Source of the DNA: a virus
Length of the DNA stretch: 64,000 nucleotides
Strand: one strand, 5' to 3'
IMG/VR virus record: IMGVR_UViG_3300036859_000186
Span: 1-64,000 of that record
A model generated the notes under the pieces. That model saw nothing but the letters and a program-made list of their open reading frames with translations. It did not search any database and was not told the DNA's origin. The position numbers and the translations under genes were made by a program. Each line of letters opens with the position of its first letter. Positions within the stretch are counted from its first letter, which is position 1. This document shows positions 1 to 64,000 of the stretch, piece after piece.

Positions 1-21
1 TTTTTTTTTGGTCTCTAGACG

Positions 22-411
22 CTAGTCTTCACAAATGTGAAAGCTTGAGGGGTCACTCTTAAGGAACTGAGCAAGCTTCTTATCTTCTAGTCGCTCTTTG
101 ACGTATTCTGCACCGTTGATGTTGAAGATGATTGCAGCAGCATGATCTTCGTCGGTATCACCTTGATACCACTGCATCAGATGTCGAAGGGCTGACTCCT
201 TGAACCGCTCCAGCTCTTCTTGGCCATTACCTTTCAGCCAGTTCCGCTTGCCGTATTTGACGGCACCCTTAGTGAGGTGGATAGCATAACGCTTAAACAT
301 AGGGCCGTCGATTGCAAGAGAGTAATCGATCTTCCCCTCCGTCAGGTCTCGTTTCATGCCGGACGCGAATTCCATACGCTTGCCGCTATCCTTGACCTCA
401 AATTCGTTCAT
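22..411 (-). CDS. dATP/dGTP diphosphohydrolase-like protein (DUF5664 family)
   Basis: Family-typical motifs GAVKYGKRNW, SALRHL, DHAAA. Confidence 0.75.
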   Translation of the reverse strand: MNEFEVKDSGKRMEFASGMKRDLTEGKIDYSLAIDGPMFKRYAIHLTKGAVKYGKRNWLKGNGQEELERFKESALRHLMQWYQGDTDEDHAAAIIFNINGAEYVKERLEDKKLAQFLKSDPSSFHICED

Positions 412-419
412 TCTGCCTC

Positions 420-659
420 CTACTTGATGACAACTACCCCATTTCGTTTGCGGGTGACGATGCCCATGCCCTTCACGATGGCACGGGGTTGCCGAGCGGT
501 GTCACCCTTGTAGATAGTCTTGGTTGGAACTTGGCAATCAACCGATCTACATGGGATGCAGCGCCCGTTTGCATGGACAGTCCAGATATCGGGCTGACCC
601 CGCTGCATACCAATGCGATTGAAGTGGTAGAAGAACGACCGAGGCTTAGATGATGACAT
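420..659 (-). CDS. hypothetical phage protein
   Basis: Fits the tightly packed leftward operon; start moved to MSSSKP. Confidence 0.5.
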   Translation of the reverse strand: MSSSKPRSFFYHFNRIGMQRGQPDIWTVHANGRCIPCRSVDCQVPTKTIYKGDTARQPRAIVKGMGIVTRKRNGVVVIK

Positions 660-897
660 CGCTACCGTCCAGTGTCCATTTTTGAGGAAGCGTATACTCA
701 AGAGCTTCCATGTTAACGCGATAGACCTCAAAGTCAGGAATGAGATCCTTTTCTAAGAGGGCCTGTAAAACATCTTCCTCATCAAGGCTGTGATTTTGAT
801 AGACTAAGCATCCATTTATATAGAGGCCAGTCCAGTCGCTATCCTCAGACTTGACAAGAATGATGCGTGCATCTTGCTTATTTGATGCCGCGGGCAC
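646..897 (-). CDS. hypothetical protein
   Basis: Overlapping operon packing. Confidence 0.5.
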   Translation of the reverse strand: MPAASNKQDARIILVKSEDSDWTGLYINGCLVYQNHSLDEEDVLQALLEKDLIPDFEVYRVNMEALEYTLPQKWTLDGSDVII

Positions 898-1300
898 CGA
901 ATCGCTCCGTTACTTTACCGAATTCGGGGTGGCGTGATTCTAGCTTCTCTCGGTTGACCTGAAGGACCTCTTCGGGAGTCAGACCCATCAGCTCAACGGT
1001 CTTGAGCCAGTAATACATCACGTCGCCAAGCTCGGAACACACGCTGTCGCGGTAGTTCTTGGCGTCCTTCGTGTGGAAGAAGAACTTCTTGAACTGGTCG
1101 GCGACTTCACCGCTCTCGCCCGCAAGGCCAAGAACAGCATTCATGAGTTCCTTGTCTGTGGTGTCACAGCGCCCGGCGAAATTCCACGAAACGTTAACCA
1201 CTTCGTCTAAGTGGCGTTTCAGCAGGTTGCTCCCCACTGCGTAGCCATTGCCTGTCCTTTCGTCGTTAGTTGACACTCGGCTCTTCCTCCTCTTGGACAA
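878..1300 (-). CDS. mazG: MazG-like nucleotide pyrophosphohydrolase
   Basis: LGLAGESGEVAD...ELGDVMYY...NREKLESR. Confidence 0.85.
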   Translation of the reverse strand: MSKRRKSRVSTNDERTGNGYAVGSNLLKRHLDEVVNVSWNFAGRCDTTDKELMNAVLGLAGESGEVADQFKKFFFHTKDAKNYRDSVCSELGDVMYYWLKTVELMGLTPEEVLQVNREKLESRHPEFGKVTERFGARGIK

Positions 1301-1496
1301 GTTTACGGACCTTCAGAGATGCAATCTGGATTGCACGGGCAGCGTCGTTGCTGTCCATGAAGGCATACATCATCATTAGGTAGAACTCTTTACCGAACAC
1401 ATCGCCAATCATTTCGATGGTGAGGTCTTGTCCGGCAGCAAGCTGCTCAGATACCGCTTTGAATGCGGCCTTACTCGGATACTTCGTCGTCGCCAT
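1266..1496 (-). CDS. hypothetical protein
   Basis: ATG preceded by GGAGG; operon packing. Confidence 0.5.
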   Translation of the reverse strand: MATTKYPSKAAFKAVSEQLAAGQDLTIEMIGDVFGKEFYLMMMYAFMDSNDAARAIQIASLKVRKLVQEEEEPSVN

Positions 1497-1644
1497 CTAG
1501 GGCCTCCAGCTTAAAGGTGACCCAGTCAAGGTCGGTGAGGGTCAGGTCGCCAGTCTCGTCGTCGATAAAGTAGGCGTCCTGTGGCACAGCATTGATGAGT
1601 TCCTGATAATCACGTTCTGTGATCGTAATGATTGTGTGTTCCAT
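1471..1644 (-). CDS. small acidic hypothetical protein (not in ORF track)
   Basis: AGGAGGAG then ATG GAA CAC; 57 aa MEHTIITITERDYQEL... Confidence 0.5.
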   Translation of the reverse strand: MEHTIITITERDYQELINAVPQDAYFIDDETGDLTLTDLDWVTFKLEALDGDDEVSE

Positions 1645-1652
1645 GTCTCCTC

Positions 1653-2276
1653 CTATAGGATTATGAGTTCTGAGTTTATGAGGGCTTCAGTGACAGAGTA
1701 GACAACCTTCAGGCCCTCACGACCCTCCCGGTTGTATGGTGCATCAAACAGGTAGATGTTGTTGGTCGCGTGGAAGTCCTGATTTCCGTTGAAATGGTTG
1801 TCCACCATCCGAATGGTCTCTAGTTTGTCGTCCACAAAGAACTCGATCCCCAAATCCTTGATGAGGGGAAGCTTGTTCTTGTAATCTGACACCACGAGGA
1901 CCGATGGAAACTCCATTCCATGTGCGTAGAGCCACTCCTCAGTCTGATACTTGACCTTTTTGCCTGTCCGCTGAGTGATGAAGCACACATCGTGCTCCTC
2001 AGACAGCTTGTTCAGCTCAAAGAGGTCGTTCTCAGCGTTTGGAGTGGCTCTCAAGTTGGCCCAGAAGGTCGTAGAGGGGTGGATAACTTCGTCCCAAGCC
2101 CTCTTGACCAGTTCCTGACCGTAGTAGCGCTTGTCCCAGTCCCATTCTTGTGGGAACTTGGGATCTTCGGCCCATCCAGCAGGTAGTTGGTCCCGTCCGG
2201 CGAGTTCTTTGAGAACTCCAGCGTGCCCCCAGGTGAAATCCGCGAGCACGCCGTCGATATCAATTGCTAGCTTAAT
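1653..2276 (-). CDS. HAD-family 5'(3')-deoxyribonucleotidase-like phosphatase, probable ATT start
   Basis: In-frame KLAIDIDGVLAD (HAD motif I) upstream of the listed GTG; ITQR, FFVDD, APYN motifs; AAGGAG 7 nt before ATT at 2276. Confidence 0.8.
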   Translation of the reverse strand: MKLAIDIDGVLADFTWGHAGVLKELAGRDQLPAGWAEDPKFPQEWDWDKRYYGQELVKRAWDEVIHPSTTFWANLRATPNAENDLFELNKLSEEHDVCFITQRTGKKVKYQTEEWLYAHGMEFPSVLVVSDYKNKLPLIKDLGIEFFVDDKLETIRMVDNHFNGNQDFHATNNIYLFDAPYNREGREGLKVVYSVTEALINSELIIL

Positions 2277-2291
2277 GATCGGACTCCTTTC

Positions 2292-2525
2292 CTAGATAGC
2301 ACGATACAAAGTTCTCTTGTGTAAAACATTTGGTGTGGCTTTGTCTAAACGGGCTTCCTCTTTGTCAAGTGCTGCCATTGCAGACTCAAGAGAACCATAA
2401 TCGTTTACATACTCCCAATAATTATTCTTGGCATTAAAACACTGAATAACGAACACAGCAGTTTTGTCAATGCTCTGTTTTCTTATGACCCGATAGCATC
2501 CAGCAATAGTACGATCAACTCCCAT
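2292..2525 (-). CDS. hypothetical protein
   Basis: GAGGAG RBS, ATG. Confidence 0.5.
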   Translation of the reverse strand: MGVDRTIAGCYRVIRKQSIDKTAVFVIQCFNAKNNYWEYVNDYGSLESAMAALDKEEARLDKATPNVLHKRTLYRAI

Positions 2526-2692
2526 ATTGTCTCCTCTTCTCTAATGCAGCAAACCCCATCGTTGTCTAATGAGATAGTTTTCGCTATGTTTGCCTGTCAA
2601 CATGTATTGTGCGGCTGGGCAGAGTTGTTCGTGCTTGAGCTTTTCTTCTTCGGTTGAAAACGATGCCCCACAGATTGCCTGATGTTCACACT

Positions 2693-5488
2693 TTAGTGCA
2701 TCTGACCCCATCTGTAACCTCGTTTGGCCTCAGTGAGAATGTTTAGGCATGGTCCCATGTCATAGGAGGCTGGTAGGGCTAGCTCTGGAATGGGTTTCTC
2801 CATTTCTTCCAGCATAACAGCATCCACGCGGTCTGTCAACTCTTCAGGCACTTCTGTGAACAGCTCATCATGGATGAGGAGTCGCAGATACTGTCCGGCC
2901 TCTTCAAAGCGGTCAAAGTAGAGCCTCAGCATGGCCTCTTTGATGATACCAGCCGCTGTGGACTGTGGCCCGAAAGCAATGACCTTGTTAGCGTCGGGTC
3001 CAGGCTCCTTTTGCCACTCTCCCCCCACTTTCTCCCAATCGTAAACGCGGGAGAATCTGTGAACGTAGCCGAATGGGTTTCGGACGAAGCCGTCCTTGTC
3101 TGCTTGGGCCAGAACATCCTTGTGCCACTGCTTGATGCCGGGGAACAGTTCAAAGTAGACCCCCATAACCCGACCAACAAGGGCCACATTATATGAGATA
3201 CCCGTTTCTAGCAGGATCTTCTCGGCTGCGCCCTTTGGACCCTGCATGAAGTTGGCCCCGTGGACCAAATGTTTATAGAGACTGTTACGATCCTTCTTGA
3301 ACTCGCTTTTAATCTCCCCTAAACGCTTGGCTAGCTTATGATCGTCCCACGAAAGGAGGGGTAGATCGTTCGCACTGATACGCCCATCCAGCTGATGCAG
3401 CGCATATGCAGTATAGAAGCTGTGGACATCCATCTTCGCAAGCCGGATATAATCCTTTAGCCTTGCAAAGTAACCCACCAAGACGGCCTCGATACCCGAG
3501 TAGTCCCTAGCCAGGAATATGTGACCTGGACGAGCCACAATCATGTTACGAATGATTGAGTTACGATCATCTGGCCCTGCAGGACGCGGCAGCTGTTGAA
3601 GGGGTGGATTTTGACATGCCGAACGCAGCGTGCTTGGATTATGGGTAAAAGTTGGCTTGATCACACCATCTTTATCCGTAGTGAGTCCGCCACGTATCCT
3701 CCCATTTTCTGTGATCCCAATGTATTTGCTCAGTAGGCCCTGAACTTGGCGGTGTTCGAGGATGAAAGGATACATGCGGTCCTCAGGATACTTCTTGAGC
3801 AGCCGTAGGATGGCCTTCTCATCGAACGTGATGGTGCCCTTCTTCGCGTCTCGGATGGCTTGGTGCTTGACTGCCTTCTGATACGACTGCATGGCCTTGT
3901 TGGAGATTTTGAACTCCAACGGCTTGGCCCAGAACTCCTTGGTGACCTCAATTTCGAGCTTGTCAGCCCCCAAACATGGGTTCTCGGGCTCGCCAGCCTT
4001 CAGTTTCTTCTTCCCAATCGACTTAAAATGGGCCGCTTTGGGCTCTGGAAGGCCGCAGGAGCGACAACCGGGGACCACAACGACTTGAACCACCTTTTGA
4101 AGGCCGTCCGTCGATTTGGGGGTCTTCTTGTAGACTTTGACCTTCCTCACTTCGTTGGGAAGGACGGCTTCCATGCTCTCTTTGATACCAACTAGCTCAG
4201 CAGCTAGCTTCGTCTCAGCCTCATCACGCATCTGACGGTCGAGGAGGACGCCCTGAGAGCGCATGTAAGCGAAGATTTTGTTAAGTTGGATGACATGCCG
4301 GTCAAAGACGTGCCATAGGTCGTTGTTCTTTAGGTCCTCTCTTATGCCAACGTAATTACGTAGCGCCATGTCGGCGTCTTTTGCGTTGTAAAAGGCTGGC
4401 TCAGAGTCTGCGAGGTGCTTCCACATCGAAGAATTTTGAGCGTAGAAAGGTGTGACGAATCCAAGAGCCTTTGGTAGCGACGTGTTAAGGACGTGCCACG
4501 CCAGCATTCCGTCAATAGAGATACCATTGAAGGGCATTTGTGCACGAACGCGTGGATCGTCGTAGTTTTCGTTGTTCCACCCCAGCTTAGCGACGTTTGA
4601 CGTGAAAAGTCGCTCAATATGGGGGATATATTCAGCAGTCCAGGGAACCGAAACAGTGGATGATGGACGATACGAAAAGGAACATCGGAGGATCGTGTAA
4701 TCGTCATCGGACTCCTTGCTTACGGTTTCCTCATCCTTCCCCTTCTTGAAGGGAGTCTCAATATCGTATGAGAGGACGATTTCCGACTCGTCATGGCCCT
4801 CAATGATGCCTAGGAACGTGTCGACCCACGCTCCGAAGTCCTTAGGTTGGGGATCGAGGGAGTATTCGATCTTCTCGTGCTCGTAACCACGTTCGGCAAT
4901 CTCCACCGCACGCTTTGCGGCGAACTGCAAGACGGGAATCAGGTGATTGTAGCCCCTAATGAGGTATGCCGGATGGTAGGTGGCGACGACCCATGCCTCA
5001 TACTTCTGGGACCACATCGGATAGTTGATGTAGTCGTGCTTGAAGAACGGATCTTTGGGATCTTCGAACCCCATGATCCGCATGAACGCAGTTTTGCCCA
5101 GGGTCAGGATGGTGAAGGTCCGACCGTTGGCTTTGGCGGCCTCGCGGGCGCGTGCGTTATCAGCGTCTAGATTCGGGGCACAGTGCTTAATGCAGACTCG
5201 CTCCCAGGGCATCCCCGACAGCTTGTTGTTCGGAGGGCGGCACTTCAGGACGTTCGAAATGGTGAAGTGCTCCCTTTTGAGGCCCACCCGGTTAAGGGCG
5301 TTGAAGAGATAGTGGCCGGACTTGCCCACGAAGGCCATGCCAGCCTTCTCTTCATTCTCACCAAGGGCCTCCCCAACGATCATGACGCCGTATGAGCCAT
5401 CTCCGTCGGGAAAAGAAAAGCCCACCTTCTGACCGTAGGGCGGTTCAAAAAGTGGGCAACCTTCGCAAGTTTTAGGTTTCGGTATCAT
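2693..5488 (-). CDS. polA: DNA polymerase family A with N-terminal family-4 uracil-DNA glycosylase domain and 3'-5' exonuclease
   Basis: UDG: CEGCPL, VGEALGENE, FVGKSG, CRPPNN, YHPAY; Exo: YDIET, YNAKDAD; Pol: DYSGIE, KHLVHGANF, IHDE. Confidence 0.95.
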   Translation of the reverse strand: MIPKPKTCEGCPLFEPPYGQKVGFSFPDGDGSYGVMIVGEALGENEEKAGMAFVGKSGHYLFNALNRVGLKREHFTISNVLKCRPPNNKLSGMPWERVCIKHCAPNLDADNARAREAAKANGRTFTILTLGKTAFMRIMGFEDPKDPFFKHDYINYPMWSQKYEAWVVATYHPAYLIRGYNHLIPVLQFAAKRAVEIAERGYEHEKIEYSLDPQPKDFGAWVDTFLGIIEGHDESEIVLSYDIETPFKKGKDEETVSKESDDDYTILRCSFSYRPSSTVSVPWTAEYIPHIERLFTSNVAKLGWNNENYDDPRVRAQMPFNGISIDGMLAWHVLNTSLPKALGFVTPFYAQNSSMWKHLADSEPAFYNAKDADMALRNYVGIREDLKNNDLWHVFDRHVIQLNKIFAYMRSQGVLLDRQMRDEAETKLAAELVGIKESMEAVLPNEVRKVKVYKKTPKSTDGLQKVVQVVVVPGCRSCGLPEPKAAHFKSIGKKKLKAGEPENPCLGADKLEIEVTKEFWAKPLEFKISNKAMQSYQKAVKHQAIRDAKKGTITFDEKAILRLLKKYPEDRMYPFILEHRQVQGLLSKYIGITENGRIRGGLTTDKDGVIKPTFTHNPSTLRSACQNPPLQQLPRPAGPDDRNSIIRNMIVARPGHIFLARDYSGIEAVLVGYFARLKDYIRLAKMDVHSFYTAYALHQLDGRISANDLPLLSWDDHKLAKRLGEIKSEFKKDRNSLYKHLVHGANFMQGPKGAAEKILLETGISYNVALVGRVMGVYFELFPGIKQWHKDVLAQADKDGFVRNPFGYVHRFSRVYDWEKVGGEWQKEPGPDANKVIAFGPQSTAAGIIKEAMLRLYFDRFEEAGQYLRLLIHDELFTEVPEELTDRVDAVMLEEMEKPIPELALPASYDMGPCLNILTEAKRGYRWGQMH

Positions 5489-5912
5489 CTGACCTCTTGT
5501 AAGTTTTCCAGTATTCGTGTAGATACGACTTCATATACGCTTTTCTGTTTGGTCGTAAATGTCTCGGGACTGGATTCTGAGGGTGATGAATATAAGCATG
5601 CTTTACCATATCCACGCACTCTAGATTGGCAATTTCATTATTAGTGAAATCACCATCTTTATGATGGATATGGTGTCCTGGAGGAATCGGGCCGTGGATT
5701 CTGATCCAAATCTTTCGGGCCTGTGCTCGACAAGTTCGCCAGTGTGTTGTAGCCTTTAAAGGCTTAGCTAGCCGTATTGCTTCTGATCTAGAGCGACAAT
5801 GTCCCTTACAAATTCTGTGAATTGTAGATTTGCCATAACCAGTTTGAGCAGCAATTTGCCTTGTGCTTAAACCTTGTTCGTATAGCTTTAGAATATCAGG
5901 TTTTGGAATCAT
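5472..5912 (-). CDS. HNH homing endonuclease with N-terminal HTH
   Basis: LSTRQIA HTH; IHHKDGDFTNNEIANL. Confidence 0.85.
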   Translation of the reverse strand: MIPKPDILKLYEQGLSTRQIAAQTGYGKSTIHRICKGHCRSRSEAIRLAKPLKATTHWRTCRAQARKIWIRIHGPIPPGHHIHHKDGDFTNNEIANLECVDMVKHAYIHHPQNPVPRHLRPNRKAYMKSYLHEYWKTYKRSDDTET

Positions 5913-6330
5913 TCGGGAAGTCTATGACGTGGACGTTATCCGGTAGATTGTAGAGGAAAGGTTGAATCTCTTTCCAGGTGCGACCCCCATTCCCACATCC
6001 GGGCCGGGGCATCACATACGTTTTGTCTTGTTCTAGCTGGGCCATGAACTCGCCCACCGAACGCTCTATAAGGTCCAGGTTAGCTCGCTCATACCAGTGA
6101 TGCTTCACCGGAAAGGTGAAAAGTCTCTGCGGGGTGAACTTGTGGACATGGTTTCCATGTCTTAGAATGCGTTCACCAAGCCATGTGGGGAACTTGGGAT
6201 ACATTTTGGCTGCCTCTTTAGCACAGCCACGCCCCATCACGCATTCACCATTCGTTTTGATGGTGCCGTTGGTCGTAATGACCCGCCAATCAGCAGGATA
6301 GGTCCACAGATTCCCCTTAACTTCGATCAT
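5896..6330 (-). CDS. macrodomain (ADP-ribose-binding/hydrolase) protein
   Basis: GNLW, TTNG, MGRGCA, FPVKHHW, PRPGCGNGG. Confidence 0.85.
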   Translation of the reverse strand: MIEVKGNLWTYPADWRVITTNGTIKTNGECVMGRGCAKEAAKMYPKFPTWLGERILRHGNHVHKFTPQRLFTFPVKHHWYERANLDLIERSVGEFMAQLEQDKTYVMPRPGCGNGGRTWKEIQPFLYNLPDNVHVIDFPNDSKT

Positions 6331-6605
6331 TCGAGCCCCCACAGTCGCTTGACCCTCTTAACACATCCCATTGGGATAGTGTGGACGATACCGAAGGTGT
6401 CATCGAAAGTTGGAGATTGTTTCTGCACTAGGACGATGTAGTCGTCGGTCTGTTTGAAGACGTAGCCGACGGAACGGCAGATAGCGATCTTGTATTCCTT
6501 CTCGACCTCTTCGCGGGTCATCCAGCCCTGATTTTGGGTGGTAATGTCTTCCCATTCGACCTCTACTAGACGCTTCAGAGGGAATTTAGCCTTCTCCGGG
6601 TTCAT
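6327..6605 (-). CDS. conserved phage protein (VEWED...SVGY...IP family)
   Basis: Common small phage protein pattern. Confidence 0.55.
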   Translation of the reverse strand: MNPEKAKFPLKRLVEVEWEDITTQNQGWMTREEVEKEYKIAICRSVGYVFKQTDDYIVLVQKQSPTFDDTFGIVHTIPMGCVKRVKRLWGLE

Positions 6606-7096
6606 TCGTTTCTCCAATCCCAGACCGAATACCCACCGGGTATGTCTGGTCCGTAGAGAAGGATTGCACAGTCTTTCGGGTAGGGGTCAGAGGCCCCCAC
6701 AAATGTCGGTCGTCCGTTCAGGAATAGGACATGCGCGACGTTGTGAACATGGTCCCGCCACCAGTTTGAACCAACAGCGGCTGGGACGAGCATGACGACG
6801 TGGGCTGCATTGTTCTCAACCTCAGCCATGGCTTTGAGGGTCCAAGGGGCGATACGGCCGAAGGGTGGGTTACAGTAGGCCCACCCATAGCCAACTGTCC
6901 ATCGCTGAACTAGGCTGTTCAATTGCTCGTCATAGAACATCGGTGCCACGGCGTTCTTGGTGTCCGCTGCTAGGTCTATGGTGAAGTCCTCAATACCCAA
7001 GCGGCGTTTGATTGCCCTGAGGAGTATGGGAGGGGTGCAATAGTCCTGTTTGGACTTACCCGGTTTCTGACGAGGGAAACTTTTAGCCACCAACAA
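6602..7096 (-). CDS. phage DNA N6-adenine methyltransferase (Dam-like)
   Basis: YCTP, IDLAA, CNPPF catalytic motif, LVPA. Confidence 0.85.
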   Translation of the reverse strand: MLVAKSFPRQKPGKSKQDYCTPPILLRAIKRRLGIEDFTIDLAADTKNAVAPMFYDEQLNSLVQRWTVGYGWAYCNPPFGRIAPWTLKAMAEVENNAAHVVMLVPAAVGSNWWRDHVHNVAHVLFLNGRPTFVGASDPYPKDCAILLYGPDIPGGYSVWDWRNE

Positions 7097-7544
7097 TTCC
7101 TCTCTGATTAAGCTGTTTCATGCTGTTATATATCTGTGACTGATCATCATGCTCTTCTACAGATAATCCAACTGATCCAGTTCGTCTTCCATGCTTGTCT
7201 AGGTATGATAACAACAATATAGCTCTATCTCGTTTCAACCTTAAATATGGAAAGATTGGAACTAGAACTTTACGTATTTGTTGACCCCAAACAGTCCAGC
7301 TATAACCTTGCTTGCGGTTAGAAGCATTCATCTTTTTAGCACGTATAGATCCTACACTAAAATACTCTTGCAAATCCTTTAGTAGTTGAAGATCAGTATT
7401 GCTGACATCTAGATATGGACAAAATCTGAACCCTATTTTAGAGGTTTTACTCTTGTGTCTGGTGATAGTAAGACACCCTTCCCCATCAATTATACCTGCA
7501 ACGTATGCATGACATAATTCTTTTTGACGAGGCATCGTTGACAT
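7083..7544 (-). CDS. LAGLIDADG homing endonuclease
   Basis: YVAGIIDGEGC; PYLRLKR. Confidence 0.9.
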   Translation of the reverse strand: MSTMPRQKELCHAYVAGIIDGEGCLTITRHKSKTSKIGFRFCPYLDVSNTDLQLLKDLQEYFSVGSIRAKKMNASNRKQGYSWTVWGQQIRKVLVPIFPYLRLKRDRAILLLSYLDKHGRRTGSVGLSVEEHDDQSQIYNSMKQLNQRGIVGG

Positions 7545-7547
7545 AGC

Positions 7548-7832
7548 TTAGTTCAGTGTGATTTTGGGGTCGTTGGGGTCGCCCACGATTGGGCCGTTCA
7601 TGACCTCTGCACCATGCAGGATCAACACGATGAACTGAGAGACTTCTTGCACCTTCTCTTGAAGCTCTTGCGGGGTGATTTCCGGCTTCATTGAGATTAG
7701 GATCATGGAGATAAGTGCCATCAGCGCATGAGCCATGGGGACCCCATCAAGCACGTCATCGACGCGCATGATGATTTCGCCAATTTCCTTGCCTGTTGCT
7801 GATGTTCTGATAAGTGTTGGTGTATCGCTCAT
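7548..7832 (-). CDS. hypothetical protein
   Basis: Operon packing. Confidence 0.5.
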   Translation of the reverse strand: MSDTPTLIRTSATGKEIGEIIMRVDDVLDGVPMAHALMALISMILISMKPEITPQELQEKVQEVSQFIVLILHGAEVMNGPIVGDPNDPKITLN

Positions 7833-7936
7833 TAGAGCCTTTCCAAAGGGGTTCATATTCGCCCTTAAATAAGGATGCCCGGCATTGCACCGGGCTGAGG
7901 GTTTCTAAACCCTTAAGTCTTTCTTGATGGGGTGTT

Positions 7937-8530
7937 TTATGCCCCGGCTGGAATGTAACGGTCCACTTGAAGATTGGCTCGGAGGCGTAGGGGTTTACCG
8001 TCCTCACCCTTCTCTGTGGGGTCTTCCACCCACGACTGGTATCCACCAATGACGTTGCCGTCCTTGTCACGTCGTGGAGGGAAATTCTTCATGCCTTCGA
8101 CCGTGAAACCAGTGTTCTTGTTATATGCGCGCCAGTCAACGTCTACCTGATAGACTGCGTTGGCTGTGCGCTCAACCGCATCGGCTAGCGACTGTGGGTC
8201 GCCAGTAACCTGAACCCTCATTCCGCAGGCTCGGAGGTAGTCTCCAAGCTGTGAAACGTCAGCACCTGATCGCTTGTAGGTCTTTGCTGAGACTTTAGTG
8301 AATCGGATTTGGAAGCCCTCGTTAGTTGGGCCAACAATCGTGGGGTCAATCTGGGCGGACAGGAAGCCAGCCTTAGTTGCACCAAACGCCGTATCTGGAA
8401 AGGACTCGGGAGCCCGCACCGTATATCGGCCAGCCTCAGGCAGCTGGAACCCCGTCTTCACATCAGCGTAGATTTCGAGGTCCAGCGGTGCCGACGTGTT
8501 CAGTTGTCCGAGACGAGAAATATCAGCCAT
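7937..8530 (-). CDS. putative single-stranded DNA-binding protein (DUF669-like)
   Basis: LPEAGRYTVR pattern; directly downstream of Sak4-like ATPase. Confidence 0.55.
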   Translation of the reverse strand: MADISRLGQLNTSAPLDLEIYADVKTGFQLPEAGRYTVRAPESFPDTAFGATKAGFLSAQIDPTIVGPTNEGFQIRFTKVSAKTYKRSGADVSQLGDYLRACGMRVQVTGDPQSLADAVERTANAVYQVDVDWRAYNKNTGFTVEGMKNFPPRRDKDGNVIGGYQSWVEDPTEKGEDGKPLRLRANLQVDRYIPAGA

Positions 8531-8595
8531 TCATTCACTCCTATTGTTCACGATTTGTAAAGCAAGTGGTTGTCAGCAAGAGAAGCATACCATGC

Positions 8596-9477
8596 TTATC
8601 CTTTGATGTCAAGCCGCTTGCGGATTGCGTCAATGGCCGTCTTCTTGCCTCCCTCCAGGAGGGTAAGTGCCTTGACGATTGATGCAGGTTCTATTTGAAT
8701 TGCTTCGAGTTTAGCTGCATCGAGGGGCAGTCGAATATTGCCTAGACCGGCAGCGTTCCCTGCTCCCACATCTACGTGGTTGCCCATGTAGAGGATATGA
8801 CGCTCAGGCTTGCCCTGCTGGGCAGGTAGAACGTCGATTCTGAAGGTGTAATTAAACCACCGGGGGACCTCAGATGTGAGGGCCTTACCGATGACATCGG
8901 GACCGAGCACCTTACCAGCAGCGGTGGCGTCCTCATCCTTCGAGACTGAGGATGTCCACATGATATAGGATGCATCGAGCTTCTGGGATGCCCAAATCTT
9001 CTCAGTCATGAACCCCTGTGCCACACCGAAGTGTGCCATGTTCGAGCCGCTGACCTTGAGCGTTTCGTTGTCGCCGGATACCTGGAAACTAATGTTTGCG
9101 CCCCCACCGATGTTCACGTTCTGGGCTGCCTTGGCCTTCATGTCTTCCATGAGTTCCTCAGCGAAGGACCGCATCGACTCAAAGGCGAACATGCCAATCT
9201 GACCGTTCTCTCCCTTCACCCACTTGCCTGCACTGTCACGAACGTTGCCCTGGACAGCGTTATTCAAGAAGATCCAAGGAGATGTGGTCCCCAATTGAAT
9301 GGGCTCGATGAGTCCAAGCTCGATATATGGTGTAACTGTGTCGATACCACCCTTATCGGCAGTATAGAGGCGGGTCTTCTTGCCGGTTGTCTTGTAGACG
9401 AACTCGGCCATCTCTCCCACCATTGCTGTCTTACCGCTATTTGTGCGGCCGTAAAGTAGGATGGTCTTCTTAGACAT
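8596..9477 (-). CDS. AAA_24/Sak4-like P-loop ATPase
   Basis: LLYGRTNSGKT Walker A; GPDVIGKALT. Confidence 0.75.
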   Translation of the reverse strand: MSKKTILLYGRTNSGKTAMVGEMAEFVYKTTGKKTRLYTADKGGIDTVTPYIELGLIEPIQLGTTSPWIFLNNAVQGNVRDSAGKWVKGENGQIGMFAFESMRSFAEELMEDMKAKAAQNVNIGGGANISFQVSGDNETLKVSGSNMAHFGVAQGFMTEKIWASQKLDASYIMWTSSVSKDEDATAAGKVLGPDVIGKALTSEVPRWFNYTFRIDVLPAQQGKPERHILYMGNHVDVGAGNAAGLGNIRLPLDAAKLEAIQIEPASIVKALTLLEGGKKTAIDAIRKRLDIKG

Positions 9478-9845
9478 GCTTCCTCATCACTTCGTATGGA
9501 GATCCAGGCTCTTCACCTTCCAGTTGTCCCATGTGGGTTACTTCAATAGCTCCCACACCCTCCATGAAGGATACACCATCGGTAAGTTTGTTGATGAGGG
9601 TGTCGATACTTGGTCCTTTTGCTCCTCGTTCACATTCAATGGCGATAAGGAAGCCGTGGGTTTCAAGCGGCACCTCTTCTCCACTATCTTTACGTTGTAA
9701 CATCCCTTCAAATCCCTTCTTCGTAGGGCTTTCTCCAATGCAACCTCATCTTTGTTAGCACGAACGATGACGGTCTTTTTGGTAGAATGCCAACTCGCTT
9801 TGATTACGTAGTCGTATTCCATCGAGTCCAACGATGATAGCACAC

Positions 9846-10010
9846 CTAATAGGGTCTGTCAAGGCACCAGTCGTAATCTGGAGTCCACTTGTGGGTGTCG
9901 CTCCATTTCTTGGGTTTAGGACCGTAGTGTCGAGTCTTATAGACTTTTGAGCGTCCACACACAGGACACTCAAACACTTCGATCAAGCACCAATATTTAC
10001 GTTTCTTCAT
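9846..10010 (-). CDS. small zinc-ribbon protein
   Basis: CPVCG; overlaps upstream stop. Confidence 0.5.
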   Translation of the reverse strand: MKKRKYWCLIEVFECPVCGRSKVYKTRHYGPKPKKWSDTHKWTPDYDWCLDRPY

Positions 10011-10558
10011 ATGGAGTCCCTTTCGTAGACCGGCGGTGCCCACTCTCCGACACGCGCGGGCAGGCGCGAAATCGCGTCTTCCAAGGTTATCGGAGTGTAA
10101 TTGATCCGTTCGACGGAGACATTGTAATACGGACCGGCCGGTGAAGGCTTTTCGTGAATGTGACCATGCAGGTTGCCCCTAAATCGCCCCAATGAATCGG
10201 GATGAATAGGTGCATGGGTGAGCATGGTATTGTTGAGGACCCGCATACCGTAGATTTCCGAGAATCCGGCTGCAAGATAAAGTCGGGTGCGGAAGATGTC
10301 ATGGTTCCCTCGCACAAGGCGCTTGTGGCCGTGTAGACGCTTGCACAGAGGCAAAGCATTGGCGACCATAGCTACGTCGCCTAGATGGTAGACATGGTCC
10401 TGTGGGCGAACCACAGCGTTCCACCGCTCAATCATGTGCTCGTCCATCTCATGGACATCTTTGAAGCCAGGACGGACGTAGACGCCATGAGAGTTGTGGA
10501 ACTTGAGAATGTTGGCGTGCCCGAAGTGCGTATCGGACACGACCCAAACGGTTGGCAC
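10007..10558 (-). CDS. calcineurin-like metallophosphoesterase
   Basis: SDTHFGH, HLGDV, GNHD, HGHIH. Confidence 0.9.
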   Translation of the reverse strand: MPTVWVVSDTHFGHANILKFHNSHGVYVRPGFKDVHEMDEHMIERWNAVVRPQDHVYHLGDVAMVANALPLCKRLHGHKRLVRGNHDIFRTRLYLAAGFSEIYGMRVLNNTMLTHAPIHPDSLGRFRGNLHGHIHEKPSPAGPYYNVSVERINYTPITLEDAISRLPARVGEWAPPVYERDSI

Positions 10559-10577
10559 GAATTACTCCTAAAAAGTG

Positions 10578-10654
10578 TGGTAGCGGGTGCCGGAATCGAA
10601 CCGACCATACGTGGCTTATGAGACCACCGTGTCCACCATGTTCACCTACCCGCA
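10578..10654 (-). tRNA. tRNA with CAT anticodon (Met/fMet-like or Ile2)
   Basis: Cloverleaf; GTGGT-CTCATAA-GCCAC; TTCGATT T-loop; ACCA end; U1-U72 mismatch. Confidence 0.85.
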
Positions 10655-10658
10655 AAAA

Positions 10659-10753
10659 TGGCACGGATGAAAAGAGCAGCAGGGATGCGGGTTTGAACTG
10701 CGCGGCTTATGAGGCCGTTCAACCATGATAACCCTACAAAACGACCCGTGTCA
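10659..10753 (-). ncRNA. Y-RNA-like ncRNA copy 1 (carries CAU anticodon stem-loop)
   Basis: CACGGGT-CG...GTAGGG-TTATC...CCCTGC...ATCCGTG; apical CGGC-CTCATAA-GCCG. Confidence 0.65.
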
Positions 10754-10757
10754 AAAA

Positions 10758-10834
10758 TGGTGGAATCGACAGGAATTGAACCTGCAACCCCCTGCGTGCA
10801 AGGCAGGCGCTCTACCATGTTGAGCTATCCCCGC
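10758..10834 (-). pseudogene. tRNA-Ala(TGC)-like gene with defective acceptor stem
   Basis: Intact D, anticodon and T arms and ACCA, but 5' acceptor strand lacks about 3 nt. Confidence 0.7.
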
Positions 10835-10838
10835 AAAT

Positions 10839-10914
10839 TGGCCCAATCGGCACGGATTGAACGTGCGACCTCCGGCTCTTCAGACCAGCGCTCTACCAGC
10901 TGAGCTACGATTGG
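10839..10914 (-). tRNA. tRNA-Phe(GAA)
   Basis: CCAATCG/CGATTGG acceptor; CTGAAGA loop; CCA. Confidence 0.9.
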
Positions 10915-10920
10915 AAAGGC

Positions 10921-11004
10921 AACACGGACAAGTTGGGAATGAGGAAGTGGGAGCCATCACGCTTCCCTGTTTGCGATGATAATCCTCACTCATCGGCCCG
11001 TGCT
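10921..11004 (-). ncRNA. Y-RNA-like ncRNA copy 2
   Basis: GCACGGGC-C-GA...GAGTGAGGA-TTATC...TTCCTCATTC...CTT-GTCCGTGT. Confidence 0.7.
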
Positions 11005-11010
11005 TAAAGC

Positions 11011-11136
11011 TTTGCAGTCATCACCACGCGCTACCCATCCCGGAGTCCACTACTATGTAGTAGGTTACTGTTTCGTGCATACCGGGCTTTAAGATCGGGC
11101 CTACAAACCCTCAAGCCTTGTCCGTGTGACTGCAAA
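11011..11136 (-). ncRNA. unknown structured RNA inside tRNA cluster
   Basis: 10-bp perfect closing stem TTTGCAGTCA/TGACTGCAAA; inner CCGG and CTACTA/TAGTAG stems. Confidence 0.45.
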
Positions 11137-11137
11137 T

Positions 11138-11215
11138 TGGGTGCCCCCGGCTAGATTCGAACTAGCACTGAACCGCTTCTGAGGCGGATATCTCTGCCAT
11201 TTGGATTACAGGGGC
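11138..11215 (-). tRNA. tRNA-Leu(CAG) with short variable loop
   Basis: GCCCCTG/CGGGGGC acceptor, A73; CCGC-CTCAGAA-GCGG; TTCGAAT; ends ACCCA. Confidence 0.8.
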
Positions 11216-11257
11216 ATACGTAGGCGTTTGATCGGGTCTTTGTGTGGCATATATAGT

Positions 11258-11332
11258 TGGCTATGGCGGATGGAATCGAACCATCATTACAGGATTCAGA
11301 GTCCTGAGTCCTACCAGTTGAACGACGCCACA
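11258..11332 (-). tRNA. tRNA-Gln(CTG)
   Basis: TGTGGCG/CGCCATA, G73, CCA; CAGGA-CTCTGAA-TCCTG. Confidence 0.92.
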
Positions 11333-11333
11333 A

Positions 11334-11408
11334 TGGAAGGCGGTGCTGGGATCGAACCAGCCTTAGATGTTTTGCAGACACCCGTCTCAACCGACTGACT
11401 CACTGCCC
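11334..11408 (-). tRNA. tRNA-Cys(GCA)
   Basis: GGTGT-CTGCAAA-ACATC; U73; CCA. Confidence 0.88.
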
Positions 11409-11725
11409 GAATTTGAGGCCCACGACGTTACGGTCTGACGAGTAGAAGAGACGTAAACTTCGATGTGCTGTTGAAACTTTTGACCCCACTTCAATGGAAT
11501 CGGGGGCTTGGCTTTGAAAGCTTCAATAAGGCGGTTGGCTGCCGCAAGCGTCTCAACACGCTTACACTGGATGAACATTACCGGGTCAGAGCCCAGCGGG
11601 ACAACTATAAGATCGAAGGGGCCGTGACTTCCTGCAGTGCGAAGGACCTCATAGGCATGATTGCGCCAGAATTTCATTCTAGCATATTCATAAGCCCTGC
11701 CTCTGTTATAGTTCTTATTTGGCAT
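11387..11725 (-). CDS. archaeal-type (Hjc-like) Holliday junction resolvase
   Basis: GRAYE, RTAGSHGPFDLI, IQCK. Confidence 0.8.
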   Translation of the reverse strand: MPNKNYNRGRAYEYARMKFWRNHAYEVLRTAGSHGPFDLIVVPLGSDPVMFIQCKRVETLAAANRLIEAFKAKPPIPLKWGQKFQQHIEVYVSSTRQTVTSWASNSGSESVG

Positions 11726-11740
11726 TTAGAAGTCCTGTCG

Positions 11741-11968
11741 TCATATGACCTCCTGTCCATGCGATTGCTCAGGAGACCACCCACAAAGTAGGCAGTAGGT
11801 GGTGTCTTGGAAGACATGGCTACAACGCACTGCACGTTGTAGTTTCAGGTGCCGTTCATAGGCAGCCCTTGAAGGGAATGCCTCTCGTGGCAGATCTAGG
11901 ATCTTACGTCTAGATCCCGAAGCCGTAGCCTTCTTCTTGTTCTTTGATAGAGCGATCTTTGCGCTCGT
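11741..11968 (-). CDS. small basic Zn-binding protein, possible ACG start
   Basis: CSH...CLLCG; ACG at 11968 preceded by GGAAG. Confidence 0.35.
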   Translation of the reverse strand, partial: TSAKIALSKNKKKATASGSRRKILDLPREAFPSRAAYERHLKLQRAVRCSHVFQDTTYCLLCGWSPEQSHGQEVI

Positions 11969-13157
11969 GGCGTTCGGCTTCCATCGGGTGGTGGCTTTCT
12001 CGCCAGTTGTATCCGAGAGCCAGTGGGTTATCTGAGTTACTGAAGCAGAGCGACCTGTAGGCACAGGGGTTGCCGAACGCCGGGTAGCACTGCTCGAACT
12101 TCTGCGGGAAGTAGGCGTCGAGACCTGCTGCCCGTGTTTCCTTGTCGTCGATTTCATAGGTTCCCTCAATCAGGAACATGCCCATCTGGATTTCTCGTTC
12201 CCGGATGGCGCGCTGATTAAAGAAGGCGTTGACTAGGTCTTCGTTAATGAATATCGGCGCGGTTCTGGGGAATTGCTCGACAAGGGTATTGTCTGGCATA
12301 TTGGCGACCCATTCACGAACTCCACCTTCCATTTCCCATACAGGTGCCCGTTTGAATCCTGGAGCGTAATCGTAGCGCACTTCTCCTGAGATAAAAGGAG
12401 GTTGAGCAGAGCGTGCGTAACCGTAACAGAAAGGACTTGACTGTTTTCCATATGACTCATAGCCTTTGTAGAGGCCCTGAACAATGACTGCGGCTACGGG
12501 CTGGCCGAGCTTCGCTTCGATGGCCTTAATGGAGGAGTGGACCTGCACCGCAGTGTTCCACGAGTTGATCCACTTGTCCTTCTTGGACATAGTGGACTTG
12601 TATTCGATGTAGAAGGCATCCCCGTCTCTGCCTAGCACCAAGTCGGGCTTCGACATGAATCTTATACCGTCATGGTCGTAGGTAAGCTCCTGCTCGATGA
12701 GCAGAATCTCCGGGTATTCCGCGATGAGGGCGGGCCAGACAGCCTTATGGAACCCTCGAACAAGCCCCTCAACAAGAGTAGACTGTTCCTTCGCAAAAAC
12801 GATGGTTTCGAACTCGTCGCCAGTATCACCCGATGTGATTTGATTGGCGATAGAGTCATACATGTGCTTTCGGGCGGCATCAGCGATAGCGTCGATGTCG
12901 ATCCCACCTTCCTTGTGTTGGAAGGCAATGGCTGCAAGGGCATCATGAATGGCAGTGCCCATGTAGAGATAGAAGTCGGTGGATTCTGGCACGACACCGC
13001 GACCACCAAACTCGTAGTTCCAGTAACGCTTGCGTGGACACGACCAGTCCGTAGTAGAGCGGGTTCGGTCATACAGGAGAAGTTCGTGAACCGATGGGGT
13101 GTTCTGCTGTTGAATTATGGCAGCAGGGACAAAATGCGCGTCGTTTTTCTCGGACAT
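11910..13157 (-). CDS. Cas4-like PD-(D/E)XK nuclease
   Basis: CPRK, GTAIH, KPDL, IEYKS, C-terminal Cys cluster. Confidence 0.85.
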   Translation of the reverse strand: MSEKNDAHFVPAAIIQQQNTPSVHELLLYDRTRSTTDWSCPRKRYWNYEFGGRGVVPESTDFYLYMGTAIHDALAAIAFQHKEGGIDIDAIADAARKHMYDSIANQITSGDTGDEFETIVFAKEQSTLVEGLVRGFHKAVWPALIAEYPEILLIEQELTYDHDGIRFMSKPDLVLGRDGDAFYIEYKSTMSKKDKWINSWNTAVQVHSSIKAIEAKLGQPVAAVIVQGLYKGYESYGKQSSPFCYGYARSAQPPFISGEVRYDYAPGFKRAPVWEMEGGVREWVANMPDNTLVEQFPRTAPIFINEDLVNAFFNQRAIREREIQMGMFLIEGTYEIDDKETRAAGLDAYFPQKFEQCYPAFGNPCAYRSLCFSNSDNPLALGYNWRESHHPMEAERHERKDRSIKEQEEGYGFGI

Positions 13158-13320
13158 CTTAAGCGGGCCTCGTAGGCGGTTCCCAGGGAATTGACACGAT
13201 AAACAGTGCAATTGTAACAACGGTAAGGACGATTAGAACCATGAGTTCCTTCTAGGAACCGAAAGGTTCCTTGTAAACGGCCGGTGACGCCCGGTCGTGG
13301 GACGGTTGTTGTGTTGAGGA

Positions 13321-13384
13321 AGCTTAGCACAAACGGCCCAAGAATGTCAAGTCCTTGACATACAGGCGGTTACCATGCTATGAT
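13321..13384. promoter_or_regulatory. back-to-back divergent sigma70-type promoters
   Basis: TGTCAA-GTCC-TTGACA; + strand TTGACA-18-TATGAT, - strand TTGACA-18-TAAGCT, both with TG extension. Confidence 0.7.
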
Positions 13385-13452
13385 CCTGCCCTAACTGCGG
13401 AAACCTCACCCACTAAGGGTGGCTCTTAAGGGTTAGTCTCCCTGGAGGGAGC

Positions 13453-14445
13453 ATGAACCTGTTTGATACGAACGCATCACCAATTCCTCCTCTAGAAAAG
13501 GTTGGAACACCTATCACTGCCCCTATCGAAGAGGGGCCTGTAGACTTAATTCCTGGACTGCTGCCACGAAAGGGCCAGCTCGTTATTGCGGGTGAGACCA
13601 ACGTAGGTAAGTCCCTCGTCGCTCTCGAAATTTGCTCCGCCCTGATTACTGGCGGGCCGCTCTGGGGTGAACTTCAACCGACCGCCCAGGCAAAGAAGAT
13701 CCTCTACATTCTTGGGGAGCACTACAACGAGGTCATTCAGAGATTGTGGCAGTATACTCACCTGCCTATGACGGACCAAGTATATCTCATCGGTCCTGAG
13801 CAGCTCGGATACGACAAGTGGCTGGTCGTCAATGGACGACCGAACCCTACGGGCATAAACAAGCTGACGCGATGGTCTGAGGGCGTTGATTTGGTGGTGT
13901 TTGACCCACTCGCGGCCTTCGTTTCTGGGGTCGATACCGAGAATGACAATATCACAATGCGTCTTGTCCTCGACAGCATGAGCGTCATCACGCAGAGGAC
14001 TGGGGCGAGCTGCCTTATCCTTGCACATCAGGGTAAGCCAATGATGGACAAGTTTGGAGCAGAGCATTCCCGCAAGAGCTACGCTATCAGGGGGGCCAGC
14101 GGTATCGAGGATGCGGCCACGAACATCTTCTATCTCAGCATGGCTGAGAAGGGGTCGTCGCAGGCCGCTCAGGAAACGGCTGACACCAAGATTCTCTCGC
14201 TCAGGTGCCGCAAGTATAAGGGGCTTGCTCCAGAGGAATACAAGCTCTCTCGGGACGAGAACACGTTGGTTCATACGCTCCTCGGCAACCGGCCTCACAC
14301 TGAAGTGCGGGCGATGGAAACGAAGAACAAATCAGGAAGGCTTCAGGCCGCGTTCCCTGAGATGAAGACCTCTGAGATCATCAAGATCTTGGCGGCAATC
14401 AACAACCAGTCAGACAATACAATCAGAAGCTACCTTGCCTCGTAA
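13453..14445 (+). CDS. RepA/AAA_25-type helicase
   Basis: GETNVGKS Walker A; VVFDP Walker B; LAHQGK, RGASG. Confidence 0.8.
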   Translation: MNLFDTNASPIPPLEKVGTPITAPIEEGPVDLIPGLLPRKGQLVIAGETNVGKSLVALEICSALITGGPLWGELQPTAQAKKILYILGEHYNEVIQRLWQYTHLPMTDQVYLIGPEQLGYDKWLVVNGRPNPTGINKLTRWSEGVDLVVFDPLAAFVSGVDTENDNITMRLVLDSMSVITQRTGASCLILAHQGKPMMDKFGAEHSRKSYAIRGASGIEDAATNIFYLSMAEKGSSQAAQETADTKILSLRCRKYKGLAPEEYKLSRDENTLVHTLLGNRPHTEVRAMETKNKSGRLQAAFPEMKTSEIIKILAAINNQSDNTIRSYLAS

Positions 14446-14462
14446 GGCGAGGCAGTAAGAAC

Positions 14463-14494
14463 AAGGCTCCACTCGAAAGGGTGGGGCCTTTTTT
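14463..14494 (+). terminator. intrinsic terminator
   Basis: AAGGCTCCAC...GTGGGGCCTT hairpin followed by T run. Confidence 0.8.
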
Positions 14495-14870
14495 ATTTCA
14501 TAGGGTTTGTCACGTTGATCCACTCGCCTTCGCTGCTACCGACAAATATCGGACCTCCATAAGGCTGGAAGCGTTGGGTGATGAAACAGTAGCGACACCA
14601 ACGTTTCTGTTGTGGGTTAGATTGACTTGTGGTGTAGTGCCAGGTGTGCCAATCAAGGAAACGGCAGGCAAACCAGCGCAAGAAGTCGAACATATAGGAA
14701 ACCTCGTGTATTTCATCGGATGCACTCCGTCCGGGGAGGAGGGGGCGTGTCGGTGGACGCCCCTCCAAGACGAGACCAATAGTGTGCACAGAATAGCAAG
14801 AAAAACTCAAAGTTCCCCTTACTTATAAGGGGATCAAAGATTGAGTTTTTAGTATTTGCAAGATAAGAAC

Positions 14871-14899
14871 TTGCGTAATAGCTCGTTCTATGTTATCTT
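14871..14899 (+). promoter_or_regulatory. promoter for endonuclease VII gene (leaderless)
   Basis: TTGCGT-17-TATCTT with TG; ATG begins 7 nt after the -10. Confidence 0.5.
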
Positions 14900-14905
14900 T
14901 GCAAG

Positions 14906-15316
14906 ATGAGAATAGCAAAGAATCCAGCGTATTTGAAGAACCCTGAAGCCTACAACCGACGGGCCAAGGCTTGGAGGGAGGCTAACAAGGAACGCCACGA
15001 CTTTTTAAAGAAGAGGTGGGCCGTTAACAATGTTGATAAAGTTAAAGCTTATCAAGCAGAGGCTCGATGGAAGCGTCATGGGATCGTTGGAGCAACTATA
15101 GAGGTCTATAGGAAACTCCAAGTAGAACAAAAGGACTGTTGTGCCATCTGCATAAAGCCTCGTGTGGAACGAGCCCGAGCACTAGCTCTCGATCACAACC
15201 ATGAGACAGGCAAGATTCGTGGGCTCCTCTGTCAATCTTGCAACTACCGTATTGGAATTATTGAGCAATTCAGACGAGATAACTTGCTTGACAAGGTGTT
15301 GGACTACATTCAGTAG
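14906..15316 (+). CDS. endonuclease VII-family homing endonuclease
   Basis: CAIC...LDHNHETGKIRGLLCQSCN. Confidence 0.9.
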   Translation: MRIAKNPAYLKNPEAYNRRAKAWREANKERHDFLKKRWAVNNVDKVKAYQAEARWKRHGIVGATIEVYRKLQVEQKDCCAICIKPRVERARALALDHNHETGKIRGLLCQSCNYRIGIIEQFRRDNLLDKVLDYIQ

Positions 15317-15417
15317 GCAGGAGGGAGGGATGGGCAGGCATCCCTCCCCTCTTTGGGAGGTTCCCTAGTCCAGAACCTAGCGGAGAGCGCCTTAGGGCGG
15401 GTTTCTCTAGCTGGTGT

Positions 15418-15759
15418 TCAGGTCCTCAACCAAATCCAACCTAAGCGGTCACGATAGAAGGTTTGGGCACACGCACGCACGAACCTCTGGCAGTCTTCGC
15501 AAGGACGCGCGGTCACAGTGCTCTTCGACTTACGCCTTAGGGCAGCCACATACAAGGTGGCGTTCTTCAGGCGTCTAGGGTTCGCGCGGGAGAATGCGTG
15601 TGCCTCCGCGTGCATGCCTAGGCCATTTGAGCCCATGTGGTTGTGGCCCCAGGCAAAAATACCATGCTTATCTGCAAGCACTGCACCCACTTGAACAGCA
15701 CAAGTTGAGCGGGAAGCAATTGCAATAGCAAGTTCTCGTGGGTCTTCAGGTTTTCGCAT
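15418..15759 (-). CDS. dCMP/cytidine deaminase-like protein
   Basis: QVGAVL, HAE, PCEDC. Confidence 0.85.
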   Translation of the reverse strand: MRKPEDPRELAIAIASRSTCAVQVGAVLADKHGIFAWGHNHMGSNGLGMHAEAHAFSRANPRRLKNATLYVAALRRKSKSTVTARPCEDCQRFVRACAQTFYRDRLGWIWLRT

Positions 15760-16159
15760 GAGTATTCCTAGGTCTTCGTTTGACTCCAGAACGCCCCAAA
15801 GCAAGTATTTCTTTAGCACGTTCTTGCCGTCTATGACTAAGCCAAGGCCACATGTAAGCTATTACAGCTTGGACATACTCAAAGCTGGTTACTCGCCAAG
15901 CCCATTGGGATTTTCTGGTTTTGATTGTTTCGTAGCTATAAATTCGAGGGGGTCGGTAGTAGATATTTCCACAACCAAGGATATGCTGAAGTCTAATGAG
16001 CAAATCTTTGTCAGACAACTGCATACCCAAGCTTACACCCTTGCCTTGGACACTAAACCATCCTTCACCTTCGAATAAGCCAGCGGCCCAAATGACATCC
16101 TCTCTTGAGGAGAAAGGCTTAACAGCATCTAGTATAACTGAGTTCGTGTCTATTTCCAT
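15746..16159 (-). CDS. LAGLIDADG homing endonuclease
   Basis: WAAGLFEGEG. Confidence 0.85.
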   Translation of the reverse strand: MEIDTNSVILDAVKPFSSREDVIWAAGLFEGEGWFSVQGKGVSLGMQLSDKDLLIRLQHILGCGNIYYRPPRIYSYETIKTRKSQWAWRVTSFEYVQAVIAYMWPWLSHRRQERAKEILALGRSGVKRRPRNTHAKT

Positions 16160-16166
16160 AGATCAG

Positions 16167-16195
16167 ACTCTATCATACTAAGATTTAATTGTCAA
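16167..16195 (-). promoter_or_regulatory. promoter for LAGLIDADG gene (near-leaderless)
   Basis: TTGACA-17-TAGAGT with TG; ATG begins 8 nt after the -10. Confidence 0.55.
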
Positions 16196-16209
16196 TGGCC
16201 CCAATTAAA

Positions 16210-16656
16210 CTACCATCGCTCCCACCCAGGTAGCTGAATTTCGGTGTGGCACTTTGGGCACTGGTTCATGGGCCAGCCACCCTTGACTTGATTATCACGG
16301 GTGAATTCGAACTTCATGCCGCAAGGACATTGAACAATGGACAGCTCCATGTTCATTTCCTGAACGAGTTTGATGCACTTCGCGGCCATGGCCTTGTCGT
16401 AGCAGATGACAATAGGCTTTTCCAGGCCCTTGTCGGGGTCAGGTCCTACAAACCACCCTTCCCAGACACCGTAATACATCTGGCTGCCACATGAGCCACA
16501 CATGTGGCGAGTTTGGGGGTCATGGAAGCCGTCATAGTAGCCCTGAGCATCAAGGTAGCAGCTGCGGCCGCAATGCCTACACTCCACGAGATACTTGTCT
16601 CGCTCCTTTTCAATGAAGCGGGTGACTAGGCTGCCTCTTTTCTCTGTCCAAATCAT
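16210..16656 (-). CDS. Cys-rich Zn-binding hypothetical protein
   Basis: Several CxxC pairs. Confidence 0.6.
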   Translation of the reverse strand: MIWTEKRGSLVTRFIEKERDKYLVECRHCGRSCYLDAQGYYDGFHDPQTRHMCGSCGSQMYYGVWEGWFVGPDPDKGLEKPIVICYDKAMAAKCIKLVQEMNMELSIVQCPCGMKFEFTRDNQVKGGWPMNQCPKCHTEIQLPGWERW

Positions 16657-17189
16657 GACTAGCCTCCCAATGCGTCGTTCATCAGGTCCTTCAGGTCCTG
16701 CTCATACTGAGGGTCCATCGTCCTTCTCCGTTCTTATAGGGCGGACTATGCCCTTTAGTCGTATCGGCGGGTCAGACGGTCGAGGTCGTCGATGTCGTAG
16801 CCCGCGTTGCCGGAAGAGACTTCGAGTTCGGTGAGGCGCTCTTCGATCCGCTCCAGCGTGTCCAAGATGTCAGAGAACATCTTCAGGACTTCCGTCTCTT
16901 GAACCGTGGAAGTTGATGATTCCGTCTGACTCGATTGGATCGGGGTCTCGGGGAGGAGCGGGGATGTGTCTTTCAGCTTGTCGGTCATGGATGCGTCTCC
17001 GAATATCTTCTTTCTTGATGAGTGGAACGAGGTGGTAGACAGCCAGGGATGTGACTTCCTGACCTTGTTCTTCGAGGCGTTTCTTAGCACGACGGATCAG
17101 GTCATCGTAGTCAAGCATCATAGGATCGCGCCACTTGCTCTCCTTCTGGCGCTTCTTGTGCTTTCCTTTCTTACCCATTGTCGGCCACC

Positions 17190-17417
17190 TTATCTGAGAA
17201 CTGCGCCTACGACTGTGCCGGTTGCGGCTGCCAGTGCGTAGAGAACGCCCATCTTCCACGACTTGTGGTTGTCGATACGGAATCCCATATTGACCCACCA
17301 CAGACACTGCTGAACGATGGACGCGACGAAAACCAGCTCCAGATGCCCCGTTGCGATAGCCTTAATACCGAGGCCGACGCAAATCTGTTGGCAGAACACC
17401 AGGAATAGCATGAACAT
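17190..17417 (-). CDS. small membrane protein
   Basis: Three hydrophobic segments. Confidence 0.5.
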   Translation of the reverse strand: MFMLFLVFCQQICVGLGIKAIATGHLELVFVASIVQQCLWWVNMGFRIDNHKSWKMGVLYALAAATGTVVGAVLR

Positions 17418-17804
17418 TAACGCTAAGCGATCCTTTCCCTAGATGAGGATGCGTTGCCTATCATTTCCAGGGTGAACCTCAGGGAGAGCTTGCTCAAGCA
17501 GCCGTTGGAGGACATCCCAATCAATCAAGTGGGGCTCAACGGCGATGTTGACCTTACGGGGCTCACGTTCACCCTCGTTAAGGACTGCCGCTCTCACGAT
17601 GAGGGCAACGATTGTTTGTTTCACGGAATGATCTCCATCCTTGCCACTTGTGGCACGGTCATCGTGGCATTACCGCCTCCGGCATATTCGAATACGAGCC
17701 GCTGGACTTGTGTGTTACGCACCCCCTTTACAGCGATGCTAACAATGTCGTAGAACACGTCGATGTGACCGTTCCGGTGAGTGACAAGTATGGTCATGAT
17801 CGTA

Positions 17805-18386
17805 TCACTCCATGATGAAAACGTCAATACGCAGGCCGGACCAGTTGAACTTGACCCGGTGAGCGTATCGGGAATCCTCGGCAGGCTCTGGATAGTCAGG
17901 GATTTTATCCTGAACGATCTCCATACGCCCACGATGATCAGGTGCGTTTCTCCACTCAACGACAGCTTGAGCACCTTCGCCTCCTGCCGCAGCCCACTGC
18001 ACAAACTGGTTACGTCCTATGTGCTGGCGTTCGCCGTTGACAATGATAAACTGTGCAGCGCCTGCCGGTGGAAGAGGAGGGGCTTCGTCGTGGACCAATA
18101 CTCTTGGGTCTCTTTCTTTCTTCTCAGGCCGAGGGGGGCCAATCTCTTCACATGTGCCCCAAGTGTCCTTGAGGAAGGACAACATGCCATCGCAGTCGGT
18201 CTTGAACTTTTGCGACTCGAGAGGAAGGAAGTAGAGATCGAGATCCTTGCCAGACTTTCCGTTGTTGAGGACACCGCCGCCAAGGGCTAGATGGTAGCCG
18301 TAAGACCTCGTATGGGGCTGTATGCCACGAATGAGAGGGAGGGCATCTTCCAGTGTCCAGTAAGGGTCCAGTGAAAGTGTAGACAT
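17805..18386 (-). CDS. Pol-beta-like nucleotidyltransferase-fold protein
   Basis: LGGGVL...KDLDL...RIDVF. Confidence 0.6.
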   Translation of the reverse strand: MSTLSLDPYWTLEDALPLIRGIQPHTRSYGYHLALGGGVLNNGKSGKDLDLYFLPLESQKFKTDCDGMLSFLKDTWGTCEEIGPPRPEKKERDPRVLVHDEAPPLPPAGAAQFIIVNGERQHIGRNQFVQWAAAGGEGAQAVVEWRNAPDHRGRMEIVQDKIPDYPEPAEDSRYAHRVKFNWSGLRIDVFIME

Positions 18387-18962
18387 TTAGACGCCCTCCT
18401 TTGCCGCCATGCGCTCACGAAGCGCACGTTCCTGTTCTCGCCGCTCATCATCCCATACCTTGCGGCAGGGCTCACATAGGGTCCGAATCCATCCCGAGGT
18501 CTCGGAGCCGCTGGTAATGGCGAGGTATCTAACCTTTTGCTTTTCCAGGTCGTAGCCGCTTTGACCGTCCTCCCCACACTCTTCACAGGTGTGGTAGGAA
18601 GCGTTCTCGACGGCTCGAATGATGGCATCCAGCGTCTTTGCGTAGGCTGGGTTGGTGTGCTTGTAGTCGACGTTCCCAACGTAGATGCGGAGGCCACCGA
18701 ACTTCTCTTTGATCTGGAAGATTTCGACGCCATGCAGCGCAGCAAGCTCGATGACTGGCTCGTAGAGCTTGGCCCACCCCTTGGCACACTCGATGCCGAA
18801 CATCTGATAGGAGGTCACGCGACCCTTGGCCTTCTGCTCGTCTGCCCAGGTGGTCTTGGTCAGACGAGGAAGCTTACCAATCCAATTACTTATGATGTTC
18901 ATGGCTTTATCTCTTTCTTGCCAACGAGGGCCAATGTCTGATCCTTCGTAAGTTTGAGGCAC
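18387..18962 (-). CDS. conserved phage protein (QIKEKFGGLR family) with Zn finger
   Basis: QIKEKFGGLRIY; CEECG...TLCEPC. Confidence 0.65.
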   Translation of the reverse strand: MPQTYEGSDIGPRWQERDKAMNIISNWIGKLPRLTKTTWADEQKAKGRVTSYQMFGIECAKGWAKLYEPVIELAALHGVEIFQIKEKFGGLRIYVGNVDYKHTNPAYAKTLDAIIRAVENASYHTCEECGEDGQSGYDLEKQKVRYLAITSGSETSGWIRTLCEPCRKVWDDERREQERALRERMAAKEGV

Positions 18963-19213
18963 GAGTCGGGAGGAATTCTTATACCCAGCCTTCGGGTTAC
19001 AGATTCACTTTTGAGAGTGACGACGGTCTCTCCGCCAGTGTAGATGGTGACGGCTAGAACGAAGGGCGCATTTGTGCTGCGCCACTGTCCCGTCCAGTCG
19101 TCGTATCTCAGTTTCTTTCCAGGAATCTTGGCTGAGCTTTTCCTCGGTATAGGCTCCTTAGCTGCCTTGCGTATTTCGACCCAACCCTTCATCCCGATGG
19201 CATAGTAGTTCAT
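18899..19213 (-). CDS. hypothetical protein
   Basis: AGGAG RBS. Confidence 0.45.
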   Translation of the reverse strand: MNYYAIGMKGWVEIRKAAKEPIPRKSSAKIPGKKLRYDDWTGQWRSTNAPFVLAVTIYTGGETVVTLKSESVTRRLGIRIPPDSCLKLTKDQTLALVGKKEIKP

Positions 19214-19357
19214 GCCGTCTCCTAGCGGACAATCAGCTGTCCAGGTTGTGGCACAACGATCTTTGCAAGGACTAGGCCGATTTCCTTGGCTCGCTTGCAG
19301 ATTCTTGCGTGTTCAACGAGGCCGTCCGCGTCGATGTAGAACTCTTCGCCGCAGCTC

Positions 19358-19711
19358 TTACAGCCACGAATCTTCGTCGCGTTCGCTTGTGATCCCATTG
19401 GCCTTCCCCCACTTGTTAAGAGCCGTCCAGTTGATGGTCCAGATATAAGCTCGGACCCGGTTGCCAGTGTTGGGATTTTTGTTCCATGATGTGAAGATCA
19501 CAGAGCCAAGGTCATTCTTCTCAATGAACTGGCGGAAGTTGTCGCCATACTTAGCGTTGGTTCCTGCTTCCGAAAAGACCGCGTATCGGAAGCGCTGGCC
19601 GTCACCCTCAGATTCCCGTAGGAATTCGAGCATGGCATCCTCGGAGTGGCGTATGCCGGAGAGGTTGTCGATCTCTCTCATCCCGCAGCACTGCATGTCT
19701 TGGAGATACAT
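19358..19711 (-). CDS. hypothetical protein, paralog of 27113-27541 (degenerate GNAT-like)
   Basis: CCGMREI...LGSVI...KNP...W shared with paralog. Confidence 0.6.
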   Translation of the reverse strand: MYLQDMQCCGMREIDNLSGIRHSEDAMLEFLRESEGDGQRFRYAVFSEAGTNAKYGDNFRQFIEKNDLGSVIFTSWNKNPNTGNRVRAYIWTINWTALNKWGKANGITSERDEDSWL

Positions 19712-19714
19712 CGG

Positions 19715-20659
19715 CTACTCCCTTCCCTGCGCCCATTGCCTAATGGCGTTGGCGTAAACGTCCACGCTTCCACCCTCAAGACCAGGAGCCCGGTTGACTT
19801 CCAGAACGATGAGGCTGCCATCGCGCTTTTCGCCGATGTCCACCGCACCGAAATCGAGACCAAGGGCCTCGACGGCTTCGTGGGCCAGATCACGGTGGGC
19901 CTGTCTAGAGGTTTGCCCATCGTAAAGGATGCGCCAACCCCCGTCCCATGACCTGATCCATGCGTGAGCACGTCGAGTCCCATTGGCACCGTCGAGAGAG
20001 AAGCCCTCTCTCAATGCCTTGACGCCAGCCCGGAGGCTGCGTCCCTTGAAGGAGTGAACCCGGACTTCCTGCACGAGGTCTTCCTTCTTTGCGTAGTAGT
20101 CGCCGCCACGGTTGGCGAGCAGGTCGTTCCCACCGACGTGACTGTTGGAGCGGCTGAGCCATTCTCCCACAGGTCGGCCCGGTTGTGCAACCGGAGCCGC
20201 GATTGCCAGGGCTCCAGTCAGTCCGTTCAGCTTGGCGAGGAGGTCGCGGACACCGTCCACGAGTGGTCCTCGACGGGGAAGAGGTCCCGCAGGGAGTGTC
20301 AGATTGACCAGTTCCTCGGCCGCTTCCTGGGCATCGCGCATGATGGCGATTGCAGGATCGACCGCAGCAGCCACCGGAGGAGGCGCTGCTGGGCGCTGGA
20401 GTGAGACCTGAATTGTTGGAACCCCTTCCCGCGCCAAGAGTTCGGCGTCGGAAAACTTGTTGCGGATGGTCGTGCCGTTCAGAACACGCACACCACGGAT
20501 TTCTGGGACCGCTTCACCCCAGGCAATGACCACGTCACCGGCACGGGCCTTGCGTTCGATGGGAACCTCAGTTCCTCGAAAGCGGCGAGCACCCTGTCCA
20601 AGCGCTTCCGCAAGCAGACGAGCCCCCGTAGAGGCGTTCTTTCTGTAAACGTAAATCAC
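19715..20659 (-). CDS. ATP-grasp peptide ligase (RimK-like)
   Basis: NKF...GVPT, EVRVH, LGLDFGAVD, LEVNRAPGL. Confidence 0.85.
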   Translation of the reverse strand: MIYVYRKNASTGARLLAEALGQGARRFRGTEVPIERKARAGDVVIAWGEAVPEIRGVRVLNGTTIRNKFSDAELLAREGVPTIQVSLQRPAAPPPVAAAVDPAIAIMRDAQEAAEELVNLTLPAGPLPRRGPLVDGVRDLLAKLNGLTGALAIAAPVAQPGRPVGEWLSRSNSHVGGNDLLANRGGDYYAKKEDLVQEVRVHSFKGRSLRAGVKALREGFSLDGANGTRRAHAWIRSWDGGWRILYDGQTSRQAHRDLAHEAVEALGLDFGAVDIGEKRDGSLIVLEVNRAPGLEGGSVDVYANAIRQWAQGRE

Positions 20660-20690
20660 GACTATCCTCCCCGGCGCAGAAATCGCGCCG

Positions 20691-21008
20691 CTAATACCCT
20701 TGCCGTTTTCGGTAATTAACCCTCTTCTGCTCACGCTGCTTCCAACCACTGAGCCACTGTGTGTAACGGTAGGGCCACGTCGGAAAGATGAAGCCGAACG
20801 TCACAATTGTCACTGCGTAAGAGACTACGCAGACTATCGCCGCAACCCACGTCAGAACGAGGTCAAAGAACGATATGGGATAGAACGTCACGAACGCCTT
20901 ACCGGGAGACTGGCCATGGATTACGAGGAAGCCAATGAGCCGGAGAAGGAACAAGGCCGCAGCGGCCAAGCCAATTATGACGAGGATAAGAGCCACGATT
21001 CCCCACAT
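20691..21008 (-). CDS. membrane protein
   Basis: Hydrophobic helices; AAGGAG RBS. Confidence 0.5.
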   Translation of the reverse strand: MWGIVALILVIIGLAAAALFLLRLIGFLVIHGQSPGKAFVTFYPISFFDLVLTWVAAIVCVVSYAVTIVTFGFIFPTWPYRYTQWLSGWKQREQKRVNYRKRQGY

Positions 21009-21009
21009 G

Positions 21010-21165
21010 TTAGGCTCCTTTCTTGGCCCCACAGACGGTGCAGACCCAGCCGTTGTCTTTGGCGGCAAGGTTGTGGACCCTCATGCCAGGACCATACTTC
21101 TTGTCCTGGTATTCGTGAACGCAAGTGCAACCTCGCACGGAGGTAGCTTTCTTAGGATCAGCCAT
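21010..21165 (-). CDS. small Zn-binding phage protein
   Basis: CTCVHEYQD...YG...RVHN...CTVCG. Confidence 0.6.
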   Translation of the reverse strand: MADPKKATSVRGCTCVHEYQDKKYGPGMRVHNLAAKDNGWVCTVCGAKKGA

Positions 21166-21482
21166 AGGACTCCTCCTTTGTAGCGGGGCTGCCTTTGTCA
21201 TCTTCCCACTGATCAAGAAACATTTGCACATCAACAGTGATGTTCTTGAGATCGGTCAAAGCCGTGCCACTCACAGGTCGTTTGGCCATTGCTCGTTTAA
21301 TTTGACTCTCGAAACTGTCGAGACACTCGTCCAGAAGTTCAAGGGCTACCTGAAGGTCTGCTTCCAGACTTTCAGTATAAGCGACGTATTGATCGTCGTG
21401 CTCAATGCTCACCTCGACGACCGTCTCACCTTCTTTGGCTGGCGGTTTGTCGGGCTCCGGCACCATGTCGCATAGTCGCATG

Positions 21483-22592
21483 TTAACCCTCATCATCCCC
21501 AATGAGCGGAGCATTATTCCAAGCAATACGCTCATCGGGCTGGAGTGCTTGAGGAGGAGCCGCAGGTTGCGGCATACGACCCTCTTCAAGAATCATCCGA
21601 CGAAGTTGCTCCATTGCCAGGGCATGATCTTCTTGCTGTTGTGCTTGGATTTCACCTCGTCCGATTCCCGCCCATTCCCGGCGGTTCAGCACTGGTCGTG
21701 GATCATCCGGCTCAAGCCGATCTCGCTCAAATGGAGCAGGTTCGGGGAACGGTTGAGGGGGTGCTGGCATATGGAATACCGCTGCACCACCACGTCCTAC
21801 TGCACGACCGGCCCGACCAACCTGTGCAGGTCGTGGGACATCAAAGGGACCATCGAGGTCCAGGCCCAAGCGACGGCCCGCTACGGCTCCACCGAATTGT
21901 GCATCAGGTGGTCGCACCGGCTGAGGAAGCGGTTGCCCGTCCTCGGTGTGCTGACCGCAGTTGACCTTCTTCGAGTGCAGATTCTTGTAGCCTCGACCCA
22001 ACGTGACTGGCGCTTCACAGAAGTCACATGCCACAGCTTGGGGTCGAACACAGTGGTGGCAGTAGAGGATGGTCCGCCCATCATCCCGACCCACAGTGAC
22101 CATTTCACCCTCGTTTAGCTTCCGGGAGCAAACGCCACACTGAGTTTCGGTGAGATTGGAGGCCGCCAACTTGGCCATCTCGTCGGGTCGCAGGAGAACT
22201 TGACGCAACTGACGGATGACCTTCCCAGACAGAGTGTTGGCTGGAAATGGAAGCTGAAGGACCGCAGCGAGTTTGTCGATGAGGTCTCCATCCTCTCCTT
22301 TGTATTCCTGCCCAAGCTGCTCCAGAGCAAGGTTGATCATGGTCTTCCACGAGGTCCGACCCGGATCTTCGTCCGTGCCGTCGTAGAACTGGAGATGACC
22401 CCAGTTGCCGAACTTGAAGACCCCGTCCAACTGTTTGTAAGGGTCCACATAGTCTCGTGAACTGAACCGCCCGTCCTTGTAACTACGCCAGACGTTGGCG
22501 TGGACATCCTCAAAGCGTGCGCCAGCACCGTGCTCCAGGTAGAGCATGGCGATAACAGCTCGCTTCAGGTAGTCGTTGTAAAGCCTGATCAT
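21483..22592 (-). CDS. hypothetical protein with Zn-finger domain and low-complexity tail
   Basis: CGVC, CHHC, CDFC; GGAGG RBS. Confidence 0.6.
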   Translation of the reverse strand: MIRLYNDYLKRAVIAMLYLEHGAGARFEDVHANVWRSYKDGRFSSRDYVDPYKQLDGVFKFGNWGHLQFYDGTDEDPGRTSWKTMINLALEQLGQEYKGEDGDLIDKLAAVLQLPFPANTLSGKVIRQLRQVLLRPDEMAKLAASNLTETQCGVCSRKLNEGEMVTVGRDDGRTILYCHHCVRPQAVACDFCEAPVTLGRGYKNLHSKKVNCGQHTEDGQPLPQPVRPPDAQFGGAVAGRRLGLDLDGPFDVPRPAQVGRAGRAVGRGGAAVFHMPAPPQPFPEPAPFERDRLEPDDPRPVLNRREWAGIGRGEIQAQQQEDHALAMEQLRRMILEEGRMPQPAAPPQALQPDERIAWNNAPLIGDDEG

Positions 22593-22602
22593 TGTTCCTC
22601 CC

Positions 22603-23817
22603 TTACAACCGTCCTTGAAAATGGACCCCACGGACGAAGTCGTTTCGGCGTCGTTCTCGCTCCGACTCACAATCTGGCATTACACCGGATGCGAGCTGTT
22701 GTTCTAATGGAAGGTCCCGGTGCCGTCCTGCGACCCATCGTTGGGCAGAGCGAGCCACGACCCCTGCTGGCGGAGTTCGTCTCTCAGCCATCTCAGGAAT
22801 TTCGGGAATTGATGGATCGGTGGCGGGGGCCGCATCGCCGGTCCAGTGTTTCTGAGCGGCGGCAGAGTTCCCCCCTGCCGCACTTTTGTAATGGGCGGGT
22901 AGAACCCCTAGTGGATCAGGGTTTTGCCGCCCTTCTGCTCCAACTTCGTTTGCATCACGAACAAGGCTTCCAAGTCTTTGTGATACGCCTTCTTCGCCGC
23001 CTTCCACTTCCTCCGACCGATCTTCTTCGCCCGATACAGCCTCGTCGCCTCGGCGAAAGGTTGTCCCAGGCGGGAGGGAACCTCCGGTCCCCTTAGTCCG
23101 TTTCGTGGATTCTTGTGAGGCCCCAGGGCTCCTGGACCCATTCTTGTCCGTTCCAGTGCTGTCTCCCGTTGCCCCCACCGTAGGGCGGTCATCGTCCTTG
23201 CGACCTCCCTGGTTGTTCACATATCCCACGTTCCGGGATACGCCCCGAAACTCCCAGTGCTTGTTGCTGCACCACACCTCCTCACTCATCGACCAGGGTC
23301 CGCCGAACAATTCCAGCTGGCCCTTGGGCGTGAAGACGACGACCTTCTCGTCGATCATTTCGAGGATGCCAAGACCGTAGTGATGGGCGAGCCAGGCCAT
23401 CGTGCGGCTGTCGCTCCACTTCCCGGAGGGAAGCTTGAATCCCACGTTCTTGACGGCGGCTTCAAGGGCAACGTCCTTGTATTTGCCCCAGTGGCCGTTG
23501 TGAAACAGCACCGGATTGGGTCCTTGACCCTCGATGGTTGTGGTCGCGTTCTCGTCCACCACGAACGGGTGGGTGAGGAAGCGAGATGGCCCACCGCAGC
23601 TTGCGATGCGAAAGTGGAGCACGTAAGGCAGCGGAATCTCTTTGGCAAGGTCCTGGATTTCCCCAAGTTCCATGCCCTTCTTCCACTGCACCCAGGGCTC
23701 ACCCTTGGGACCCTCGACACGCCAAGCGGCACCGGCCCCCTCAGCGTTCGTTTCGTAGGCCCTCTCGATCATGCTCTCGGTTGGGCGCTTCTTCTCTGCA
23801 ATGAAAATGACACACAT
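22603..23817 (-). CDS. class II (Ntn) glutamine amidotransferase
   Basis: Met-Cys N-terminus; HFRIAS, HPF, HNG, SDSR. Confidence 0.9.
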   Translation of the reverse strand: MCVIFIAEKKRPTESMIERAYETNAEGAGAAWRVEGPKGEPWVQWKKGMELGEIQDLAKEIPLPYVLHFRIASCGGPSRFLTHPFVVDENATTTIEGQGPNPVLFHNGHWGKYKDVALEAAVKNVGFKLPSGKWSDSRTMAWLAHHYGLGILEMIDEKVVVFTPKGQLELFGGPWSMSEEVWCSNKHWEFRGVSRNVGYVNNQGGRKDDDRPTVGATGDSTGTDKNGSRSPGASQESTKRTKGTGGSLPPGTTFRRGDEAVSGEEDRSEEVEGGEEGVSQRLGSLVRDANEVGAEGRQNPDPLGVLPAHYKSAAGGNSAAAQKHWTGDAAPATDPSIPEIPEMAERRTPPAGVVARSAQRWVAGRHRDLPLEQQLASGVMPDCESERERRRNDFVRGVHFQGRL

Positions 23818-23889
23818 GGTGAATGCTGCCTCCTAGGGGCACAAAGCGCCCCGTTAAAGTGCCAGTTAACGGACTTCTACCCCTTCTTT

Positions 23890-24630
23890 CTAGACGTTGA
23901 CTCTCCGATGAACGATGAGCGGCTCGTCGTCGAGAGCGACACCCCCCACCACTGCACGCTCTCTCCTGGCCGTTGCCACCAGGAAAGCATTCGTGATTCT
24001 CATGATCTCCTGCACCGCTTCCAACCCTTGTTCGGGGGTCTTCATCATTGGCAGGAGTCTGCACTCAGCCGTCGTGTAACGGCCATAGCAGTAGTTGACG
24101 ACCGAATACCGATTGCCCTCACGGTTCTGGTCGAAATCCTTGGCCGCGTTCGTCGCTTGTTCGTCGGCACTGAAGATGTGCTGACAATAGCGGCTCTTCC
24201 CAGCAAGGCGGTCCCAGATGGCGTGGTCTTTGGGAAGACCAACCTTCTTGGCCCATAGCTCCACCTCAGCCAGAATCGTGGCCGGGTAGGTGTTCACCAT
24301 GATGCGCTGGTAGCTCATGGCGTTCTTGAACGATAGATGGACGTGCATGCCGCAGGTCTGGTTCACAGCCTGCGGATAGAACTTCGCCATCCATCCGGGC
24401 AGCTCTTCGGGTGACAGTGGTGGAGACGGCAGCTCTCCTATGTGGACAATGGGATGATCCTGATCGAGAGAATCCCCATGTCCCACATGAACAGAGCCGT
24501 CGTGACCGATGCGTGTTCCTGCAGGGATCTTAGTCCAACCCCCCTCCAGCTCCACGCCAACCTTGTAAACCCGATTGAACCTCACCCGAATGCCGCTCAA
24601 ATCAATCGGCTTTCCGAGTTTCCCTGCCAT
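23890..24630 (-). CDS. putative amidoligase (amidoligase_2 type)
   Basis: GVELEG, HDGSV, GELPS, CGMHVH, RY...N, ECRL. Confidence 0.85.
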   Translation of the reverse strand: MAGKLGKPIDLSGIRVRFNRVYKVGVELEGGWTKIPAGTRIGHDGSVHVGHGDSLDQDHPIVHIGELPSPPLSPEELPGWMAKFYPQAVNQTCGMHVHLSFKNAMSYQRIMVNTYPATILAEVELWAKKVGLPKDHAIWDRLAGKSRYCQHIFSADEQATNAAKDFDQNREGNRYSVVNYCYGRYTTAECRLLPMMKTPEQGLEAVQEIMRITNAFLVATARRERAVVGGVALDDEPLIVHRRVNV

Positions 24631-24755
24631 TGCTTTTCCTCCCCTCCCCCAAAGATGAGGGAAAAATCCACCTCGACCCTCTCAACAAACGACGTTGGCG
24701 ACGCTTTGCGTTCTCTCGCAAGCGTCTCTCCATATCGGCAGAGCGCTTGGTCATG

Positions 24756-25286
24756 TTACGGCATTTCCTGGGTGCTCACGAGGACATACATGTCCACGGG
24801 CTTCAGGAACTCCTGGTAGAGCGCCCTTGAGGCGTCCTCGATCTTCTTTGCGATGGCTTGCACCATCTCAGTGGTGTAGACGCCCTTGACGCTGAAGGTC
24901 ACACCCTCAGCTTCAGAGATGCCCACGAGCCTCAGGAAGCTCATGTTAATGCAGTCGTATTCGTCATGGAACAGCAGCCGATCTCCAGGCTTGTCCAAAC
25001 GATACGCGGAGCCCAGCTTCCGGCCGACGATGTTCGTCAGGCCCCCATCATTCGCCATGTGATAGCAAGCAAGAGGCTTCGCATCCTCCCCAGTCTGGCC
25101 GACCCAGTAGCGAGCCATAGCCCGCACTTCCATGATATCGCCGGTTCCGATGGCCTTCATGAAGGCTTCGACTTTGGGGTGAGCCCAGATATTGATGCTC
25201 AGTCCTTCGTGGTTGCGGCGAATCCGTGTTCTGATGCACTGCTCGCCACGGGCGTTCTTCTCGATCTGGATGATGTTCGGTTCCAC
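24756..25286 (-). CDS. hypothetical protein
   Basis: GGAGG RBS, GTG start. Confidence 0.55.
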   Translation of the reverse strand: MEPNIIQIEKNARGEQCIRTRIRRNHEGLSINIWAHPKVEAFMKAIGTGDIMEVRAMARYWVGQTGEDAKPLACYHMANDGGLTNIVGRKLGSAYRLDKPGDRLLFHDEYDCINMSFLRLVGISEAEGVTFSVKGVYTTEMVQAIAKKIEDASRALYQEFLKPVDMYVLVSTQEMP

Positions 25287-25866
25287 TGCAGTCCTCCCTA
25301 AAAACTGAACGGCTTCGCCTCAACAGGGACGCCGGGGTCTTGAATGACGGGACGGACGACACCATCCTTGCATCGGACAGTGCCATTCTCGTTGAATTTA
25401 TGTTCGCACTGATAGCATCCACCGCACCGCGAGCAGCGATACGGGAAGATCCTATCATCGTGTTCATCGTGCACTTGGCACTTTAAGTTCATGAAGCAAC
25501 CTCGTTCTGGTTTCGAGATCGACTTGCAAGGCTTCCATCATCTGGAGGGACGCACCAAGCCTCTTTGACAGGTCATTGAGACTCTGCCCGGCTCCAGTAG
25601 CGGCACGAACGTTGTCGATGACAATAGACGCCTCTTCAAGCGTGTTCCTTACAGAGTGCCACGGATGAAGGACCATCCGCCGAAGAGTCGCTTTGTTGCG
25701 TCGGTTTATGTCCATGGCGTTTGGATTCCCAGGCACGCTCCATGATTGGCCGTCTCGAAGTAGAGCCCAAAGGCACCCTCGTAAGAGAAGACTCGAATCA
25801 TGAGCTGACCAGTGGGCCGCTTTTTGAAGCGTCCGATCTTCCAGAGGTCAACGATGAGGGGATTTC

Positions 25867-26907
25867 TCATGATCGAGCCACCGTCTTCTGGAGGAAGTTT
25901 TCCCATCCGCACTCGTGGCCCTCGGGCAGCGTCGTCCAATGCTTCATGGGATCATCAGGGAACCATGCTTCGAGTCCGTCGGTATCGATCTTGGCAACGA
26001 ACTTCTGGAACTGCTTCAGTTCGTGACCAGCCGATAGCCCTCGGTCCGTATTTCCTCCGACGTGGGCTTCGAGGAATTGGGAGAACTTCTCGAAGTTTGC
26101 CTTGGCAAGCCCCACGTCATTGAGGTTGATGGCCCGTCGAACCCTTGGGAGCGGCACCATTCCACGGAGAGTCTTCTCCGCTTCCCAGCGCTTCTCGCCC
26201 ATGATGTCGCTCACCAAACGCCCCAACCCCATCACGAAGGACATGAGCGGGTAAGCTCGAAGCCAGGTGTTGGAGAGCGTTCGGTATTCGACGCCGAAGG
26301 GTTGCTCACGGAACTCACCAGCCCGTCCGTAGACGCGCCGACGAGTTCGCATGAGAGGGTGTCGGTCAAACAGCACCGCTGTGTTGCCGATCACGATGTC
26401 ACAGAGCGCAACGAAGCGCTCATAGCCATCCTCCTCGTGAAGGAGTTCGTTGATGTTGCCGAAGTGCAGGTGCCCACCAGCGGACCGCGTTCGATACGTG
26501 AACGGGTTCACACGGACACCAACCTGCCGCTTGTAAATGCTCTTGCTTGGATTGCACCCAAGCATCTTGACCCGATCAGGCATGGCGTCCATGTCCCGTT
26601 TCGGGATGCGAATCACCGGAGTCCAACAGACCGTGAGGTCGGTGTCTTCCAGTTTGTGCTGAAGGCGACGCATGATGTCGGCCATCATATTGCCAATCTC
26701 AGCACGACAGAACGCTGCCTGTGGGTTGATCTCCAGCTGGATGCCGTCTCGGACGATCTTGCCGAGCCCCTTGAGTTTCATCCCTGCTTCTGGAATCAGC
26801 TCGGACGATGGAACGATGTGACCGTTCCGCGCCAAGAACAACTCTGGGTCCGAACCGAACGATGGATCGGAGTTGTTCTCCACCAATTTCGCATACTGCA
26901 AAGCCAC
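25867..26907 (-). CDS. phiEco32-like COOH-NH2 ligase (type 2)
   Basis: GSDPE, DGIQLE, GCNP, RSAGGHLH, RRRVYGRAG, GVEYRTLSN. Confidence 0.9.
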   Translation of the reverse strand: MALQYAKLVENNSDPSFGSDPELFLARNGHIVPSSELIPEAGMKLKGLGKIVRDGIQLEINPQAAFCRAEIGNMMADIMRRLQHKLEDTDLTVCWTPVIRIPKRDMDAMPDRVKMLGCNPSKSIYKRQVGVRVNPFTYRTRSAGGHLHFGNINELLHEEDGYERFVALCDIVIGNTAVLFDRHPLMRTRRRVYGRAGEFREQPFGVEYRTLSNTWLRAYPLMSFVMGLGRLVSDIMGEKRWEAEKTLRGMVPLPRVRRAINLNDVGLAKANFEKFSQFLEAHVGGNTDRGLSAGHELKQFQKFVAKIDTDGLEAWFPDDPMKHWTTLPEGHECGWENFLQKTVARS

Positions 26908-26976
26908 GACTTCCTCCCCGCCGCGAAAATCGCGGCACCAACGCTGCCTTTACTCAGCACTGGCTTGTGTGAAATG

Positions 26977-27041
26977 TGTGGACAAGAGATTGCGAGGGAC
27001 CATTTTTATCGCCAAAGATAACGGTCCCAATTCGGCCCACA
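26977..27041 (-). ncRNA. Y-RNA-like ncRNA copy 3 (minimal form)
   Basis: TGTGGGC-C-GAA-TTGGGACC-GTTATC-TTTGGC-GATAA...GGTCCC...CTT-GTCCACA. Confidence 0.75.
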
Positions 27042-27112
27042 ACGGTTTCTGACACACAAAGGGATTTCAACGGCCCAGTCTAAGGCCCCTTGTAGCTGAC
27101 TCCGCCGACTGA

Positions 27113-27541
27113 CTAGTAACGTTCTGTCGTCTTGCTGACTTTCCCTTCCTTCGTCCACTGCGCGATCAGCTTGTTCAGCTGAGTGTAGTCCGGGTTCCAC
27201 ACCACCACGGTTGAGCTGTGGGGAGGATGCACCGGATTCTTGACGAACTCAGAGCGAATGACCGCTCCGAGCTTGTGCTCGGTGACGAACGCCATGAAGG
27301 CGTCCGCATAGAACTTGTGTTCCCCGAGCCACTTCTTGTAGTTCGTGCCCCAGTCCGTCACGTCGGCGAGACACAAGATGATGCACGGCGACCGCATACC
27401 CTTCTTGAGGGCGGCAGCCAGATACGTCTCAAGACTGTCGGCATGGCACAGCCCGCCGATCTCCTGGACGCCACAGTTCTCGACGTAACCCGTTTGTCCC
27501 ATGGTCAGCGCTCTCCTCGGTGAAAGTGATGGCTCATACAT
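27113..27541 (-). CDS. hypothetical protein, paralog of 19358-19711
   Basis: NCGVQEI...LGAVI...KNP...W; start overlaps Ro60 stop. Confidence 0.6.
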   Translation of the reverse strand: MYEPSLSPRRALTMGQTGYVENCGVQEIGGLCHADSLETYLAAALKKGMRSPCIILCLADVTDWGTNYKKWLGEHKFYADAFMAFVTEHKLGAVIRSEFVKNPVHPPHSSTVVVWNPDYTQLNKLIAQWTKEGKVSKTTERY

Positions 27542-29145
27542 TAGACTCTCTCCGCGATGAAGTCGCTGACGATCTGGGGAGCGGCAGAATCGAATCCAGC
27601 CACGTCCAGCGTGCGACGGTCGTCCGGGTCGGCGATGGTGAAGTTCGTCGAGGTCATACCCATGACCACTTCGCAAGCGGCCGGGACGCCCATCTTCTGG
27701 CGATACTGACGGAGGGCTTGCGACGGATGGATGGCACCGGCGTAGGTCTCGTTGTCGGTGATGATGACGAAGCCATCGACCTCAACGCGGTTTTCCATGG
27801 CCCACAGGACGGGCTGAGCGCAGTCGGTGCGGCCGAAGTTGTTGCGCTGTGCAGCTCGGCACACCTCATCGAGGCGCATCTTGGGGGTGATGCCGAGGTC
27901 CACGAAGCGGTCGCAGAACCCGAACGTGTAGTAGTCCTTCTCGACCTTGGCGGTTGCCATCGCCATAGCAGCAGCACCCTCACAGGCACTCAACGGCATG
28001 TTGGCAATTGCGGCTGTCCGCATCGAGCCAGACACGTCGATGCCGAAGACGATCCGTTTGCCGGTCGGCTTCAGAGACTTGAATGCCAGGTAGAACGCAT
28101 CATCGAGAGCGTCCACAACAGCAGGCACTGGCTTCCACGCACCATCACCCCTGACGCCGTGACCAGACGCGTAGGTCTTGAGGGCGATGAGGATCTCGAT
28201 GGGGTGGACGCGTGCCTTGTTCAGCCATTCCTTGTCACCAAGGACAGCGACAACCTTGCGCGAGGCGTCCGAGAGGGGCGCGAGAAGGCCACACTTGGAG
28301 AGGTTGCCCAGGTTGCGGATCATCGCAGTTGCAGGCATCTTCTCCAAAAGAGCAGCCCACACGTCGGGGTCCTTCAGGAATTCGGTGGGGACCATCTCTC
28401 GCGTGAGGCCGTGATTCTGGATGAGTCGGCAGAGGTCACGGGCTGACTCGGCTGACTTGGCAGCCTCAAAGCCTACGATGACCTGGGGAAGCGTGGGTCC
28501 GTCTGCCTTGTGTCCCTCGATGCCATCAACGCACCATTTGAAGATAGCGTTCCGAGCTTCATCTGAAGTCTTCGGGTGCGCCAATCTGAGGACATCCGCA
28601 TTGGACCAGCCGTCCCTCGACTGATACTTGACGACGTGTTGGGCGAGCTTTTCCGTCGGAAGGTCAAGATACCAGTTCGCCAGGGAACTCCGAAGGCCGC
28701 GCCCCAACCCACGAAATGTCGTGACGAAGGCCATGAAATGAAAGAGGTGCGTGGGGATTCGGCAGACCTTCGGGAGAGCAGCCAGTGCCAGCTTTCGAGT
28801 GGCAGGATCTGCAGCAGACGCTGCAAGAGCCAAGGCGAAAATCGCAGGATCGTTCTTCGGTGCTCGTCCTTCATCGGATACCTCCACGATGGTGCGGACC
28901 ACTCTGGCACCATCCGCTTCGATACACCGGATGGTTCGTGCCGCATTCTCCCTCGTCAGTTTCTGAGGAGACGCGTAGTAGCTCCCACCCTCACTGCCGA
29001 GGATCAGGAACCGCAGGAACGCTGCGAAGTCGTCAAGGGCATAGACGTAGCCCCCGGCGCTGTTCTGAACCTGAGCCTCACCCAGGAGTGGTGAAGTCTG
29101 AGGCTGGGCAACACGCGGCCCAATCGAGCTGAACGGTCTCTTCAT
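27541..29145 (-). CDS. rsr: Ro60/TROVE RNA-binding protein (Rsr ortholog)
   Basis: NSAGG, RFLILGSEGGSYY, KYQSRDGWS..DVLRLAHPK, vWA DVSGSM, TDCAQP, TDNET, SIA-like TIADP. Confidence 0.97.
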   Translation of the reverse strand: MKRPFSSIGPRVAQPQTSPLLGEAQVQNSAGGYVYALDDFAAFLRFLILGSEGGSYYASPQKLTRENAARTIRCIEADGARVVRTIVEVSDEGRAPKNDPAIFALALAASAADPATRKLALAALPKVCRIPTHLFHFMAFVTTFRGLGRGLRSSLANWYLDLPTEKLAQHVVKYQSRDGWSNADVLRLAHPKTSDEARNAIFKWCVDGIEGHKADGPTLPQVIVGFEAAKSAESARDLCRLIQNHGLTREMVPTEFLKDPDVWAALLEKMPATAMIRNLGNLSKCGLLAPLSDASRKVVAVLGDKEWLNKARVHPIEILIALKTYASGHGVRGDGAWKPVPAVVDALDDAFYLAFKSLKPTGKRIVFGIDVSGSMRTAAIANMPLSACEGAAAMAMATAKVEKDYYTFGFCDRFVDLGITPKMRLDEVCRAAQRNNFGRTDCAQPVLWAMENRVEVDGFVIITDNETYAGAIHPSQALRQYRQKMGVPAACEVVMGMTSTNFTIADPDDRRTLDVAGFDSAAPQIVSDFIAERV

Positions 29146-29333
29146 TGCATTGTCTCCCCTCTGTTGTGTTGAACGAGTTTCTGAGCTTGCGTTGCCGCCG
29201 CAATCATGGCCTGATCAGACAGCTCGCGCCACACCCTTGCCCATTGCGACAAGGGAGCCCGAACGTCCTTGGGCATGCCAGCGATGGCATCTTCAACCGC
29301 TCTCTTCAACTCTTGATCGGTCACGGCCCCCTC

Positions 29334-29753
29334 CTAGTCGGTCATGTCCTGGTCTACATCGAGCATCCCAGGCGCATCGCCCAGGATGAGAGTGTTTTGA
29401 TTCGTTCGCACGTCCCCATCGTTGAAGCGGATGAAGAAGTGGTCAGGATTGATTGTGCACCTGTAGTAAGTGAGTTTCGAGCCCTCAATAAGTGGAGGGT
29501 CCACCTTGATTACGTGGTGGCACGTAGGGCATGACAACTTGGCTAGACAGTTTTGCACATGACGGTGCCACGCATCGCCAAAGCGCGTTATCCCCATGGG
29601 CTGCCCAGGAACAATCGTGGGCGCATTGGCTATTGGAGTTATCCTCTGGAGGAAGTCTCTGGCCGGTTCCCGGTATGGAGGGAGGGCCAGCTGAGTAGGG
29701 CGGCGTTCCACCCTCGGCTTCCTCTGTTCCTCCTTGAAGTCGTCCATCTTCAT
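29334..29753 (-). CDS. hypothetical Zn-ribbon protein
   Basis: CPTC...C..N..H; GAGG RBS. Confidence 0.5.
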   Translation of the reverse strand: MKMDDFKEEQRKPRVERRPTQLALPPYREPARDFLQRITPIANAPTIVPGQPMGITRFGDAWHRHVQNCLAKLSCPTCHHVIKVDPPLIEGSKLTYYRCTINPDHFFIRFNDGDVRTNQNTLILGDAPGMLDVDQDMTD

Positions 29754-29961
29754 TTCTACCGCCTCTCCTCATCGACACGCAGTAGCTCTTCCTGTCGCCG
29801 TCGCCGTCTTGCGATGGGCACTAGGTATTGTCGCTCCAGTGACTCCAACGCGTTCCTTAGTTCCAGGGACGCATCTATCGCATCTTCGCGGCCTCCATTT
29901 TCTTGGGCAAGAGCATATTTGACGAAAGCAACAAGGAGTCGTTCTTGGCGCTGGTTCATGG

Positions 29962-30141
29962 TTAGCTCTCCTTTTGGCATGCGCCAACATCCCCATGAGC
30001 TGGTGTCAGGTCGGCCCCACAGTAGGGGCACAGGCCAGCCTCAACACATACTCGGATGTAGCGCTCCAGCTCACGGCGCTGACTTAGACGATCCTCTGCC
30101 TTCAGGAGGATGCGAGTATCGAGTATGGGGCTCTTCAACAT
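29962..30141 (-). CDS. small Zn-finger protein (not in ORF track)
   Basis: GAGGT RBS; MLKSPILD...CPYCG. Confidence 0.5.
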   Translation of the reverse strand: MLKSPILDTRILLKAEDRLSQRRELERYIRVCVEAGLCPYCGADLTPAHGDVGACQKES

Positions 30142-30158
30142 GAGCTACCTCAAAAGTG

Positions 30159-30225
30159 CGTCGGATAAATTTCGTAGGCAGCGGTTTTATCTTAGAAGGA
30201 TAACGCTACCAGAGCGACCCGACAC
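30159..30225 (-). ncRNA. Y-RNA-like ncRNA copy 4 (carries UCU anticodon loop)
   Basis: GTGTCGGGT-CG...GGTAGCG-TTATC-CTTCTAA-GATAA...CGCTGCC...TTT-ATCCGACGC. Confidence 0.7.
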
Positions 30226-30233
30226 GTCAAATT

Positions 30234-30338
30234 TGGTGGAGGCTTGATAGGCATATGGACAGAGCGGAGCGGTGATGAGGAGACACAATGCTCGTCAATC
30301 GTTGCTGCGTAATCTGCCGCCAACCCACAACAGCCCCC
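30234..30338 (-). ncRNA. 105-nt RNA with alanine acceptor stem and CCA end
   Basis: GGGGGCT/AGCCTCC-A-CCA: G3-U70 and A73. Confidence 0.55.
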
Positions 30339-30346
30339 ATAAATAG

Positions 30347-30447
30347 TGGAGCCAAGGACAAGTGTTTGCAGAGGGGTATTCCTGTGCGCTGCCTTTCGGC
30401 CCGCTTCTAGGTGCCAGATAACCCTCATGCGTCGGCCCTAGGCTCCA
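30347..30447 (-). ncRNA. Y-RNA-like ncRNA copy 5
   Basis: GGAGCCTAGGGC-C-GA...GAGGG-TTATC...CCCTC...CTT-GTCCTTGGCTCC; GCC-GAAA-GGC tetraloop. Confidence 0.7.
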
Positions 30448-30593
30448 AGCTTACTTCCTTGATTCTGGATACAGCACGTCGAGAACTTTCTTTTGCTCAC
30501 CCTTCGCAAGGTCGGGGAGCATGGTCAGTAGGAGCCTTTCTAGCTCCTTCACGCGTGCCTCCAGAACTTGAACGTGCTTGAAATAGTCCATGG

Positions 30594-31037
30594 CTATTCA
30601 TCCCTTATGGTCTTGTGCCAGAAGGCAACGGTGTTCTTGGTCCGCTTGTTGAAAAATTCGAACCCCTTCCACCAGCCAAACTTTTCGAGGATGTGAGCCT
30701 CAGCTGGGTTGCCAGTCATGTTGACCGTAGCAGCGAGGCTCGAATATCCGAACTCTCTGGCGATGGCTTCCTTGAAGGGCATCAGTGCTTGAGCAATACC
30801 CTGCTTTTGATGCTTCGTTTCGACCCATGTCTTGGTGCTCACGAGCACACCGCAACAGTTGACCTGCTCGACGAGGGTAAAGCCGCATGCCCGTTCGTTG
30901 TTCAGGAAGCCCGTGAACTCCAACAGGAACGGACTCTTGCGGATGCGGATCTGCACGTCGCCCCACTCGTAGAACTCCTCACTGAGGGTTCTAATAGATG
31001 CAACGGCCTTTGGCACGTCACGAATTGAGAATGGCAT
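30594..31037 (-). CDS. GNAT-family acetyltransferase
   Basis: HQKQGIA acetyl-CoA motif; N...ILEKFGW. Confidence 0.75.
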   Translation of the reverse strand: MPFSIRDVPKAVASIRTLSEEFYEWGDVQIRIRKSPFLLEFTGFLNNERACGFTLVEQVNCCGVLVSTKTWVETKHQKQGIAQALMPFKEAIAREFGYSSLAATVNMTGNPAEAHILEKFGWWKGFEFFNKRTKNTVAFWHKTIRDE

Positions 31038-31176
31038 TAGAGGGTCCTCCGCAATGCTTCGCAGACCATTTCGATCTTGGTCTGGATGTCTTCCAGATCA
31101 GCGATCTGATCTAGGGTGGCGATGCGTTCTTTCAGATCGAGGGTAAATGGAGCGTGGCGCATGGCACCATTGGGGG

Positions 31177-31251
31177 TGGCGGGACGGCGTGGACTCGAAC
31201 CACGAACCTTTCGTTTTGGAGACGAACACTCTGCCATTGAGCTACCGACCC
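31177..31251 (-). tRNA. tRNA-Trp(CCA)
   Basis: TTCGT-CTCCAAA-ACGAA; TTCGAGT; G73, CCA. Confidence 0.9.
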
Positions 31252-32054
31252 CTTTCGCAAAATGCGCGAAGTAAAATTCCCTAGATTTTGCCACCAAGAC
31301 GAACGATTTCGAGTTCGACTTCCTCAGCGGCTTTAGTTATGGCCTTTGCTACACACTGATGGCCATCTTCATCTGCTTTCGTGGCAAGGCGAGCCAAGAC
31401 ATCCCAATAGCCACTATCAGTCACGATCTTATCGAGTTCCACTTTGTGTTGGTGTCGCATGATTCTCTCGACAGTCAGGGCTATTTCTACAAGCACAATT
31501 CTTTGCAGATTGTGTGCCTCTGAGAATCCTCTGACACTCCGCGACGATGGCGTCTTCGGTTGACAACGAGTAGTGCTCCATCTCACAGCCTCCAGTGTAG
31601 ACCACGTAGAAGACCAGAGCGATGAAGACTACCCGATGCCAGTGAATCATCTACTTGACCGATCCCAGCTGAATGAGCGGCGCCGTCGAGGTGAGAAGTG
31701 ACGCGATGAACAATCCTGCCCAGAACTTCGATCTCATGACATGAGCCTCCAGAGGTAACGAAACAAGCGGACGAACCAGAAGCCTGGCGCGGCCACAGCG
31801 AGTATGACACCCGCCAACACAGCGGCATCATTGGGTCGGCTGATCAGGTAGAGCGCTTGGGTGAGCGCCAGTGATGTGAGCAGCACGAGAAGGACTTCAC
31901 GAAGGACCCGAAGGACGGACCAGTATGTCGGCATAGTGTCTCCAAACACGAAAAAGGGAGGTGACATGGATGAGTGGTTGTCCAGGGAACATTTGGAAGG
32001 TAACCCTAGAACGCCGACCCATGTCATCTCCCCAGCGGGGCACAACGGCAACTT

Positions 32055-32819
32055 CTAACGACTTGGCATGAGAATTGGATGACCCTCGTCACCAACCTCC
32101 TTGTAAAGCGCTTCTTTCAGCTGATACATAGCTCGTGCCCACAGCGCTACTGCGTCCGGTGAGGCCGCTTGCAGCACCATTGGGAATTCCCGAGCTGTCT
32201 TCTTGAAGTAGTTCTCTGCCCAACGACGGGCATCCTTCGGCTTGATTCGACAGCCCTCAGGCTTCGTGAGCATTCGAGTCATGTCGTTCAGGTTGTCGGC
32301 CCGGTCTAGAGTCTTAAGTGAGGCCGCGTCCTGATCGTTCGATATCTTCGAGTAGTAGACCACCTTCATGGCCGCTTGAAGGTCTTCGGGCGTCTCGTCC
32401 TTCCAATCCTTCGTGAGGAGCATGACAAGATCGACCGTTCGGTCTGGGAACTTTAACGCAATGAGGTCGTGCTGCATGATATAAGTGTCTTCCACCACAT
32501 CGTGGAGCAATGCTGCTGCCTGTGCTTCCTCATTGAGGCCGATGTCACGAGCCATCTCGAACACCCGAATGGGATGCACGATGTATGGGTCATCGAAGGC
32601 TTTACGCTTCTGTGAGATGTGTGCAGCCGTCGCACACTCCAGCGCTACATTGATGAGCGTATCGCCTTCAGGTTCAGCCACAGGAATCTCCGTATAGGGT
32701 GGTCGCGTCCTAATCAAGTGGTGCTTGCAGACAGGGCAGTCGCCCCAGCTGTAAGTCTCTGAATGGACGGGGTGAGCGATGGGGATTAGGCACCACTCAC
32801 ACCACAATTCATCTGCCAT
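32055..32819 (-). CDS. HD-domain (p)ppGpp hydrolase-like protein (Mesh1/SAH type)
   Basis: AH..Q.RK, PYIVHP, AALLHDVVED, DRADN. Confidence 0.85.
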   Translation of the reverse strand: MADELWCEWCLIPIAHPVHSETYSWGDCPVCKHHLIRTRPPYTEIPVAEPEGDTLINVALECATAAHISQKRKAFDDPYIVHPIRVFEMARDIGLNEEAQAAALLHDVVEDTYIMQHDLIALKFPDRTVDLVMLLTKDWKDETPEDLQAAMKVVYYSKISNDQDAASLKTLDRADNLNDMTRMLTKPEGCRIKPKDARRWAENYFKKTAREFPMVLQAASPDAVALWARAMYQLKEALYKEVGDEGHPILMPSR

Positions 32820-32872
32820 AGCACTAGTTCCTTCGAGGAACAAAAGCTTTTCGTCGAGTGAGCGCCAAGGCA

Positions 32873-33313
32873 TCAGTGCTTGATGTCGTCGCCGCTGATG
32901 TCGATGTCCACCGCTGGCAACACCTCAGCCACATCGCTCTCGACAACCTCACCATCGATCACTGGCTCGGGCTTCTGTCCAGCCTTCGGATCTTTCGGAC
33001 GAGGCCGATTGAAGTAGGTCGTCCAGATGACCTCACGGTCTTCCTTCGAGAACGTCTCGTCACCAGTTGCGGCAAGAGCGAAGGTGATGGCCGATTTACG
33101 GCCCTTTTCCTTGTTGAAGACATCCTGACGAGAGCACACCGCAGTCGCAGAGGTGATGAGGTTCGCCGTGACGAGCTTGCCGTCCTTCTGAACGGTCTCC
33201 CAGATGTCACAGATCGTCGTTCGACGCCCCGGTCGCTTTCCGCGTGGTTTCTCTTGCTGGCGTTCGAATGCCAGAGCAATCGTTCTGTTCTTTGGCAATG
33301 TGACGTGTATCAC
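32873..33313 (-). CDS. conserved phage protein
   Basis: AVCS.QD.FNKEKGR motif. Confidence 0.6.
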   Translation of the reverse strand: MIHVTLPKNRTIALAFERQQEKPRGKRPGRRTTICDIWETVQKDGKLVTANLITSATAVCSRQDVFNKEKGRKSAITFALAATGDETFSKEDREVIWTTYFNRPRPKDPKAGQKPEPVIDGEVVESDVAEVLPAVDIDISGDDIKH

Positions 33314-33361
33314 GGCTGACTCCTCCTGATAGGCGCATTTAACGCCGCGCCCTTAGCGGCT

Positions 33362-33490
33362 TGGTGGGTCGTGGTGGATTCGAACCTGCCCAGATCCCTC
33401 TCCCGTGGACATCTATCGTTACCCCACTACTGTTGCCGAGGAGGCCCCAGCAGTGACGATAGCCCAGCCGTCCCAGCTGGCTGACGACCC
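33362..33490 (-). ncRNA. tRNA-like RNA with anticodon arm replaced by long hairpin
   Basis: GGGTCGT/ACGACCC-A-CCA; D arm; GGTTCGAATCC T loop; extended CTATCG...CGATAG helix. Confidence 0.7.
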
Positions 33491-33494
33491 AAAC

Positions 33495-36400
33495 TTACTC
33501 GCCCTTATGACATAGGGTTGAGATGTATCGGCGTTCCTTCTGATGGTTGTGGGCTGGCCCTTCGCACCATGGACACCACATCCATGCGTTGACGGAGTTC
33601 TGCGACATGGGGCGTAGGACGTGCCAGATGTGACCACAGACAACCCACTTTAGGTATTGCAATGGTAGATACCAATGCAGATACAGAGCGAGTCGCTCTT
33701 GCCACGTCTTCTGACGCTTCCCAATGCAGCCACACTTAGCACAGTGGGGCACAGGGGCGTCGTGGCATTCGTCGGTGACGAGTGGGCCGCCACACTCGCA
33801 GGTTCCGATTCTATCGGTCACGGTCCTTGTCACCTTTCCAACCCCGCTTGAGCTGTTCGAGGTTGTATTTTGCCATGATGTCGTTCAATGCTCGGATGGT
33901 CATGAAAACTGCCAACTCGTTGGGTTCACCATAGTGGAGCTGGTCCCACAGCTTCTGAGACTCATCCTTGAGCAGTTCATGGGCGGGATGCTTCAACAGT
34001 GGCATTGCTTCTCTCCTTATCCCAACGCCAGACACCGTCCTCGTAGATCATGACGGTGATGCAGTCGAACTTGCACTTGTGGATGGTGCCGTTGGCCGGG
34101 GGCTCGTTCTGTGTGCTCATAAAGTCCCCAAGGGACGAGAGGCAACACCTGAAAAGCCCACCTTGAGCAATGCCGTAAGGCACGCGGCTACCCATTACCA
34201 TTCCTCATCGTTGTCGGGAAAGGCTCGGGTCTCCTTGGCATAGCGCTTGCACTTGGTGCAGAAAGCAGGCCAACAGTCCCCAGTCATGCCAAGTAACACA
34301 CGATGGCTCTCACCGTCGTCGCAGGTGCCGCTTTCCAACTCTTCGCTGGTGGTCAGGAGAGCGGGATCAGGAGGCTTCTCATCGTTGTCACAGGCTCCGG
34401 CCTCTATGACTTCGAGGGCCTCACGCATGTCATCGAGGTTCATCACCACATCACCTTTTTACAGCGCCTACATTGTGCGAACGCCTCAGAGAGGAGCACC
34501 GGCCCATGAAAGAGCGGTGGATACCACACCGGATCGTGTCCCCACACATTGCATTGGGTCATGAGGGGCATCAGCTCCCAATAGAGCAAGAGCGCAATGA
34601 ATGTGAGGACAAAGATACCGAGCAGGTCCATTAGCCCTTCCGTCGATTCTGGCGGTTGATGGCACGCTTCGACAAGATGCGGCCACGGTTGTGGCGCTTC
34701 GATGCCTGACGAGCAGCCCAGCCCACACCAGCCTTCTCAGTGCCAATGCGGTTCAGTTCCCGCTTGATTCGTTTCTCTCTTTTCCGCATGTCAGCCCCGG
34801 TCTCGCTGGTGAAGGTCGTCGGTGTATTCGACATCGTCGATCTTGAAGTTCTCCAGCACCTTCGTGAGGGCGATCTTGGCATCGACCAGTTGGGCTTGCG
34901 TCTGTTGAGCGGCCTTAATCTGGTCGTCGATCACGATGATTTGACGGTCGAGGGCCAACTGAGCATCACGAAGCTTGAGAAGGGCACTGTTGTTCATCGT
35001 AAACACGGTAGTCTCCTCCTTGAGAAAAAGGCAGCACTGATCGTCATTGGGGCACAACCTCACCCCATCCCTACAAATGAGGGTGCAGCGCAGCGTCATG
35101 AGAGGTTGAACCTCACCTTGCCGAAGTCCACGACACGGCCGAAGATGCGGCGTCTAGCGAGGGAGCCCATGCTCTCTTCCATAGCTTCGGCACAGTCGCG
35201 CAGCATGATGTATTCCTCAACGGAGACGGGCACAGATATTTGGAGGCCACGGCCGCCGTTGGCCATCTTTTGACGAACGCTCTTAACGTGGCGCTTAGTC
35301 GAGGGTAGGCCACCCAAACGCCGACGAAAGACTTCTAAGAGCATGTCCGGTCTCTGCCTCAGAAAGCCTGTCAAAATCTTCCTCTCCGTCTTCGAGCCTG
35401 AGAGCCTGTTGACGATGGTTGAGAGGCTCTGACCCTTCATCAGATCCTTCGACCTCAAGAGCCCTGAGCTTTCCAAGCTCGCGTTCGAGTTCGAAGTAGT
35501 CGTCGGGGCTGAGTTTGTCTTCTTCGCCATGCCTGAGCACGTCCTCGATGTCTGTGATACGCTGAGTGTATCGGCTAGGCACGGTCGCGTTCCTTGAGCC
35601 GGGGGGCACGAACCTTGTGGATGCGTTCGACAAGGAGCTTGTGGTTGACCTGGGGCTGAAGCTCCTCGCCGCATCGATCGACGAGGATGGCTAGTCCTTC
35701 GGGGCTGACCCTCAACTCCTTGACAATCTCGGTGCCCTTACTGACGAGGGTTTCGCCGTTGGGCAGCAGGTTTCTGTAGGTGACGGGTCGCACAATGGCG
35801 ATCACCTTTCGCATAGGGACGCCGAGCTTTGTCACTTCTTGTGTTACTTCGCAACGGAACATCACGAACTCCTTGTAGCTTCATCTCATGAAGGTGTTGC
35901 TGCTCACTATCATGCAAGAGATATGCACGATTGTGAGGATTTAAGTCTCCTTGCAGTATGAGGGCTGCAGCGTTCTTGTCTCGCACGACCTTTGGAAAGT
36001 GTGACCACATGAGAACCTTATTGGAGTGCTGGGGGTTCAGACTCTCAAACTTTAGGGACCTATCCGCCTACGAACGACTTCCACCATTGTCGAGCGAACC
36101 CAACACACGTGTCCATCGAGTGACAGCTATAATAATGGAATCCCACTCAATTACCATGGTCAGTGAGCTTCGATTCCCAAGGCAAATCCTCTCTACTCCA
36201 GCTCCCCTTGTTATCGCAAATGCTTTACCGCTAAGCTACCAGCCCCATTGCTGGGGCCGGGGTGGGTTCGAACCACCGACCTTTTGCGAACTTGGGCACG
36301 CTTCGTTCAAGAATGATTGCCCGTCCCCCCAACCTTAGCCGTGAATGAGCCATCCAATGACGAGAGATGCCTCTTCAGGGTTCATTTTCCCTTGGGCTCG

Positions 36401-39400
36401 CAACTCTTCGGCGAATTCTTTCTTGATCTCCGACGGTACCTCATCGTAGCGGTGGTCTTTGCCAGTGAGGTTGTCGCGGAGCCACGGCTCGTCAAAGAAA
36501 GCACCCTCATCGCTCAAAATTGAGAAGCGACGATCCTGTTTCACGCTCATGACTGCTCCTTGAACAATTCTCGATATTGCGTGTGCCAGAGACATTCATC
36601 GGGGAACACGTTCAGAATGTGCCGCCCAAGCCTGCGAAGAGCATGCTTCTCACGGTAGCTACCGTGAATGTCAGCATCGCCCAACAGTTGAGCGATAGCA
36701 GCGAGCACTTGCGACACATGCCTCATCGGAGATCCTCGCATCTCGTCGCAGTAGTGATTGGAATACCAGACCAATTCGAGACCAAAGTATTCGTAGATGG
36801 CGAACAACTTATGACAGAAGTCACACTTCACCCAAACGCCACGACGAATCCTCATCGGTTAGTCCTCCGTGATGCTTTCTGCATCTTGGACACGGACTTG
36901 TTTCGCTTCTTGCGTCCACGACGGCAGTGGAGCCTAGATGTTGGAATCACAGGCTGCAGTGACGAGAGGGGATGACCTGTGAGAGCGGCCATCAGCAGAA
37001 AGCTTGTCAGGTTTCGAGCCATCGAGCACCTCAGTCTGAATGGTCTTGCACTTCTTGCAGGTATGGATCGCCCAATACTCAGCCACTGTGTCGGCTAAGT
37101 GCTTGTGTTCCCACTCATGCCCACATTCGGGGCACCTATGTCGAAAGAGCACGGCTACCAATACCACCGATGCACATGACGGCCCACAACGATGTAGACG
37201 TATCCTATACCAATCTCAAAGCCGAATGAGCGGCATGTCTCGTCTTGAACGAAGTGGTCATGATACACCATTGGGTTAGCCCCTGAATTTGGGAGGCATC
37301 TGGACAGTGCCCTTGCCCGCTTTGCAGGCTTGTGGCTTACTCATGAGGAGGCCATGCTCTTGTCGAATGTTGATGACGTAGTTGCGTTGGCACCGGATAG
37401 CGCTGTCGTAGTCACCATGCGCCTTATAGTCCTTGGGGCCGCCCTTATTCGTCGATTTGGCAGCACCCTTGCAAGATTCTGGGGGCACGCCACAATCCCA
37501 TGCTACTTTGCGAGGGCCTTGCCGTTTGCCTGCGAATGCGGCCATTAGACGATATTCCTTCCCCTGACAAACCGCATTCCAACGAGAAACGCGGGTAATA
37601 GGAACCAAGGCCCAAACCAGTAGCAGCCCCAGATCAACCCAATGATGTTCACTACGGGGGTCTTCCAGCCCTTAGGGAATGTAATGACATCGCCCATTAG
37701 CTCGGTTCCTCTTGAGGCGTGACTTCGTTCTTGGCCTCAGTGATGGTCACATCGATGTTGTCGCCCTTACGGACTACAACAAAGGTGACGTTGATAAGAC
37801 CTTTACATAGCTGAACCAACGCGGGTCCAGCGATGTTGAGGTCGAGGCCATCGTCCATACTGATTTGTTCGATCTCAGTGGACAGGTTGATCGTGCGAGG
37901 CATCAGTGGGCCTTTCCCTTTATTGGCGTCTCGGCGAGGAGGACCGCTTCGAGTTCATCTTTGTATTCCGCCGCAACTTCAACGGCGGCATCGACCAATT
38001 CCTTGATGATCTTCCAATCCTTGGCGTCACCACCGTTGACGTTGATGGTAGTGGCAACGGCACGGGCCAACACAATGTGGCGAGGGGAAGCCTCTATCTT
38101 GGCCACACGCTCCTCAAGATCCTTGATGAGGGCCTCAGACACTTCACTAATGGCGCTCATGACTTCTCCTTATCTTCTTTGCACGAATACCAGCACGCTT
38201 TGGCTTTGCCTTCGTGGCGAGTTCTCTTAGCGTAGCCAAGTGCTCATTCGTCACGGCGTAGGACGTAGAGACATCATACATCGGTCTCTTGTCCTCGAAC
38301 TTGAACCTCATGACACCTCCATGTCCCAAACCTTACGTGTGTTTAGCTGCTGCGTGTCTTCACGAACGATGCTGCTATCAGGAGCAGCGTGGCACATGCC
38401 ATGTAAAGCATCGACTACCTCGCAAGGAAGTAATCTCGCGTTTTTGGGTATTGACCCCAGTTAGGGGCTTTTGATGAGTTCTTGGGGTCATGTAGCCATG
38501 CGAGTATGGCCTTGCGACCTTGCTCCAGGGGCTTGGCCATCTGTTTTGCTAACCCCTTGACGAAGATGTCCTCCATCTGCCGAAGGACAGTATCAAGCTC
38601 AGGGGTTGTAGACGATTGATTGGCCATTTCCCTCTCTCAACACCAAAAGGCCCACCCCAACATTATCAGAGGTAGGCCAATCAGTGTGCGCTTGCATGGA
38701 GGTGCGATGCGCTTACAAATGGCAAAAGGCCACGCCCATAGGGGTGGCCTCAAGGCTCTCTCCCAGCACGGAAGGGCTCAACCCCCACCGTAAAGAGCCT
38801 AACAGGATTGCAAGACGGCAGCAACGATCAAAGCAATGACTATGATGGCACGCATAGCCCAAACGCCCCAGTTGGGGTCTCCAGTGTCAAGCAGGATCGG
38901 GGCCATCGCTGTTACGTGCATGGAGTATGTCAGTCTCACCGTCCGCTGATTCCCTTCCACCTTCCAGTGAATGAGGCGAACCGCTTTCAGATGAGACTGG
39001 CACAACCCACCACATCTGACGATCACGCTCAAGGACAATCTCAATGCCCATGAGGAAGTCAAGGATGGCGTTAATCATCAGCTTTCCCCAAAGATGATGA
39101 TAGGGCTTGTGCGTTGGATTCTCCCCAATTGAATCACGGGGTAGTCCCCACGCTCAATCAATTGGAGGAACGCCCTGTCCATCGTCTCCACATCGGTGGT
39201 GTATGAGCGACACTCAAACACCTGCCCTAAGAGCATCTCTTGTGGGCTCTCTGATAGCCAGATGGTGTATGTTTGCTGAGGTGCGAACATTACTCCATAC
39301 TCCATCGTGCTACGCCTACCATGATGCTGATTGCCAAGGTGAGGTAGAGCACTGCAACGCCGATAGACCAAAGGATCTCGCCCACCTTAGCACCTCCCCA

Positions 39401-40038
39401 GTTTGCGAAGCTCGACTGTCTCTGCGCTCAAGTAACGAGCAGTGAGGAGAGCATCATGTGCGTCATTGGTGTAATACGCACGAGCCTCGGTATCCTCAAC
39501 ACTCAAGTCCTTGACTGTGATGCGAAACTCTTGCACCTCAGGCTTCCAGTTTGCCATCATGTATGGCAATTCACGGATTAGCCTTAGGGCCTCCATCTTC
39601 GATAGTGGGCTCATCACTGGCCTCCAGATTGGGGGGCAACCTGAACATGTAACTGAACGCGATCCAACCTATGGAGATTGAAGCACAATGCAGGCAGAGA
39701 TGCAAGTCAAGCCTGAAGTGTGTGTTGTCCTCCATTGCGAAGCGCCTCACCGAAGCCTTCCGATCTCAATCATGTCGAGGGTGTTCTCACTCACTCGTCA
39801 GTAGGGCCAAGTAGCTCTACCTTAACGACCCAAGACCATACAGGCGAAGCGCATTGGGGCTATCACCCATGATTATAGTCCACCACAGCACATTCTCTAA
39901 GTGGGATACTTGCTTACTATCTCCCATATAGTAATCAACCGTATTAGGCTTCGATCCACTACGAACAAGAGAGACATGCCCGATTGTCTCAATCTTATGA
40001 GGGAGCCAAGCTATTAAGGTCATTTGCGAGTGCCCCAT
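33495..40038 (-). other. array of small early hypothetical genes (many Zn-binding; RHH-like protein at 35113-35313)
   Basis: Contiguous short leftward ORFs with RBS and overlapping stop/start codons. Confidence 0.6.
36176..36296 (-). ncRNA. circularly permuted tRNA mimic (YrlA-like Y RNA)
   Basis: Order: anticodon 3' strand, AGGTC, T arm GGTGG-TTCGAAC-CCACC, acceptor stem closed by GCAA, TA, D arm GCTT-AGCGGTA-AAGC, anticodon 5' strand. Confidence 0.85.
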
Positions 40039-40931
40039 CCCTTGGTAGATGGTGATTGTTGACCTGTTACCTTGACATTAGCCCTTCGTCTTGGCTTAGT
40101 GAAGTCAGGTGGCGTAGGTCTAACGTGTATCATGAAGCACTTCTGACACTCGTTAAGCATAACCTTACGGTTACGGATATTGAGTCTTGCCTCTTCCCAT
40201 GTAGTGTAGCTCTCTAAGTCTTTACACTCAACCTTAGGCACATAACGCCTTGTGGGAATGTCAGCTAAGAGCCCCAACTTAATGAGGGGAGACTTAAGCG
40301 TTTGGTCCTTTAAGGGGACGCCAATGGGTTCTCTCTCACTCATACCTAATGCTGTGTGATCAGGTCTAAGTGGGATGATCTGAGTATTGCGTTCCTCAAT
40401 ACGTCTTACACAAGCCCAAGGGCCACGGTTACTACCTGTATAGGGATGTTCTTTGTCGGGTATGTGATTGATCAGAGTGACATGAAAGTGACTAGTATCG
40501 TTGATACAAGCTTTACACAAGTCACCTTGCTTATACTTGGGAACGTATGATATGATCTTCACCACATCACCCGTTAGGGGATCTAGTGTGCCGCTAGGAT
40601 CGTCTATTTCTCTCTTGACGAACCTATCAATCATTGTGACTGGTAGAGAAGTGCTTACTTCTACATTACCGCCACAAACGATACACTTAATGAGTGAATC
40701 ACTAACCTTAGCGATGAGTGTTTCAAGGTCAGCGAAAAGGCTAGAGTCTTTCACTCTAGTGCCTTGATTCTTGATCTGTGGGGCAGTATGAATGACTTCA
40801 CACACTGTAGGATGGGAGTTTAGAACCGTCTTACCCTTAACAGTGTGAGTCTGTAAGGTGCCACACTGAGCACAAGTGAAACGGCCATACCGTTTCTTGC
40901 TGTGCTTAGTGTTACACTCTATACAGTTCAC
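40020..40931 (-). CDS. early hypothetical Cys-rich protein
   Basis: 303 aa, several CxxC; visibly more AT-rich than neighbours. Confidence 0.6.
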   Translation of the reverse strand: MNCIECNTKHSKKRYGRFTCAQCGTLQTHTVKGKTVLNSHPTVCEVIHTAPQIKNQGTRVKDSSLFADLETLIAKVSDSLIKCIVCGGNVEVSTSLPVTMIDRFVKREIDDPSGTLDPLTGDVVKIISYVPKYKQGDLCKACINDTSHFHVTLINHIPDKEHPYTGSNRGPWACVRRIEERNTQIIPLRPDHTALGMSEREPIGVPLKDQTLKSPLIKLGLLADIPTRRYVPKVECKDLESYTTWEEARLNIRNRKVMLNECQKCFMIHVRPTPPDFTKPRRRANVKVTGQQSPSTKGWGTRK

Positions 40932-41080
40932 ATCACACCATAGAGGGTAAGGGTTAATCTTTAGTTCCCTATATGTCCCTACTACTAATGGTATTATATA
41001 GGAAACTGGACACGGCTAGCGCCCGGTTGCCGCTGGCGCTCCGGGCGGTCGGCGCGGGTGGTCTGCTGACCGACCTGCCG

Positions 41081-41109
41081 ATGATGCGCCCGGTTTTGGC
41101 GGTTGTCAA
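41081..41109 (-). promoter_or_regulatory. early leftward sigma70-type promoter
   Basis: TTGACA-17-CATCAT; GGCAGGCTTGACAACCGC repeated near 42000. Confidence 0.55.
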
Positions 41110-41347
41110 GCCTGCCTCGGAGCGGTCGGGCGGTCGGGCTGGAATGGTCGCCAAACCGCTCAGGATGGCCCAGGACGCGCGATCGACCGTCTAGCGCGGT
41201 CAAGCGGCCTGTAGCTGGCCCGGAGTCGAACAACGGGCTTGTGAGCGGTTTTCGCTGGCAGGTCGGCTTGCGGGCTGGAATGCCGCTCTGAGCCGCTAGG
41301 ATGGCTCAGGTTGAACGATAGCAGATTTGGCAGGGTTACGTGGGGCA

Positions 41348-41381
41348 GAAAAGGAAACGGCCTAGGGGTTAGCCTAGGCCG
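41348..41381 (-). terminator. intrinsic terminator
   Basis: CGGCCTAGG/CCTAGGCCG hairpin followed by TTTCCTTTTC. Confidence 0.55.
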
Positions 41382-41407
41382 CTTGCCTTGCCGACGATTG
41401 CGACGTG

Positions 41408-41917
41408 CTACAGGCTGAACAGTCCAGCCCGCGCCGCGACGCCTGTGGGGTTCGACCGTGCCGCCGCTTGTTCGGGTCGCGTCGCTTGCTCCGTGAGCCA
41501 GTCCTGAAACTGATCCGAGAGCTTGTCACGGAACGCTCCATGCACGGCCGCGCCGTCGTCAACGTAGTCGAACATAGCCGTTGGCGGAGCGTTCGGGCCA
41601 GAGTAGCGACCGGGATACGAGACGACGATGCTCTGTGCTCCGCTGACGATGCCTGCCGCCGTCTTCGTGTCCGGCTGTGCAACCAACGTCACGTTGCAGG
41701 AGAATTGCGTGCCGTCGATCTGCCGAAGAATGGCGAAACCGACCTTGCGCCGTCGAACGTTGGTCTTTTCGTCGGTGTAGGTTTGCTGCGCCTTCGGTGG
41801 CAGAGCGAAACGCACGAGTGAGAACGGAAATACGGGCGCTTTCGACTCGCCCTTGTCCGCCGCCTTTGCAGCGTTTGCCGCCGCGTTTACGTTGATGATG
41901 CTATCGCCTTTCGCCAT
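41408..41917 (-). CDS. hypothetical early protein
   Basis: AGGA RBS; own promoter and terminator. Confidence 0.6.
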   Translation of the reverse strand: MAKGDSIINVNAAANAAKAADKGESKAPVFPFSLVRFALPPKAQQTYTDEKTNVRRRKVGFAILRQIDGTQFSCNVTLVAQPDTKTAAGIVSGAQSIVVSYPGRYSGPNAPPTAMFDYVDDGAAVHGAFRDKLSDQFQDWLTEQATRPEQAAARSNPTGVAARAGLFSL

Positions 41918-41978
41918 TGTCCTACCTGCCTGCCGACCAGCTAGCGCCCGGTATGGGCGGAAACGGTCGAACGCTCCG

Positions 41979-42009
41979 AGCCTAGCACGGCACCTAGCGC
42001 GGTTGTCAA
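41979..42009 (-). promoter_or_regulatory. early leftward promoter
   Basis: TTGACA-19-TAGGCT with TG extension. Confidence 0.45.
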
Positions 42010-42633
42010 GCCTGCCCGTTGAAGCGTGCAATACCATGTTAAACGCTACGCCTTGCAATGGCCTAACCCTGCCCTACCTATTGCTACCTAGCAGCGTAGA
42101 CTAGCTATGCTACGTAAGTGTATGCGTATGCTAGGGTTACTGACTAGTTAGCAGTGACGAAGGCGTGACATGACACAGACTGACAGAGCTAGCGCCTATG
42201 GAGCGTAGGCTGACATAGTAGAAGTGTGCAACTAACTGACAGGAGGGGACCCCCTCACACTCTTTGGGACTCCTGCGACTCCGCCGGGGGGTCCATTTAC
42301 CAGAAAAAACTCAAAAAGGGTCAATGTGACTCTAAGTCCTTTACTTTCAGTCACTTAACTCACAACGCATTGCTAAGAGGAGACTGCACAGTCTGGCACA
42401 AAAAACGCAAAATTCCCCCTCTTATATACTAGAACAAACACTGAGTTTTTGGGATTTGCAAGAGAGGAATTTGCGTCGGGGGTCCCATCTAGCCGACCTT
42501 TAAGACCACCCCAAACTGAGCCCAAAATGGCGCATTGCATGGCCCCTGCGAGACTCGCTAGTCTCATGCAACGGCCCCTGGGAGTCACTACGCAATCCCA
42601 AATGGCCCTTTGGAGCCTCTTGTGGTCTTTTCC

Positions 42634-42662
42634 TTGACAACCCCCATATATCGTGTTATAAT
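42634..42662 (+). promoter_or_regulatory. consensus sigma70 promoter for late operon
   Basis: Perfect TTGACA-17-TATAAT with TG extended -10. Confidence 0.85.
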
Positions 42663-42882
42663 CACTCCTACTGGCTGACAATTATCCCTTTCCTGTCACC
42701 TCCCCGCCCCTGAGGCTTCGAGAGAAGCCGATTTTGCCACTGGCTTCCTCCCCTCCCTCCTAAGCCGGGCTCGGCAGGGCAAATTGCGTTAGGGTTGAAT
42801 ATCGGAGCTTACAGCTCCTTCGCGGCGGGAACCCTACATTCTCGGGGGCCAGGTCTAAAGCCTGTGTCCCCGGCCATTTTGA

Positions 42883-42957
42883 GCCACTGTAGTATAACGG
42901 TAGTATCCTTGCCTTCCAAGCAGGTGGGTGCGAGTTCGACTCTCGCCAGCCGCTCCA
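42883..42957 (+). tRNA. tRNA-Gly(TCC), two acceptor mismatches (possibly pseudo)
   Basis: CTTGC-CTTCCAA-GCAGG; TTCGACT; U73-CCA; GCCACTG/CAGCCGC. Confidence 0.75.
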
Positions 42958-43123
42958 TGCCGGGGCGGTGCACACAAACTCTTCCCCGGCCCCAATCTAT
43001 TTAGCAGCGTCCGAAACTACCTTGATTGGTCAACACCAAGCGACGCCTCCGGTGAATCCCGGCCCTGGTTGGTGATCCTAACTCCAGGCTGCTAACTACC
43101 TTTTAATCACGAGCATCTCTCGC

Positions 43124-43876
43124 ATGGCCTTTCCTAAGGCAACTCGCCGATATACTCAATTGGCCCTTGAAGAGGCTCAGAAGCACGAAGATGACACCTC
43201 TCGAAGAACTGGACCTCTTTTGCCAGAACCAACTCCAACGACTCCAAGAAAGTCTAGGGGCGGACCCGATTTCCATAAGCCCGGCTGCGGCTGTATTGCC
43301 TGCCGTGCACGCCGTCGGAAGGCGGAAGCCCTCGCTGGACCAACTAGAAGCGATACCAGCCTTGAGGATTACGCCCAGGCCGTGGTCAACACGCCTGCGG
43401 AAGAAGTTCTAGACGCCGATCTCCCGGTCCACGTCTTCCGAGACAAGACGCCTCGCGCCCGAGTAGCTCAATGGATGGCTATCAAGGCCCAAAACCCCAA
43501 GCTCAACAACCGAGAAATCTCGGAGGAAATGGGGATTGCCTACTCAACTCTTAAATCCATCCTCTCTCGTGCCAACAAAGCGGGCTGGCTGGTCTTCGAT
43601 GACCCCCTCTCTCGGATTGAGCACGAGATTATCCCCCAAGCTCTTGACAACGTCGCCTACTGGCTTGCCAAAAAGGACAAGTCGGTCACGATTGAGACCG
43701 TCAAGAACACCGTCTACCGCCAATATCTCGACTCTAAGGGTATTTCTGAGACGCCTAACAACGTTATTGCCCTGAAAATTGAGATGCCCCCCACTCTGAG
43801 CGGTCCAGTAAACTCCCTTCCCATCATTACCGGCCAAATCGTCGGTAAACCACGCCTTCCTGAGGGTGAGAGCTAG
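43124..43876 (+). CDS. putative terminase small subunit (HTH)
   Basis: NREISEEMGIAYSTL HTH; upstream of TerL. Confidence 0.55.
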   Translation: MAFPKATRRYTQLALEEAQKHEDDTSRRTGPLLPEPTPTTPRKSRGGPDFHKPGCGCIACRARRRKAEALAGPTRSDTSLEDYAQAVVNTPAEEVLDADLPVHVFRDKTPRARVAQWMAIKAQNPKLNNREISEEMGIAYSTLKSILSRANKAGWLVFDDPLSRIEHEIIPQALDNVAYWLAKKDKSVTIETVKNTVYRQYLDSKGISETPNNVIALKIEMPPTLSGPVNSLPIITGQIVGKPRLPEGES

Positions 43877-43915
43877 AAATCAGCTCATTAAATTCGGCAA
43901 GAAAGCGAATTTTTT

Positions 43916-44086
43916 ATGCCATGGAAATCTAGAGCCCAAGCGGCCTTCATGCACATTCACCATCCTGAGATTGCTGAACATTTTGACGAGGAAACTCGCA
44001 AAGCTGGCAAGAAAAAGCTTCCCTACAAGGTCGGAAAGCGCGCCGTGGATGGTCTAAAATCGGCTCACAAGCGTAAAAAGGACTAA
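43916..44086 (+). CDS. small basic phage protein (MPWKSRAQ...; not in ORF track)
   Basis: MP(F/W)KS.AQ..FM pattern, 56 aa. Confidence 0.6.
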   Translation: MPWKSRAQAAFMHIHHPEIAEHFDEETRKAGKKKLPYKVGKRAVDGLKSAHKRKKD

Positions 44087-44099
44087 ACGACGAGTTTCT

Positions 44100-45557
44100 A
44101 TGGCTAAGTGGACCCCAATAACTGCTGAGCCATTCTTCTATCAGCCAGACCAGCAGGCATTCCTTGCTGGAATGAAGAAACGCTGGTGCAAAACCTGCAA
44201 AGAGCCCTACCAAACAGTCCCGCCAATCGTAGCATGCCCAAAATGTCTACTTAAGGGCTCCCGAATGTTTGACCGGATGACAATCATCGCCGGACGACGT
44301 TGGGGCAAGTCCAAAGTAGGCTCCGTAGCGGGAGTTGAAGAGGCTACAGTTCCAGGAACCATCGGATGGGCCTGTGCTCCTACCAATCAGAAGCTCCACC
44401 GCTACGTAATTCCTGCCTTCGAAGAACTGATCCCAGAAAATTGGGTCAAAAGCTGGTCAGCTGAGTTCAATGATCTCCGACTCATCAACAATTCCTTAAT
44501 TCACTTCCAGACACTCGAAGATCCCGACCAGGGACGAGGGCAGGGACTGGATTGGCTATGGATTGATGAGGTCTGCGAGCTTACTCGTAAGCACTGGGAC
44601 ATTATCCGACCCTCTCTAGCTGGTGATACGGTCGCTTTCTTCACAACCTCTCCCCGTTCTTACGACTGGGTCTATGAGGAACTCTACAAACCCGCTGAAG
44701 ATGGTCTTCCAGGCTACTGGGCCTGCCACGCCCGAACCGCAGACTCTGCAAACCCTCGAATCAACGCCGAATTCCTGGCGAGAGAGCGTGAGCAGATGTC
44801 TGAGACGATGTATCGGCAGGAATATGAAGCCGACTTCGTTCACTTTACTGGATCGGTGTATGGGGATGCCCTCTCTGGTCAGATTCTGCGAACAGATGCA
44901 GAAATCAAGCGGCTCATTCCTGAATGGCCCGAGGTGGCCGGGTGGCGACAGGTTATCGTCGGAATCGACACCGGAGCAGACCACCCTTTCGGCGCAGTCA
45001 AGCTCGTCAACACCGAATCCGGCCTCGTTGTCATCGGAGACTACCTCGAACGGCACCGCACGTTCATGACGCACTGCTCTGACCTCCACAGACTTGCTGC
45101 AAGCACCTCCACACGGTGGGCATGCAACAAAAATGAGCGTCAGGGTATGCTAGAACTCTCTCAGCACAACATTACATGCTGGCCCGCCAACAACGACGTT
45201 GTTGCTGGCACAGAACGAGTCAAATCGTGGCTGGAACACAAGCAGCTCTTCTTTTACGAGCCAATGTGTCGTCGGACCATCCAACAGATGATGGCCTACC
45301 GCTGGGCCGAGAACACATCACCCAAAACTGACGAAAAGCGCACGGAAAAGGTCTTCAAGAAGGATGACGAACTTCCAGACTGCCTCCGCTACGCCCTCAT
45401 GACCTGGCCACAGCTTCCAGGCCCTCGTCTCGTTGCGAAACCCCAACGAGACATCACAAACCTTCCACCAGAAATGCGTAGCGCCATCGAAAGGATGCGC
45501 CGCATCGACGCGGAACCAGAACCGGCCAAAGATACCACTGGCGACTTCTGGAAATAG
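44100..45557 (+). CDS. terL: terminase large subunit
   Basis: AGRRWGKS, WIDE, TTSP, GIDTG, DELPDCLRY. Confidence 0.95.
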   Translation: MAKWTPITAEPFFYQPDQQAFLAGMKKRWCKTCKEPYQTVPPIVACPKCLLKGSRMFDRMTIIAGRRWGKSKVGSVAGVEEATVPGTIGWACAPTNQKLHRYVIPAFEELIPENWVKSWSAEFNDLRLINNSLIHFQTLEDPDQGRGQGLDWLWIDEVCELTRKHWDIIRPSLAGDTVAFFTTSPRSYDWVYEELYKPAEDGLPGYWACHARTADSANPRINAEFLAREREQMSETMYRQEYEADFVHFTGSVYGDALSGQILRTDAEIKRLIPEWPEVAGWRQVIVGIDTGADHPFGAVKLVNTESGLVVIGDYLERHRTFMTHCSDLHRLAASTSTRWACNKNERQGMLELSQHNITCWPANNDVVAGTERVKSWLEHKQLFFYEPMCRRTIQQMMAYRWAENTSPKTDEKRTEKVFKKDDELPDCLRYALMTWPQLPGPRLVAKPQRDITNLPPEMRSAIERMRRIDAEPEPAKDTTGDFWK

Positions 45558-45565
45558 CTACTATT

Positions 45566-46006
45566 ATGTATAGAAAGTTAGCTGGAGAAAAACTTGTTGC
45601 TTACCGTGCTTATCAGCGTGAGTGGATGAAAAAGTATAGGCAAAATCCATTGATCGCTAAACGTGGTTCTCAGCAAGCTCGTGAATGGCAGCTTAAAAAT
45701 CCAATTAGATTTGCATTTAGTTCATATAGTAGACGAGCTAAAAGAAAGCAATATGAATTCGAGTTTACTATTAAAGAATTTGAGCAAATGCTAAAAGCAT
45801 CTTGTTATTATTGTGGAGCAATACCACCTCCCTTTAATGGCATTGATCGTATTGACAGCTCTATAGGCTATACCAAACTAAATTCTGTTACTGCATGTCA
45901 GACTTGTAATTTAGCAAAAAATGATTTGTCAATAAGAGAATTCACAAGTTGGATTGAAAGAGTATCCAATCACATGCTTGGAGGCGCAAATGGCGTCTTA
46001 TGTTAA
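45566..46006 (+). CDS. HNH-type homing endonuclease
   Basis: CYYCG...GIDRIDSSIGY...CQTCN; AT-rich. Confidence 0.85.
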   Translation: MYRKLAGEKLVAYRAYQREWMKKYRQNPLIAKRGSQQAREWQLKNPIRFAFSSYSRRAKRKQYEFEFTIKEFEQMLKASCYYCGAIPPPFNGIDRIDSSIGYTKLNSVTACQTCNLAKNDLSIREFTSWIERVSNHMLGGANGVLC

Positions 46007-46421
46007 GATACTTGATTTCGTGGAGCAACTAGGTCTTGCTAAGCACAATTGCAACACCGATACGTTCAAGGTCATGCTCACAAACGTGGCCCCAGTTGCC
46101 ACGAACACGGTGAAGGCCGACCTAACCGAAATCTCTGCCGGTTCCGGCTATACAGCCGGTGGAGAGGACGCCCAGAACACCTATGCTGAGGCTGCCGGCA
46201 CAGCAACCTGCACCTGCACCAAGATTGTTTGGACCGCTACGGGTGGGTCAATCGGACCTTTCCGTTACTTCACGATTTACAACGACACGCAGACCTCCCC
46301 AGCCGATCCACTTATCGCTTTCTGGGACTATGCCTCCTCGGTCACTCTACTAGATGGCGAAACTTTCACAATCAAATTCAACAATGGCGCAGTCACAGGA
46401 ACTCTCTTCACCATCGCCTAA
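45990..46421 (+). CDS. virion structural protein
   Basis: GYTAGG, GPFRY, FWDY motifs; GGAGG RBS. Confidence 0.7.
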   Translation: MASYVKILDFVEQLGLAKHNCNTDTFKVMLTNVAPVATNTVKADLTEISAGSGYTAGGEDAQNTYAEAAGTATCTCTKIVWTATGGSIGPFRYFTIYNDTQTSPADPLIAFWDYASSVTLLDGETFTIKFNNGAVTGTLFTIA

Positions 46422-46422
46422 C

Positions 46423-46590
46423 ACGGCCCCTAACAAGTGCTGTGCTGAATCACTTGCGGGTGAACGAGCAGTCATGTATACCCATCGTGGTGATCTCTCA
46501 ATTACCACATGTATCGAGTGTGGTCGTAAGCACTACGAGCTAACCCTAGATCCTGGGCGGTTCGGCATCAAATTCTTTGGTCCTAACTAA
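46423..46590 (+). CDS. small Zn-binding protein, possible ACG start
   Basis: CC...CIECGRKH; TAAC-ACG junction. Confidence 0.5.
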   Translation, partial: TAPNKCCAESLAGERAVMYTHRGDLSITTCIECGRKHYELTLDPGRFGIKFFGPN

Positions 46591-46599
46591 GCTGCGCAA

Positions 46600-47736
46600 A
46601 TGGCCAATTTCAACTTCAGAACATTCACACACTCTGGCCGACTAGAGCGCTGGCTCGGACCCAACCATGTTGAGTCCATGAGCACGTCGATGAAGGACTG
46701 GTATGGTCCTCCTATTGCTGTCTCTGGCGTCCCAGGAAACGTGTGGGCAATGAAGGGCGGTGACTTCACTGGCCCTTGCAATTGGGGTCAGTTTGCTAAC
46801 ATCAAGGACTACACGACCCAACACATTAAGCGTATCCTTAGGAATGTAGCAAAGCGTCAGCTCTCCACAACCAATGCCGGCTTTGCCTCCCTTTCCGACA
46901 TCATCTCTGAAGCTACAGTTGGTGGGAAGGCTCGCTTTTTCCATTACCATAAAAATGGTGTGACTGGCGCAGTGAACGTAACTAGCTCTCTTTGGGGACT
47001 AGGAACTATGCCCACAGCTGGTGCAAATGCTGCCGCGGCACCCGGTGGAGAAGCTCCAGTCGATTCCACAGTTGGAGCTTATGCATTTACTAATCCAACG
47101 GGTGGTGACACACAACATATCATAAACCTAGCAATGGGTGGATCTGTTGCTGCTAACAATCTTCTTCTATACGATCGAATCTTCCAAGTTGATAAGACCA
47201 TGAACTCCAGTGCCACCGAGTCGGTAACAGGAGTTCCCACTCGCTATCAATCCTCTACTTCGACCGATGCCAACTATGCTGGAGGCAATTTCTTTTTCCC
47301 AGAAGTCGGTGGCACTGCTCTAGCTAATACTGCTCATAACTGGACAGTGTGCCAATACCGCAACCAGGCCGGCACGGATGCTCAAACTGCACCCTCAGCA
47401 ACAGGAGTGAACTCAGCCATTGCACGCCGTATTGATCTCAGTGCGGCGGGTGCATGGTTCATGCCACTGGCTTCAGGTGACACGGGCGCAATGGACCTGG
47501 CACAAATCCAATGTTCAGCTCTTGTGGCCACAGGTGTCATCAACTTCGTTATAGGTCACCCGATCGCGTGGTGCCCTTGCCCAGTTGCCAACATCATCAA
47601 TATCAATGACAATATCATGACTGCCTTCAATCTAGTCAGGGTATTTGATGATGCTGCTCTCGCCTGGTTAGAGGTTAATAAGCCTGCTACAACTGCTACG
47701 ACCTACACGGGAACTATTACAACGGTAAGCGGCTAG
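46600..47736 (+). CDS. putative virion protein, paralog A
   Basis: High similarity to next gene. Confidence 0.7.
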   Translation: MANFNFRTFTHSGRLERWLGPNHVESMSTSMKDWYGPPIAVSGVPGNVWAMKGGDFTGPCNWGQFANIKDYTTQHIKRILRNVAKRQLSTTNAGFASLSDIISEATVGGKARFFHYHKNGVTGAVNVTSSLWGLGTMPTAGANAAAAPGGEAPVDSTVGAYAFTNPTGGDTQHIINLAMGGSVAANNLLLYDRIFQVDKTMNSSATESVTGVPTRYQSSTSTDANYAGGNFFFPEVGGTALANTAHNWTVCQYRNQAGTDAQTAPSATGVNSAIARRIDLSAAGAWFMPLASGDTGAMDLAQIQCSALVATGVINFVIGHPIAWCPCPVANIININDNIMTAFNLVRVFDDAALAWLEVNKPATTATTYTGTITTVSG

Positions 47737-47751
47737 AGACTTTTCCCTAAA

Positions 47752-48870
47752 ATGTATATCCTTAACCAACGTAGCACGCATTCCTCCAGGCTAGAGAGGT
47801 GGTTAGGTCCAGAACAGGTAACTAAGCTATCTCTTAGCATGCATGGATGGTATGGTCCACCCATCGCTTTAGCTAGTGTTCCTGGTTCAGTGTGGGCTAC
47901 TGGCGATGGCGACTTTGTGGGGCCTATTACTGCGGGTCGTCTCGCCCATGCTTACGATTACCTTCGTGATCGTGTGCGAGCCCGCATCCGCCACATTGGT
48001 CGCAGCCAGATGACCAAACTTGGTTCTGGTTTTGTTGACCTAGCAGATGTCACATCCTCACTACATACAACTCAATATCTAAATTTCTACAAGGATGTCA
48101 CCACAAACGGACTTATTACAGCTTCCTATTGGGGGCTTGGTGGTGTGCCATCTGCTGGTGCCAACGCTGCAGCAGCTCCTGGCGGCGAAGCTCCTACCCG
48201 TGCCACTACAGGTGCCCTAGGTCAATACAATCCGCCGGCAAGCAATACACAGCATTTTTCTCGTGCCAATACCTTCACTGACGGACAGGCTTCATCCTAT
48301 CTTCTATATGATAGATTGTTCCAAGTGAACAAGACTATGAACTCTACCACTGCAGAATCAGTAACTGGAGTCCCTACTCGCTATCAGTCCTCAACCTCCA
48401 CTGACATGGACTATGCGGCAGGAAACTTTTGTTTCCCTGAAGTTGGTGGCACCGCTCTTGCAGCCACAGCTCACAACTGGACAGTTTGCCAATATCGTAA
48501 TCAAACAGGAACAGATGCTCAATCATTCCCATCAGTAGCCGGACGATCAGCCGCACAGGCTCGAACTATCGATCTCCCGACTTCTTCATGGTTCATGCCA
48601 CTATCCTCAGCTGATACTGGCGTAATAGACTTAGCACAAATACAGTGTGATGCTTTGGTGGCCACAGGCGTCATTAATTTCGTCATTGGCCATCCAATTG
48701 CATGGTTCACTAATCCAATCATCAATAACGTCTTCCAGTCCGACGGCATTCTAACTGCCTTCAATATGGTTAGAATATTTGATGATGCTGCCCTCACCAT
48801 ACTGGACATCTACAGAACAAATTCGACAGCATCCACAGTAACTGGAAATATTGAAACCATCTGGGGTTAA
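47752..48870 (+). CDS. putative virion protein, paralog B
   Basis: Shares RLERWLGP, ESVTGVPTRYQSSTST etc. with previous gene. Confidence 0.7.
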   Translation: MYILNQRSTHSSRLERWLGPEQVTKLSLSMHGWYGPPIALASVPGSVWATGDGDFVGPITAGRLAHAYDYLRDRVRARIRHIGRSQMTKLGSGFVDLADVTSSLHTTQYLNFYKDVTTNGLITASYWGLGGVPSAGANAAAAPGGEAPTRATTGALGQYNPPASNTQHFSRANTFTDGQASSYLLYDRLFQVNKTMNSTTAESVTGVPTRYQSSTSTDMDYAAGNFCFPEVGGTALAATAHNWTVCQYRNQTGTDAQSFPSVAGRSAAQARTIDLPTSSWFMPLSSADTGVIDLAQIQCDALVATGVINFVIGHPIAWFTNPIINNVFQSDGILTAFNMVRIFDDAALTILDIYRTNSTASTVTGNIETIWG

Positions 48871-48872
48871 GA

Positions 48873-49391
48873 TTGGCCACCTACAATTCCTCAATTCCCA
48901 GGGGGACACTGATAGGTTCCTTAGCTTGGGCACCTACTAGCACTTCCCACAATCCTAATCCGCCCATCACTATTGAGGGAACGGGCCTTGTCAATTACGA
49001 GCTGAATCTAGAGCCGGGCACCTACACGCTCACAGGTGCCGATCTCACACTACTCCGAACTTACATTCTTAACCTGGAACCAGGTGTCTATACACTAACA
49101 GGCTTCTTTGTTTCGAACGCCAAGGATTATGAGCTAAACCTGGAACCAGGTGTCTACACCCTTACTGGCTCAGATACAACCCCATCAGTAGGTCGGTTCC
49201 TCAATCTTGAGCCTGGCACCTACACACTCACTGGCTTCTTCGTTGACAATACACCTTCAATCACCTCTCTAGCTGTGCGCGATGGCCACATGCAGCGAGC
49301 CTACGTAGCAGGAGAAATCCTCCAGTCTACACAAGTCATGGACGAGCTGCTTTCAGCCTTTGTTAGTGACGAAATTCTAGAGGAAATCTAA
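48873..49391 (+). CDS. repeat-containing virion protein
   Basis: Four LNLEPG(T/V)YTLTG repeats; TTG start. Confidence 0.65.
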   Translation: MATYNSSIPRGTLIGSLAWAPTSTSHNPNPPITIEGTGLVNYELNLEPGTYTLTGADLTLLRTYILNLEPGVYTLTGFFVSNAKDYELNLEPGVYTLTGSDTTPSVGRFLNLEPGTYTLTGFFVDNTPSITSLAVRDGHMQRAYVAGEILQSTQVMDELLSAFVSDEILEEI

Positions 49392-49807
49392 TGGCATCTC
49401 CTATCAAAGATTTTGGTCCGAATGATGCTATCCCAGAAGGATCAGATCGCCGCTACAAGTGCAAGTTCTTCGAGGCAGCTGACGGCGAGCCCCAAATCGA
49501 TGACTCGGCCATCCTCACCATCACTGCTACCCTTCGAGACATCTCACCACAGGGCTCGAACAACATCATTAATAGCCGTCTCGATCAGAGCGTTCTGAAC
49601 ACGAATGGAGGCACCCTCGCCACCGACGGCACCTTTGCCCTGTTCCTCACAGGCAATACAGACAACGTCTGTATGACCCCACAAGAATCAGGCAAACTGG
49701 AACTGCACAAACTAACTATCAAGGTGACCTACACAAAGTCTGGTGGTGGCACGGGTTACCTGAATCATGAAATTCGCTTCTACGTTATGAATCTGGGAGA
49801 TGTCTAA
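49391..49807 (+). CDS. hypothetical virion protein
   Basis: TAATG coupling. Confidence 0.6.
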   Translation: MASPIKDFGPNDAIPEGSDRRYKCKFFEAADGEPQIDDSAILTITATLRDISPQGSNNIINSRLDQSVLNTNGGTLATDGTFALFLTGNTDNVCMTPQESGKLELHKLTIKVTYTKSGGGTGYLNHEIRFYVMNLGDV

Positions 49808-50160
49808 TGGCAGTAACCTCTACACGCCGAGAAGAAATCACCTTCGACGGGGACGTTGTTGGTGCCGAGATCCTGGAAGCAGCCGATAACCTGGTATCGC
49901 CAGGCTCCATCGAAATCAAAACACTCGCCTCAGGCTTCACCTCAATCTCGGTCCCCACGGGTGGCTCAACCGTCACCGCCTGCACAATTGTCCCGCCAGC
50001 AGGCAACTCCACCTCCATCACTCTTAAGGGTGTCACAGGGGACACAGGAATCCGTATCCACAATACGGACCCAACAACCATCGCAATCCATTCCTCGGTC
50101 ACTGCCATCGGCATCACTACAGGTGCTATCATCACTGGCGTTCGTTTCTTCTGGTCCTAA
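49807..50160 (+). CDS. hypothetical virion protein
   Basis: TAATG coupling; beta-rich. Confidence 0.6.
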   Translation: MAVTSTRREEITFDGDVVGAEILEAADNLVSPGSIEIKTLASGFTSISVPTGGSTVTACTIVPPAGNSTSITLKGVTGDTGIRIHNTDPTTIAIHSSVTAIGITTGAIITGVRFFWS

Positions 50161-50174
50161 GGAGCTTCCATCGT

Positions 50175-50513
50175 ATGTGGCTTTCGTCTCGTCTCGTTGA
50201 AATCTTCGGCATCTCTAAAGAATCGTTTGACGACCTCCGTCAAGAACTAGCCACCACCAAGGCTGAGCGAGACTCCTACAAAGAGGAACTCTCTCGCACG
50301 ACCATCATGGCTGACTGGCTCCGTATGCAAATCAACCAGCTCCAGATTGAGCGCACTCAGCTCCTGGACAAGGCATATGGCATCAAGACCCCAATCCCCG
50401 AGATAGCTCGGGCCAGACACGCCATCGCCCCCCACCTGGATGAATTCTCATTCGAGGACGTAGGCGATGAAATGGCTAAAAAGCTGGGTCTACCAACTTA
50501 CCACACCTCTTAA
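50175..50513 (+). CDS. coiled-coil hypothetical protein
   Basis: AAGGAG RBS. Confidence 0.6.
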   Translation: MWLSSRLVEIFGISKESFDDLRQELATTKAERDSYKEELSRTTIMADWLRMQINQLQIERTQLLDKAYGIKTPIPEIARARHAIAPHLDEFSFEDVGDEMAKKLGLPTYHTS

Positions 50514-50520
50514 GTAGCTA

Positions 50521-52815
50521 ATGGCTGACACACTTCTAGGCTCGACTAATCTGGCCCCCGCACCTCCCGCAGAGCAACAGCCTGCAGGTCCAGGACAGCC
50601 ACCAGCACAGCAGCCCATCTACGACGACGCCCGCATCCTGGAGCTATTCGACACCCTCAAGCGTGAGTCAATGGACTACCGTTGGGTGTTCGAGAAGGAA
50701 TGGCTTCGAGATCAGAACTACGTTGGCAACCGACAGTGGATCACATATCACCCATCACGGCGTGAGTGGATCGACAAGCGGCTCCACAAGTGGATTCCCC
50801 GCCCTGTCACCAACAAGATGGCCGAAATCGTGCAGTCCATCCGCACGAACTTTGGAGCCATCAACCTAACTGTCAAGGTCCGTCCAGTCGGTAACACTCC
50901 CGTCTCGCAGGCAGCAGCTGAGATTGCGGACCAGATGTCTCCCATGATCCATGAGGAGCACGACATGAACCAGGTTATGCGTGAGGCCGACTATTGGCTC
51001 ATCACCGCCGGTTCAGTCGTCCTTCAAACGTCCTGGGACCGAGACATCCGTTCTAACCGACTTTTCGTTGCATCCGAACAATGCTTGACCTGTGGGACCG
51101 TCAATACACCCAAGGTCATTCAACAATCTGGTAACATCTGCCCAACCTGCGGCGGCCAGCAGTTTCAAGCTGCTACCGACCAAGCAACTGGGCAACCCGT
51201 AGGCGAGTGGCTCGCATTCGGTAAAGGCAAGACAACCGCCCTCTCTCCTTTCGAGTGGGCCGTTCCTGTCAACATTACTCGATTCGACGAACTCCCCTAC
51301 CTAATCCGTATCCGCTGGCGTGACAAGCACTGGTTCGAGGCTAATGCCCCCGACCTCGTCCCCAAGATCACTTGGGAGAAGTCGCCCTCGGATCGGTCGA
51401 TGCAAATCTACAAGTCCCTAGCCACCTCCAACGATATTGGGGGCGTGCCAAACTTCATGGGCGTCGGCTCATCTGGTGGCCAGTCCGTCGATGGCATCAC
51501 TGAATACGAACTGTGGCTCAAACCCACTCCAGAGTTCCCACAAGGACTCGTCTGCCGCATTATCGGTGACAATCAGCCCATTGTGCTCCACATGCCCGAG
51601 GAAGGGCTCCCTGGACCGTTCCCCTACAAGGACATCCAACAGAAGCCAATCTTCCCCTTCACCTTCGCTCAATACGAGCACGTTGGAGGCCGTCTCTACG
51701 GTCGGTCCGCCATCAGTCCCCTCATTCAGAAGCAAGACCAGCTGAACCAGCTCGATTCTCTCATCCAGCTGATCGTTCAGCGTATGGCCAACCCCATCTG
51801 GGTCGTTCCAGAGGGGGCAGGCATCGACACCTTCTCAGGTGAGCCTGGCTTCGTCATGAAGTGGAACCCGCTAGCCGCTGGAGGAACCGCCAAGCCAGAA
51901 CGTATCGCAGGCTCAGAAGTCCCAACCTCCCTCCAACTCCTCCGTGCCCAAATTCTCAAGGACATCGAGGAACTTTCGGGAGCATTCGACATCATCAAGG
52001 GTCAAAAGCCCAGCGGTGTCGAAGCCTTCTCAGCTCTTCAGCTCCTTGTCGAGCGTTCCCAATCTCGTTTCACTTCGGTCTTCCAATCCCGTGGTGAGAT
52101 GTATCGGAAGTGGTTCGCAATCGCTATCGAGCTAGAGCGTCAGTTTGGTCCAGAACAGCGTGTCATGACCGTCGTGGGTCCCAACCGGGGCTTCACGTTC
52201 CAACAATTCCAGAACGCCCAACTACAGGGCGATATCACGATTGCGCTGGAAGACGGCTCAAACATGCCCAAAACCGCTCTGGGCAAGCGAGCTGCCATCG
52301 AACAAGCTAATCAACTTCGTCTCCTAGACCCCTCAGATCCCGACCAGCGTTACGCCCTTCTCAACACGTTCGGCCTCTCGGACCTCGTGCCAACCCTTGA
52401 TTATCATGTCCAGGCCGCACTCAAGGTCCAGGACGACTTCGAACGTTGGGCCGTCAATCCAATGGGACCACCTCCCCTGGTGTTCAAGCCTTGGTTTGAT
52501 CCGATGGTTCACTGGGTCGAGCACATTAAATGGCTCAACACAGACCGTATGCGTGACATGCTAGCACAGAATCCGATGCTAGAGCCTATCGTCATTCAGC
52601 ATCTGCAACAGCTACAGTTCATTATGAACCCACCAGTCCAGGTAGGACCCGACGGGCAGCCCATTCAACAGGGTCCCGGCGGCCAACCTGGAGGCCCTCC
52701 TCAACCAGGAGGCGGTGGGCGAGCAATGGCAAATTCGAACCAGAACGCAGGAGCCCCTAACAGCTCCCAGCCTTCTGGGAACAAGCAGTTTGGTCCTAAC
52801 GTTGGACCTGCGTAA
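50521..52815 (+). CDS. portal protein
   Basis: 764 aa; position; GRLYGRS...QDQLN...NPIW; Pro/Gln-rich tail. Confidence 0.85.
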   Translation: MADTLLGSTNLAPAPPAEQQPAGPGQPPAQQPIYDDARILELFDTLKRESMDYRWVFEKEWLRDQNYVGNRQWITYHPSRREWIDKRLHKWIPRPVTNKMAEIVQSIRTNFGAINLTVKVRPVGNTPVSQAAAEIADQMSPMIHEEHDMNQVMREADYWLITAGSVVLQTSWDRDIRSNRLFVASEQCLTCGTVNTPKVIQQSGNICPTCGGQQFQAATDQATGQPVGEWLAFGKGKTTALSPFEWAVPVNITRFDELPYLIRIRWRDKHWFEANAPDLVPKITWEKSPSDRSMQIYKSLATSNDIGGVPNFMGVGSSGGQSVDGITEYELWLKPTPEFPQGLVCRIIGDNQPIVLHMPEEGLPGPFPYKDIQQKPIFPFTFAQYEHVGGRLYGRSAISPLIQKQDQLNQLDSLIQLIVQRMANPIWVVPEGAGIDTFSGEPGFVMKWNPLAAGGTAKPERIAGSEVPTSLQLLRAQILKDIEELSGAFDIIKGQKPSGVEAFSALQLLVERSQSRFTSVFQSRGEMYRKWFAIAIELERQFGPEQRVMTVVGPNRGFTFQQFQNAQLQGDITIALEDGSNMPKTALGKRAAIEQANQLRLLDPSDPDQRYALLNTFGLSDLVPTLDYHVQAALKVQDDFERWAVNPMGPPPLVFKPWFDPMVHWVEHIKWLNTDRMRDMLAQNPMLEPIVIQHLQQLQFIMNPPVQVGPDGQPIQQGPGGQPGGPPQPGGGGRAMANSNQNAGAPNSSQPSGNKQFGPNVGPA

Positions 52816-52906
52816 GGGGCAGCGCTAATTGCCCCATACTGCTCCCCTCCGTTCTGGGGAGCCTTCCAAACGCGGACCTCACCCGCGACACCAAAGGTAA
52901 GGAAGC

Positions 52907-53770
52907 ATGTCTGACGTAAACGTGACCGATAACAACCCGCAGGGTGGAGCACCTGCGACACCAACTCCCGCTCCATCAACACCAGCGTTCGTTCCCACTC
53001 ATCTTGAGATGGGGACGGCGGTGGCACCCGCTGTTCCAGCCGCCCCAGCGATACCACAGGTAGCCACGCCCGCACCCGCGACAGATGGTGATAGAAGCAA
53101 CTGGGTTCCGCCACACCGAATCCGAGAGACCCGAGAAGCTGCAATCAGGGAGGCTACCACGCAGTTCCAACAGCGTGAGGCCGCTCTTCAAGCGCAGGTT
53201 CAAGCGGTTCAGCAACAGCTTCAGGCACTAGTAGGTGTGCGACAGCCAAGCCAGCAAGTCGCTGAGCAGGAAGCCATCAAACAGCAGTTCGCCTCTCTAT
53301 ATCCAGGACTAGCTACCCTGGAGCAGAAGCACAAAGAACTACTGGGCATCCTGGAGCGAGCTGGAGACTTCGAGCAGAGCACGAGCCATTATTGGCAGAA
53401 CTACGGTCGCCAGTCAATGGACAAGCTCTTTTCACTAGCTTCAACAGCTAATGGGGGAAGCCCTGTTACGCCCGAGGCTAAGGAACAGCTCCATGCCGCT
53501 TTCAGTGGTTGGGTTCAAGCGAGCCCAGAACGCGTTGAGCGTTATACCAATGACCCCACAATCGTGGATGACTTCTGGAAGGCTTTCACTGCCTCCTTTA
53601 TCGACCCCGCACGTCGGGCCGCAGTCACAGCACCAGCCGCACGGCTAGGCGCTCCAGTCCCACAGGACACACCAGGAGTAGCCCCAGCCCAGCGACCAGC
53701 GCCAAAGGCTGGCGACCTCGATGAGATGGTTGCTAGAGCGTGGATTAACTACCAACAGGGGGTAAAGTAG
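52907..53770 (+). CDS. capsid scaffolding protein
   Basis: Between portal and MCP; WVPPHR followed by coiled coil. Confidence 0.7.
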   Translation: MSDVNVTDNNPQGGAPATPTPAPSTPAFVPTHLEMGTAVAPAVPAAPAIPQVATPAPATDGDRSNWVPPHRIRETREAAIREATTQFQQREAALQAQVQAVQQQLQALVGVRQPSQQVAEQEAIKQQFASLYPGLATLEQKHKELLGILERAGDFEQSTSHYWQNYGRQSMDKLFSLASTANGGSPVTPEAKEQLHAAFSGWVQASPERVERYTNDPTIVDDFWKAFTASFIDPARRAAVTAPAARLGAPVPQDTPGVAPAQRPAPKAGDLDEMVARAWINYQQGVK

Positions 53771-53821
53771 GCGCATAAACCGCGCCGTAAAGACCCCTTT
53801 CTATCTCATAGGTAAATACCA

Positions 53822-55123
53822 ATGGGTCTAGATCGTCAGGCACTCGATGCTGCGCTAAAAGATGTCCTAGAGGACGGCGTTGCAGAGGGTGTCAATAACA
53901 AAAACCCACTACGGGACCTAATCAAGACTGAGAAGGTTCCGTTCCGTGGTCGTGAGATTGTGCGTGTCACGCACACCACGCGTAACGTCTCGCCAATGTT
54001 CGTTGGTGAAGACTCAGCATTCGCGGATGCTGGACAGCAGGGCTACTCACGGATGAGCGTTGATCAGCGTAAGCTGATGGCGCGTATTCGTATGACCTGG
54101 GAAGTCATGGTGGACTCGACCTCTTCAGAGGGCGCGTTCGTCTCCGCACGTAAGTCAGAGATGCAATACCTCATCGACGACCTGGCTCGTCGAGACGAGT
54201 TTGCTCTAAACTCTGACGGTCGTGGTGTGCTCGCCCTTGTGGACGAGGCACCTTCAGGAACCACACTAGATGTGGACGCCCCTGCAGGAATCACCAACGA
54301 CAACTTTGGTAACCGCTTCATCTCGGCCGGGATGTTCATCGGCGCAGTCGATCCTACCTCAGGAACACTACGCACGACCATCCACAAGGTGTCAAGCGTT
54401 ACCAATGCCGGTAACCAGATCGAAGTCGATTCATCCACTCACACTGGCTGGGCTGATAACGATTTCATCGTGCAGGTTGCGAACTCAGCAGTCACTGATG
54501 TTCTCGACAGCTCATATGAGCACGCATGGTGGGGCCTGATGGCCCTGGTTGACGATGGCACGTATCGTGCATCCTACTTCGGTCTCGACCGAACACAAGT
54601 GCCCGCCTACTCGGCCTACGTTACGGCATCAACCGGCGCAATCTCGACCGACCTCATTCAGCGAGTGTCGGACGTGGTTGACCAGAAGCTCGGCGGAAAG
54701 ATTGGCATTATCCTGTGCCATCACTCAACACGCCGACTAGTCATCCAGCTAACGGATGGCGACCGTCGATACACTCAGGGAAACCTGATGCGTCCCGACC
54801 CAGCCACGGTGGCATTCAAGCAGGGCGACATCCCCTTCGGTGATGTTCCTGTGCGAGCCCTCCGTGACTTCCCTCTCGACGTGATGATGTTCCTCGACCT
54901 GCAGAACGCAGGATTCAAGGAATACGTCTCAGAGAGCGGCAAGTGGGCTGACGAAGACGGTTCAGTCCTAGCACGTATTGGCACGGGCACATCAGCTCGT
55001 GACAGCTACGAGGCATGGTATCGTATGCGTAAGCAGTATTTCCTGGAGTATCCTGCATACTGTGCCAGACTTGATGGAATTACGGGACAAAGTCTCGTGG
55101 TCCAAAGAGCAGCAGGTAGCTAA
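53822..55123 (+). CDS. major capsid protein
   Basis: 433 aa; position; DGRGVLA, YFGLDR, ARLDGI. Confidence 0.85.
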   Translation: MGLDRQALDAALKDVLEDGVAEGVNNKNPLRDLIKTEKVPFRGREIVRVTHTTRNVSPMFVGEDSAFADAGQQGYSRMSVDQRKLMARIRMTWEVMVDSTSSEGAFVSARKSEMQYLIDDLARRDEFALNSDGRGVLALVDEAPSGTTLDVDAPAGITNDNFGNRFISAGMFIGAVDPTSGTLRTTIHKVSSVTNAGNQIEVDSSTHTGWADNDFIVQVANSAVTDVLDSSYEHAWWGLMALVDDGTYRASYFGLDRTQVPAYSAYVTASTGAISTDLIQRVSDVVDQKLGGKIGIILCHHSTRRLVIQLTDGDRRYTQGNLMRPDPATVAFKQGDIPFGDVPVRALRDFPLDVMMFLDLQNAGFKEYVSESGKWADEDGSVLARIGTGTSARDSYEAWYRMRKQYFLEYPAYCARLDGITGQSLVVQRAAGS

Positions 55124-55129
55124 AGCTAA

Positions 55130-55582
55130 ATGGCTACTCCTACTCATTGTCCTCGTGGCCATGAGTATGATGAAAAGAACACGTATTGGCAGGGAAGAGC
55201 AAACGGCCATAAAACAGCCTGTTGCCGAACCTGCCAGCGTGCTCGCCTAAAAGCTAAAAAGGGTTACCACACAGCCTATATGAGAGAGTGGCGTGCATCG
55301 AATGGTGGACGCCACCGACTCACTTGGACAGAGCTACGAAAACGAAAGAAGGCGTGGCTTGAAGAATACAAGTCCCTCAACGGATGTAATAGGTGTGATG
55401 AGAACCATCCAGCTTGTCTAGACTTTCATCATAGGAATCCAGAGGATAAAACGTTCAATCTTTCGGAAGCAATTGCTCGTGCATCATTGGCACGAATTCA
55501 GGTGGAAGTCGCCAAATGCGACATCCTCTGCTCAAACTGTCATAGAAAGCTCCACTATGAGGAGCGAAAGGAAACTCACTAA
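55130..55582 (+). CDS. HNH homing endonuclease
   Basis: THCPRGH, CNRC, LDFHHR, LCSNCHR. Confidence 0.85.
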   Translation: MATPTHCPRGHEYDEKNTYWQGRANGHKTACCRTCQRARLKAKKGYHTAYMREWRASNGGRHRLTWTELRKRKKAWLEEYKSLNGCNRCDENHPACLDFHHRNPEDKTFNLSEAIARASLARIQVEVAKCDILCSNCHRKLHYEERKETH

Positions 55583-55613
55583 TGCGTCTATCGGTAACAG
55601 ATCGCTTGATAGT

Positions 55614-55718
55614 ATGAAAGAAGAGATCGCTAAATGCGATATTCTTTGTTCTAATTGTCATCGTAAACTACATTACGAAGAAAGACAACGGGTAGCTATA
55701 TCAGATACGTTAAGTTAG
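55614..55718 (+). pseudogene. duplicated HNH C-terminal remnant
   Basis: Second AKCDILCSNCHRKLHYEER with diverged codons. Confidence 0.7.
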
Positions 55719-56089
55719 TCAATAGGTCGTCCCGTGTTCTCAAGGGCGTATGGGACGGTCGTCACTACGACCTCCTACCAGGAGAGACATACTCCTTCCC
55801 GCAACAAATTGCGGAGAAGTTCAAGGAGCAGAACCCAGTGATGGGCTCTGAAGATCCTTACACATTACAAAAGCAATATCTAATCGGCATTGTGGAACTC
55901 GGCGATGACATAACGCCCATCGAGCAATCCAATGCTATTGAGCTTCAGGATCGCTCCAAGCTCAACGACGGCCGAACCTACGAAGTGGTCAAGGGCACCG
56001 GCCTTTACCGCCCAGCAACTGACAGAGCCGAACCTCTCCCATCGGGAGCAGGCGGACCAGTGTCTAGCGCCTTCGTAAACCCCAAGTAA
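55688..56089 (+). CDS. late-operon hypothetical protein, probable ACG start
   Basis: Frame open from 55667 with GSYIRYVKLVNRSS..WDG..Y.L.PG and no ATG/GTG/TTG before 55838. Confidence 0.55.
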   Translation, partial: TGSYIRYVKLVNRSSRVLKGVWDGRHYDLLPGETYSFPQQIAEKFKEQNPVMGSEDPYTLQKQYLIGIVELGDDITPIEQSNAIELQDRSKLNDGRTYEVVKGTGLYRPATDRAEPLPSGAGGPVSSAFVNPK

Positions 56090-56094
56090 CGTCG

Positions 56095-56631
56095 ATGAAC
56101 AACTACATCCCAGATCAGAATCGCTTCAAGCTGACGGGACCACCTTCCTGGTGGCTCCGGCATCTCTGGGAGTTCGATAGCAGCCTGGTGGTTATTCCTA
56201 GCCGCCAGGACTGCGTTTACCGTCTGGCTCAGCGACGCCAGCCCGACCTTCGTGCCAACATCACCAACGATGCGCTCTGGAACATGAGCGACACGCAGAT
56301 GCTGGCTTCCTACAGCCTCATCCCCGTTACTACCATCATCGCCACTGCTAACTGGTCCAACCCACTCATGTGGGAAGACCTTCGTCAGCGTGCCCCATGG
56401 CGTAACGGCGGAGCTGATGCAGTCATCAAGCACATCGAAGGTAACGAACGTAAGAAAGAACTTGACATCGCTGCCAAGAACGACGCTTACAACGACTACC
56501 TTGCAAAGGATGCTTGGCGTTATTACGAAATGAAACAGGGCCTTCGTTCAAACGTCTACTCACCAAAGACACCTGACCGACGCCCCAAGATAGCTAGTAA
56601 GGCTCCCCTTATCCAGGTTGCTACAAGATAG
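56095..56631 (+). CDS. hypothetical protein
   Basis: Operon packing. Confidence 0.65.
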   Translation: MNNYIPDQNRFKLTGPPSWWLRHLWEFDSSLVVIPSRQDCVYRLAQRRQPDLRANITNDALWNMSDTQMLASYSLIPVTTIIATANWSNPLMWEDLRQRAPWRNGGADAVIKHIEGNERKKELDIAAKNDAYNDYLAKDAWRYYEMKQGLRSNVYSPKTPDRRPKIASKAPLIQVATR

Positions 56632-56720
56632 GCGCACCCCGTGCCTAGGCGATCCGATACCCGCCTTTAGAGTATCGGCCGTTGCTCATCCGAGAAGAAT
56701 GAGCGTGCTAAGGAAACAAC

Positions 56721-57191
56721 ATGGCAGTATCACTAGAGTCCGCAGGACGAGTGCGGCAGAAGGCCCGAGAAATCACCCTGGCCCCAGGCGTGTTCTATGC
56801 TCTCAAGGCTTTCTTCCTCAATCATGCGGCAAACAAGGGAAACCTGGACCTCCAGTTTATCCCCTACACGGAAGTGCAGGCGGACGTAGCCGGTGGAACG
56901 GTTCTCCTAACAGGCGCGGCACGTCTCTATTTCGCTTATGCGAAAAAGGAGAACTCAGCAACCGATAATATCACGTTCTTCTACGATGATGCTACGGACG
57001 ACACGACAGACGCCAATGCACGTATTGGTCTCTCAGTGCTCGAAGCTAACGAGTCGTGCTGGGTCTCGTATCCAAACGGTATGCCTCTTGCAACCGGAAT
57101 CGTTGTCACGCAGTATACTAGCGCCTCTGGCCTAGGTAAGGCTGACGGTTCAAACGGTGCAAACGGCTTCGTCATTGTAGGCGCAGCATAA
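56721..57191 (+). CDS. virion protein (capsid decoration-like)
   Basis: AAGGA RBS; late operon. Confidence 0.6.
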   Translation: MAVSLESAGRVRQKAREITLAPGVFYALKAFFLNHAANKGNLDLQFIPYTEVQADVAGGTVLLTGAARLYFAYAKKENSATDNITFFYDDATDDTTDANARIGLSVLEANESCWVSYPNGMPLATGIVVTQYTSASGLGKADGSNGANGFVIVGAA

Positions 57192-57305
57192 GCAGCATAA
57201 GACGCTGCTTAAGAAGACCTAGCTCAGTAGGTGCTCTATACCTCTAGCCGAGGTGGTGTGTGTAGCTGAGCCTACGCACATCGACTAAGGCAAGGAACCC
57301 ACAAC

Positions 57306-57854
57306 ATGCCTTCACGTAATATTCGGCGTAACGCCACGGTCCAAGGACCAGTTACGCCACAGGTCGCCCCAATCTACGTCGATTCGGACGACAACAAGCT
57401 CAAGATCATCCCAGCAGGCTCCGGCACCACCGAGGAAGTCATTCCTTACGCGTCGAGCCCAGCCCTAACTGAGGCTGTAACCGCAACCAACGTCATCACA
57501 GCTGCAGAGTCGGGCAGCACCTTCTTTCTGGCAGCTGCAGGGGGTTTTGTCTCCACTTTGCCAGCTCCAGCTAATGGTCTACAGTTTAGCTTCATTGTGT
57601 CTACAGCCCCATCAGGAGGTTCTTACACAATTGTCACTGCGGGTGGAACTGATCTTATCCACGGTGCTGTAGCTTCAGCGGCTGATGCAGGTGGCTCTGT
57701 GGACTCTACTGCAGGGACAGCAGCAGACACGATTACTTTTGTGGATGGTCAGGCCCTTAAGGGTGATCGTGTAGATGTCGTTTCTGATGGCACGTCATGG
57801 TATGCAACCGGAACGTGCTCAGACGAAGATGCAGTCACATTCACACAGACGTAA
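57306..57854 (+). CDS. virion protein
   Basis: TLPA...GLQF...GD...SDGTSW motif. Confidence 0.65.
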   Translation: MPSRNIRRNATVQGPVTPQVAPIYVDSDDNKLKIIPAGSGTTEEVIPYASSPALTEAVTATNVITAAESGSTFFLAAAGGFVSTLPAPANGLQFSFIVSTAPSGGSYTIVTAGGTDLIHGAVASAADAGGSVDSTAGTAADTITFVDGQALKGDRVDVVSDGTSWYATGTCSDEDAVTFTQT

Positions 57855-57870
57855 ACCTAAAGGAGAATGA

Positions 57871-58143
57871 ATGGCATATAACAGCGCTAATATGATTCCG
57901 CAGATCCACGCAGGAGGAGACGACTCTCCGTTTATTTGGGATTACTCTACTTCCGACCCCATAGCCACAGTAGAAGGTTCTACGTATTTTGATTCTGCGT
58001 TTAACTTTCTGCGTAGAGGAGATTTGGTTAGAGTGACTGCGGACGACGGTAAAGGCATGTATTTTGTCTCTAGTGCCAGTCCTGTTTTTGAGGATACCGC
58101 CTTAATCAAGATTGCTGTTGTTACTAGCTTTCCTTCCCTGTAG
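57871..58143 (+). CDS. small virion protein
   Basis: Y.TSD...YF...L..GD pattern. Confidence 0.6.
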   Translation: MAYNSANMIPQIHAGGDDSPFIWDYSTSDPIATVEGSTYFDSAFNFLRRGDLVRVTADDGKGMYFVSSASPVFEDTALIKIAVVTSFPSL

Positions 58144-58184
58144 TTTGAGTGGGGGCTTCGGCCCCCTCTCTCCAGAACCCAAAC

Positions 58185-58619
58185 ATGGCAAATCACATTA
58201 ATCAGCCCGTTCCATCTCCACTTCCGGCGAGCTTCACAGCGGCAGGTAACACCAATATTAACGGTGTTATCTTCCCGTCAGCTTCAAGAGCGGCTGCCAC
58301 TTACGACTCGGATGTCATGTATAATCCGGGAGCAAAGGGCGTCCGCCTCTTCATCGCCATCTCAGACCCAGGTGCTGCAGGAACCGTTACCGTATCCATA
58401 CAGGTAAAAGACCCGGTCACGGACGCCTTCGTCACTATCACCGGAGCAACCAGCACCGCACTCGCGGCAGCTGCTACCACAACGCTCACGGTCTTTCCTG
58501 GCATCACCGTCTCAGCCAACGTCGACCTCTCCAATCATGTAGGACCAGAATGGCGAGTTCGTGCAGTCGTCGCAGCCAACGCCGTTGTATTCTCAATTGG
58601 CGCTGACTACCTGCTCTAA
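58185..58619 (+). CDS. virion protein
   Basis: Beta-rich; late operon. Confidence 0.6.
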   Translation: MANHINQPVPSPLPASFTAAGNTNINGVIFPSASRAAATYDSDVMYNPGAKGVRLFIAISDPGAAGTVTVSIQVKDPVTDAFVTITGATSTALAAAATTTLTVFPGITVSANVDLSNHVGPEWRVRAVVAANAVVFSIGADYLL

Positions 58620-58720
58620 AGTTCCCTACGTGAACTCATGCGCATCATCGACAAGGGGGCTCCTCTCCTCTTCGACGGAGAGGAACTTACCATCGTAGCT
58701 CCATTTCCAATTAGGCGATC

Positions 58721-58993
58721 ATGGCTTACACGAGTGGCCGCATCTTTGCGGGCCAGAAAACGGGCATCACGGGAACGGCTGGCCAGCTGGATACAGCGAC
58801 TACGAACATTCGTGAAGTCATTGTTCAGTCAGACGTAGCCAACACCACAAACCTTCTAATCGGTGACGTGACTGGCCAGTTCATTGCCCTAACGCCCGGC
58901 CAAGCTATCACGATTCCCATCATTTCGATGCGCCTAATCTATGTCAAGATGGCCTCCTTAACGGGAACCGCCAACTGGATTGCCAGGGATTAA
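58721..58993 (+). CDS. small virion protein
   Basis: Beta-rich; late operon. Confidence 0.55.
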   Translation: MAYTSGRIFAGQKTGITGTAGQLDTATTNIREVIVQSDVANTTNLLIGDVTGQFIALTPGQAITIPIISMRLIYVKMASLTGTANWIARD

Positions 58994-58995
58994 AG

Positions 58996-60021
58996 ATGCC
59001 TGATCTTTTTCTCTCACTTGGAAGTGATAATGATTCAGCTGCGGTATGGGGAAACATTACTGGGACCCTAACGAACCAGACTGATCTACAAGCATCACTC
59101 ACGGCTGCCGCAACCACTGCGGTTTGGGGCAGCATTTCTGGGACGCTCTCTGCTCAAACGGATCTCCAAACTGCCCTCAACGCCAAGATTACAGCCTTTG
59201 CTGATCCGAACGCTGACCGAATCGTATTCTGGGACGACTCAGCTGGAGCCTTTGCAGCCTTAGCTCCCGACTCTACTCTCACGGTCTCAGGAACCACTCT
59301 CTCAGTAACTGGCCCAACCGAAGCCACCACTACCTCAACTGGCACCCAGGACAATTTCTCCTTTTCGAACGCTTCCGTCCTCCGCTGCAACAACGCCTCC
59401 CTCCTCACGATTCGTGGGCTGGTCGCAGGCGTGACCGGACAAATCCTGCATATCGTTTCTGTGGGGGCTGGTAACGTCGAACTCGCTCATCAGAATAGCA
59501 ACTCAACTGATGTCAATCGCCTAGTTAACCAGGCAACCTCAGCCAACACTCCACTGTTTGCGGGTAATGGCACAGCAACCTATGTCTACGATGGCACCAC
59601 CCAACGGTGGCGACTCATAGCTCACGATCAAGGTGGGTGGATCACTCCTACCTTCTCAGCCGGCGACTACACAGCCAATGGCTCTATGACCTGGACAGTA
59701 GAGTCGGGTGATGTCACAACTATGGCATACTGGTTAAAGCATAAGACCCTTTTCCTTAACTTCCGTGTTCTGACTACCTCCATCGGTGGCACACTCAACA
59801 CACAGCTTCTCCGTGTCATCCCAGGTGGCTTCACGAATGTTAACTCCATCTTGACACCTATCTCCATTCAGAGCAATGGAGTTGCTGCAGTTGGACTAGT
59901 TGTTATTGCAGCTGCAGCCACGAACCTAAGCTTCCGAACTACTCAGGATGGTGCGACTAACTGGACTGCATCGACTAACAACGCCTCAGTGAATGGCTGC
60001 ATCACACTAGAAGTTTCCTAA
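58996..60021 (+). CDS. tail fibre-like protein
   Basis: Two WG.I.GTL..QTDLQ.AL repeats; ADRIVFWDDSAG. Confidence 0.7.
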   Translation: MPDLFLSLGSDNDSAAVWGNITGTLTNQTDLQASLTAAATTAVWGSISGTLSAQTDLQTALNAKITAFADPNADRIVFWDDSAGAFAALAPDSTLTVSGTTLSVTGPTEATTTSTGTQDNFSFSNASVLRCNNASLLTIRGLVAGVTGQILHIVSVGAGNVELAHQNSNSTDVNRLVNQATSANTPLFAGNGTATYVYDGTTQRWRLIAHDQGGWITPTFSAGDYTANGSMTWTVESGDVTTMAYWLKHKTLFLNFRVLTTSIGGTLNTQLLRVIPGGFTNVNSILTPISIQSNGVAAVGLVVIAAAATNLSFRTTQDGATNWTASTNNASVNGCITLEVS

Positions 60022-60023
60022 AC

Positions 60024-60731
60024 ATGGCCACACAAATCTCCGCCATTGAAACCCTCGCTCGCCAGCGCCTTGTTGAGGCCACGCCCAATTTCTGGTCCTC
60101 CCAGGAAATCGTGGACATCATCGCTGCAGGAATCCGGGACCTGTGGCGCGACATCGCCGATCTTAAGCAGGAACACTTCCTAACCATCGACGACACGGTT
60201 ACATTAGCGGCCAACGACGACGAGCTGACCAGCCTTCCCACGGATATCCACAAAATCTATCTCATCGAGCCACTTGACATCTCAATAAATGGCTCGAATC
60301 GGGGACTGGTCTTCCGGCCCATGGACTACAACCATACTACCTTCCAGGCGGCTCGCTCCCAGACCGCTGTAGATCCATCCAACACCATCATTTATTACTC
60401 GATCATTGGGCAAGGCGCACCGACCAGCAGCGGACCATCGATCAAAATCGCACCGCAAGTCACTGCAGCAGTCGATATCTCACTGAGCTATGTCCCCACT
60501 CTAGGATCGTTTACAGCAGCAGACGAAGTTCCCATCCCAGGTGAAGCGGATAACGCCCTCGTTGCCTGGACCGTCGCTTTCGCACGGGCGAAGGAACGGG
60601 AAGATCGCTCTCCTGACGCCAATTGGCTCGCCATCTATGCGACAGAGAAGGAGCATCTCCTTCAATCACTAGGACTCCGGCAATATCAGGAGCCCTCTTT
60701 CGCAGAGGCCGTCTTCGAGGACCTCTGGTAG
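60024..60731 (+). CDS. head-tail adaptor / tail tubular A-like protein
   Basis: ARQRL.E...FWS..EI; LPTD; position. Confidence 0.65.
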   Translation: MATQISAIETLARQRLVEATPNFWSSQEIVDIIAAGIRDLWRDIADLKQEHFLTIDDTVTLAANDDELTSLPTDIHKIYLIEPLDISINGSNRGLVFRPMDYNHTTFQAARSQTAVDPSNTIIYYSIIGQGAPTSSGPSIKIAPQVTAAVDISLSYVPTLGSFTAADEVPIPGEADNALVAWTVAFARAKEREDRSPDANWLAIYATEKEHLLQSLGLRQYQEPSFAEAVFEDLW

Positions 60732-60751
60732 GACCTCCTAAGGAGGTTACC

Positions 60752-61030
60752 ATGCTAGAGCTAGAATCAGATAAGAGTTCAGAGTTCACGGCTACAGACC
60801 CAATCATGGTGGAAACCTTGGTTGTCGCTGCCGCACGAGCCATCCATGACCACAGCATTCCTGACGTGACTACGCCATCCGAAGTGCTATCGGCTACCTT
60901 CACTCTTTTAGATCGAACGCTCCGAGCAATCTCGCGTATGCAGCTCCCAGAGGAGCGCATGCACAATGCCAAACAAGTTGAACTTGCTCTACAAGCTATG
61001 ATTATAGAGCACGGAAAAGTTCCAAACTAG
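60752..61030 (+). CDS. hypothetical protein
   Basis: AAGGAGG RBS. Confidence 0.6.
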   Translation: MLELESDKSSEFTATDPIMVETLVVAAARAIHDHSIPDVTTPSEVLSATFTLLDRTLRAISRMQLPEERMHNAKQVELALQAMIIEHGKVPN

Positions 61031-61064
61031 ACCTAAAAATTAGGTCATCAATACACCATCTTTT

Positions 61065-61295
61065 ATGTCTCAGAGCCTGGCCGTTTACAATCTTGGCCAA
61101 AATGGTGTTGATCTAGTGAATAGCCCTATTCAGGTTTCTGATGGGGCTCTTCTCCAATGCCAGAACGGTCAAATCTTTCCCAACGATGCCGACCTTGCCA
61201 TCCGCAAGCGCGATGGCATCGTCAAAATCAACCAGTCGCAAGCTCCTGGCACCATTCTCGCAATCGCTAACATTCCTCTCGCGGACCCTTCCTAA
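61065..61295 (+). CDS. 76-aa tail-associated protein, paralog of N-terminus of next gene
   Basis: L.VY.LGQ.GV....SPIQV.DG.LLQ.QN...KRDG..KIN.SQAPG.IL. Confidence 0.7.
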   Translation: MSQSLAVYNLGQNGVDLVNSPIQVSDGALLQCQNGQIFPNDADLAIRKRDGIVKINQSQAPGTILAIANIPLADPS

Positions 61296-61296
61296 C

Positions 61297-62505
61297 ATGG
61301 GCGCCAAGCTCGACGTGTATTCTCTAGGGCAGGTGGGAGTCAATCGCACTCGCTCACCTATCCAAGTCAAGGATGGTGAACTCCTCCAGTCCCAGAACGC
61401 CACCGTCCGCCCTGTTCGAGCCCAACTCGCCCTCACCAAGCGTGACGGCATGGCCAAAATCAACTCCTCACAGGCCCCAGGCTCAATTCTTTCCATCACT
61501 AACCTGCCCTTTGTCGACCCGGGCTCTGGGGCAGCTGAATTCGCCTTCTACATTGCAACAAATACCAACCCACTGTTCGGTTGGATGTATACTGAGGACG
61601 GCACAACCTTCCAGGAAATTACGACTGGCGAAGATGTCCAAAATGCCAACGCTAATGGCAAAGTCAATCAATCACTTGGCCCCGACGACCTACTTTATTT
61701 CATTAGCCTCAATACTGACACAGTCTGGTCATGGGATGGCACAACACCAACTGAACTAGCCGGTGCTCCTGCTGAAGTTGTAACCTATATCCATTACGAC
61801 TCTGTTGATGACCGGCTCTATGCTGGTGCAGAAGCCGGAGCTTCGGACAAGGTCTTCTACTGGGACGGCGCGTCCTGGACCATCGTTGACGACACGGGGC
61901 TGGCTGCTGGTTTCAACGGCAACCTTGCTACAGCGAACGGTGATCTCTTTGGCATGAACGCTACTGGAGGAGATGTTTACATCTTCGACGGTGTCTCATC
62001 ATGGTCCATCGACCTAGATGTGTCAGTCACGGTCACTGCCAACGCGGTCCGCACCGACTTCTGCCGCGCCCTAAACACTACCGATCTTATGTGGTTTGGT
62101 AACGACGACGTTACCAACCAGCTTCTAGTGTGGAAGCGCAACAGCTCAGGTGTCTGGTCAGACGTGACCCCAGCCGGTTACGGCGACAGTATTGTCAACA
62201 ATGGCTTTGCAATCGATGGAACCATATATATCTCCATCTTCAATCTCGGCACTTCAGACATGTTCGTCCTTTCCTACGACGGCACATCCTGGACTGAACT
62301 TGCCGATGTTGTGGCCAATATCGATGCCGGGGCCTTCGACGTAAATTATCTTTACGTGTGGGATGACAAACTCTACGTTACCATGGGCTCGAACACTCAA
62401 GGTGGCACAAATACTGTTGGGTTCACTGAGCTATCAGCAATCTCTTGGTCGCTCATTCCCGCTTGTGACGGCTACTTCTTCTCCGAAGGGCCACTGATAC
62501 CCTAA
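61297..62505 (+). CDS. tail protein with beta-propeller-like repeats
   Basis: Repeated WDG/YDG..W motifs. Confidence 0.7.
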   Translation: MGAKLDVYSLGQVGVNRTRSPIQVKDGELLQSQNATVRPVRAQLALTKRDGMAKINSSQAPGSILSITNLPFVDPGSGAAEFAFYIATNTNPLFGWMYTEDGTTFQEITTGEDVQNANANGKVNQSLGPDDLLYFISLNTDTVWSWDGTTPTELAGAPAEVVTYIHYDSVDDRLYAGAEAGASDKVFYWDGASWTIVDDTGLAAGFNGNLATANGDLFGMNATGGDVYIFDGVSSWSIDLDVSVTVTANAVRTDFCRALNTTDLMWFGNDDVTNQLLVWKRNSSGVWSDVTPAGYGDSIVNNGFAIDGTIYISIFNLGTSDMFVLSYDGTSWTELADVVANIDAGAFDVNYLYVWDDKLYVTMGSNTQGGTNTVGFTELSAISWSLIPACDGYFFSEGPLIP

Positions 62506-64000
62506 TGGCATTCTATCTAGCACACGCAGGCACCACACTTCAGAAGGTCTCCGTCGAAGGAGACTTAGTGGCTATCACACTCCCATCTGGAGTTACGATG
62601 GTTGATACTCGGCCAGCACGGTTTGCCGTTCTGGCCAATAGTGTCGTGGTAGTGAATGCCCCTAGCGTCAACATTGTCATCAATCCTGCCGACCTCACCA
62701 CCCGTCGCCTCTCGATTGCCGGTCCCACAACCGGCCTGACAGCGGTCTCGGGTGGAGCTGGAACGCTTTCGGGTGATTATCGGTGGGCATATACCTTCGC
62801 TATCCTCGATGGTAGTGGGGATATTCTCACTGAATCGCCCATGTCGGCGACCTTTGGCCCTCTCACACTCAACGACAACGATGCTGACCTGGCCTCCATT
62901 GACACCTCAGGAACTGCTGGCGTTAATGCTCGAATCATCTACCGCACAACTAACGGCGGGACAGCCTTCTTCGAAGTCGATAGAATCGAAGACAACGTCA
63001 CCACAACCTTCACCGACAACATCTCAGACTACGACCTAGCCCTCCTAGCCAGTGCTGAACCCAAGGGCAACCCCCCTGGCGTAGACGGCACAAACCGCTT
63101 CCGACTCATCACGACCTGGAAGGACCGGCTCTGGGCCGCAGAAGCTAACGACCCGGACAATGTTTGGATCTCGGGTAACCGGGAAATCTACTCGTGGTCG
63201 GAGCAGCGCAAGTTCACGGTCAAATCGGCTGGCGAGGATTCCTACGGTGTCACTGCCTTCATGGCACGCCGTGATGAACTCGTCATCGCCAAGCGCCGGA
63301 AGCTCTGGAAAGTCATCGGCAACTCTCCCTCGGATTTCGAGCAAATCCTGATCGCTGACGGCATTGGAGCGGTCTCACAAGACGCTGCTATTGTCATTCG
63401 CGATACCTGCTACTTCCTAGGCGAGGACGGCTTCTACGAATACGGCAATGAAGGCGTTAAGCGCCTCAGCCGTGAGAAGGTTCAGCCCTGGTTCACCACG
63501 GAGGAATTCTTCAATCGCGCCAAGTTCGACATTGCCTTTGCCAAATATAACGCACTTTATGACAAAATCGAGATCCACCTTGCCGCTCCAGAATCTGAGG
63601 ACATTGACCGATGGGTCGAGTTCGACCTCAAACAAAATGAGTGGTTCGGACCCCATCTCACGAACGCTTTCACGCCTACCTGTGGTGGAGCAATGGACAA
63701 TGAGGATGGGTTCTCTACTCCAGTCATGGGTGCCTCCAATGGTTTCATTTATCGACAGAACCAATCCGATTGCACTGACGCCGGGACGCCTATTCCAATG
63801 GACATCATTACCAAGTTCCATAACGGAAATGCGCCCGACATCGAACATTACTGGGGTGAACTAGCTCTCCTCACCAAACCTGAGGAAGATGGCACCCTCG
63901 AAGTCATCCCAACTGTGGGTGACCTCGACGCCATCGCCCAGTCATCAATCGATGTGGATCTGACAGAAGACCGGCACCGTCTTCGTCGCCTTGGAGTAGG
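62505..64000 (+). CDS. tail nozzle / tubular protein B-like (runs off window)
   Basis: Open frame from ATG 62505 (MAFYLAHAG...) to window end; IYRT, WKDRLW, FLGEDGFY. Confidence 0.7.
   Translation, partial: MAFYLAHAGTTLQKVSVEGDLVAITLPSGVTMVDTRPARFAVLANSVVVVNAPSVNIVINPADLTTRRLSIAGPTTGLTAVSGGAGTLSGDYRWAYTFAILDGSGDILTESPMSATFGPLTLNDNDADLASIDTSGTAGVNARIIYRTTNGGTAFFEVDRIEDNVTTTFTDNISDYDLALLASAEPKGNPPGVDGTNRFRLITTWKDRLWAAEANDPDNVWISGNREIYSWSEQRKFTVKSAGEDSYGVTAFMARRDELVIAKRRKLWKVIGNSPSDFEQILIADGIGAVSQDAAIVIRDTCYFLGEDGFYEYGNEGVKRLSREKVQPWFTTEEFFNRAKFDIAFAKYNALYDKIEIHLAAPESEDIDRWVEFDLKQNEWFGPHLTNAFTPTCGGAMDNEDGFSTPVMGASNGFIYRQNQSDCTDAGTPIPMDIITKFHNGNAPDIEHYWGELALLTKPEEDGTLEVIPTVGDLDAIAQSSIDVDLTEDRHRLRRLGV

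What the first reader, a model, noticed from the sequence alone, without database searches (positions are those of the whole stretch)
10659..30447. Phage Ro60 with a dispersed family of five modular Y-like RNAs
Seen: five minus-strand hairpins (10659-10753, 10921-11004, 26977-27041, 30159-30225, 30347-30447) share one architecture: terminal stem ending GGGY, then CG, a second stem, invariant TTATC, a variable apical module, a loop ending in pyrimidines, and RTCC. The Y/R pair covaries in all five (GGGT/ATCC twice, GGGC/GTCC three times) while the outer stem sequences differ. Known: Ro60 binds a bulged-C helix (human Y RNA GGUC-C-GA/UU-GAC; bacterial GNCGAA motif), which GGGC-C-GA/TT-GTCC mirrors. 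A full Ro60 gene lies at 27541-29145, between copies 3 and 4. Some phages are known to carry Ro plus a YrlA. Inference: here one Ro60 is paired with a repertoire of RNAs having a constant handle and swappable effector heads, spread between the rsr locus and the tRNA cluster.
Basis: partly seen in the sequence, partly recalled or inferred. Interest (0 to 1): 0.92.

Follow-up and report, generated by a model that had tools for sequence, protein, structure and literature searches.

The report
Phage Ro60 with six Y-like RNAs
A 76-kb soil phage carries a Ro60 gene and at least six small RNA genes whose shared stem looks like the Ro60-binding stem of Y RNAs but whose tips all differ; the same RNA type sits beside Ro60 in many other phages, so it is a real, widespread and so far undescribed branch of a known RNA family.

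Summary
All five hairpins are present as described. A covariance model found a sixth copy (31965-32023, minus strand; UUACC in place of UUAUC). A YrlA-type tRNA-like RNA lies at 36197-36300.

The six share a 7-bp lower stem ending GGGY, a bulged C, G, a second 7-bp stem, UUAYC, a variable head, a C/A-rich 3' loop and RUCC. In the six-copy alignment 94.7% of cells pair and 10 of 16 pairs show compensatory changes.

The model built from these six was run on 80 unrelated Ro60-encoding viral contigs. It gave 142 hits in 61 contigs. Every hit is on the Ro60 strand and within 4.1 kb of the gene. Ro60 is the only gene shared by all these loci.

In actinophages the long forms match Rfam YrlA below threshold. 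Short forms match the nematode sbRNA family (Y-RNA homologues); two in other contigs exceed its threshold.

Best reading: these are Ro60-bound Y-like RNAs with one constant handle and exchangeable heads. Several heads look like anticodon stem-loops. This is a new variant of a known kind. Phage Ro60 with Y-like RNAs is published; this handle subfamily, its copy number and its head types were not found in the literature searched. Binding and expression remain untested.

The parts
27541..29145 (-). Ro60 (Rsr) gene, 534 aa, TROVE plus vWA domain with a MIDAS DxSGS motif
   Evidence: Pfam TROVE 4.2e-40 and vWA_Ro60 1.6e-60. PDB matches: 2NVO Rsr 450 bits, human RO60 426 bits, Xenopus Ro60 419 bits. 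It is the only TROVE gene in the 76-kb genome. D370, S372, G373 and S374 are invariant among 30 homologues.
10662..10750 (-). Y-like RNA copy 1 (GGGU/AUCC). It sits in the tRNA array between a tRNA-Ala-like element and tRNA(CAU). The head is a hairpin with the 7-nt loop CUCAUAA.
   Evidence: Model R2, built without this copy, finds it at 25.4 bits, E 1.6e-3. R3 gives 45.8 bits. Fold. The 10-mer CTCATAAGCC is shared with the anticodon arm of the adjacent tRNA.
10923..11002 (-). Y-like RNA copy 2 (GGGC/GUCC), in the tRNA array just upstream of tRNA-Phe. The head is an internal hairpin of about 30 nt.
   Evidence: R1, built from copy 3 alone, finds it at 21.6 bits. R3 gives 59.7 bits. Rfam sbRNA RF01656 gives 30.1 bits, E 3.8e-4.
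26977..27041 (-). Y-like RNA copy 3 (GGGC/GUCC), 500 nt downstream of Ro60. The head is UUAUC-UUUGGC-GAUAA with an AAA bulge.
   Evidence: 72.1 bits. A 23-nt central block (UUAUC-loop-GAUAA-AAA plus flanking bases) is identical in viral contig L038:5849-5911 while both stems differ by compensatory changes.
30160..30223 (-). Y-like RNA copy 4 (GGGU/AUCC), 1.0 kb upstream of Ro60. The head is a 5-bp stem UUAUC/GAUAA with the 7-nt loop CUUCUAA, which resembles an anticodon loop.
   Evidence: R1 gives 24.3 bits and R3 54.3 bits. Counterparts of the same head type occur in L038, L061, L078 and L095.
30353..30441 (-). Y-like RNA copy 5 (GGGC/GUCC), 1.2 kb upstream of Ro60, with an extra outer stem reaching 30347-30447. 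The 40-nt head contains a GAAA-tetraloop hairpin.
   Evidence: R2, built without this copy, finds it at 30.3 bits, E 1.1e-4. R3 gives 47 bits. RF01656 gives 23.1 bits.
31965..32023 (-). It has a 16-nt pyrimidine-rich apical loop. The outer stem extends to about 31955-32034 and is followed by UUUUU. It lies 2.8 kb upstream of Ro60, in the gap after the HD-hydrolase gene.
   Evidence: R1 gives 13.6 bits and R3 65 bits. Sequence. Fold z-score -3.6. RF01656 gives 26.9 bits.
36197..36300 (-). YrlA-type permuted tRNA-like RNA: T arm, closed acceptor-like hairpin, D arm and an anticodon-stem-like helix. It lies 7 kb upstream of Ro60 on the same strand and lacks the GGGYCG...UUAUC handle.
   Evidence: Rfam YrlA RF02553 gives 34.8 bits, E 8.2e-5, over model positions 1-114, which is below the gathering score of 69. 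The minimum-energy fold is a four-way junction.
10578..11408 (-). tRNA array (Cys, Gln, Leu, Phe, an Ala-like element, Met/CAU) that hosts copies 1 and 2
   Evidence: ARAGORN and Rfam.

Best explanation
These are genes for small non-coding RNAs of the Y-RNA kind, the RNA partners of the phage's own Ro60.

Shown: each RNA pairs its 5' and 3' ends into a 7-bp helix ending G-C, G-C, G.U, Y-R. A single bulged C follows, then a G.U (or G-C) pair and in most copies one further pair. Next come an asymmetric internal loop, a second 7-bp helix and an invariant UUAYC. This is the arrangement of the Ro60-binding lower stem of animal Y RNAs and nematode sbRNAs.

Inferred: Ro60 grips this constant handle on its outer surface. 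The variable head then decides what the particle does. By analogy with the Ro60/Y RNA/PNPase machine of Deinococcus and Salmonella, and with the Thermus phage phiLo complex, the head would tether Ro60 to a host or phage partner or gate its cavity. The RNAs have no recognisable promoters. Two of them lie inside a tRNA array. They are therefore probably cut out of longer transcripts by the tRNA-processing enzymes.
For: 1. Six copies share one architecture with different stem sequences. 94.7% of cells pair, 10 of 16 pairs show compensatory changes, and register-shift controls give 43-54% pairing.
2. A model built from four copies recovers the other two as the next-best hits in 128 kb of sequence. 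The whole genome holds exactly six hits.
3. Out-of-sample test: the six-copy model gives 142 hits in 61 of 80 Ro60-encoding IMG/VR contigs. All 142 are on the Ro60 strand and within 4.1 kb of the gene (median 268 nt upstream). There are no hits on the opposite strand or further away in 2 x 1.31 Mb searched.
4. Across 123 distinct sequences the Y-R pair is C-G 75, U-A 47, other 1, and 94.7% of cells pair.
5. Ro60 is the only one of 23 neighbouring genes shared by these loci.
6. The same handle flanks Ro60 in cultured actinophages (Cashline, FuzzBuster, Moab, Bmoc, BlueNGold, A3Wally). Three long forms there (in Cashline, Moab and FuzzBuster) match Rfam YrlA at 33-42 bits.
7. Rfam's nematode sbRNA family, whose members are Y-RNA homologues, matches copies 2, 6 and 5 at 30.1, 26.9 and 23.1 bits. 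It matches two relatives above its gathering score.
8. The family-wide 5' consensus GGGYCGAAG fits the published GNCGAAN0-1G Rsr motif.
9. The protein is a canonical Ro60, as close to vertebrate Ro60 as to Rsr.
Against: There is no direct evidence of transcription, processing or Ro60 binding, and no RNA sequencing run holds this phage. The Rfam YrlA and Y_RNA models do not match the six copies at E up to 10, and the sbRNA matches in this window are below threshold. Only copy 3 comes close to the full GNCGAA motif; the others keep only GNCG. Copies 1 and 2 lie 16.5-16.8 kb from Ro60, outside the 4-kb neighbourhood seen elsewhere. Two Ro60 phages (Sparky, I3) gave no hit. C. elegans sbRNAs, the best Rfam match, were not found bound to the worm Ro60 in vivo (PMC4726728). 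I could not test the model on the experimentally validated M. smegmatis YrlA and YrlB.
Confidence: 0.85

Rival explanations
1. The elements act in cis on the Ro60 transcript rather than as free RNAs. They would be leader or trailer structures through which Ro60, or a nuclease, autoregulates the operon.
For: In other viral contigs most copies sit immediately upstream of Ro60 on its strand, at a median of 268 nt. No separate promoters or terminators were detected around the copies here.
Against: There are up to 12 tandem copies per locus, and copies occur both upstream and downstream of Ro60. Here two copies lie 16.5 kb away inside a tRNA array and one lies after the gene. The closed 5'/3' stems are typical of excised stable RNAs. 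The long forms match YrlA, a trans-acting Rsr-bound RNA family.
Confidence: 0.07
2. They are degenerate tRNA-derived elements or processing punctuation: substrates for RNase P, Z or E that separate cistrons. On this reading they sit near Ro60 only because Ro60 genes tend to lie beside phage tRNA arrays.
For: Copies 1 and 2 are embedded in a tRNA array, and copy 1 ends in CCA. Actinophage copies are interspersed with tRNAs. Some heads are tRNA-like.
Against: In contig L048 the hits cluster in the 730 nt next to Ro60 and not within the array of more than 25 tRNAs upstream of it. The conserved unpaired bases (bulged C, UUAYC) are not tRNA features. No hit lies away from Ro60 in about 1 Mb of same-strand flank.
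Confidence: 0.05
3. They are generic intergenic hairpins (terminators, mRNA stabilisers or a mobile repeat), or DNA-level protein-binding sites, with no link to Ro60.
For: Copy 6 is followed by a U-run. Copy 1 contains a TTGACA-18-TATCAT match to a sigma-70 promoter.
Against: Stem sequences differ while pairing is kept, which points to selection at the RNA level. Association with TROVE genes is strict and strand-specific in unrelated contigs. The terminator scan finds none of them.
Confidence: 0.03

Closest known systems
Bacterial and phage YrlA RNAs (Rfam RF02553; Chen et al. 2014, PMC4201824)
   Same: They are encoded next to Ro60/Rsr on the same strand. They carry the 5' GNCG(AA) motif proposed as the Rsr contact. 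They are modular, with a Ro-binding stem plus an effector head. Actinophage RNAs with this same handle match RF02553 at 33-42 bits. One YrlA-type RNA is present here at 36197-36300.
   Different: The six copies have no T arm, D arm or closed acceptor stem, and they do not match RF02553. Both strands of the Ro-type helix are conserved, whereas only the 5' strand is recognisable in the Salmonella and M. smegmatis RNAs. UUAYC is not part of the RF02553 consensus.
Short second Y RNAs: S. Typhimurium and M. smegmatis YrlB, D. radiodurans Yrn2 (PMC4201824)
   Same: They are small hairpin RNAs that accompany a tRNA-like Y RNA at the rsr locus. [quoted passage not shown] Copy 6 fits that description. 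Co-transcription with tRNA is reported for Yrn2.
   Different: There are six here rather than one. The heads are diverse, and two copies are 16.5 kb from rsr. Homology to YrlB could not be tested because the M. smegmatis locus was not retrievable.
Animal Y RNAs and nematode stem-bulge RNAs (Rfam RF01656; PMC4450293, PMC4726728)
   Same: The order of elements is the same: a 7-bp lower helix, a single bulged C, an asymmetric internal loop, an upper stem, UUAUC at the 5' edge of the variable loop, and a CAAC-UUGNCC 3' strand. RF01656 scores 23-30 bits on three copies here and 38-40 bits (above its gathering score) on two relatives.
   Different: These are phage genes with no Pol III signals. The A/GUG-CAC upper-stem motif was not examined. 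C. elegans sbRNAs are reported to act in DNA replication and not to bind worm Ro60 in vivo. Common descent as opposed to convergence on a conserved Ro60 surface is not resolved.
Thermus phage phiLo phiRo60 with Yrl1 and Yrl2 (PMC12135203)
   Same: A phage-encoded Ro60 has more than one Y-like RNA upstream of the gene. Binding was shown by EMSA and cryo-EM, and a complex forms with host PNPase.
   Different: phiRo60 is only distantly related to this protein, at 41 bits against 450 bits for Rsr. There are two RNAs there, identified by a CGAA motif in an internal bulge, against six plus one here with a different conserved handle.

Membership tests
Y / Yrl RNAs (Ro60-associated ncRNAs) | Encoded close to a Ro60 orthologue and on the same strand (Chen 2014 found nearly all within 4 kb) | tested here: met
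   All six are on the Ro60 strand. Copies 3-6 lie 0.5-2.8 kb from the gene. Copies 1 and 2 are 16.5-16.8 kb away, so they fail the distance part. In 61 of 80 other viral loci, hits lie within 4.1 kb on the same strand.
Y / Yrl RNAs (Ro60-associated ncRNAs) | Helix formed by the 5' and 3' ends with a single bulged C (the vertebrate Ro60 site: a 7-bp helix plus a bulged cytidine) | tested here: met
   A 7-bp helix, an invariant bulged C and a following G.U or G-C pair are present in all six. Compensatory changes occur in 4 of the 9 pairs of that helix, and in 7 of 9 across 123 sequences.
Y / Yrl RNAs (Ro60-associated ncRNAs) | 5' motif GNCGAAN0-1G | tested here: inconclusive
   GNCG is present in all six. 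GNCGAA is present only in copy 3, where the following G comes after two bases. Across related viral contigs the commonest forms are GGGCCG and GGGTCG, mostly followed by AAG, which fits the motif.
Y / Yrl RNAs (Ro60-associated ncRNAs) | Physically bound and stabilised by Ro60, and present as a discrete small RNA | not testable with these tools
   No RNA run holds the phage. The test needs RIP, EMSA or a Northern blot.
YrlA subfamily (RF02553) | tRNA-like domain with a T arm, a closed acceptor-like stem and a D arm, scoring at or above the gathering score of 69 | tested here: not met
   The six copies give no RF02553 match at E up to 10. The separate RNA at 36197-36300 has the domain but scores only 34.8 bits.
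Nematode sbRNA (RF01656) / animal Y RNA | Score at or above the gathering score of 38 | tested here: not met
   The scores in this window are 30.1, 26.9 and 23.1 bits. The score is met by relatives L099:11958-12025 (40.2) and L092:9684-9757 (38.1). Rfam Y_RNA RF00019 gave no match.
Nematode sbRNA (RF01656) / animal Y RNA | UUAUC at the 5' edge of the loop domain | tested here: met
   UUAUC is present in five copies and UUACC in the sixth. Among 129 distinct family members, 90 have TTATC and 26 have TTACC. The motif is described in PMC4450293.
Ro60 / Rsr protein | TROVE (HEAT-repeat ring) plus a vWA domain with MIDAS | tested here: met
   Pfam, PDB matches, and the invariant DxSGS motif.

The most novel reading that the evidence does not exclude
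The family is a display system for parts of tRNA mounted on a Ro60 handle. Short forms present an anticodon-stem-loop mimic: the 5-bp stem UUAUC/GAUAA with a 7-nt loop of the form Y-U-NNN-R-N. The 'anticodons' differ between copies (here UCU in copy 4 and CAU in copy 1; elsewhere UAA, UCA, GCC, UGU, GUU, GCA, CUG, UGG, GAA). Long forms present tRNA bodies. On this reading the phage would use Ro60 particles as decoys or sensors for host factors that attack or read anticodon loops, such as anticodon nucleases, toxins or modification enzymes. The UUAUC shared with animal Y and sbRNAs would then be an ancient feature of Ro particles and not a motif specific to DNA replication.

Basis: in 41 family members UUAYC closes an apical hairpin. 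Of these, 16 have a 7-nt loop, which is the commonest length. Of those 16, 12 fit Y-U-NNN-R where about 1 would be expected. The sequences are not all independent, and a plain U-turn loop would give the same pattern.
Probability: 0.2. Interest if true: 0.85.

Novelty: new variant of a known kind. Interest (0 to 1): 0.62.

Why it matters
Ro60 and Y RNAs are conserved from bacteria to humans, and Ro60 is a major lupus and Sjogren autoantigen. What the variable heads of Y RNAs do is still largely open.

This phage and its relatives offer a compact natural experiment. One canonical Ro60 is paired with six or more RNAs that keep the handle and swap the head. Some heads are conserved between distant phages while their stems drift.

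The phage RNAs keep both strands of the animal-type bulged-C helix and the UUAUC motif. That bears on the published view that bacterial Y RNAs are not homologous to animal Y RNAs. It also makes testable whether UUAUC is a Ro60-linked feature.

The covariance model built here detects the subfamily where Rfam's YrlA model does not. It could be used to annotate hundreds of phage genomes that list a Ro-like protein but no partner RNA.

Tried and rejected
- Rfam at gathering and at permissive thresholds gave no YrlA or Y_RNA match to the six copies.
- MAFFT alignments of the copies (A1, A2) misaligned the 3' halves. I replaced them with model-guided alignments seeded from copy 3.
- Megablast of the Ro60 region against phage records gave no match. 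Single-protein locus searches in viral contigs gave none, and in genomes gave one Chloroflexota MAG contig.
[quoted passage not shown] One pattern gave nothing and the other gave two chance matches that carry no probe sequence and no model hit. The link to the experimentally validated YrlA and YrlB is therefore untested.
- A whole-genome model search of a 6.5-Mb MAG was too insensitive to recover even its known hit.
- No RNA holder is listed for this phage.
- Promoter and terminator scans were uninformative.
- Weak model hits were rejected as members. 47931-47992 (+) and 16045-16092 (-) lie inside long ORFs. 42843-42872 and 42959-42990 (+) are plain hairpins flanking tRNA-Gly that mimic the lower stem only.
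- The head of copy 1 is not a tRNA by the Rfam tRNA model.

Full report
**What is in the window.** The window is the first 64 kb of a 76,344-bp IMG/VR virus record with direct terminal repeats. CheckV rates it complete, and it comes from a soil metagenome. Genes on the minus strand up to about 33 kb include a DNA polymerase, an exonuclease, amide-ligase-type genes, a GNAT, an HD hydrolase and Ro60. The plus-strand block from about 43 kb carries the terminase and presumably the structural genes. Ro60 (27541-29145, minus strand) has a TROVE domain and a Ro60-type vWA domain. It scores 450 bits to D. radiodurans Rsr, 426 to human RO60 and 419 to Xenopus Ro60. It scores only 41 bits to the Thermus phage phiLo protein. 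It is therefore a canonical Ro60.

**The observation.** A mechanical descriptor required GGGYCG, TTATC within 20 nt, a complementary RTCC, an outer stem and a second stem. It found four of the five in the real genome and none in 300 dinucleotide shuffles. Each setting of its thresholds missed one real copy.

**A sixth copy and cross-validation.**
- A covariance model seeded from copy 3 alone found copies 4 and 2. It also found a new element at 31965-32023, which has GGGU/AUCC, UUACC instead of UUAUC, a long outer stem and a U-run.
- A model built from those four (copies 2, 3, 4 and 6) then recovered copies 5 and 1 as the next-best hits in the window, at E 1e-4 and 1.6e-3. This is a leave-out test.
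- The six-copy model (R3) finds exactly these six in the whole genome.
- In the six-copy alignment 94.7% of cells pair, against 43-54% when the partner columns are slid. Ten of 16 pairs carry compensatory changes. The Y-R pair is C-G three times and U-A three times.
- All six copies are intergenic or lie within the tRNA array.

- In cultured actinophages that encode Ro60, R3 hits lie beside the Ro gene, or in the tRNA array next to it, always on its strand. Examples are Cashline (2 hits), FuzzBuster (3 in tandem), Moab (at least 4, one of them 27 kb away), Bmoc, BlueNGold and A3Wally. Sparky and I3 gave no hit.
- A Chloroflexota MAG contig has one hit 100 nt upstream of its Ro60.
- A profile of Ro60 homologues then retrieved 80 viral contigs, oriented with Ro60 on the plus strand.
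- R3 gave 142 hits at E up to 10 in 61 of these contigs. All 142 are on the plus strand and within 4.1 kb of Ro60: 114 upstream (median 268 nt) and 28 downstream.
- One to four copies per locus is typical, and one locus has 12. Nothing hit the opposite strand or the more distant flanks.
- On the 123 distinct sequences the structure is again 94.7% paired. The Y-R pair is C-G 75, U-A 47 and other 1. That alignment is fitted to the model, so it leans toward the structure.
- Of 23 genes around Ro60 in this phage, only Ro60 recurs in these loci. One distant relative (L038) also shares the ligase cluster.
- In L048 the hits sit next to Ro60 and not within its large tRNA array.
- I take this as strong evidence that the handle belongs with Ro60.

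**Relation to known families.**
- Chen et al. 2014 reported YrlA-like RNAs next to Ro60 in 254 bacteria and 22 phages. They described a 5' GNCGAAN0-1G motif, a tRNA-like domain, and a second short Y RNA in each species studied.
- The phiLo study showed that a phage Ro60 binds two upstream Y-like RNAs and host PNPase. Phage Ro60 with Y-like RNAs is therefore a known kind.
- Three long R3 hits, in Cashline, Moab and FuzzBuster, match Rfam YrlA at 33-42 bits, below its threshold. The handle modelled here is thus the Ro-binding module of that lineage.
- The six copies in this window lack the tRNA-like domain and do not match YrlA.
- The window does hold one YrlA-type RNA, at 36197-36300 (34.8 bits, full model length, four-way-junction fold). 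It has a different lower stem.
- Unexpectedly, the best Rfam matches to the short forms are to RF01656, the nematode stem-bulge RNAs. The literature treats these as Y-RNA homologues. The scores are 30.1, 26.9 and 23.1 bits here, and 40.2 and 38.1 bits (above the gathering score of 38) in two other contigs.
- The shared features are the GGNCCG 5' strand with its bulged C, UUAUC at the start of the loop, and the CAAC-UUGNCC 3' strand.
- UUAUC is described as highly conserved in sbRNAs and vertebrate Y RNAs, and as needed for sbRNA activity in a DNA-replication assay.
- The same review states that bacterial Y RNAs are not homologous to the vertebrate clades. The phage RNAs bear on that statement, but I cannot tell common descent from convergence on a conserved Ro60 surface.

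**The heads.**
- Copy 3 carries UUAUC-UUUGGC-GAUAA with an AAA bulge. A 23-nt central block containing this head is identical in L038, whose Ro60 is 57% identical, while both stems have changed in a compensatory way.
- Copy 4 carries UUAUC-CUUCUAA-GAUAA. The same design with other 7-nt loops recurs in L038, L061, L078 and L095.
- Across the family, UUAYC closes an apical hairpin in 41 members. The commonest loop length is 7 nt (16 cases), and 12 of those 16 read Y-U-NNN-R, the anticodon-loop pattern. About one would be expected by chance.
- Copy 1 carries a hairpin whose loop and 3' flank (CUCAUAAGCC) equal those of the neighbouring tRNA(CAU).
- Some long forms elsewhere enclose a collinear tRNA body, covering tRNA model positions 4-67 or 6-65.
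- Copies 2 and 5 have larger idiosyncratic heads, and copy 6 has a pyrimidine-rich loop.
- The 'constant handle, swappable head' description is therefore accurate. Mimicry of tRNA parts is a recurrent theme but is not proven. The sequences are not independent, and a generic U-turn loop would look the same.

**Mechanism.**
- Shown: a structurally constrained RNA family is strictly linked to Ro60 genes, and its handle reproduces the published Ro60 site (a 7-bp helix plus a bulged C).
- Inferred from established work on Ro60, Rsr, Y RNA and PNPase: Ro60 binds the handle, and the head recruits or excludes partners.
- Inferred from context: the RNAs are excised from polycistronic transcripts, two of them together with tRNAs. 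No promoter- or terminator-like signals accompany them.

**Limits.** I have no expression or binding data. The M. smegmatis control could not be retrieved. The covariation statistics are counts with shuffles, not R-scape.

**Verdict.** This is a real Ro60-associated Y-like RNA family, with six members here plus one YrlA-type RNA. It is a new variant of a known kind. Its wider interest lies in the animal-like handle, the copy number and the head repertoire.

Noticed in passing
window 36197-36300 (-): A YrlA-type permuted tRNA-like RNA (T arm, closed acceptor-like hairpin with a GCAA loop, D arm) lies 7 kb upstream of Ro60. Rfam YrlA gives 34.8 bits, E 8e-5. It lacks the GGGYCG/UUAUC handle of the six copies.
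   Followed up: partly
window 33362-33490 (-): A 129-nt tRNA-like RNA fills an intergenic gap. It has a 7-bp acceptor stem GGGUCGU/ACGACCC followed by ACCA, a GGUUCGAAUCC T-loop, and a long multi-helix insert where the D and anticodon arms should be. Fold z-score is -2.6. ARAGORN and Rfam do not call it.
   Followed up: partly
window 30234-30338 (-): A rod-like RNA sits between copies 5 and 4. Its ends form GGGGGCU/AGCCUCC with a G3.U70 pair, followed by ACCA, which is an alanine-acceptor-like minihelix. The fold z-score is only -1.7.
   Followed up: partly
window 10761-10831 (-): A tRNA-Ala(UGC)-like element has a 3-nt deletion and mismatches in the 5' acceptor strand. Rfam tRNA gives 48.8 bits but ARAGORN does not call it. 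It lies directly upstream of copy 1 and has an encoded CCA.
   Followed up: no
window 10725-10754 (-): TTGACA-18 nt-TATCAT, an 11/12 match to a sigma-70 promoter, lies inside copy 1. The -10 hexamer overlaps the UUAUC motif. If active it would start transcription inside the head, reading toward tRNA(CAU).
   Followed up: no
window 42843-42872 and 42959-42990 (+): Two G+C-rich hairpins flank tRNA-Gly on the other strand. They weakly resemble the lower stem only (GGGGCC.../...GUCCCC) and have no second stem or UUAUC. I did not count them as members.
   Followed up: partly
window 19715-26907 (-) and L038:15875-20945: The gene cluster downstream of Ro60 holds a phiEco32-type COOH-NH2 ligase, two unknown ORFs and a RimK-like ATP-grasp. 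This cluster and a GNAT homologue also lie downstream of Ro60 in the distant 99.8-kb viral contig L038 (31-44% identity). L038 also keeps counterparts of copies 3 and 4.
   Followed up: partly
L078:7646-9817 (IMG/VR UViG_3300020020_000028): An array of 12 or more Y-like RNAs of short and long types lies directly upstream of one Ro60 gene. One of them encloses a tRNA body covering tRNA model positions 6-65.
   Followed up: partly
L099:11958-12025 and L092:9684-9757: Two phage RNAs score above the Rfam gathering threshold of the nematode sbRNA family RF01656. Automatic annotation would therefore label them as nematode sRNAs.
   Followed up: no

What the first reader, a model, noticed from the sequence alone, without database searches (positions are those of the whole stretch)
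10659..10753. Y-like RNA displaying a Met(CAU) anticodon stem-loop next to tRNA(CAU)
Seen: the apex is CGGC-CTCATAA-GCCG on a TTGAAC/GTTCAA stem. The segment CTCATAAGCC is identical to the anticodon region of the adjacent tRNA (10578-10654), and the RNA ends in CCA. Known: tRNA-fMet is a target of enteric VapC toxins. Inference: a second, independent anticodon-decoy head on the same scaffold, possibly captured from the neighbouring tRNA.
Basis: partly seen in the sequence, partly recalled or inferred. Interest (0 to 1): 0.78.

Follow-up and report, generated by a model that had tools for sequence, protein, structure and literature searches.

The report
Phage Y RNA with tRNA-Met-like tip
A 92-base stretch inside a soil phage's tRNA gene cluster is a divergent copy of the phage's Ro60-partner "Y RNAs" whose tip is a reworked piece of a methionine-type tRNA, showing how such RNAs may acquire tRNA look-alike heads; whether it acts as a bait for tRNA-reading enzymes is untested.

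Summary
On the minus strand, 10750-10662 folds into a 7-bp terminal stem, a 6-bp second stem, UUAUC, and a hairpin tipped by GGC-CUCAUAA-GCC. CUCAUAAGCC is identical to the anticodon region of the adjacent tRNA(CAU). CCA follows the terminal stem.

The window is a 76-kb phage contig that encodes Ro60. A covariance model built only from Ro60-adjacent RNAs of other phage contigs finds exactly six hits here. This element is the weakest (23 bits, E about 0.002; the others score 39-48; noise is 9 or less). It is therefore a divergent Y-RNA family member and probably a paralogue of its neighbour at 10921-11004.

Its tip aligns with the neighbouring tRNA-Met from D loop to T loop (p about 0.001), so a tRNA(CAU) origin is likely.

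- The tip stem is only 3-4 bp, with pair probability about 0.5.
- The CCA belongs to a 9-nt direct repeat (CCAUUUUUG) that flanks the element.
- A near-consensus promoter (TTGACA-18-TATCAT) lies inside it.

Anticodon-like loops (CU-NNN-AA) recur in this RNA family, including three other CAU heads. Earlier notes of this scan report the same theme on other phage DNA. The decoy function, the VapC link and an enteric host have no support here. No orthologue or RNA data were available.

The parts
10752..10760 (-). 5' copy of the direct repeat CCAUUUUUG. It comprises the CCA end and trailer of the upstream tRNA-Ala-like gene.
   Evidence: Read. An identical 9-mer occurs at 10653-10661.
10725..10754 (-). 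Promoter-like site: -35 TTGACA (10754-10749), 18-nt spacer, -10 TATCAT (10730-10725). The predicted start is near 10718, inside the apex.
   Evidence: scores it 11 of 12. The genome holds 5 sites at 11/12 or better, against 0.35 in simulations. A sister site TTGACA-17-TATCAT lies at 9862-9834.
10742..10750 (-). Lower-stem 5' strand CACGGGU plus the handle motif GGGUCG with bulged C10743.
   Evidence: CM R2 alignment; pair probabilities of 0.92 or more.
10727..10737 (-). Upper-stem 5' strand GUAGGG followed by the family motif UUAUC.
   Evidence: The family consensus is AGGGUUAUC.
10685..10726 (-). Apical module resembling tRNA(CAU): UUGAAC, GGC, CUCAUAA (loop 10713-10707), GCC, GCGCA bulge, GUUCAA, then ACCCGCAU.
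   Evidence: Local alignment to tRNA-Met gives p about 0.001. 14 of 16 identical in repeat family D5. Loop unpaired at P >= 0.92 for C-A-U (0.76-1.0 across the 7-nt loop); tip stem formed at about 0.5.
10662..10684 (-). Upper-stem 3' strand CCCUGC (10684-10679), linker UGCUCUUUUC, and lower-stem 3' strand AUCCGUG (10668-10662).
10653..10661 (-). CCA (10661-10659) as part of the 3' copy of the direct repeat CCAUUUUUG. tRNA-Met starts at 10654.
10578..10654 (-). tRNA-Met(CAU), initiator-like with a 1:72 mismatch. It is the likely donor or relative of the apex.
   Evidence: ARAGORN; Rfam tRNA 39.1 bits.
10921..11004 (-). Sister Y RNA (E2) with the same lower stem CACGGG/CCGUG. It carries the full Ro-type motif GGGCCGAUG and ACUUGUCC.
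   Evidence: R2 48.4 bits; descriptor hit.
26977..27041 (-). Sister Y RNA (E3). Its apex is UUAUC-UUUGGC-GAUAA.
   Evidence: R2 39.3 bits.
30158..30225 (-). Sister Y RNA (E4). Its apex is UUAUC-CUUCUAA-GAUAA: a 5-bp stem and a 7-nt loop.
   Evidence: R2 40.2 bits; apex survey.
30347..30447 (-). Sister Y RNA (E5).
   Evidence: R2 42.6 bits.
31962..32026 (-). Sister Y RNA (E6).
   Evidence: R2 42.5 bits.
27541..29145 (-). Ro60/TROVE protein gene (534 aa), the presumed partner of the RNA family.
   Evidence: PF05731 hit; homologues at up to 63% identity over 96-100% of the length; 'Ro-like RNA binding protein' in actinobacteriophages.

Best explanation
The element at 10750-10659 (minus strand) is a divergent sixth member of this phage's family of Ro60-partner Y RNAs.

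Shown:
- It has the family scaffold. This is a terminal helix with GGGY[C]G pairing to RUCC, a second helix, and UUAUC at the start of the loop.
- It shares its terminal helix sequence with the neighbouring copy at 10921-11004.
- Its helices are kept through compensatory changes relative to that copy.
- Its apex resembles the adjacent tRNA(CAU), from D loop through anticodon arm to T loop, with three deletions.

Inferred:
- A Y-RNA paralogue in the tRNA array acquired, or retained from a fuller tRNA-like module, a tRNA(CAU) core. That core is now refolded as a rod tipped by the loop CUCAUAA.
- It is transcribed with the tRNA array. tRNA-processing enzymes release it: RNase P at the start of tRNA-Met, and 3' trimming at the same CCAUUUUUG trailer used by the upstream tRNA-like gene.
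- It docks on phage Ro60 through the handle.
- It presents a tRNA(CAU)-type anticodon loop to a protein that reads or cuts that loop. This is the same logic as sister RNAs that carry other triplets.

My odds:
- Family member by descent: about 0.85.
- tRNA(CAU)-derived apex: about 0.75.
- Made as a discrete Ro60-bound RNA: about 0.45.
- Bait or tether for an anticodon-reading protein: about 0.2.

The DNA of the element also carries a probable sigma-70-type promoter that reads into tRNA-Met.
For: Context:
- The phage encodes a full-length Ro60.

Family:
- A motif descriptor finds 5 minus-strand copies with TTAYC 10-11 nt after GGGYCG. Simulations give a mean of 0.15 and a maximum of 2.
- CM R2 was built only from 87 Ro60-adjacent RNAs of other viral contigs. 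It gives six hits in the window. This element scores 23.2 bits (E = 0.002) and the next hit scores 9.2 bits.
- The family structure is backed by covariation. 94.6% of cells are paired. The score is 0.841, against 0.06-0.15 for slid controls. The Y:R pair is C-G in 93 sequences and U-A in 40.
- Relatives with GGGUCG followed by non-A bases exist.

Apex:
- Apex against tRNA-Met scores 23, against a null of 11.6 +/- 2.0 (p = 0.001). The seven other tRNAs give p = 0.02-0.9.
- The left flank alone gives p = 0.006.
- Anticodon-type loops are enriched in family apices. There are 15 YU...R. loops and 10 CU...AA loops, against 0.33 and 0.05 in shuffles.
- Other CAU heads sit on Y handles at L203:2990-3127 (5-bp stem, inside a tRNA array), L206:137-279 and L118:9601-9678.

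Folding:
- The loop is predicted unpaired and the scaffold helices formed.

Literature:
- A competitive-inhibitor role of YrlA towards an anticodon nuclease has been suggested (PMC7790460).
Against: - It is the weakest of the six CM hits.
- It lacks the CGAAG / ACUUG part of the Ro-type motif; it has CGUUUUG / UUUUC instead.
- It lies 17 kb from the Ro60 gene, whereas relatives cluster within 2-3 kb of theirs.
- The fold is not more stable than shuffles (z = -1.28; apex z = -0.16).
- The tip stem is only 3-4 bp with pair probability about 0.5, against 5 bp in tRNAs and in sister E4.
- The CCA is explained by a flanking direct repeat and is not a family trait.
- A promoter inside the element would start transcripts within the apex. 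Those transcripts could not form the scaffold.
- No orthologue was found, so conservation of the apex could not be tested.
Confidence: 0.5

Rival explanations
1. Relic plus promoter. The element is a decaying chimera of a Y-RNA paralogue and tRNA(CAU) sequence, left by recombination in the tRNA array. What selection keeps today is the internal promoter TTGACA-18-TATCAT and the leader of tRNA-Met, not a Ro60-bound RNA.
For: - The promoter site matches 11 of 12. The genome holds 5 such sites against 0.35 expected, and a sister site carries the same -10.
- Given the family's UUAUCAU, a perfect TTGACA at the right distance is unlikely by chance (my estimate: about 7 in 10,000 per element).
- It has the weakest CM score, a degenerate Ro motif, an unexceptional fold and a marginal tip stem.
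- 9-nt direct repeats flank it, as expected of an insertion or duplication scar.
- The neighbouring tRNA-Ala-like gene is also defective.
Against: - All three helices are intact despite many substitutions relative to the paralogue E2. Three of the six upper-stem pairs and the Y:R pair of the lower stem differ on both sides from E2 (compared by eye). Free decay should have broken them.
- UUGAAC/GUUCAA is a perfect 6-bp helix that the tRNA donor does not have.
- The site lacks the TGn extended -10 element and the 17-nt spacer typical of the phage's other candidate promoters.
- Promoter and RNA gene are not mutually exclusive.
Confidence: 0.3
2. Unusual tRNA-like molecule. The element is a rod-shaped tRNA mimic with a 7-bp acceptor-like stem, a CCA end and a CAU anticodon loop. 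It is processed, and perhaps charged or modified, like a tRNA, independently of Ro60.
For: - It has a 7-bp terminal stem followed by CCA and the same trailer as the neighbouring tRNA.
- It occupies a tRNA slot in the array.
- The apex is related to tRNA-Met.
- Another rod with G3.U70, A73 and CCA lies at 30338-30234.
Against: - Neither ARAGORN nor Rfam tRNA gives a hit, even at E <= 10.
- It has no D or T arm and no discriminator base.
- The acceptor-like stem carries the Y-family handle.
- The CCA is explained by the direct repeat.
Confidence: 0.07
3. Chance. The element is an ordinary spacer that resembles both the Y scaffold and the tRNA loop by accident.
For: - The fold z-score is not significant.
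- CM E-values from the shortened calibration are rough.
Against: - There is a clear score gap, 23.2 against 9.2 bits.
- It shares the CACGGG/CCGUG stem and UUAUCAU with E2, 170 nt away.
- The tRNA-Met alignment gives p about 0.001.
- It has the same strand and context as the five other copies.
Confidence: 0.05

Closest known systems
Bacterial and phage YrlA Y RNAs (Rfam RF02553; Chen et al. 2014, PMC4201824; Wang et al. 2018, bioRxiv 10.1101/312249)
   Same: - Ro60-partner RNAs encoded in genomes that carry rsr.
- Terminal stem with a GNCGAA-type motif resembling vertebrate GGUCCGA.
- The effector module mimics tRNA.
- They are known from mycobacteriophages.
   Different: - Published YrlA has T, closed-acceptor and D arms in permuted order, and 'lacks the anticodon loop' and a free CCA end.
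- This element has none of those arms. Instead it shows an anticodon-type loop, and CCA follows its stem.
- Rfam YrlA does not hit it. The phage's only YrlA-like hit is 36197-36300 at 34.8 bits, below the cut-off of 69.
Hairpin-type Y RNAs: S. Typhimurium and M. smegmatis YrlB, D. radiodurans Yrn2 (PMC4201824)
   Same: They are second Y RNAs of a genome that fold as a long hairpin without a full tRNA-like domain. More than one Y RNA per genome is the rule.
   Different: [quoted passage not shown] Here the tip is a 7-nt CUCAUAA loop on tRNA-derived sequence, and the gene lies in a tRNA array 17 kb from rsr.
D. radiodurans Yrn1
   Same: It is modelled with the RNA ends at the acceptor position and a middle stem-loop at the anticodon-arm position (5-bp stem). 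That is the same orientation as in this element.
   Different: The Yrn1 'anticodon loop' has 6 nt, and T-arm and D-like features are present. There is no sequence relation to this element.
Thermus phage phiLo Ro60 with Yrl1/Yrl2 (PMC12135203)
   Same: A phage-encoded Ro60 has two phage-encoded Y-like RNAs upstream of the gene. They form a stem-bulge-stem with a CGAA motif, and binding was shown experimentally.
   Different: No anticodon-type heads or tRNA-array location are described. This element lacks CGAA.
Vertebrate Y RNAs and nematode sbRNAs (Kowalski and Krude 2015, PMC4726728)
   Same: They have a bulged-C lower helix, an upper helix, and a conserved UUAUC at the start of the loop. The phage family keeps GUUAUC at the same place.
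   Different: - Rfam Y_RNA (RF00019) gives no hit in this genome.
- The review states that bacterial Y RNAs are not homologous with the vertebrate clades.
- Function in DNA replication is eukaryote-specific.
Phage tRNAs that counter tRNA-cleaving host defences (recalled from memory, not looked up here)
   Same: These are phage-encoded RNAs that offer an anticodon loop to host nucleases.
   Different: Those are complete, decoding tRNAs. This element cannot decode and carries a Ro60 handle.

Membership tests
   23.2 bits, E = 0.002, full model 1-62. It is sixth of six hits and the next hit scores 9.2 bits. In a 1.1-Mb search it falls above E = 0.01.
   GGGU[C]G pairs with AUCC. The family has C-G in 93 and U-A in 40 sequences.
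   The element has CGUUUUG and UUUUC. Several relatives of the GGGUCG subclass also lack the A's, so this weakens membership without excluding it.
   GUAGGG/CCCUGC followed by UUAUC. TTAYC lies 10 nt after GGGYCG, as in the other copies.
   The strand is the same but the distance is about 17 kb. Relatives sit mostly within 0.1-3 kb. Exceptions exist: G002:38520-38614, and four Y RNAs in a tRNA array in L203.
   This needs co-immunoprecipitation or EMSA.
YrlA (Rfam RF02553) | Score at or above the gathering cut-off of 69 bits; permuted T arm, closed acceptor and D arm | tested here: not met
   No hit on the element at E <= 10. The 18.7-bit hit at 10805-10874 spans two adjacent tRNAs and is an artefact of their arrangement.
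Metazoan Y_RNA (Rfam RF00019) | Score at or above the 38-bit cut-off | tested here: not met
   No match in the genome at E <= 10.
tRNA (Rfam RF00005 / ARAGORN) | Cloverleaf with D, anticodon and T arms | tested here: not met
   No call by ARAGORN or by Rfam tRNA at E <= 10. Only the anticodon-type loop, a T-loop-like heptamer UUCAAAC and a 7-bp terminal stem plus CCA are present.
Anticodon-arm mimic | 5-bp stem closing a 7-nt loop of the form Y-U-NNN-R-N | tested here: inconclusive
   The loop CUCAUAA fits and is predicted unpaired. The closing stem is 3-4 bp with pair probability about 0.5.
Sigma-70-type promoter | TTGACA, 16-18 nt, TATAAT-like hexamer, directed at downstream genes | tested here: met
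   11 of 12 with an 18-nt spacer, pointing at tRNA-Met and the downstream gene at 10558-10007 (Pfam: no hit). This is consensus evidence only; activity was not testable.

The most novel reading that the evidence does not exclude
Phage Ro60-partner RNAs form an evolvable panel of baits that share one Ro60 handle and carry exchangeable tRNA anticodon heads. This element records how a new head arises: recombination with a tRNA gene inside the phage's own tRNA array. The result is a CAU (initiator/Met-type) bait, released by the tRNA-processing machinery, that protects the matching tRNA from a host anticodon nuclease or hands that nuclease to Ro60-linked decay.
Probability: 0.17. Interest if true: 0.8.

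Novelty: new variant of a known kind. Interest (0 to 1): 0.5.

Why it matters
Published bacterial and phage Y RNAs mimic the body of tRNA. They are reported to lack the anticodon loop and a free CCA end, and what their tRNA-like module binds is an open question.

In this phage lineage many Ro60-adjacent RNAs carry a 7-nt loop with the fixed flanks of an anticodon loop and a variable middle triplet. Some full-length members look like complete permuted tRNAs.

The element studied here adds two things:
- a head that is demonstrably related to a neighbouring tRNA gene;
- a location inside a tRNA array.

If these heads are read by anticodon nucleases or tRNA-modifying enzymes, the Ro60/Y-RNA particle of phages would be a player in the phage-host contest over tRNA cleavage. 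The long-standing question of what Y-RNA effector modules bind would then become directly testable with defined baits.

This particular copy is the weakest and most ambiguous example. The theme itself has already been noted by this scan on other phage DNA.

Tried and rejected
Looking for relatives and orthologues:
- Synteny through the neighbouring gene product (window 10007-10558, minus strand; Pfam: no hit). 80 related loci were found but none shares the tRNA array.
- An exact 20-mer of the apex in viral contigs found nothing.
- A single-protein Ro60 search for close relatives in viral contigs found nothing.
- Two metagenome scans found nothing: an apex pattern and a tRNA-Met pattern. No orthologue of the element could be examined.
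The Ro60 homologues on 70-100-kb contigs from the large protein collection could therefore not be inspected.

Expression:
- No RNA holder is listed for this DNA. The single holder is a soil-metagenome DNA run that may be the source.

Family models:
- Rfam tRNA, YrlA and Y_RNA do not hit the element.
- MAFFT alignments of the six copies were not structurally coherent. I therefore seeded a model from one foreign sequence and iterated.

Apex comparisons:
- The apex compared with 130 other Y-RNA apices scores at most 17-18 (p about 0.02 each). This is not significant after multiple testing. It includes a tempting look-alike in L131:9061-9175.
- The apex compared with the CAU-headed L203 RNA shows no similarity beyond the loop.

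Pattern scans for CAU heads:
- In the GGGCCG class, 3 of 4 hits were random, with no model hit.

CCA:
- CCA as a family feature is rejected: 4 of 133, the chance level.

Technical:
- One script call returned no answer and was repeated in smaller form.

Full report
**Observation.** On the minus strand the stretch reads as follows.
- A 7-bp terminal helix: CACGGGU 10750-10744 with AUCCGUG 10668-10662.
- A 6-bp second helix: GUAGGG 10737-10732 with CCCUGC 10684-10679.
- UUAUC at 10731-10727.
- An apical hairpin in which UUGAAC (10722-10717) pairs with GUUCAA (10698-10693). Inside it, GGC and GCC close the loop CUCAUAA (10713-10707).
- A 5-nt bulge (GCGCA) on the 3' side.

CUCAUAAGCC is identical to the anticodon loop and 3' stem of the adjacent tRNA-Met(CAU), 10654-10578. 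Over 16 nt the two are 14/16 identical. A 10-nt common substring arises in 0.35% of shuffles. CCA (10661-10659) follows the terminal helix directly.

**Context.** The window is most of a 76,344-bp viral contig with direct terminal repeats. The only sequencing run holding this DNA is a soil metagenome.

On the minus strand lies a gene array:
- tRNA-Cys, tRNA-Gln and tRNA-Leu;
- a 223-nt gap;
- tRNA-Phe;
- a tRNA-Ala(UGC)-like gene with a shortened 5' acceptor strand;
- the element;
- tRNA-Met.

The phage encodes a full-length Ro60/TROVE protein at 27541-29145. Its closest isolate relatives are the 'Ro-like RNA binding proteins' of Gordonia and Mycobacterium phages, at 44-48% identity.

**A family of Y RNAs.** Earlier notes of this scan on the same genome proposed that several minus-strand hairpins share one architecture. 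I tested this three ways.
- A simple descriptor asked for GGGYCG, then TTAYC, then RTCC with Y:R pairing, plus an outer stem. It finds five copies, all on the minus strand and all with TTAYC 10-11 nt after GGGYCG. First-order Markov simulations of the genome give a mean of 0.15 and a maximum of 2. A sixth copy at 30347-30447 has a mismatch in the outer stem.
- I collected 80 viral loci that encode Ro60 relatives. I seeded a covariance model from one foreign RNA (L144:9686-9756) and gathered 87 hits. All but one (the reverse strand of the seed RNA) lie on the Ro60 strand, and most sit within a few hundred bases of the gene. I rebuilt the model as R2 from these alone.
- On 133 distinct family members the two helices are 94.6% paired. 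The covariation score is 0.841, against 0.06-0.15 when partners are slid. The Y:R pair is C-G in 93 sequences and U-A in 40.

The handle matches the Ro-binding motif of the literature. The bacterial form is GNCGAAN0-1G, which resembles vertebrate GGUCCGA with a bulged C (PMC4201824). The UUAUC at the start of the loop matches the motif conserved in vertebrate Y RNAs and nematode sbRNAs (PMC4726728).

**Membership of this element.** With filters off, R2 gives exactly six hits in the window.

| Element | Position | Bits |
|---|---|---|
| E2 | 10922-11003 | 48.4 |
| E5 | 30352-30442 | 42.6 |
| E6 | 31964-32024 | 42.5 |
| E4 | 30159-30224 | 40.2 |
| E3 | 26976-27042 | 39.3 |
| This element | 10751-10661 | 23.2 (E = 0.002) |
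| Next best (noise) | 19893-19922 | 9.2 |

The element has the GGGU[C]G/AUCC helix, the upper helix and UUAUC. It lacks CGAAG and ACUUG; it has CGUUUUG and UUUUC instead. Other members of the GGGUCG subclass also vary there.

It shares its terminal helix (CACGGG/CCGUG) and UUAUCAU with E2, 170 nt away, so the two are probably paralogues. Between them the Y:R pair and three upper-helix pairs differ on both sides while pairing is kept (read). That argues against free decay.

Against full membership:
- the low score;
- the 17-kb distance from rsr (relatives cluster by the gene);
- an unexceptional fold (z = -1.28, against -2.4 to -4.0 for the five sisters).

**The apex.** A local alignment of the 42-nt apex against the phage's eight tRNAs singles out tRNA-Met. 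It scores 23, against a null of 11.6 +/- 2.0 (p = 0.001). The others give p = 0.02-0.9.

The alignment runs in native tRNA order with three deletions:
- D loop (AUGGU.GA.AC);
- anticodon arm;
- T loop (GUUC.A..CCG).

The flank 5' of the shared 10-mer is significant on its own (p = 0.006). The 3' flank is not. No other Y-RNA apex is as close.

The head is therefore probably derived from tRNA(CAU).

The second route is plausible because full-length relatives are built as handle, UUAUC, anticodon-type hairpin, variable region, T arm, closed acceptor and D arm. That is a complete permuted tRNA. Two of them carry CUCAUAA:
- L203:2990-3127, with CAACC-CUCAUAA-GGUUG, inside a 12-tRNA array;
- L206:137-279.

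L118:9601-9678 has CUCAUAC.

**Anticodon-type loops in the family.** Among 133 distinct apices, RNAfold predicts 34 seven-nt hairpin loops that are not T loops.
- 15 fit Y-U-NNN-R-N and 10 fit CU-NNN-AA, against 0.33 and 0.05 in shuffles.
- The middle triplets vary. The ten CU-NNN-AA loops carry GCU, GUU, UGU, GAA, UCA, UCU and UGA; looser Y-U-NNN-R-N loops add UAA and CAU.
- The stem is usually the 5-bp UUAUC/GAUAA.

Relatedness of the sequences is not controlled in this test. Still, fixed flanks with a free middle is the pattern of anticodon loops. Earlier notes of this scan describe the same theme in other phages. They are unchecked AI notes, and my census is an independent partial test.

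In this element the loop is predicted unpaired (P >= 0.92 for C-A-U). The tip stem is short and forms only about half the time.

**The CCA.** The 9-mer CCAUUUUUG occurs at 10760-10752, where it is the CCA end and trailer of the tRNA-Ala-like gene. It occurs again at 10661-10653, where it supplies the 'CCA' of the element and the first base of tRNA-Met. A second 9-mer, CCAAUUUGC, flanks the unit made of the 223-nt gap and tRNA-Phe.

So the CCA is either a duplication scar or part of a shared tRNA 3'-processing signal. In the second case the element would be trimmed like its neighbours. CCA after the stem is not a family trait: 4 of 133, the chance level.

**A promoter inside the element.** On the minus strand, TTGACA (10754-10749), 18 nt, then TATCAT (10730-10725) matches the sigma-70 consensus at 11 of 12 positions.
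- The genome holds five sites at 11/12 or better, against 0.35 in simulations.
- A sister site TTGACA-17-TATCAT lies at 9862-9834.
- The -10 hexamer is the family's UUAUCAU. A perfect -35 hexamer at the right distance is unlikely by chance.
- Transcripts from it would start near 10718, inside the apex. They would serve as a leader of tRNA-Met and could not form the Y scaffold.
- The site lacks the TGn element and the 17-nt spacer of the phage's other candidates.

This is the main rival reading. It is compatible with a dual use of the DNA.

**Mechanism.** My best account is this. A Y-RNA paralogue sits in the tRNA array and is transcribed by read-through. RNase P (at tRNA-Met) and 3' trimming at the shared trailer release it. 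It docks on phage Ro60 through its handle and presents a tRNA(CAU)-type loop.

- Shown: the family, the scaffold, the tRNA relation, the promoter consensus and the repeats.
- Inferred: expression, Ro60 binding, and any partner of the loop.

A competitive-inhibitor role for the tRNA-like Y-RNA domain towards an anticodon nuclease has been suggested for Salmonella YrlA. VapC cleavage of tRNA-Met/fMet is cited there (PMC7790460). Nothing here ties this phage to enteric hosts or to VapC.

**Comparison and novelty.** Published YrlA 'lacks the anticodon loop' and a free CCA end (bioRxiv 10.1101/312249). Hairpin-type YrlB and Yrn2 have small pyrimidine-rich loops. Yrn1 has a 6-nt 'anticodon loop'. 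Thermus phage phiLo Yrl1/2 bind its Ro60. In three library searches I found no paper describing anticodon-type heads on Y RNAs.

I class the element as a new variant of a known kind. It is the weakest example of the theme in this genome.

**Limits.**
- No orthologue of the element was found.
- No RNA run was listed.
- E-values of my models are rough.

Noticed in passing
window 10725-10754 (-), 9834-9862 (-), 13355-13384 (+), 42634-42662 (+); genome 72761-72789 (+): Near-consensus sigma-70 promoters (TTGACA, 17-18 nt, TATnnT, often preceded by TGn) are about 14-fold enriched over simulations in this phage. One of them lies inside the element studied.
   Followed up: partly
window 10761-10831 (-): This tRNA-Ala(UGC)-like gene scores 48.8 bits with Rfam tRNA but is not called by ARAGORN. 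Its 5' acceptor strand is 2-3 nt short, leaving about 4 pairs that include G3.U70, followed by A73-CCA.
   Followed up: partly
window 11005-11137 (-): This is a 133-nt structured stretch 5' of Y RNA E2. CACGGACAAG (11127-11118) is perfectly complementary to the 3' strand of E2's Ro-type helix (CUUGUCCGUG), giving an alternative pairing. The whole 223-nt gap folds with z = -2.87.
   Followed up: no
window 10653-10661 / 10752-10760 and 10833-10841 / 11132-11140: Two pairs of 9-nt direct repeats start with the tRNA CCA end (CCAUUUUUG and CCAAUUUGC). They flank, respectively, the element and the unit made of the 223-nt gap plus tRNA-Phe. They are either duplication scars or a shared 3'-processing signal.
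   Followed up: partly
window 36197-36300 (-): A sub-threshold Rfam YrlA match (34.8 bits, full length) has a T arm, a closed acceptor hairpin and a D arm. It lacks the GGGYCG handle of the six Y RNAs, and model R2 does not hit it.
   Followed up: partly
window 30234-30338 (-): A rod-like RNA lies between Y RNAs E5 and E4. Its ends form GGGGGCU/AGCCUCC with G3.U70, then A73-CCA (alanine identity elements). It has no D or T arm.
   Followed up: no
window 33362-33490 (-): A tRNA-like sequence has a 7-bp acceptor (GGGUCGU/ACGACCC), ACCA and a UUCGAAU T loop. A long multi-helix insert sits where the anticodon arm should be.
   Followed up: no
L100:9762-9893, L111:11855-11979, L203:2990-3127, L206:137-279: Full-length Y RNAs of related phages read: handle, UUAUC, anticodon-type hairpin, variable region, T arm, closed acceptor, D arm. 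This is a complete permuted tRNA opened near position 26, unlike the published YrlA model, which has no anticodon loop.
   Followed up: partly
alignment A7 (133 distinct phage Y RNAs): GUUAUC directly after the upper helix is nearly invariant. It sits where vertebrate Y RNAs and nematode sbRNAs carry their conserved UUAUC. Together with the bulged-C helix, this makes these phage RNAs look more metazoan-like than the literature on bacterial Y RNAs suggests.
   Followed up: partly
L131/L200 (IMGVR_UViG_3300020020_000028, about 51.0-53.3 kb) and L203 (IMGVR_UViG_3300010396_000087, 2706-3239): One related contig carries at least 13 Y RNAs in tandem upstream of Ro60. Another carries four Y RNAs inside a 12-tRNA array.
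   Followed up: partly
window 25867-26907, 30594-31037, 32055-32873 (-): Neighbours of Ro60 include a phiEco32-type COOH-NH2 ligase, a GNAT acetyltransferase and an HD-domain protein (Pfam).
   Followed up: no

What the first reader, a model, noticed from the sequence alone, without database searches (positions are those of the whole stretch)
30159..30225. Y-like RNA displaying a perfect Arg(UCU) anticodon stem-loop
Seen: the apical hairpin is TTATC-CTTCTAA-GATAA, a 5-bp stem with a 7-nt loop C32 U33 UCU A37 A38, the canonical anticodon-loop pattern. No tRNA-Arg gene was found in the window. Inference: a Ro60-stabilised anticodon decoy that could titrate anticodon nucleases or tRNA-modifying enzymes.
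Basis: partly seen in the sequence, partly recalled or inferred. Interest (0 to 1): 0.8.

Follow-up and report, generated by a model that had tools for sequence, protein, structure and literature searches.

The report
Phage Y RNA with anticodon-like tip
This is a small partner RNA of the phage's Ro60 protein whose tip copies the anticodon loop of an arginine tRNA, and about half of the seven-base tips among its relatives copy other tRNA anticodon loops in the same way, which I could not find described in print.

Summary
The hairpin is real: 5-bp stem UUAUC/GAUAA and 7-nt loop CUUCUAA on the minus strand, loop at 30198-30192. It caps a 68-nt RNA (30225-30158) about 1 kb upstream of, and co-oriented with, a full-length Ro60 gene (27541-29145).

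A covariance model built from homologs found 283 matches beside Ro60 genes in viral, metagenomic and bacterial DNA. All but one lie on the Ro60 strand, and the two outer helices covary strongly. The family has the YrlA-type Ro60 motif (consensus GCCGAAG) and the conserved UUAYC, so this is a minimal Y RNA without the T/D/acceptor tRNA-like domain.

The refutation test came out mixed:
- **Against mimicry:** the module after UUAYC varies from 0 to 83 nt.
- **For mimicry:** a 7-nt loop is the most common form. Its profile (Y32 83%, U33 84%, R37 86%, A38 75%, nearly free 34-36) matches real tRNA loops from the same loci. Half fit YU-NNN-RA against 2.6% expected.
- **Loop identity:** CUUCUAA is the loop of 6 of 7 tRNA-Arg(UCU) genes there, and it recurs in four RNAs with different stems.

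Anticodon-loop likeness is therefore supported. The nuclease-decoy function is untested. The scan noted similar anticodon tips on Ro60-like partner RNAs in other genomes.

The parts
30158..30225 (-). Minimal Y RNA (Y-a), 68-nt core. RNA position i corresponds to window coordinate 30226-i.
   Evidence: Best match to family model R2: 68.7 bits, E about 1e-16. Fold z = -3.9.
30217..30225 (-). Basal helix, 5' strand GUGUCGGGU. It pairs with 30166-30158 (AUCCGACGC).
   Evidence: Compensatory changes in homologs, e.g. UGCAUGG/CCAUGCA in L003. All 7 pairs of helix 1 change on both sides across the family.
30215..30220 (-). GGGUCG, the presumed Ro60-contact motif. The family consensus is GGGCCGAAG, which contains GNCGAAG; this copy keeps GNCG only.
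   Evidence: Column conservation 0.93-0.99 for G, C and G. Motif definition from Chen et al. 2014 (PMC4201824).
30204..30210 (-). Middle helix, 5' strand GGUAGCG. It pairs with 30183-30177 (CGCUGCC).
   Evidence: All 6 pairs of helix 2 change on both sides; 93% of cells are paired.
30199..30203 (-). Apical stem, 5' strand UUAUC. It contains the YUAY element conserved in YrlA.
   Evidence: U, U, A, U, C are conserved at 1.0, 1.0, 0.97, 0.92 and 0.99. The phage ET08 YrlA has GGUUACC at the same place.
30192..30198 (-). 7-nt loop CUUCUAA, read as C32 U33 U34 C35 U36 A37 A38.
   Evidence: Identical to the anticodon loop of 6 of 7 tRNA-Arg(UCU) genes in related Ro60 loci. The same loop occurs in 4 family members with different stems.
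30187..30191 (-). Apical stem, 3' strand GAUAA.
30184..30186 (-). 3-nt bulge AAC on the 3' side, between the apical and middle helices.
   Evidence: Fold. A-rich bulge columns in the family alignment.
27541..29145 (-). Ro60 (Rsr) gene, 534 aa.
   Evidence: Pfam TROVE at 4e-40 and vWA_Ro60 at 2e-60. PDB 2NVO at 8e-134.
26969..27048 (-). Second family member (Y-b), just downstream of Ro60. Apical loop UUUGGC, 6 nt.
   Evidence: R2 43.9 bits. Fold z = -2.6.
31961..32027 (-). Third family member (Y-c). After UUACC it carries the loop UUCCAAA.
   Evidence: R2 29.8 bits.
30345..30449 (-). Weaker family member (Y-f) with a 40-nt insert after UUAUC.
   Evidence: R2 15.3 bits, E = 0.017 with filters off. 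Fold.
10654..10758 (-). Family member (Y-e) lying between two tRNA genes. A long apical hairpin ends in GGC-CUCAUAA-GCC.
   Evidence: R2 23.5 bits. Fold. The loop equals that of the adjacent tRNA-Met.
10915..11011 (-). Family member (Y-d) directly abutting tRNA-Phe, with a 33-nt insert.
   Evidence: R2 24.5 bits. Fold.

Best explanation
The element is a minimal Y RNA, one of at least six small partner RNAs of this soil phage's Ro60 protein. Shown: it has the family architecture. This is a covarying basal helix, an internal loop with the Ro60 motif GGGYCG, a covarying middle helix, the invariant UUAYC, and then a variable 'head'. Shown: in this copy the head is a 5-bp/7-nt hairpin whose loop is letter for letter that of phage tRNA-Arg(UCU) genes. 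Shown: across the family the 7-nt heads have the positional profile of real anticodon loops. In family members that carry a full tRNA-like domain, several have this hairpin 4-5 nt upstream of a T arm, as an anticodon arm is in a tRNA. So the hairpin is best read as the anticodon-arm counterpart of the YrlA-type tRNA mimic, not as a variable arm. Inferred: Ro60 holds the basal helix and loop. The hairpin is the outward-facing effector module and offers an anticodon-arm look-alike to some factor that reads anticodon loops (a nuclease, a modification enzyme, a synthetase or the ribosome). It would tether that factor to, or compete with it at, the Ro60 particle. Which factor, and whether the outcome is tethering or decoying, is not known.
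For: - **Location:** the Ro60 gene is 1 kb downstream on the same strand.
- **First homologs:** the exact 18-mer of the hairpin was found in three IMG/VR contigs. Two of them have it about 470-480 nt upstream of, and co-oriented with, Ro60 genes only 44-48% identical to this one.
- **Family size and strand:** models R1 and R2 gave 210 matches in 166 viral and metagenomic Ro60 loci, all on the Ro60 strand. A further 73 matches came from 80 bacterial Ro60 loci, 72 of them on the Ro60 strand.
- **Structure:** 88.5% of cells are paired against 65% in shuffles and at most 47% when partners are slid. 16 of 18 pairs show changes on both sides.
- **Family consensus:** it contains GCCGAAG (= GNCGAAN0-1G) and UUAUC. 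These are the motifs that Chen et al. 2014 define for YrlA.
- **Loop statistics:** among 177 non-redundant members the most common insert is 7 nt (61 cases), and 19 of the 29 inserts of 9, 11 or 13 nt reduce to a 7-nt loop once the complementary end bases are paired. In the 80 seven-nt loops Y32 is 83%, U33 84%, R37 86% and A38 75%, while positions 34-36 carry only 0.15-0.27 bits. Forty of 80 fit YU-NNN-RA against 2.6% expected from composition.
- **Independent detection:** a search that ignores the loop gives the same picture, 20 of 48.
- **Comparison with real tRNAs:** 275 tRNAs from the same loci show C/U32 98%, U33 93%, R37 98% and A38 82%. tRNA-Arg(UCU) has CUUCUAA in 6 of 7.
- **Recurring loops:** identical loops (CUUCUAA 4 times, CUGCUAA 9 times, CUGUUAA 3 times) sit on RNAs whose helices and linkers are otherwise different.
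- **Full-size members:** in several the hairpin is followed by 4-5 nt and then a T arm, for example L143, L215, L278 and L219.
Against: - The head is not constant. Over half of the family has loops of 0-6 nt, other lengths or large inserts. In bacterial loci only about 5 of 73 heads fit the strict pattern. The anticodon-like tip is therefore not needed for the family's core job.
- The apical stem is conserved in sequence (UUAUC/GAUAA) whatever the triplet, unlike real anticodon stems.
- This copy lacks the AA of GNCGAA.
- C34 and G36 are under-represented relative to real tRNAs, and NCU triplets make up 40% of the canonical loops. The triplet is therefore not freely variable.
- No transcript, Ro60-binding or modification data exist for this RNA.
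Confidence: 0.6

Rival explanations
1. Relic only. The hairpin is what remains of the anticodon arm of the tRNA (or tRNA dimer) from which YrlA-type Y RNAs evolved. It survives as a stable U-turn cap on the helix, and nothing reads it as an anticodon loop.
For: The dimeric-tRNA origin model is set out in Wang et al. 2018 (bioRxiv 10.1101/312249). In several full-size members the hairpin has the position of an anticodon arm relative to the T arm. Many members have lost or replaced the hairpin. Family members sit inside tRNA arrays.
Against: The helices around the loop have turned over completely, while U33, A37 and A38 stay at 75-89% and positions 34-36 do not. Identical 7-nt loops persist on otherwise dissimilar RNAs. 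A neutral cap would be expected to drift toward tetraloops or arbitrary sequences.
Confidence: 0.25
2. Anticodon-nuclease or modification-enzyme decoy. The Ro60-bound RNA soaks up a host tRNA-Arg(UCU)-directed nuclease or a t6A/U34 modification enzyme.
For: The loop is identical to real tRNA-Arg(UCU) loops. The phage encodes no tRNA-Arg of its own. Different family members show different triplets, and several occur per genome. A phage Ro60-like protein has been reported to counter a defence system (gp130 of Bas63 against Ppl; PMC11482910). Ro60/Y RNA genes sit in a tRNA-damage-induced repair operon in Salmonella (PMC7790460, title and abstract only).
Against: There is no direct evidence. No RtcB or other recognisable RNA-repair partner is present in this phage. 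The triplets are skewed to NCU rather than spread over known nuclease targets. Triplets do not correlate with the phage's own tRNA set (5 of 23 against 4.0 expected, P = 0.37). The host and its nucleases are unknown.
Confidence: 0.12
3. Not an RNA at all. The palindrome TTATC-N7-GATAA is a DNA operator, or the stretch belongs to the 78-aa ORF at 30192-30428.
For: The sequence is a perfect inverted repeat at the DNA level. An ORF of 78 aa overlaps it.
Against: 282 of 283 family matches lie on the Ro60 strand, which a symmetric operator would not require. The two enclosing helices covary and use G-U pairs. The ORF has no Pfam match and spans three separately folding RNAs.
Confidence: 0.03

Closest known systems
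YrlA / YrlB bacterial and mycobacteriophage Y RNAs (Chen et al. 2014, PMC4201824; Rfam RF02553)
   Same: It is encoded within 4 kb of Ro60 on the same strand. The ends pair into a helix next to a GNCGAA-type motif. The conserved YUAY (here UUAU, nt 23-26) lies at the same distance from the 5' end. Full-size members of the same model family carry the T arm, closed acceptor and D arm of YrlA.
   Different: This copy has no T, D or acceptor arms, so in that respect it resembles YrlB. It does not match RF02553. Its motif is GUCGCU rather than GNCGAA. The anticodon-like profile of the hairpin that Chen et al. called 'V' is not mentioned in the papers I could read, and Wang et al. 2018 state that YrlA lacks an anticodon loop.
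tRNA-Arg(UCU) anticodon stem-loop
   Same: It has a 5-bp stem and a 7-nt loop CUUCUAA, identical to 6 of 7 tRNA-Arg(UCU) genes found in related phage loci.
   Different: There is no D arm, T arm, acceptor stem or CCA, and ARAGORN and Rfam do not call it a tRNA. The stem sequence is the family-wide UUAUC/GAUAA rather than a tRNA-specific stem.
Yrl1 / Yrl2 of Thermus phage phiLo with phage Ro60 (PMC12135203)
   Same: These are small phage RNAs upstream of a phage Ro60 gene, with a 5'-3' stem flanking a loop that carries CGAA. They have been shown to bind phage Ro60 and host PNPase.
   Different: That Ro60 is only distantly related (E = 7e-10). I did not compare the RNA sequences, and no anticodon-like tip is described there.
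Deinococcus radiodurans Yrn1
   Same: Chen et al. noted a possible 'anticodon arm' with a 5-bp stem on this Ro60-bound RNA.
   Different: Its loop is 6 nt, and the arm lies between T- and D-like arms rather than directly on the Ro60-binding rod.

Membership tests
Bacterial/phage Y RNA of the YrlA/YrlB type | Encoded within about 4 kb of a Ro60 (TROVE) gene on the same strand | tested here: met
   The RNA lies at 30225-30158 (-) and Ro60 at 29145-27541 (-). 282 of 283 family matches are co-oriented with Ro60.
Bacterial/phage Y RNA of the YrlA/YrlB type | GNCGAAN0-1G motif near the 5' end, next to a helix formed by the two ends | tested here: inconclusive
   The family consensus is GCCGAAG. This copy reads GUCGCUCUG, keeping GNCG but not AA. 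The terminal helix is present and covaries.
Bacterial/phage Y RNA of the YrlA/YrlB type | Conserved YUAY about 22-25 nt from the 5' end | tested here: met
   UUAU is at nt 23-26. The family columns are 0.92-1.0 conserved. ET08 YrlA has UUAC at this place.
YrlA proper (Rfam RF02553) | tRNA-like domain with T arm, closed acceptor stem and D arm | tested here: not met
   There is no T or D arm in the 68 nt, and no RF02553 match in this region. The phage's only RF02553-like element is at 36197-36300, scoring 34.8 bits against a cut-off of 69.
Bacterial/phage Y RNA of the YrlA/YrlB type | Physical binding to Ro60 | not testable with these tools
   This needs RIP or EMSA. No RNA run holds the locus.
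tRNA anticodon stem-loop (as a mimic, not as a tRNA) | 5-bp stem, 7-nt loop, Y32, U33, R37 | tested here: met
   UUAUC / C-U-UCU-A-A / GAUAA. The loop is identical to real tRNA-Arg(UCU) loops.
tRNA anticodon stem-loop (as a mimic, not as a tRNA) | Homologs keep positions 32, 33, 37 and 38 while the triplet varies | tested here: met
   This holds for the 7-nt class: 80 loops, 40 of them YU-NNN-RA, at least 19 triplets, with the same result from loop-blind detection. It does not hold for the 55% of members with other heads.
tRNA | Cloverleaf with acceptor stem, D and T arms | tested here: not met
   ARAGORN and Rfam tRNA models do not call it.
Metazoan Y RNA / nematode sbRNA (Rfam RF00019, RF01656) | Match to the covariance model | tested here: not met
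   There is no match at E <= 10 in 29000-32000. One homolog, L143:5766-5838, does pass the RF01656 gathering score at 40.2 bits.

The most novel reading that the evidence does not exclude
Phage and bacterial Ro60 particles carry interchangeable 'anticodon heads'. A conserved Ro60-binding handle displays bare anticodon-arm mimics of chosen tRNAs (Arg-UCU here; Ser-GCU, Asn-GUU, Met-CAU, Trp-CCA and others elsewhere). The elbow half of the tRNA is mimicked separately, by the YrlA-like RNA at 36.2 kb. The heads would act as specific decoys, or as sensors, for host factors that cut or modify particular anticodon loops. That would make the Ro60/Y RNA system a programmable counter-defence against tRNA-targeting immunity.
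Probability: 0.15. Interest if true: 0.85.

Novelty: new variant of a known kind. Interest (0 to 1): 0.6.

Why it matters
Y RNAs are known as Ro60 partners, and YrlA as a mimic of the tRNA elbow. What the effector end of bacterial and phage Y RNAs binds is still open. This work shows that a large, previously unmodelled set of minimal Y RNAs carries tips with the positional signature of anticodon loops, and that identical 'anticodons' persist on otherwise diverged RNAs. That points to anticodon-reading factors as candidate effectors. It also gives concrete constructs to test: swap or scramble seven bases. Finally, it suggests re-reading the 'V' hairpin of YrlA-type RNAs as an anticodon-arm counterpart. 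If the heads do act against tRNA-targeting defences, this would be a new type of RNA-based counter-defence.

Tried and rejected
- **Rfam:** at gathering score and at E <= 10 there was no family match on the RNA itself. RF02553 (YrlA) did not reach its gathering score even in phage ET08, which has a published YrlA, so a missing match means little.
- **Public phage records:** megablast and blastn of the region found no match.
- **Single-protein Ro60 search in IMG/VR:** nothing. An alignment of Ro60 proteins was needed.
- **Model R1 on phages ET08 and Cashline:** nothing significant. R2 later found the Cashline YrlA only weakly.
- **RNAalifold on the MAFFT alignment:** it missed the basal helix because the 3' strands were one column out of register. 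I set the structure by hand and let Infernal realign.
- **Thermodynamic folding of isolated heads:** it discarded 76 of 177 weak A-U hairpins and picked up T loops. I replaced it with counts taken from the alignment.
- **Link between Y-RNA triplets and tRNA genes in the same locus:** not significant.
- **Promoter and terminator scan:** nothing convincing on the minus strand.
- **Pfam on ten neighbouring ORFs:** no matches.
- **Supplementary files of Chen et al. 2014 and the two Sim/Wolin reviews:** not held.

Full report
**1. The observation**

Read on the minus strand, window 30203-30187 is UUAUC-CUUCUAA-GAUAA. This is a perfect 5-bp stem with a 7-nt loop.
- The DNA pattern TTATC-N7-GATAA occurs once in the window, against 0.03 expected.
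- The hairpin caps a longer rod. RNAfold pairs GUGUCGGGU (30225-30217) with AUCCGACGC (30166-30158), and GGUAGCG with CGCUGCC, leaving a 3-nt AAC bulge.
- The fold energy is -25.7 kcal/mol, z = -3.9, and no shuffle of 200 folds as well.
- The core is therefore 68 nt (30225-30158), one base longer than the finding states.
- No tRNA-Arg gene exists in the window or in the other 12 kb of this 76-kb phage genome with terminal repeats.

**2. Context**

The 534-aa ORF at 27541-29145 (-) is a full-length Ro60.
- It matches Pfam TROVE and vWA_Ro60.
- It matches D. radiodurans Rsr (2NVO) at E = 8e-134, and also Xenopus and human Ro60.
- It is less than 50% identical to any Ro60 in public phage records.
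- Its nearest bacterial relatives (49-55%) come from Chloroflexota, Armatimonadota and Myxococcota genomes assembled from metagenomes.
- The RNA lies about 1 kb upstream on the same strand.
- The DNA comes from a soil metagenome.

**3. Homologs**

An exact 18-mer search of IMG/VR returned three contigs. Two have the hairpin about 470-480 nt upstream of, and co-oriented with, Ro60 genes only 44-48% identical to the window's. In these two the terminal helix differs by compensatory changes: GUGUCGG/CCGACGC, UGCAUGG/CCAUGCA and GGUGCG/CGCACC.

Fixing only the stem (GCGTTATC-N7-GATAAAA) recovered further Ro60-linked copies with other loops: CUUGUAA, CUUCAAA and CCGUUAA. A fourth copy with GUAUCCG (L035) sits at the end of a short contig, so no Ro60 gene could be confirmed beside it.

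I built a covariance model from seven sequences (R1), realigned, and rebuilt it from 28 (R2). Then I searched three sets of Ro60 neighbourhoods:
- 80 from IMG/VR;
- 80 from metagenomes;
- 80 from bacterial genomes.

R2 gave 94 + 116 + 73 matches at E <= 0.1, and 282 of the 283 are on the Ro60 strand. They are usually within 2 kb of the gene and often in arrays of 2-5.

On the 116-sequence alignment, 88.5% of cells are paired, against 64.7% in shuffles and at most 47% with slid partners. All 13 pairs of the basal and middle helices show changes on both sides. The apical stem, in contrast, is conserved in sequence.

**4. What family it is**

The family consensus runs in this order:
- a variable basal helix;
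- G-G-G-C-C-G-A-A-G;
- a variable middle helix;
- U-U-A-U-C, then the head, then G-A-U-A-A-A;
- A-A-C-U-U-G-Y-C-C, then the basal helix again and a U-rich tail.

GCCGAAG is the GNCGAAN0-1G motif, and UUAU is the conserved YUAY that Chen et al. 2014 describe for YrlA. The published mycobacteriophage ET08 YrlA region shows GGCCGAGAG ... CGGUUACC followed by a hairpin, a T arm, a closed acceptor and a D arm.

In the R2 alignments the head after UUAYC ranges from nothing to an 83-nt tRNA-like domain with GGUUCGAnUCC T arms and D arms (L143, L123, L239, L215, L278, Cashline). The window's RNA is therefore a minimal member of the YrlA/YrlB kind. It has the Ro60 handle without the elbow mimic.
- It does not match Rfam YrlA (RF02553) or Y_RNA.
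- One homolog passes the nematode stem-bulge RNA family RF01656. To my knowledge that family is the nematode Y-RNA homolog.
- This copy departs from the motif at the AA (GUCGCU).

The window holds at least six family members:

| Coordinates (-) | R2 score (bits) |
|---|---|
| 30152-30232 | 68.7 |
| 26969-27048 | 43.9 |
| 31961-32027 | 29.8 |
| 10915-11011 | 24.5 |
| 10654-10758 | 23.5 |
| 30345-30449 | 15.3 |

The window also has a separate YrlA-like permuted tRNA at 36197-36300.

**5.

Lengths are not constant. Among 177 members under 85% identical, inserts run from 0 to 83 nt. But 7 nt is the clear mode (61 cases) and 9 nt is second (20 cases). Of the 29 inserts of 9, 11 or 13 nt, 19 reduce to a 7-nt loop once the complementary end bases are paired, for example A-CUGCCAA-U.

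The table compares the 80 seven-nt loops with 275 real tRNA genes found by ARAGORN in the same loci.

| Position | Y-RNA loops (80) | Real tRNA loops (275) |
|---|---|---|
| Y32 | 83% | 98% |
| U33 | 84% | 93% |
| R37 | 86% | 98% |
| A38 | 75% | 82% |
| 34-36 (information) | 0.15-0.27 bits | 0.03-0.30 bits |

- Forty of the 80 loops fit Y-U-NNN-R-A, against 2.6% expected from loop composition. At least 19 triplets occur.
- The seven tRNA-Arg(UCU) genes in those loci have CUUCUAA six times.
- The model itself scores the loop, so I repeated the survey with a regular expression that uses only the 5' motif and UUAYC. Seven nt was again the mode, and 20 of 48 loops fit the pattern.
- Identical loops sit on RNAs whose helices and linkers have nothing else in common: CUUCUAA four times, CUGCUAA nine times, CUGUUAA three times.

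So the loop is not random, and its flanks behave like those of an anticodon loop.

**6. Limits**

- More than half of the family has some other head. In the bacterial loci only about 5 of 73 heads fit the strict pattern.
- The triplets are skewed. GCU, UCU, CCU and ACU make up 40% of canonical loops, and C34 is rare.
- Triplets do not match tRNA genes in the same locus more than chance (5 of 23 against 4.0; P = 0.37). This holds even though two cases in this window (CAU next to tRNA-Met, CCA near tRNA-Trp) look suggestive.
- The phage has no RtcB and no CCA-adding enzyme.
- No expression data were found.

**7. Position of the hairpin relative to the tRNA mimic**

In several full-size members the hairpin is followed by 4-5 nt and then the T arm. 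An example is CUCA-CUGUUAA-UGAG GCAUA GCGG-UUCGACU-CCGC in L143; others are UCUC-AUGCUAA-GAGA GAGGC in L215, and L278 and L219. This is the anticodon arm, variable loop, T arm order of a tRNA.

Chen et al. labelled this hairpin 'V' and called it less conserved. Wang et al. 2018 state that YrlA lacks an anticodon loop, and they cite a model in which YrlA arose from a tRNA dimer. That model predicts an anticodon arm of the first tRNA at this place. My reading is that the hairpin is the anticodon-arm counterpart, and that the Ro60-binding rod emerges between it and the D arm. In minimal members such as this one, only the rod and the anticodon-like arm remain.

**8. Mechanism**

The following are shown:
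- the family exists;
- it is linked to Ro60 in position and strand;
- its helices covary;
- the 7-nt heads have the anticodon-loop profile;
- this loop is identical to that of tRNA-Arg(UCU).

The following are inferred from established knowledge of Y RNAs (Ro60 contacts the conserved helix and motif, and the other end binds effectors):
- Ro60 binds the basal helix and the GGGYCG loop;
- the hairpin faces outward and is read by a factor that recognises anticodon loops.

Whether that means tethering, competition (decoy) or nothing beyond structural capping cannot be decided here. I put about 0.6 on a selected anticodon-arm mimic, about 0.25 on a mere relic, about 0.12 on the specific nuclease or modification decoy, and about 0.03 on a non-RNA explanation.

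**9. Literature and earlier notes**

I found no paper describing anticodon-like tips on Y RNAs. Related points from the literature:
- phage Ro60 with small Yrl RNAs binds host PNPase (PMC12135203);
- a Ro60-like phage protein next to a tRNA array counters the Ppl defence system (PMC11482910);
- TROVE proteins are listed among phage RNA-repair genes (PMC7824862).

Unchecked notes from this scan report bare anticodon arms on a different 'handle' beside Ro60-like proteins in other phages (e1-5756777, e1-5799854). One case reported a Ser-GCU-like tip that was not conserved (e1-5769799). These are leads, not evidence.

**10. Verdict**

- The RNA is a new, minimal variant of a known kind, the Ro60-associated Y RNA.
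- The anticodon-loop likeness is a family-level, non-random feature of the 7-nt heads.
- The decoy function remains a hypothesis.

Noticed in passing
window 36197-36300 (-): A free-standing, circularly permuted tRNA-like RNA with a T arm GGUGG-UUCGAAC-CCACC, a 9-bp acceptor closed by GCAA, and a D arm. It is closed by the stem UUCGCAAA/UUUGCGA. It is the genome's best match to Rfam YrlA (34.8 bits, below the cut-off of 69) and has no clear GGGYCG handle. In this phage the elbow mimic and the anticodon-like heads therefore seem to be encoded on separate RNAs.
   Followed up: partly
window 30234-30338 (-): A 105-nt rod-shaped RNA candidate sits between two Y-like RNAs with spacers of under 10 nt. 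Its ends are GGGGGCU...AGCCUCC followed by ACCA. The fold z is only -1.7.
   Followed up: partly
window 10654-10758 (-) and 10915-11011 (-): Two family members lie inside the tRNA cluster and abut tRNA-Met, tRNA-Ala and tRNA-Phe with 0-3 nt spacers, as if they are processed from the same precursor. The first ends in GGC-CUCAUAA-GCC, and 10 nt of it are identical to the neighbouring tRNA-Met anticodon arm.
   Followed up: partly
window 10761-10831 (-): A tRNA with anticodon loop CUUGCAC (Ala, UGC) is called by Rfam at 48.8 bits but not by ARAGORN.
   Followed up: no
Loci L270, L217, L222, L204, L187, L126: Arrays of 4-5 Y-like RNAs per Ro60 locus, often head to tail. Of the 114 loci with matches, 46 also carry tRNA genes, 279 in all.
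   Followed up: partly
L145 (IMGVR_UViG_3300050821_002963): This locus carries both a Y RNA with loop CUUCAAA and a tRNA with anticodon UCA, which ARAGORN calls SeC (a possible suppressor).
   Followed up: no
window 25867-26907 (-), 30594-31037 (-), 32055-32873 (-): A COOH-NH2 ligase (phiEco32 type), a GNAT acetyltransferase and an HD_4 (RelA/SpoT-type hydrolase-like) protein flank the Ro60/Y RNA region on the same strand.
   Followed up: no
L143:5766-5838: A phage Y-like RNA passes the gathering score of Rfam RF01656 (nematode ceN72-3/ceN74-2 sRNA), presumably through the shared Ro60-binding helix.
   Followed up: no
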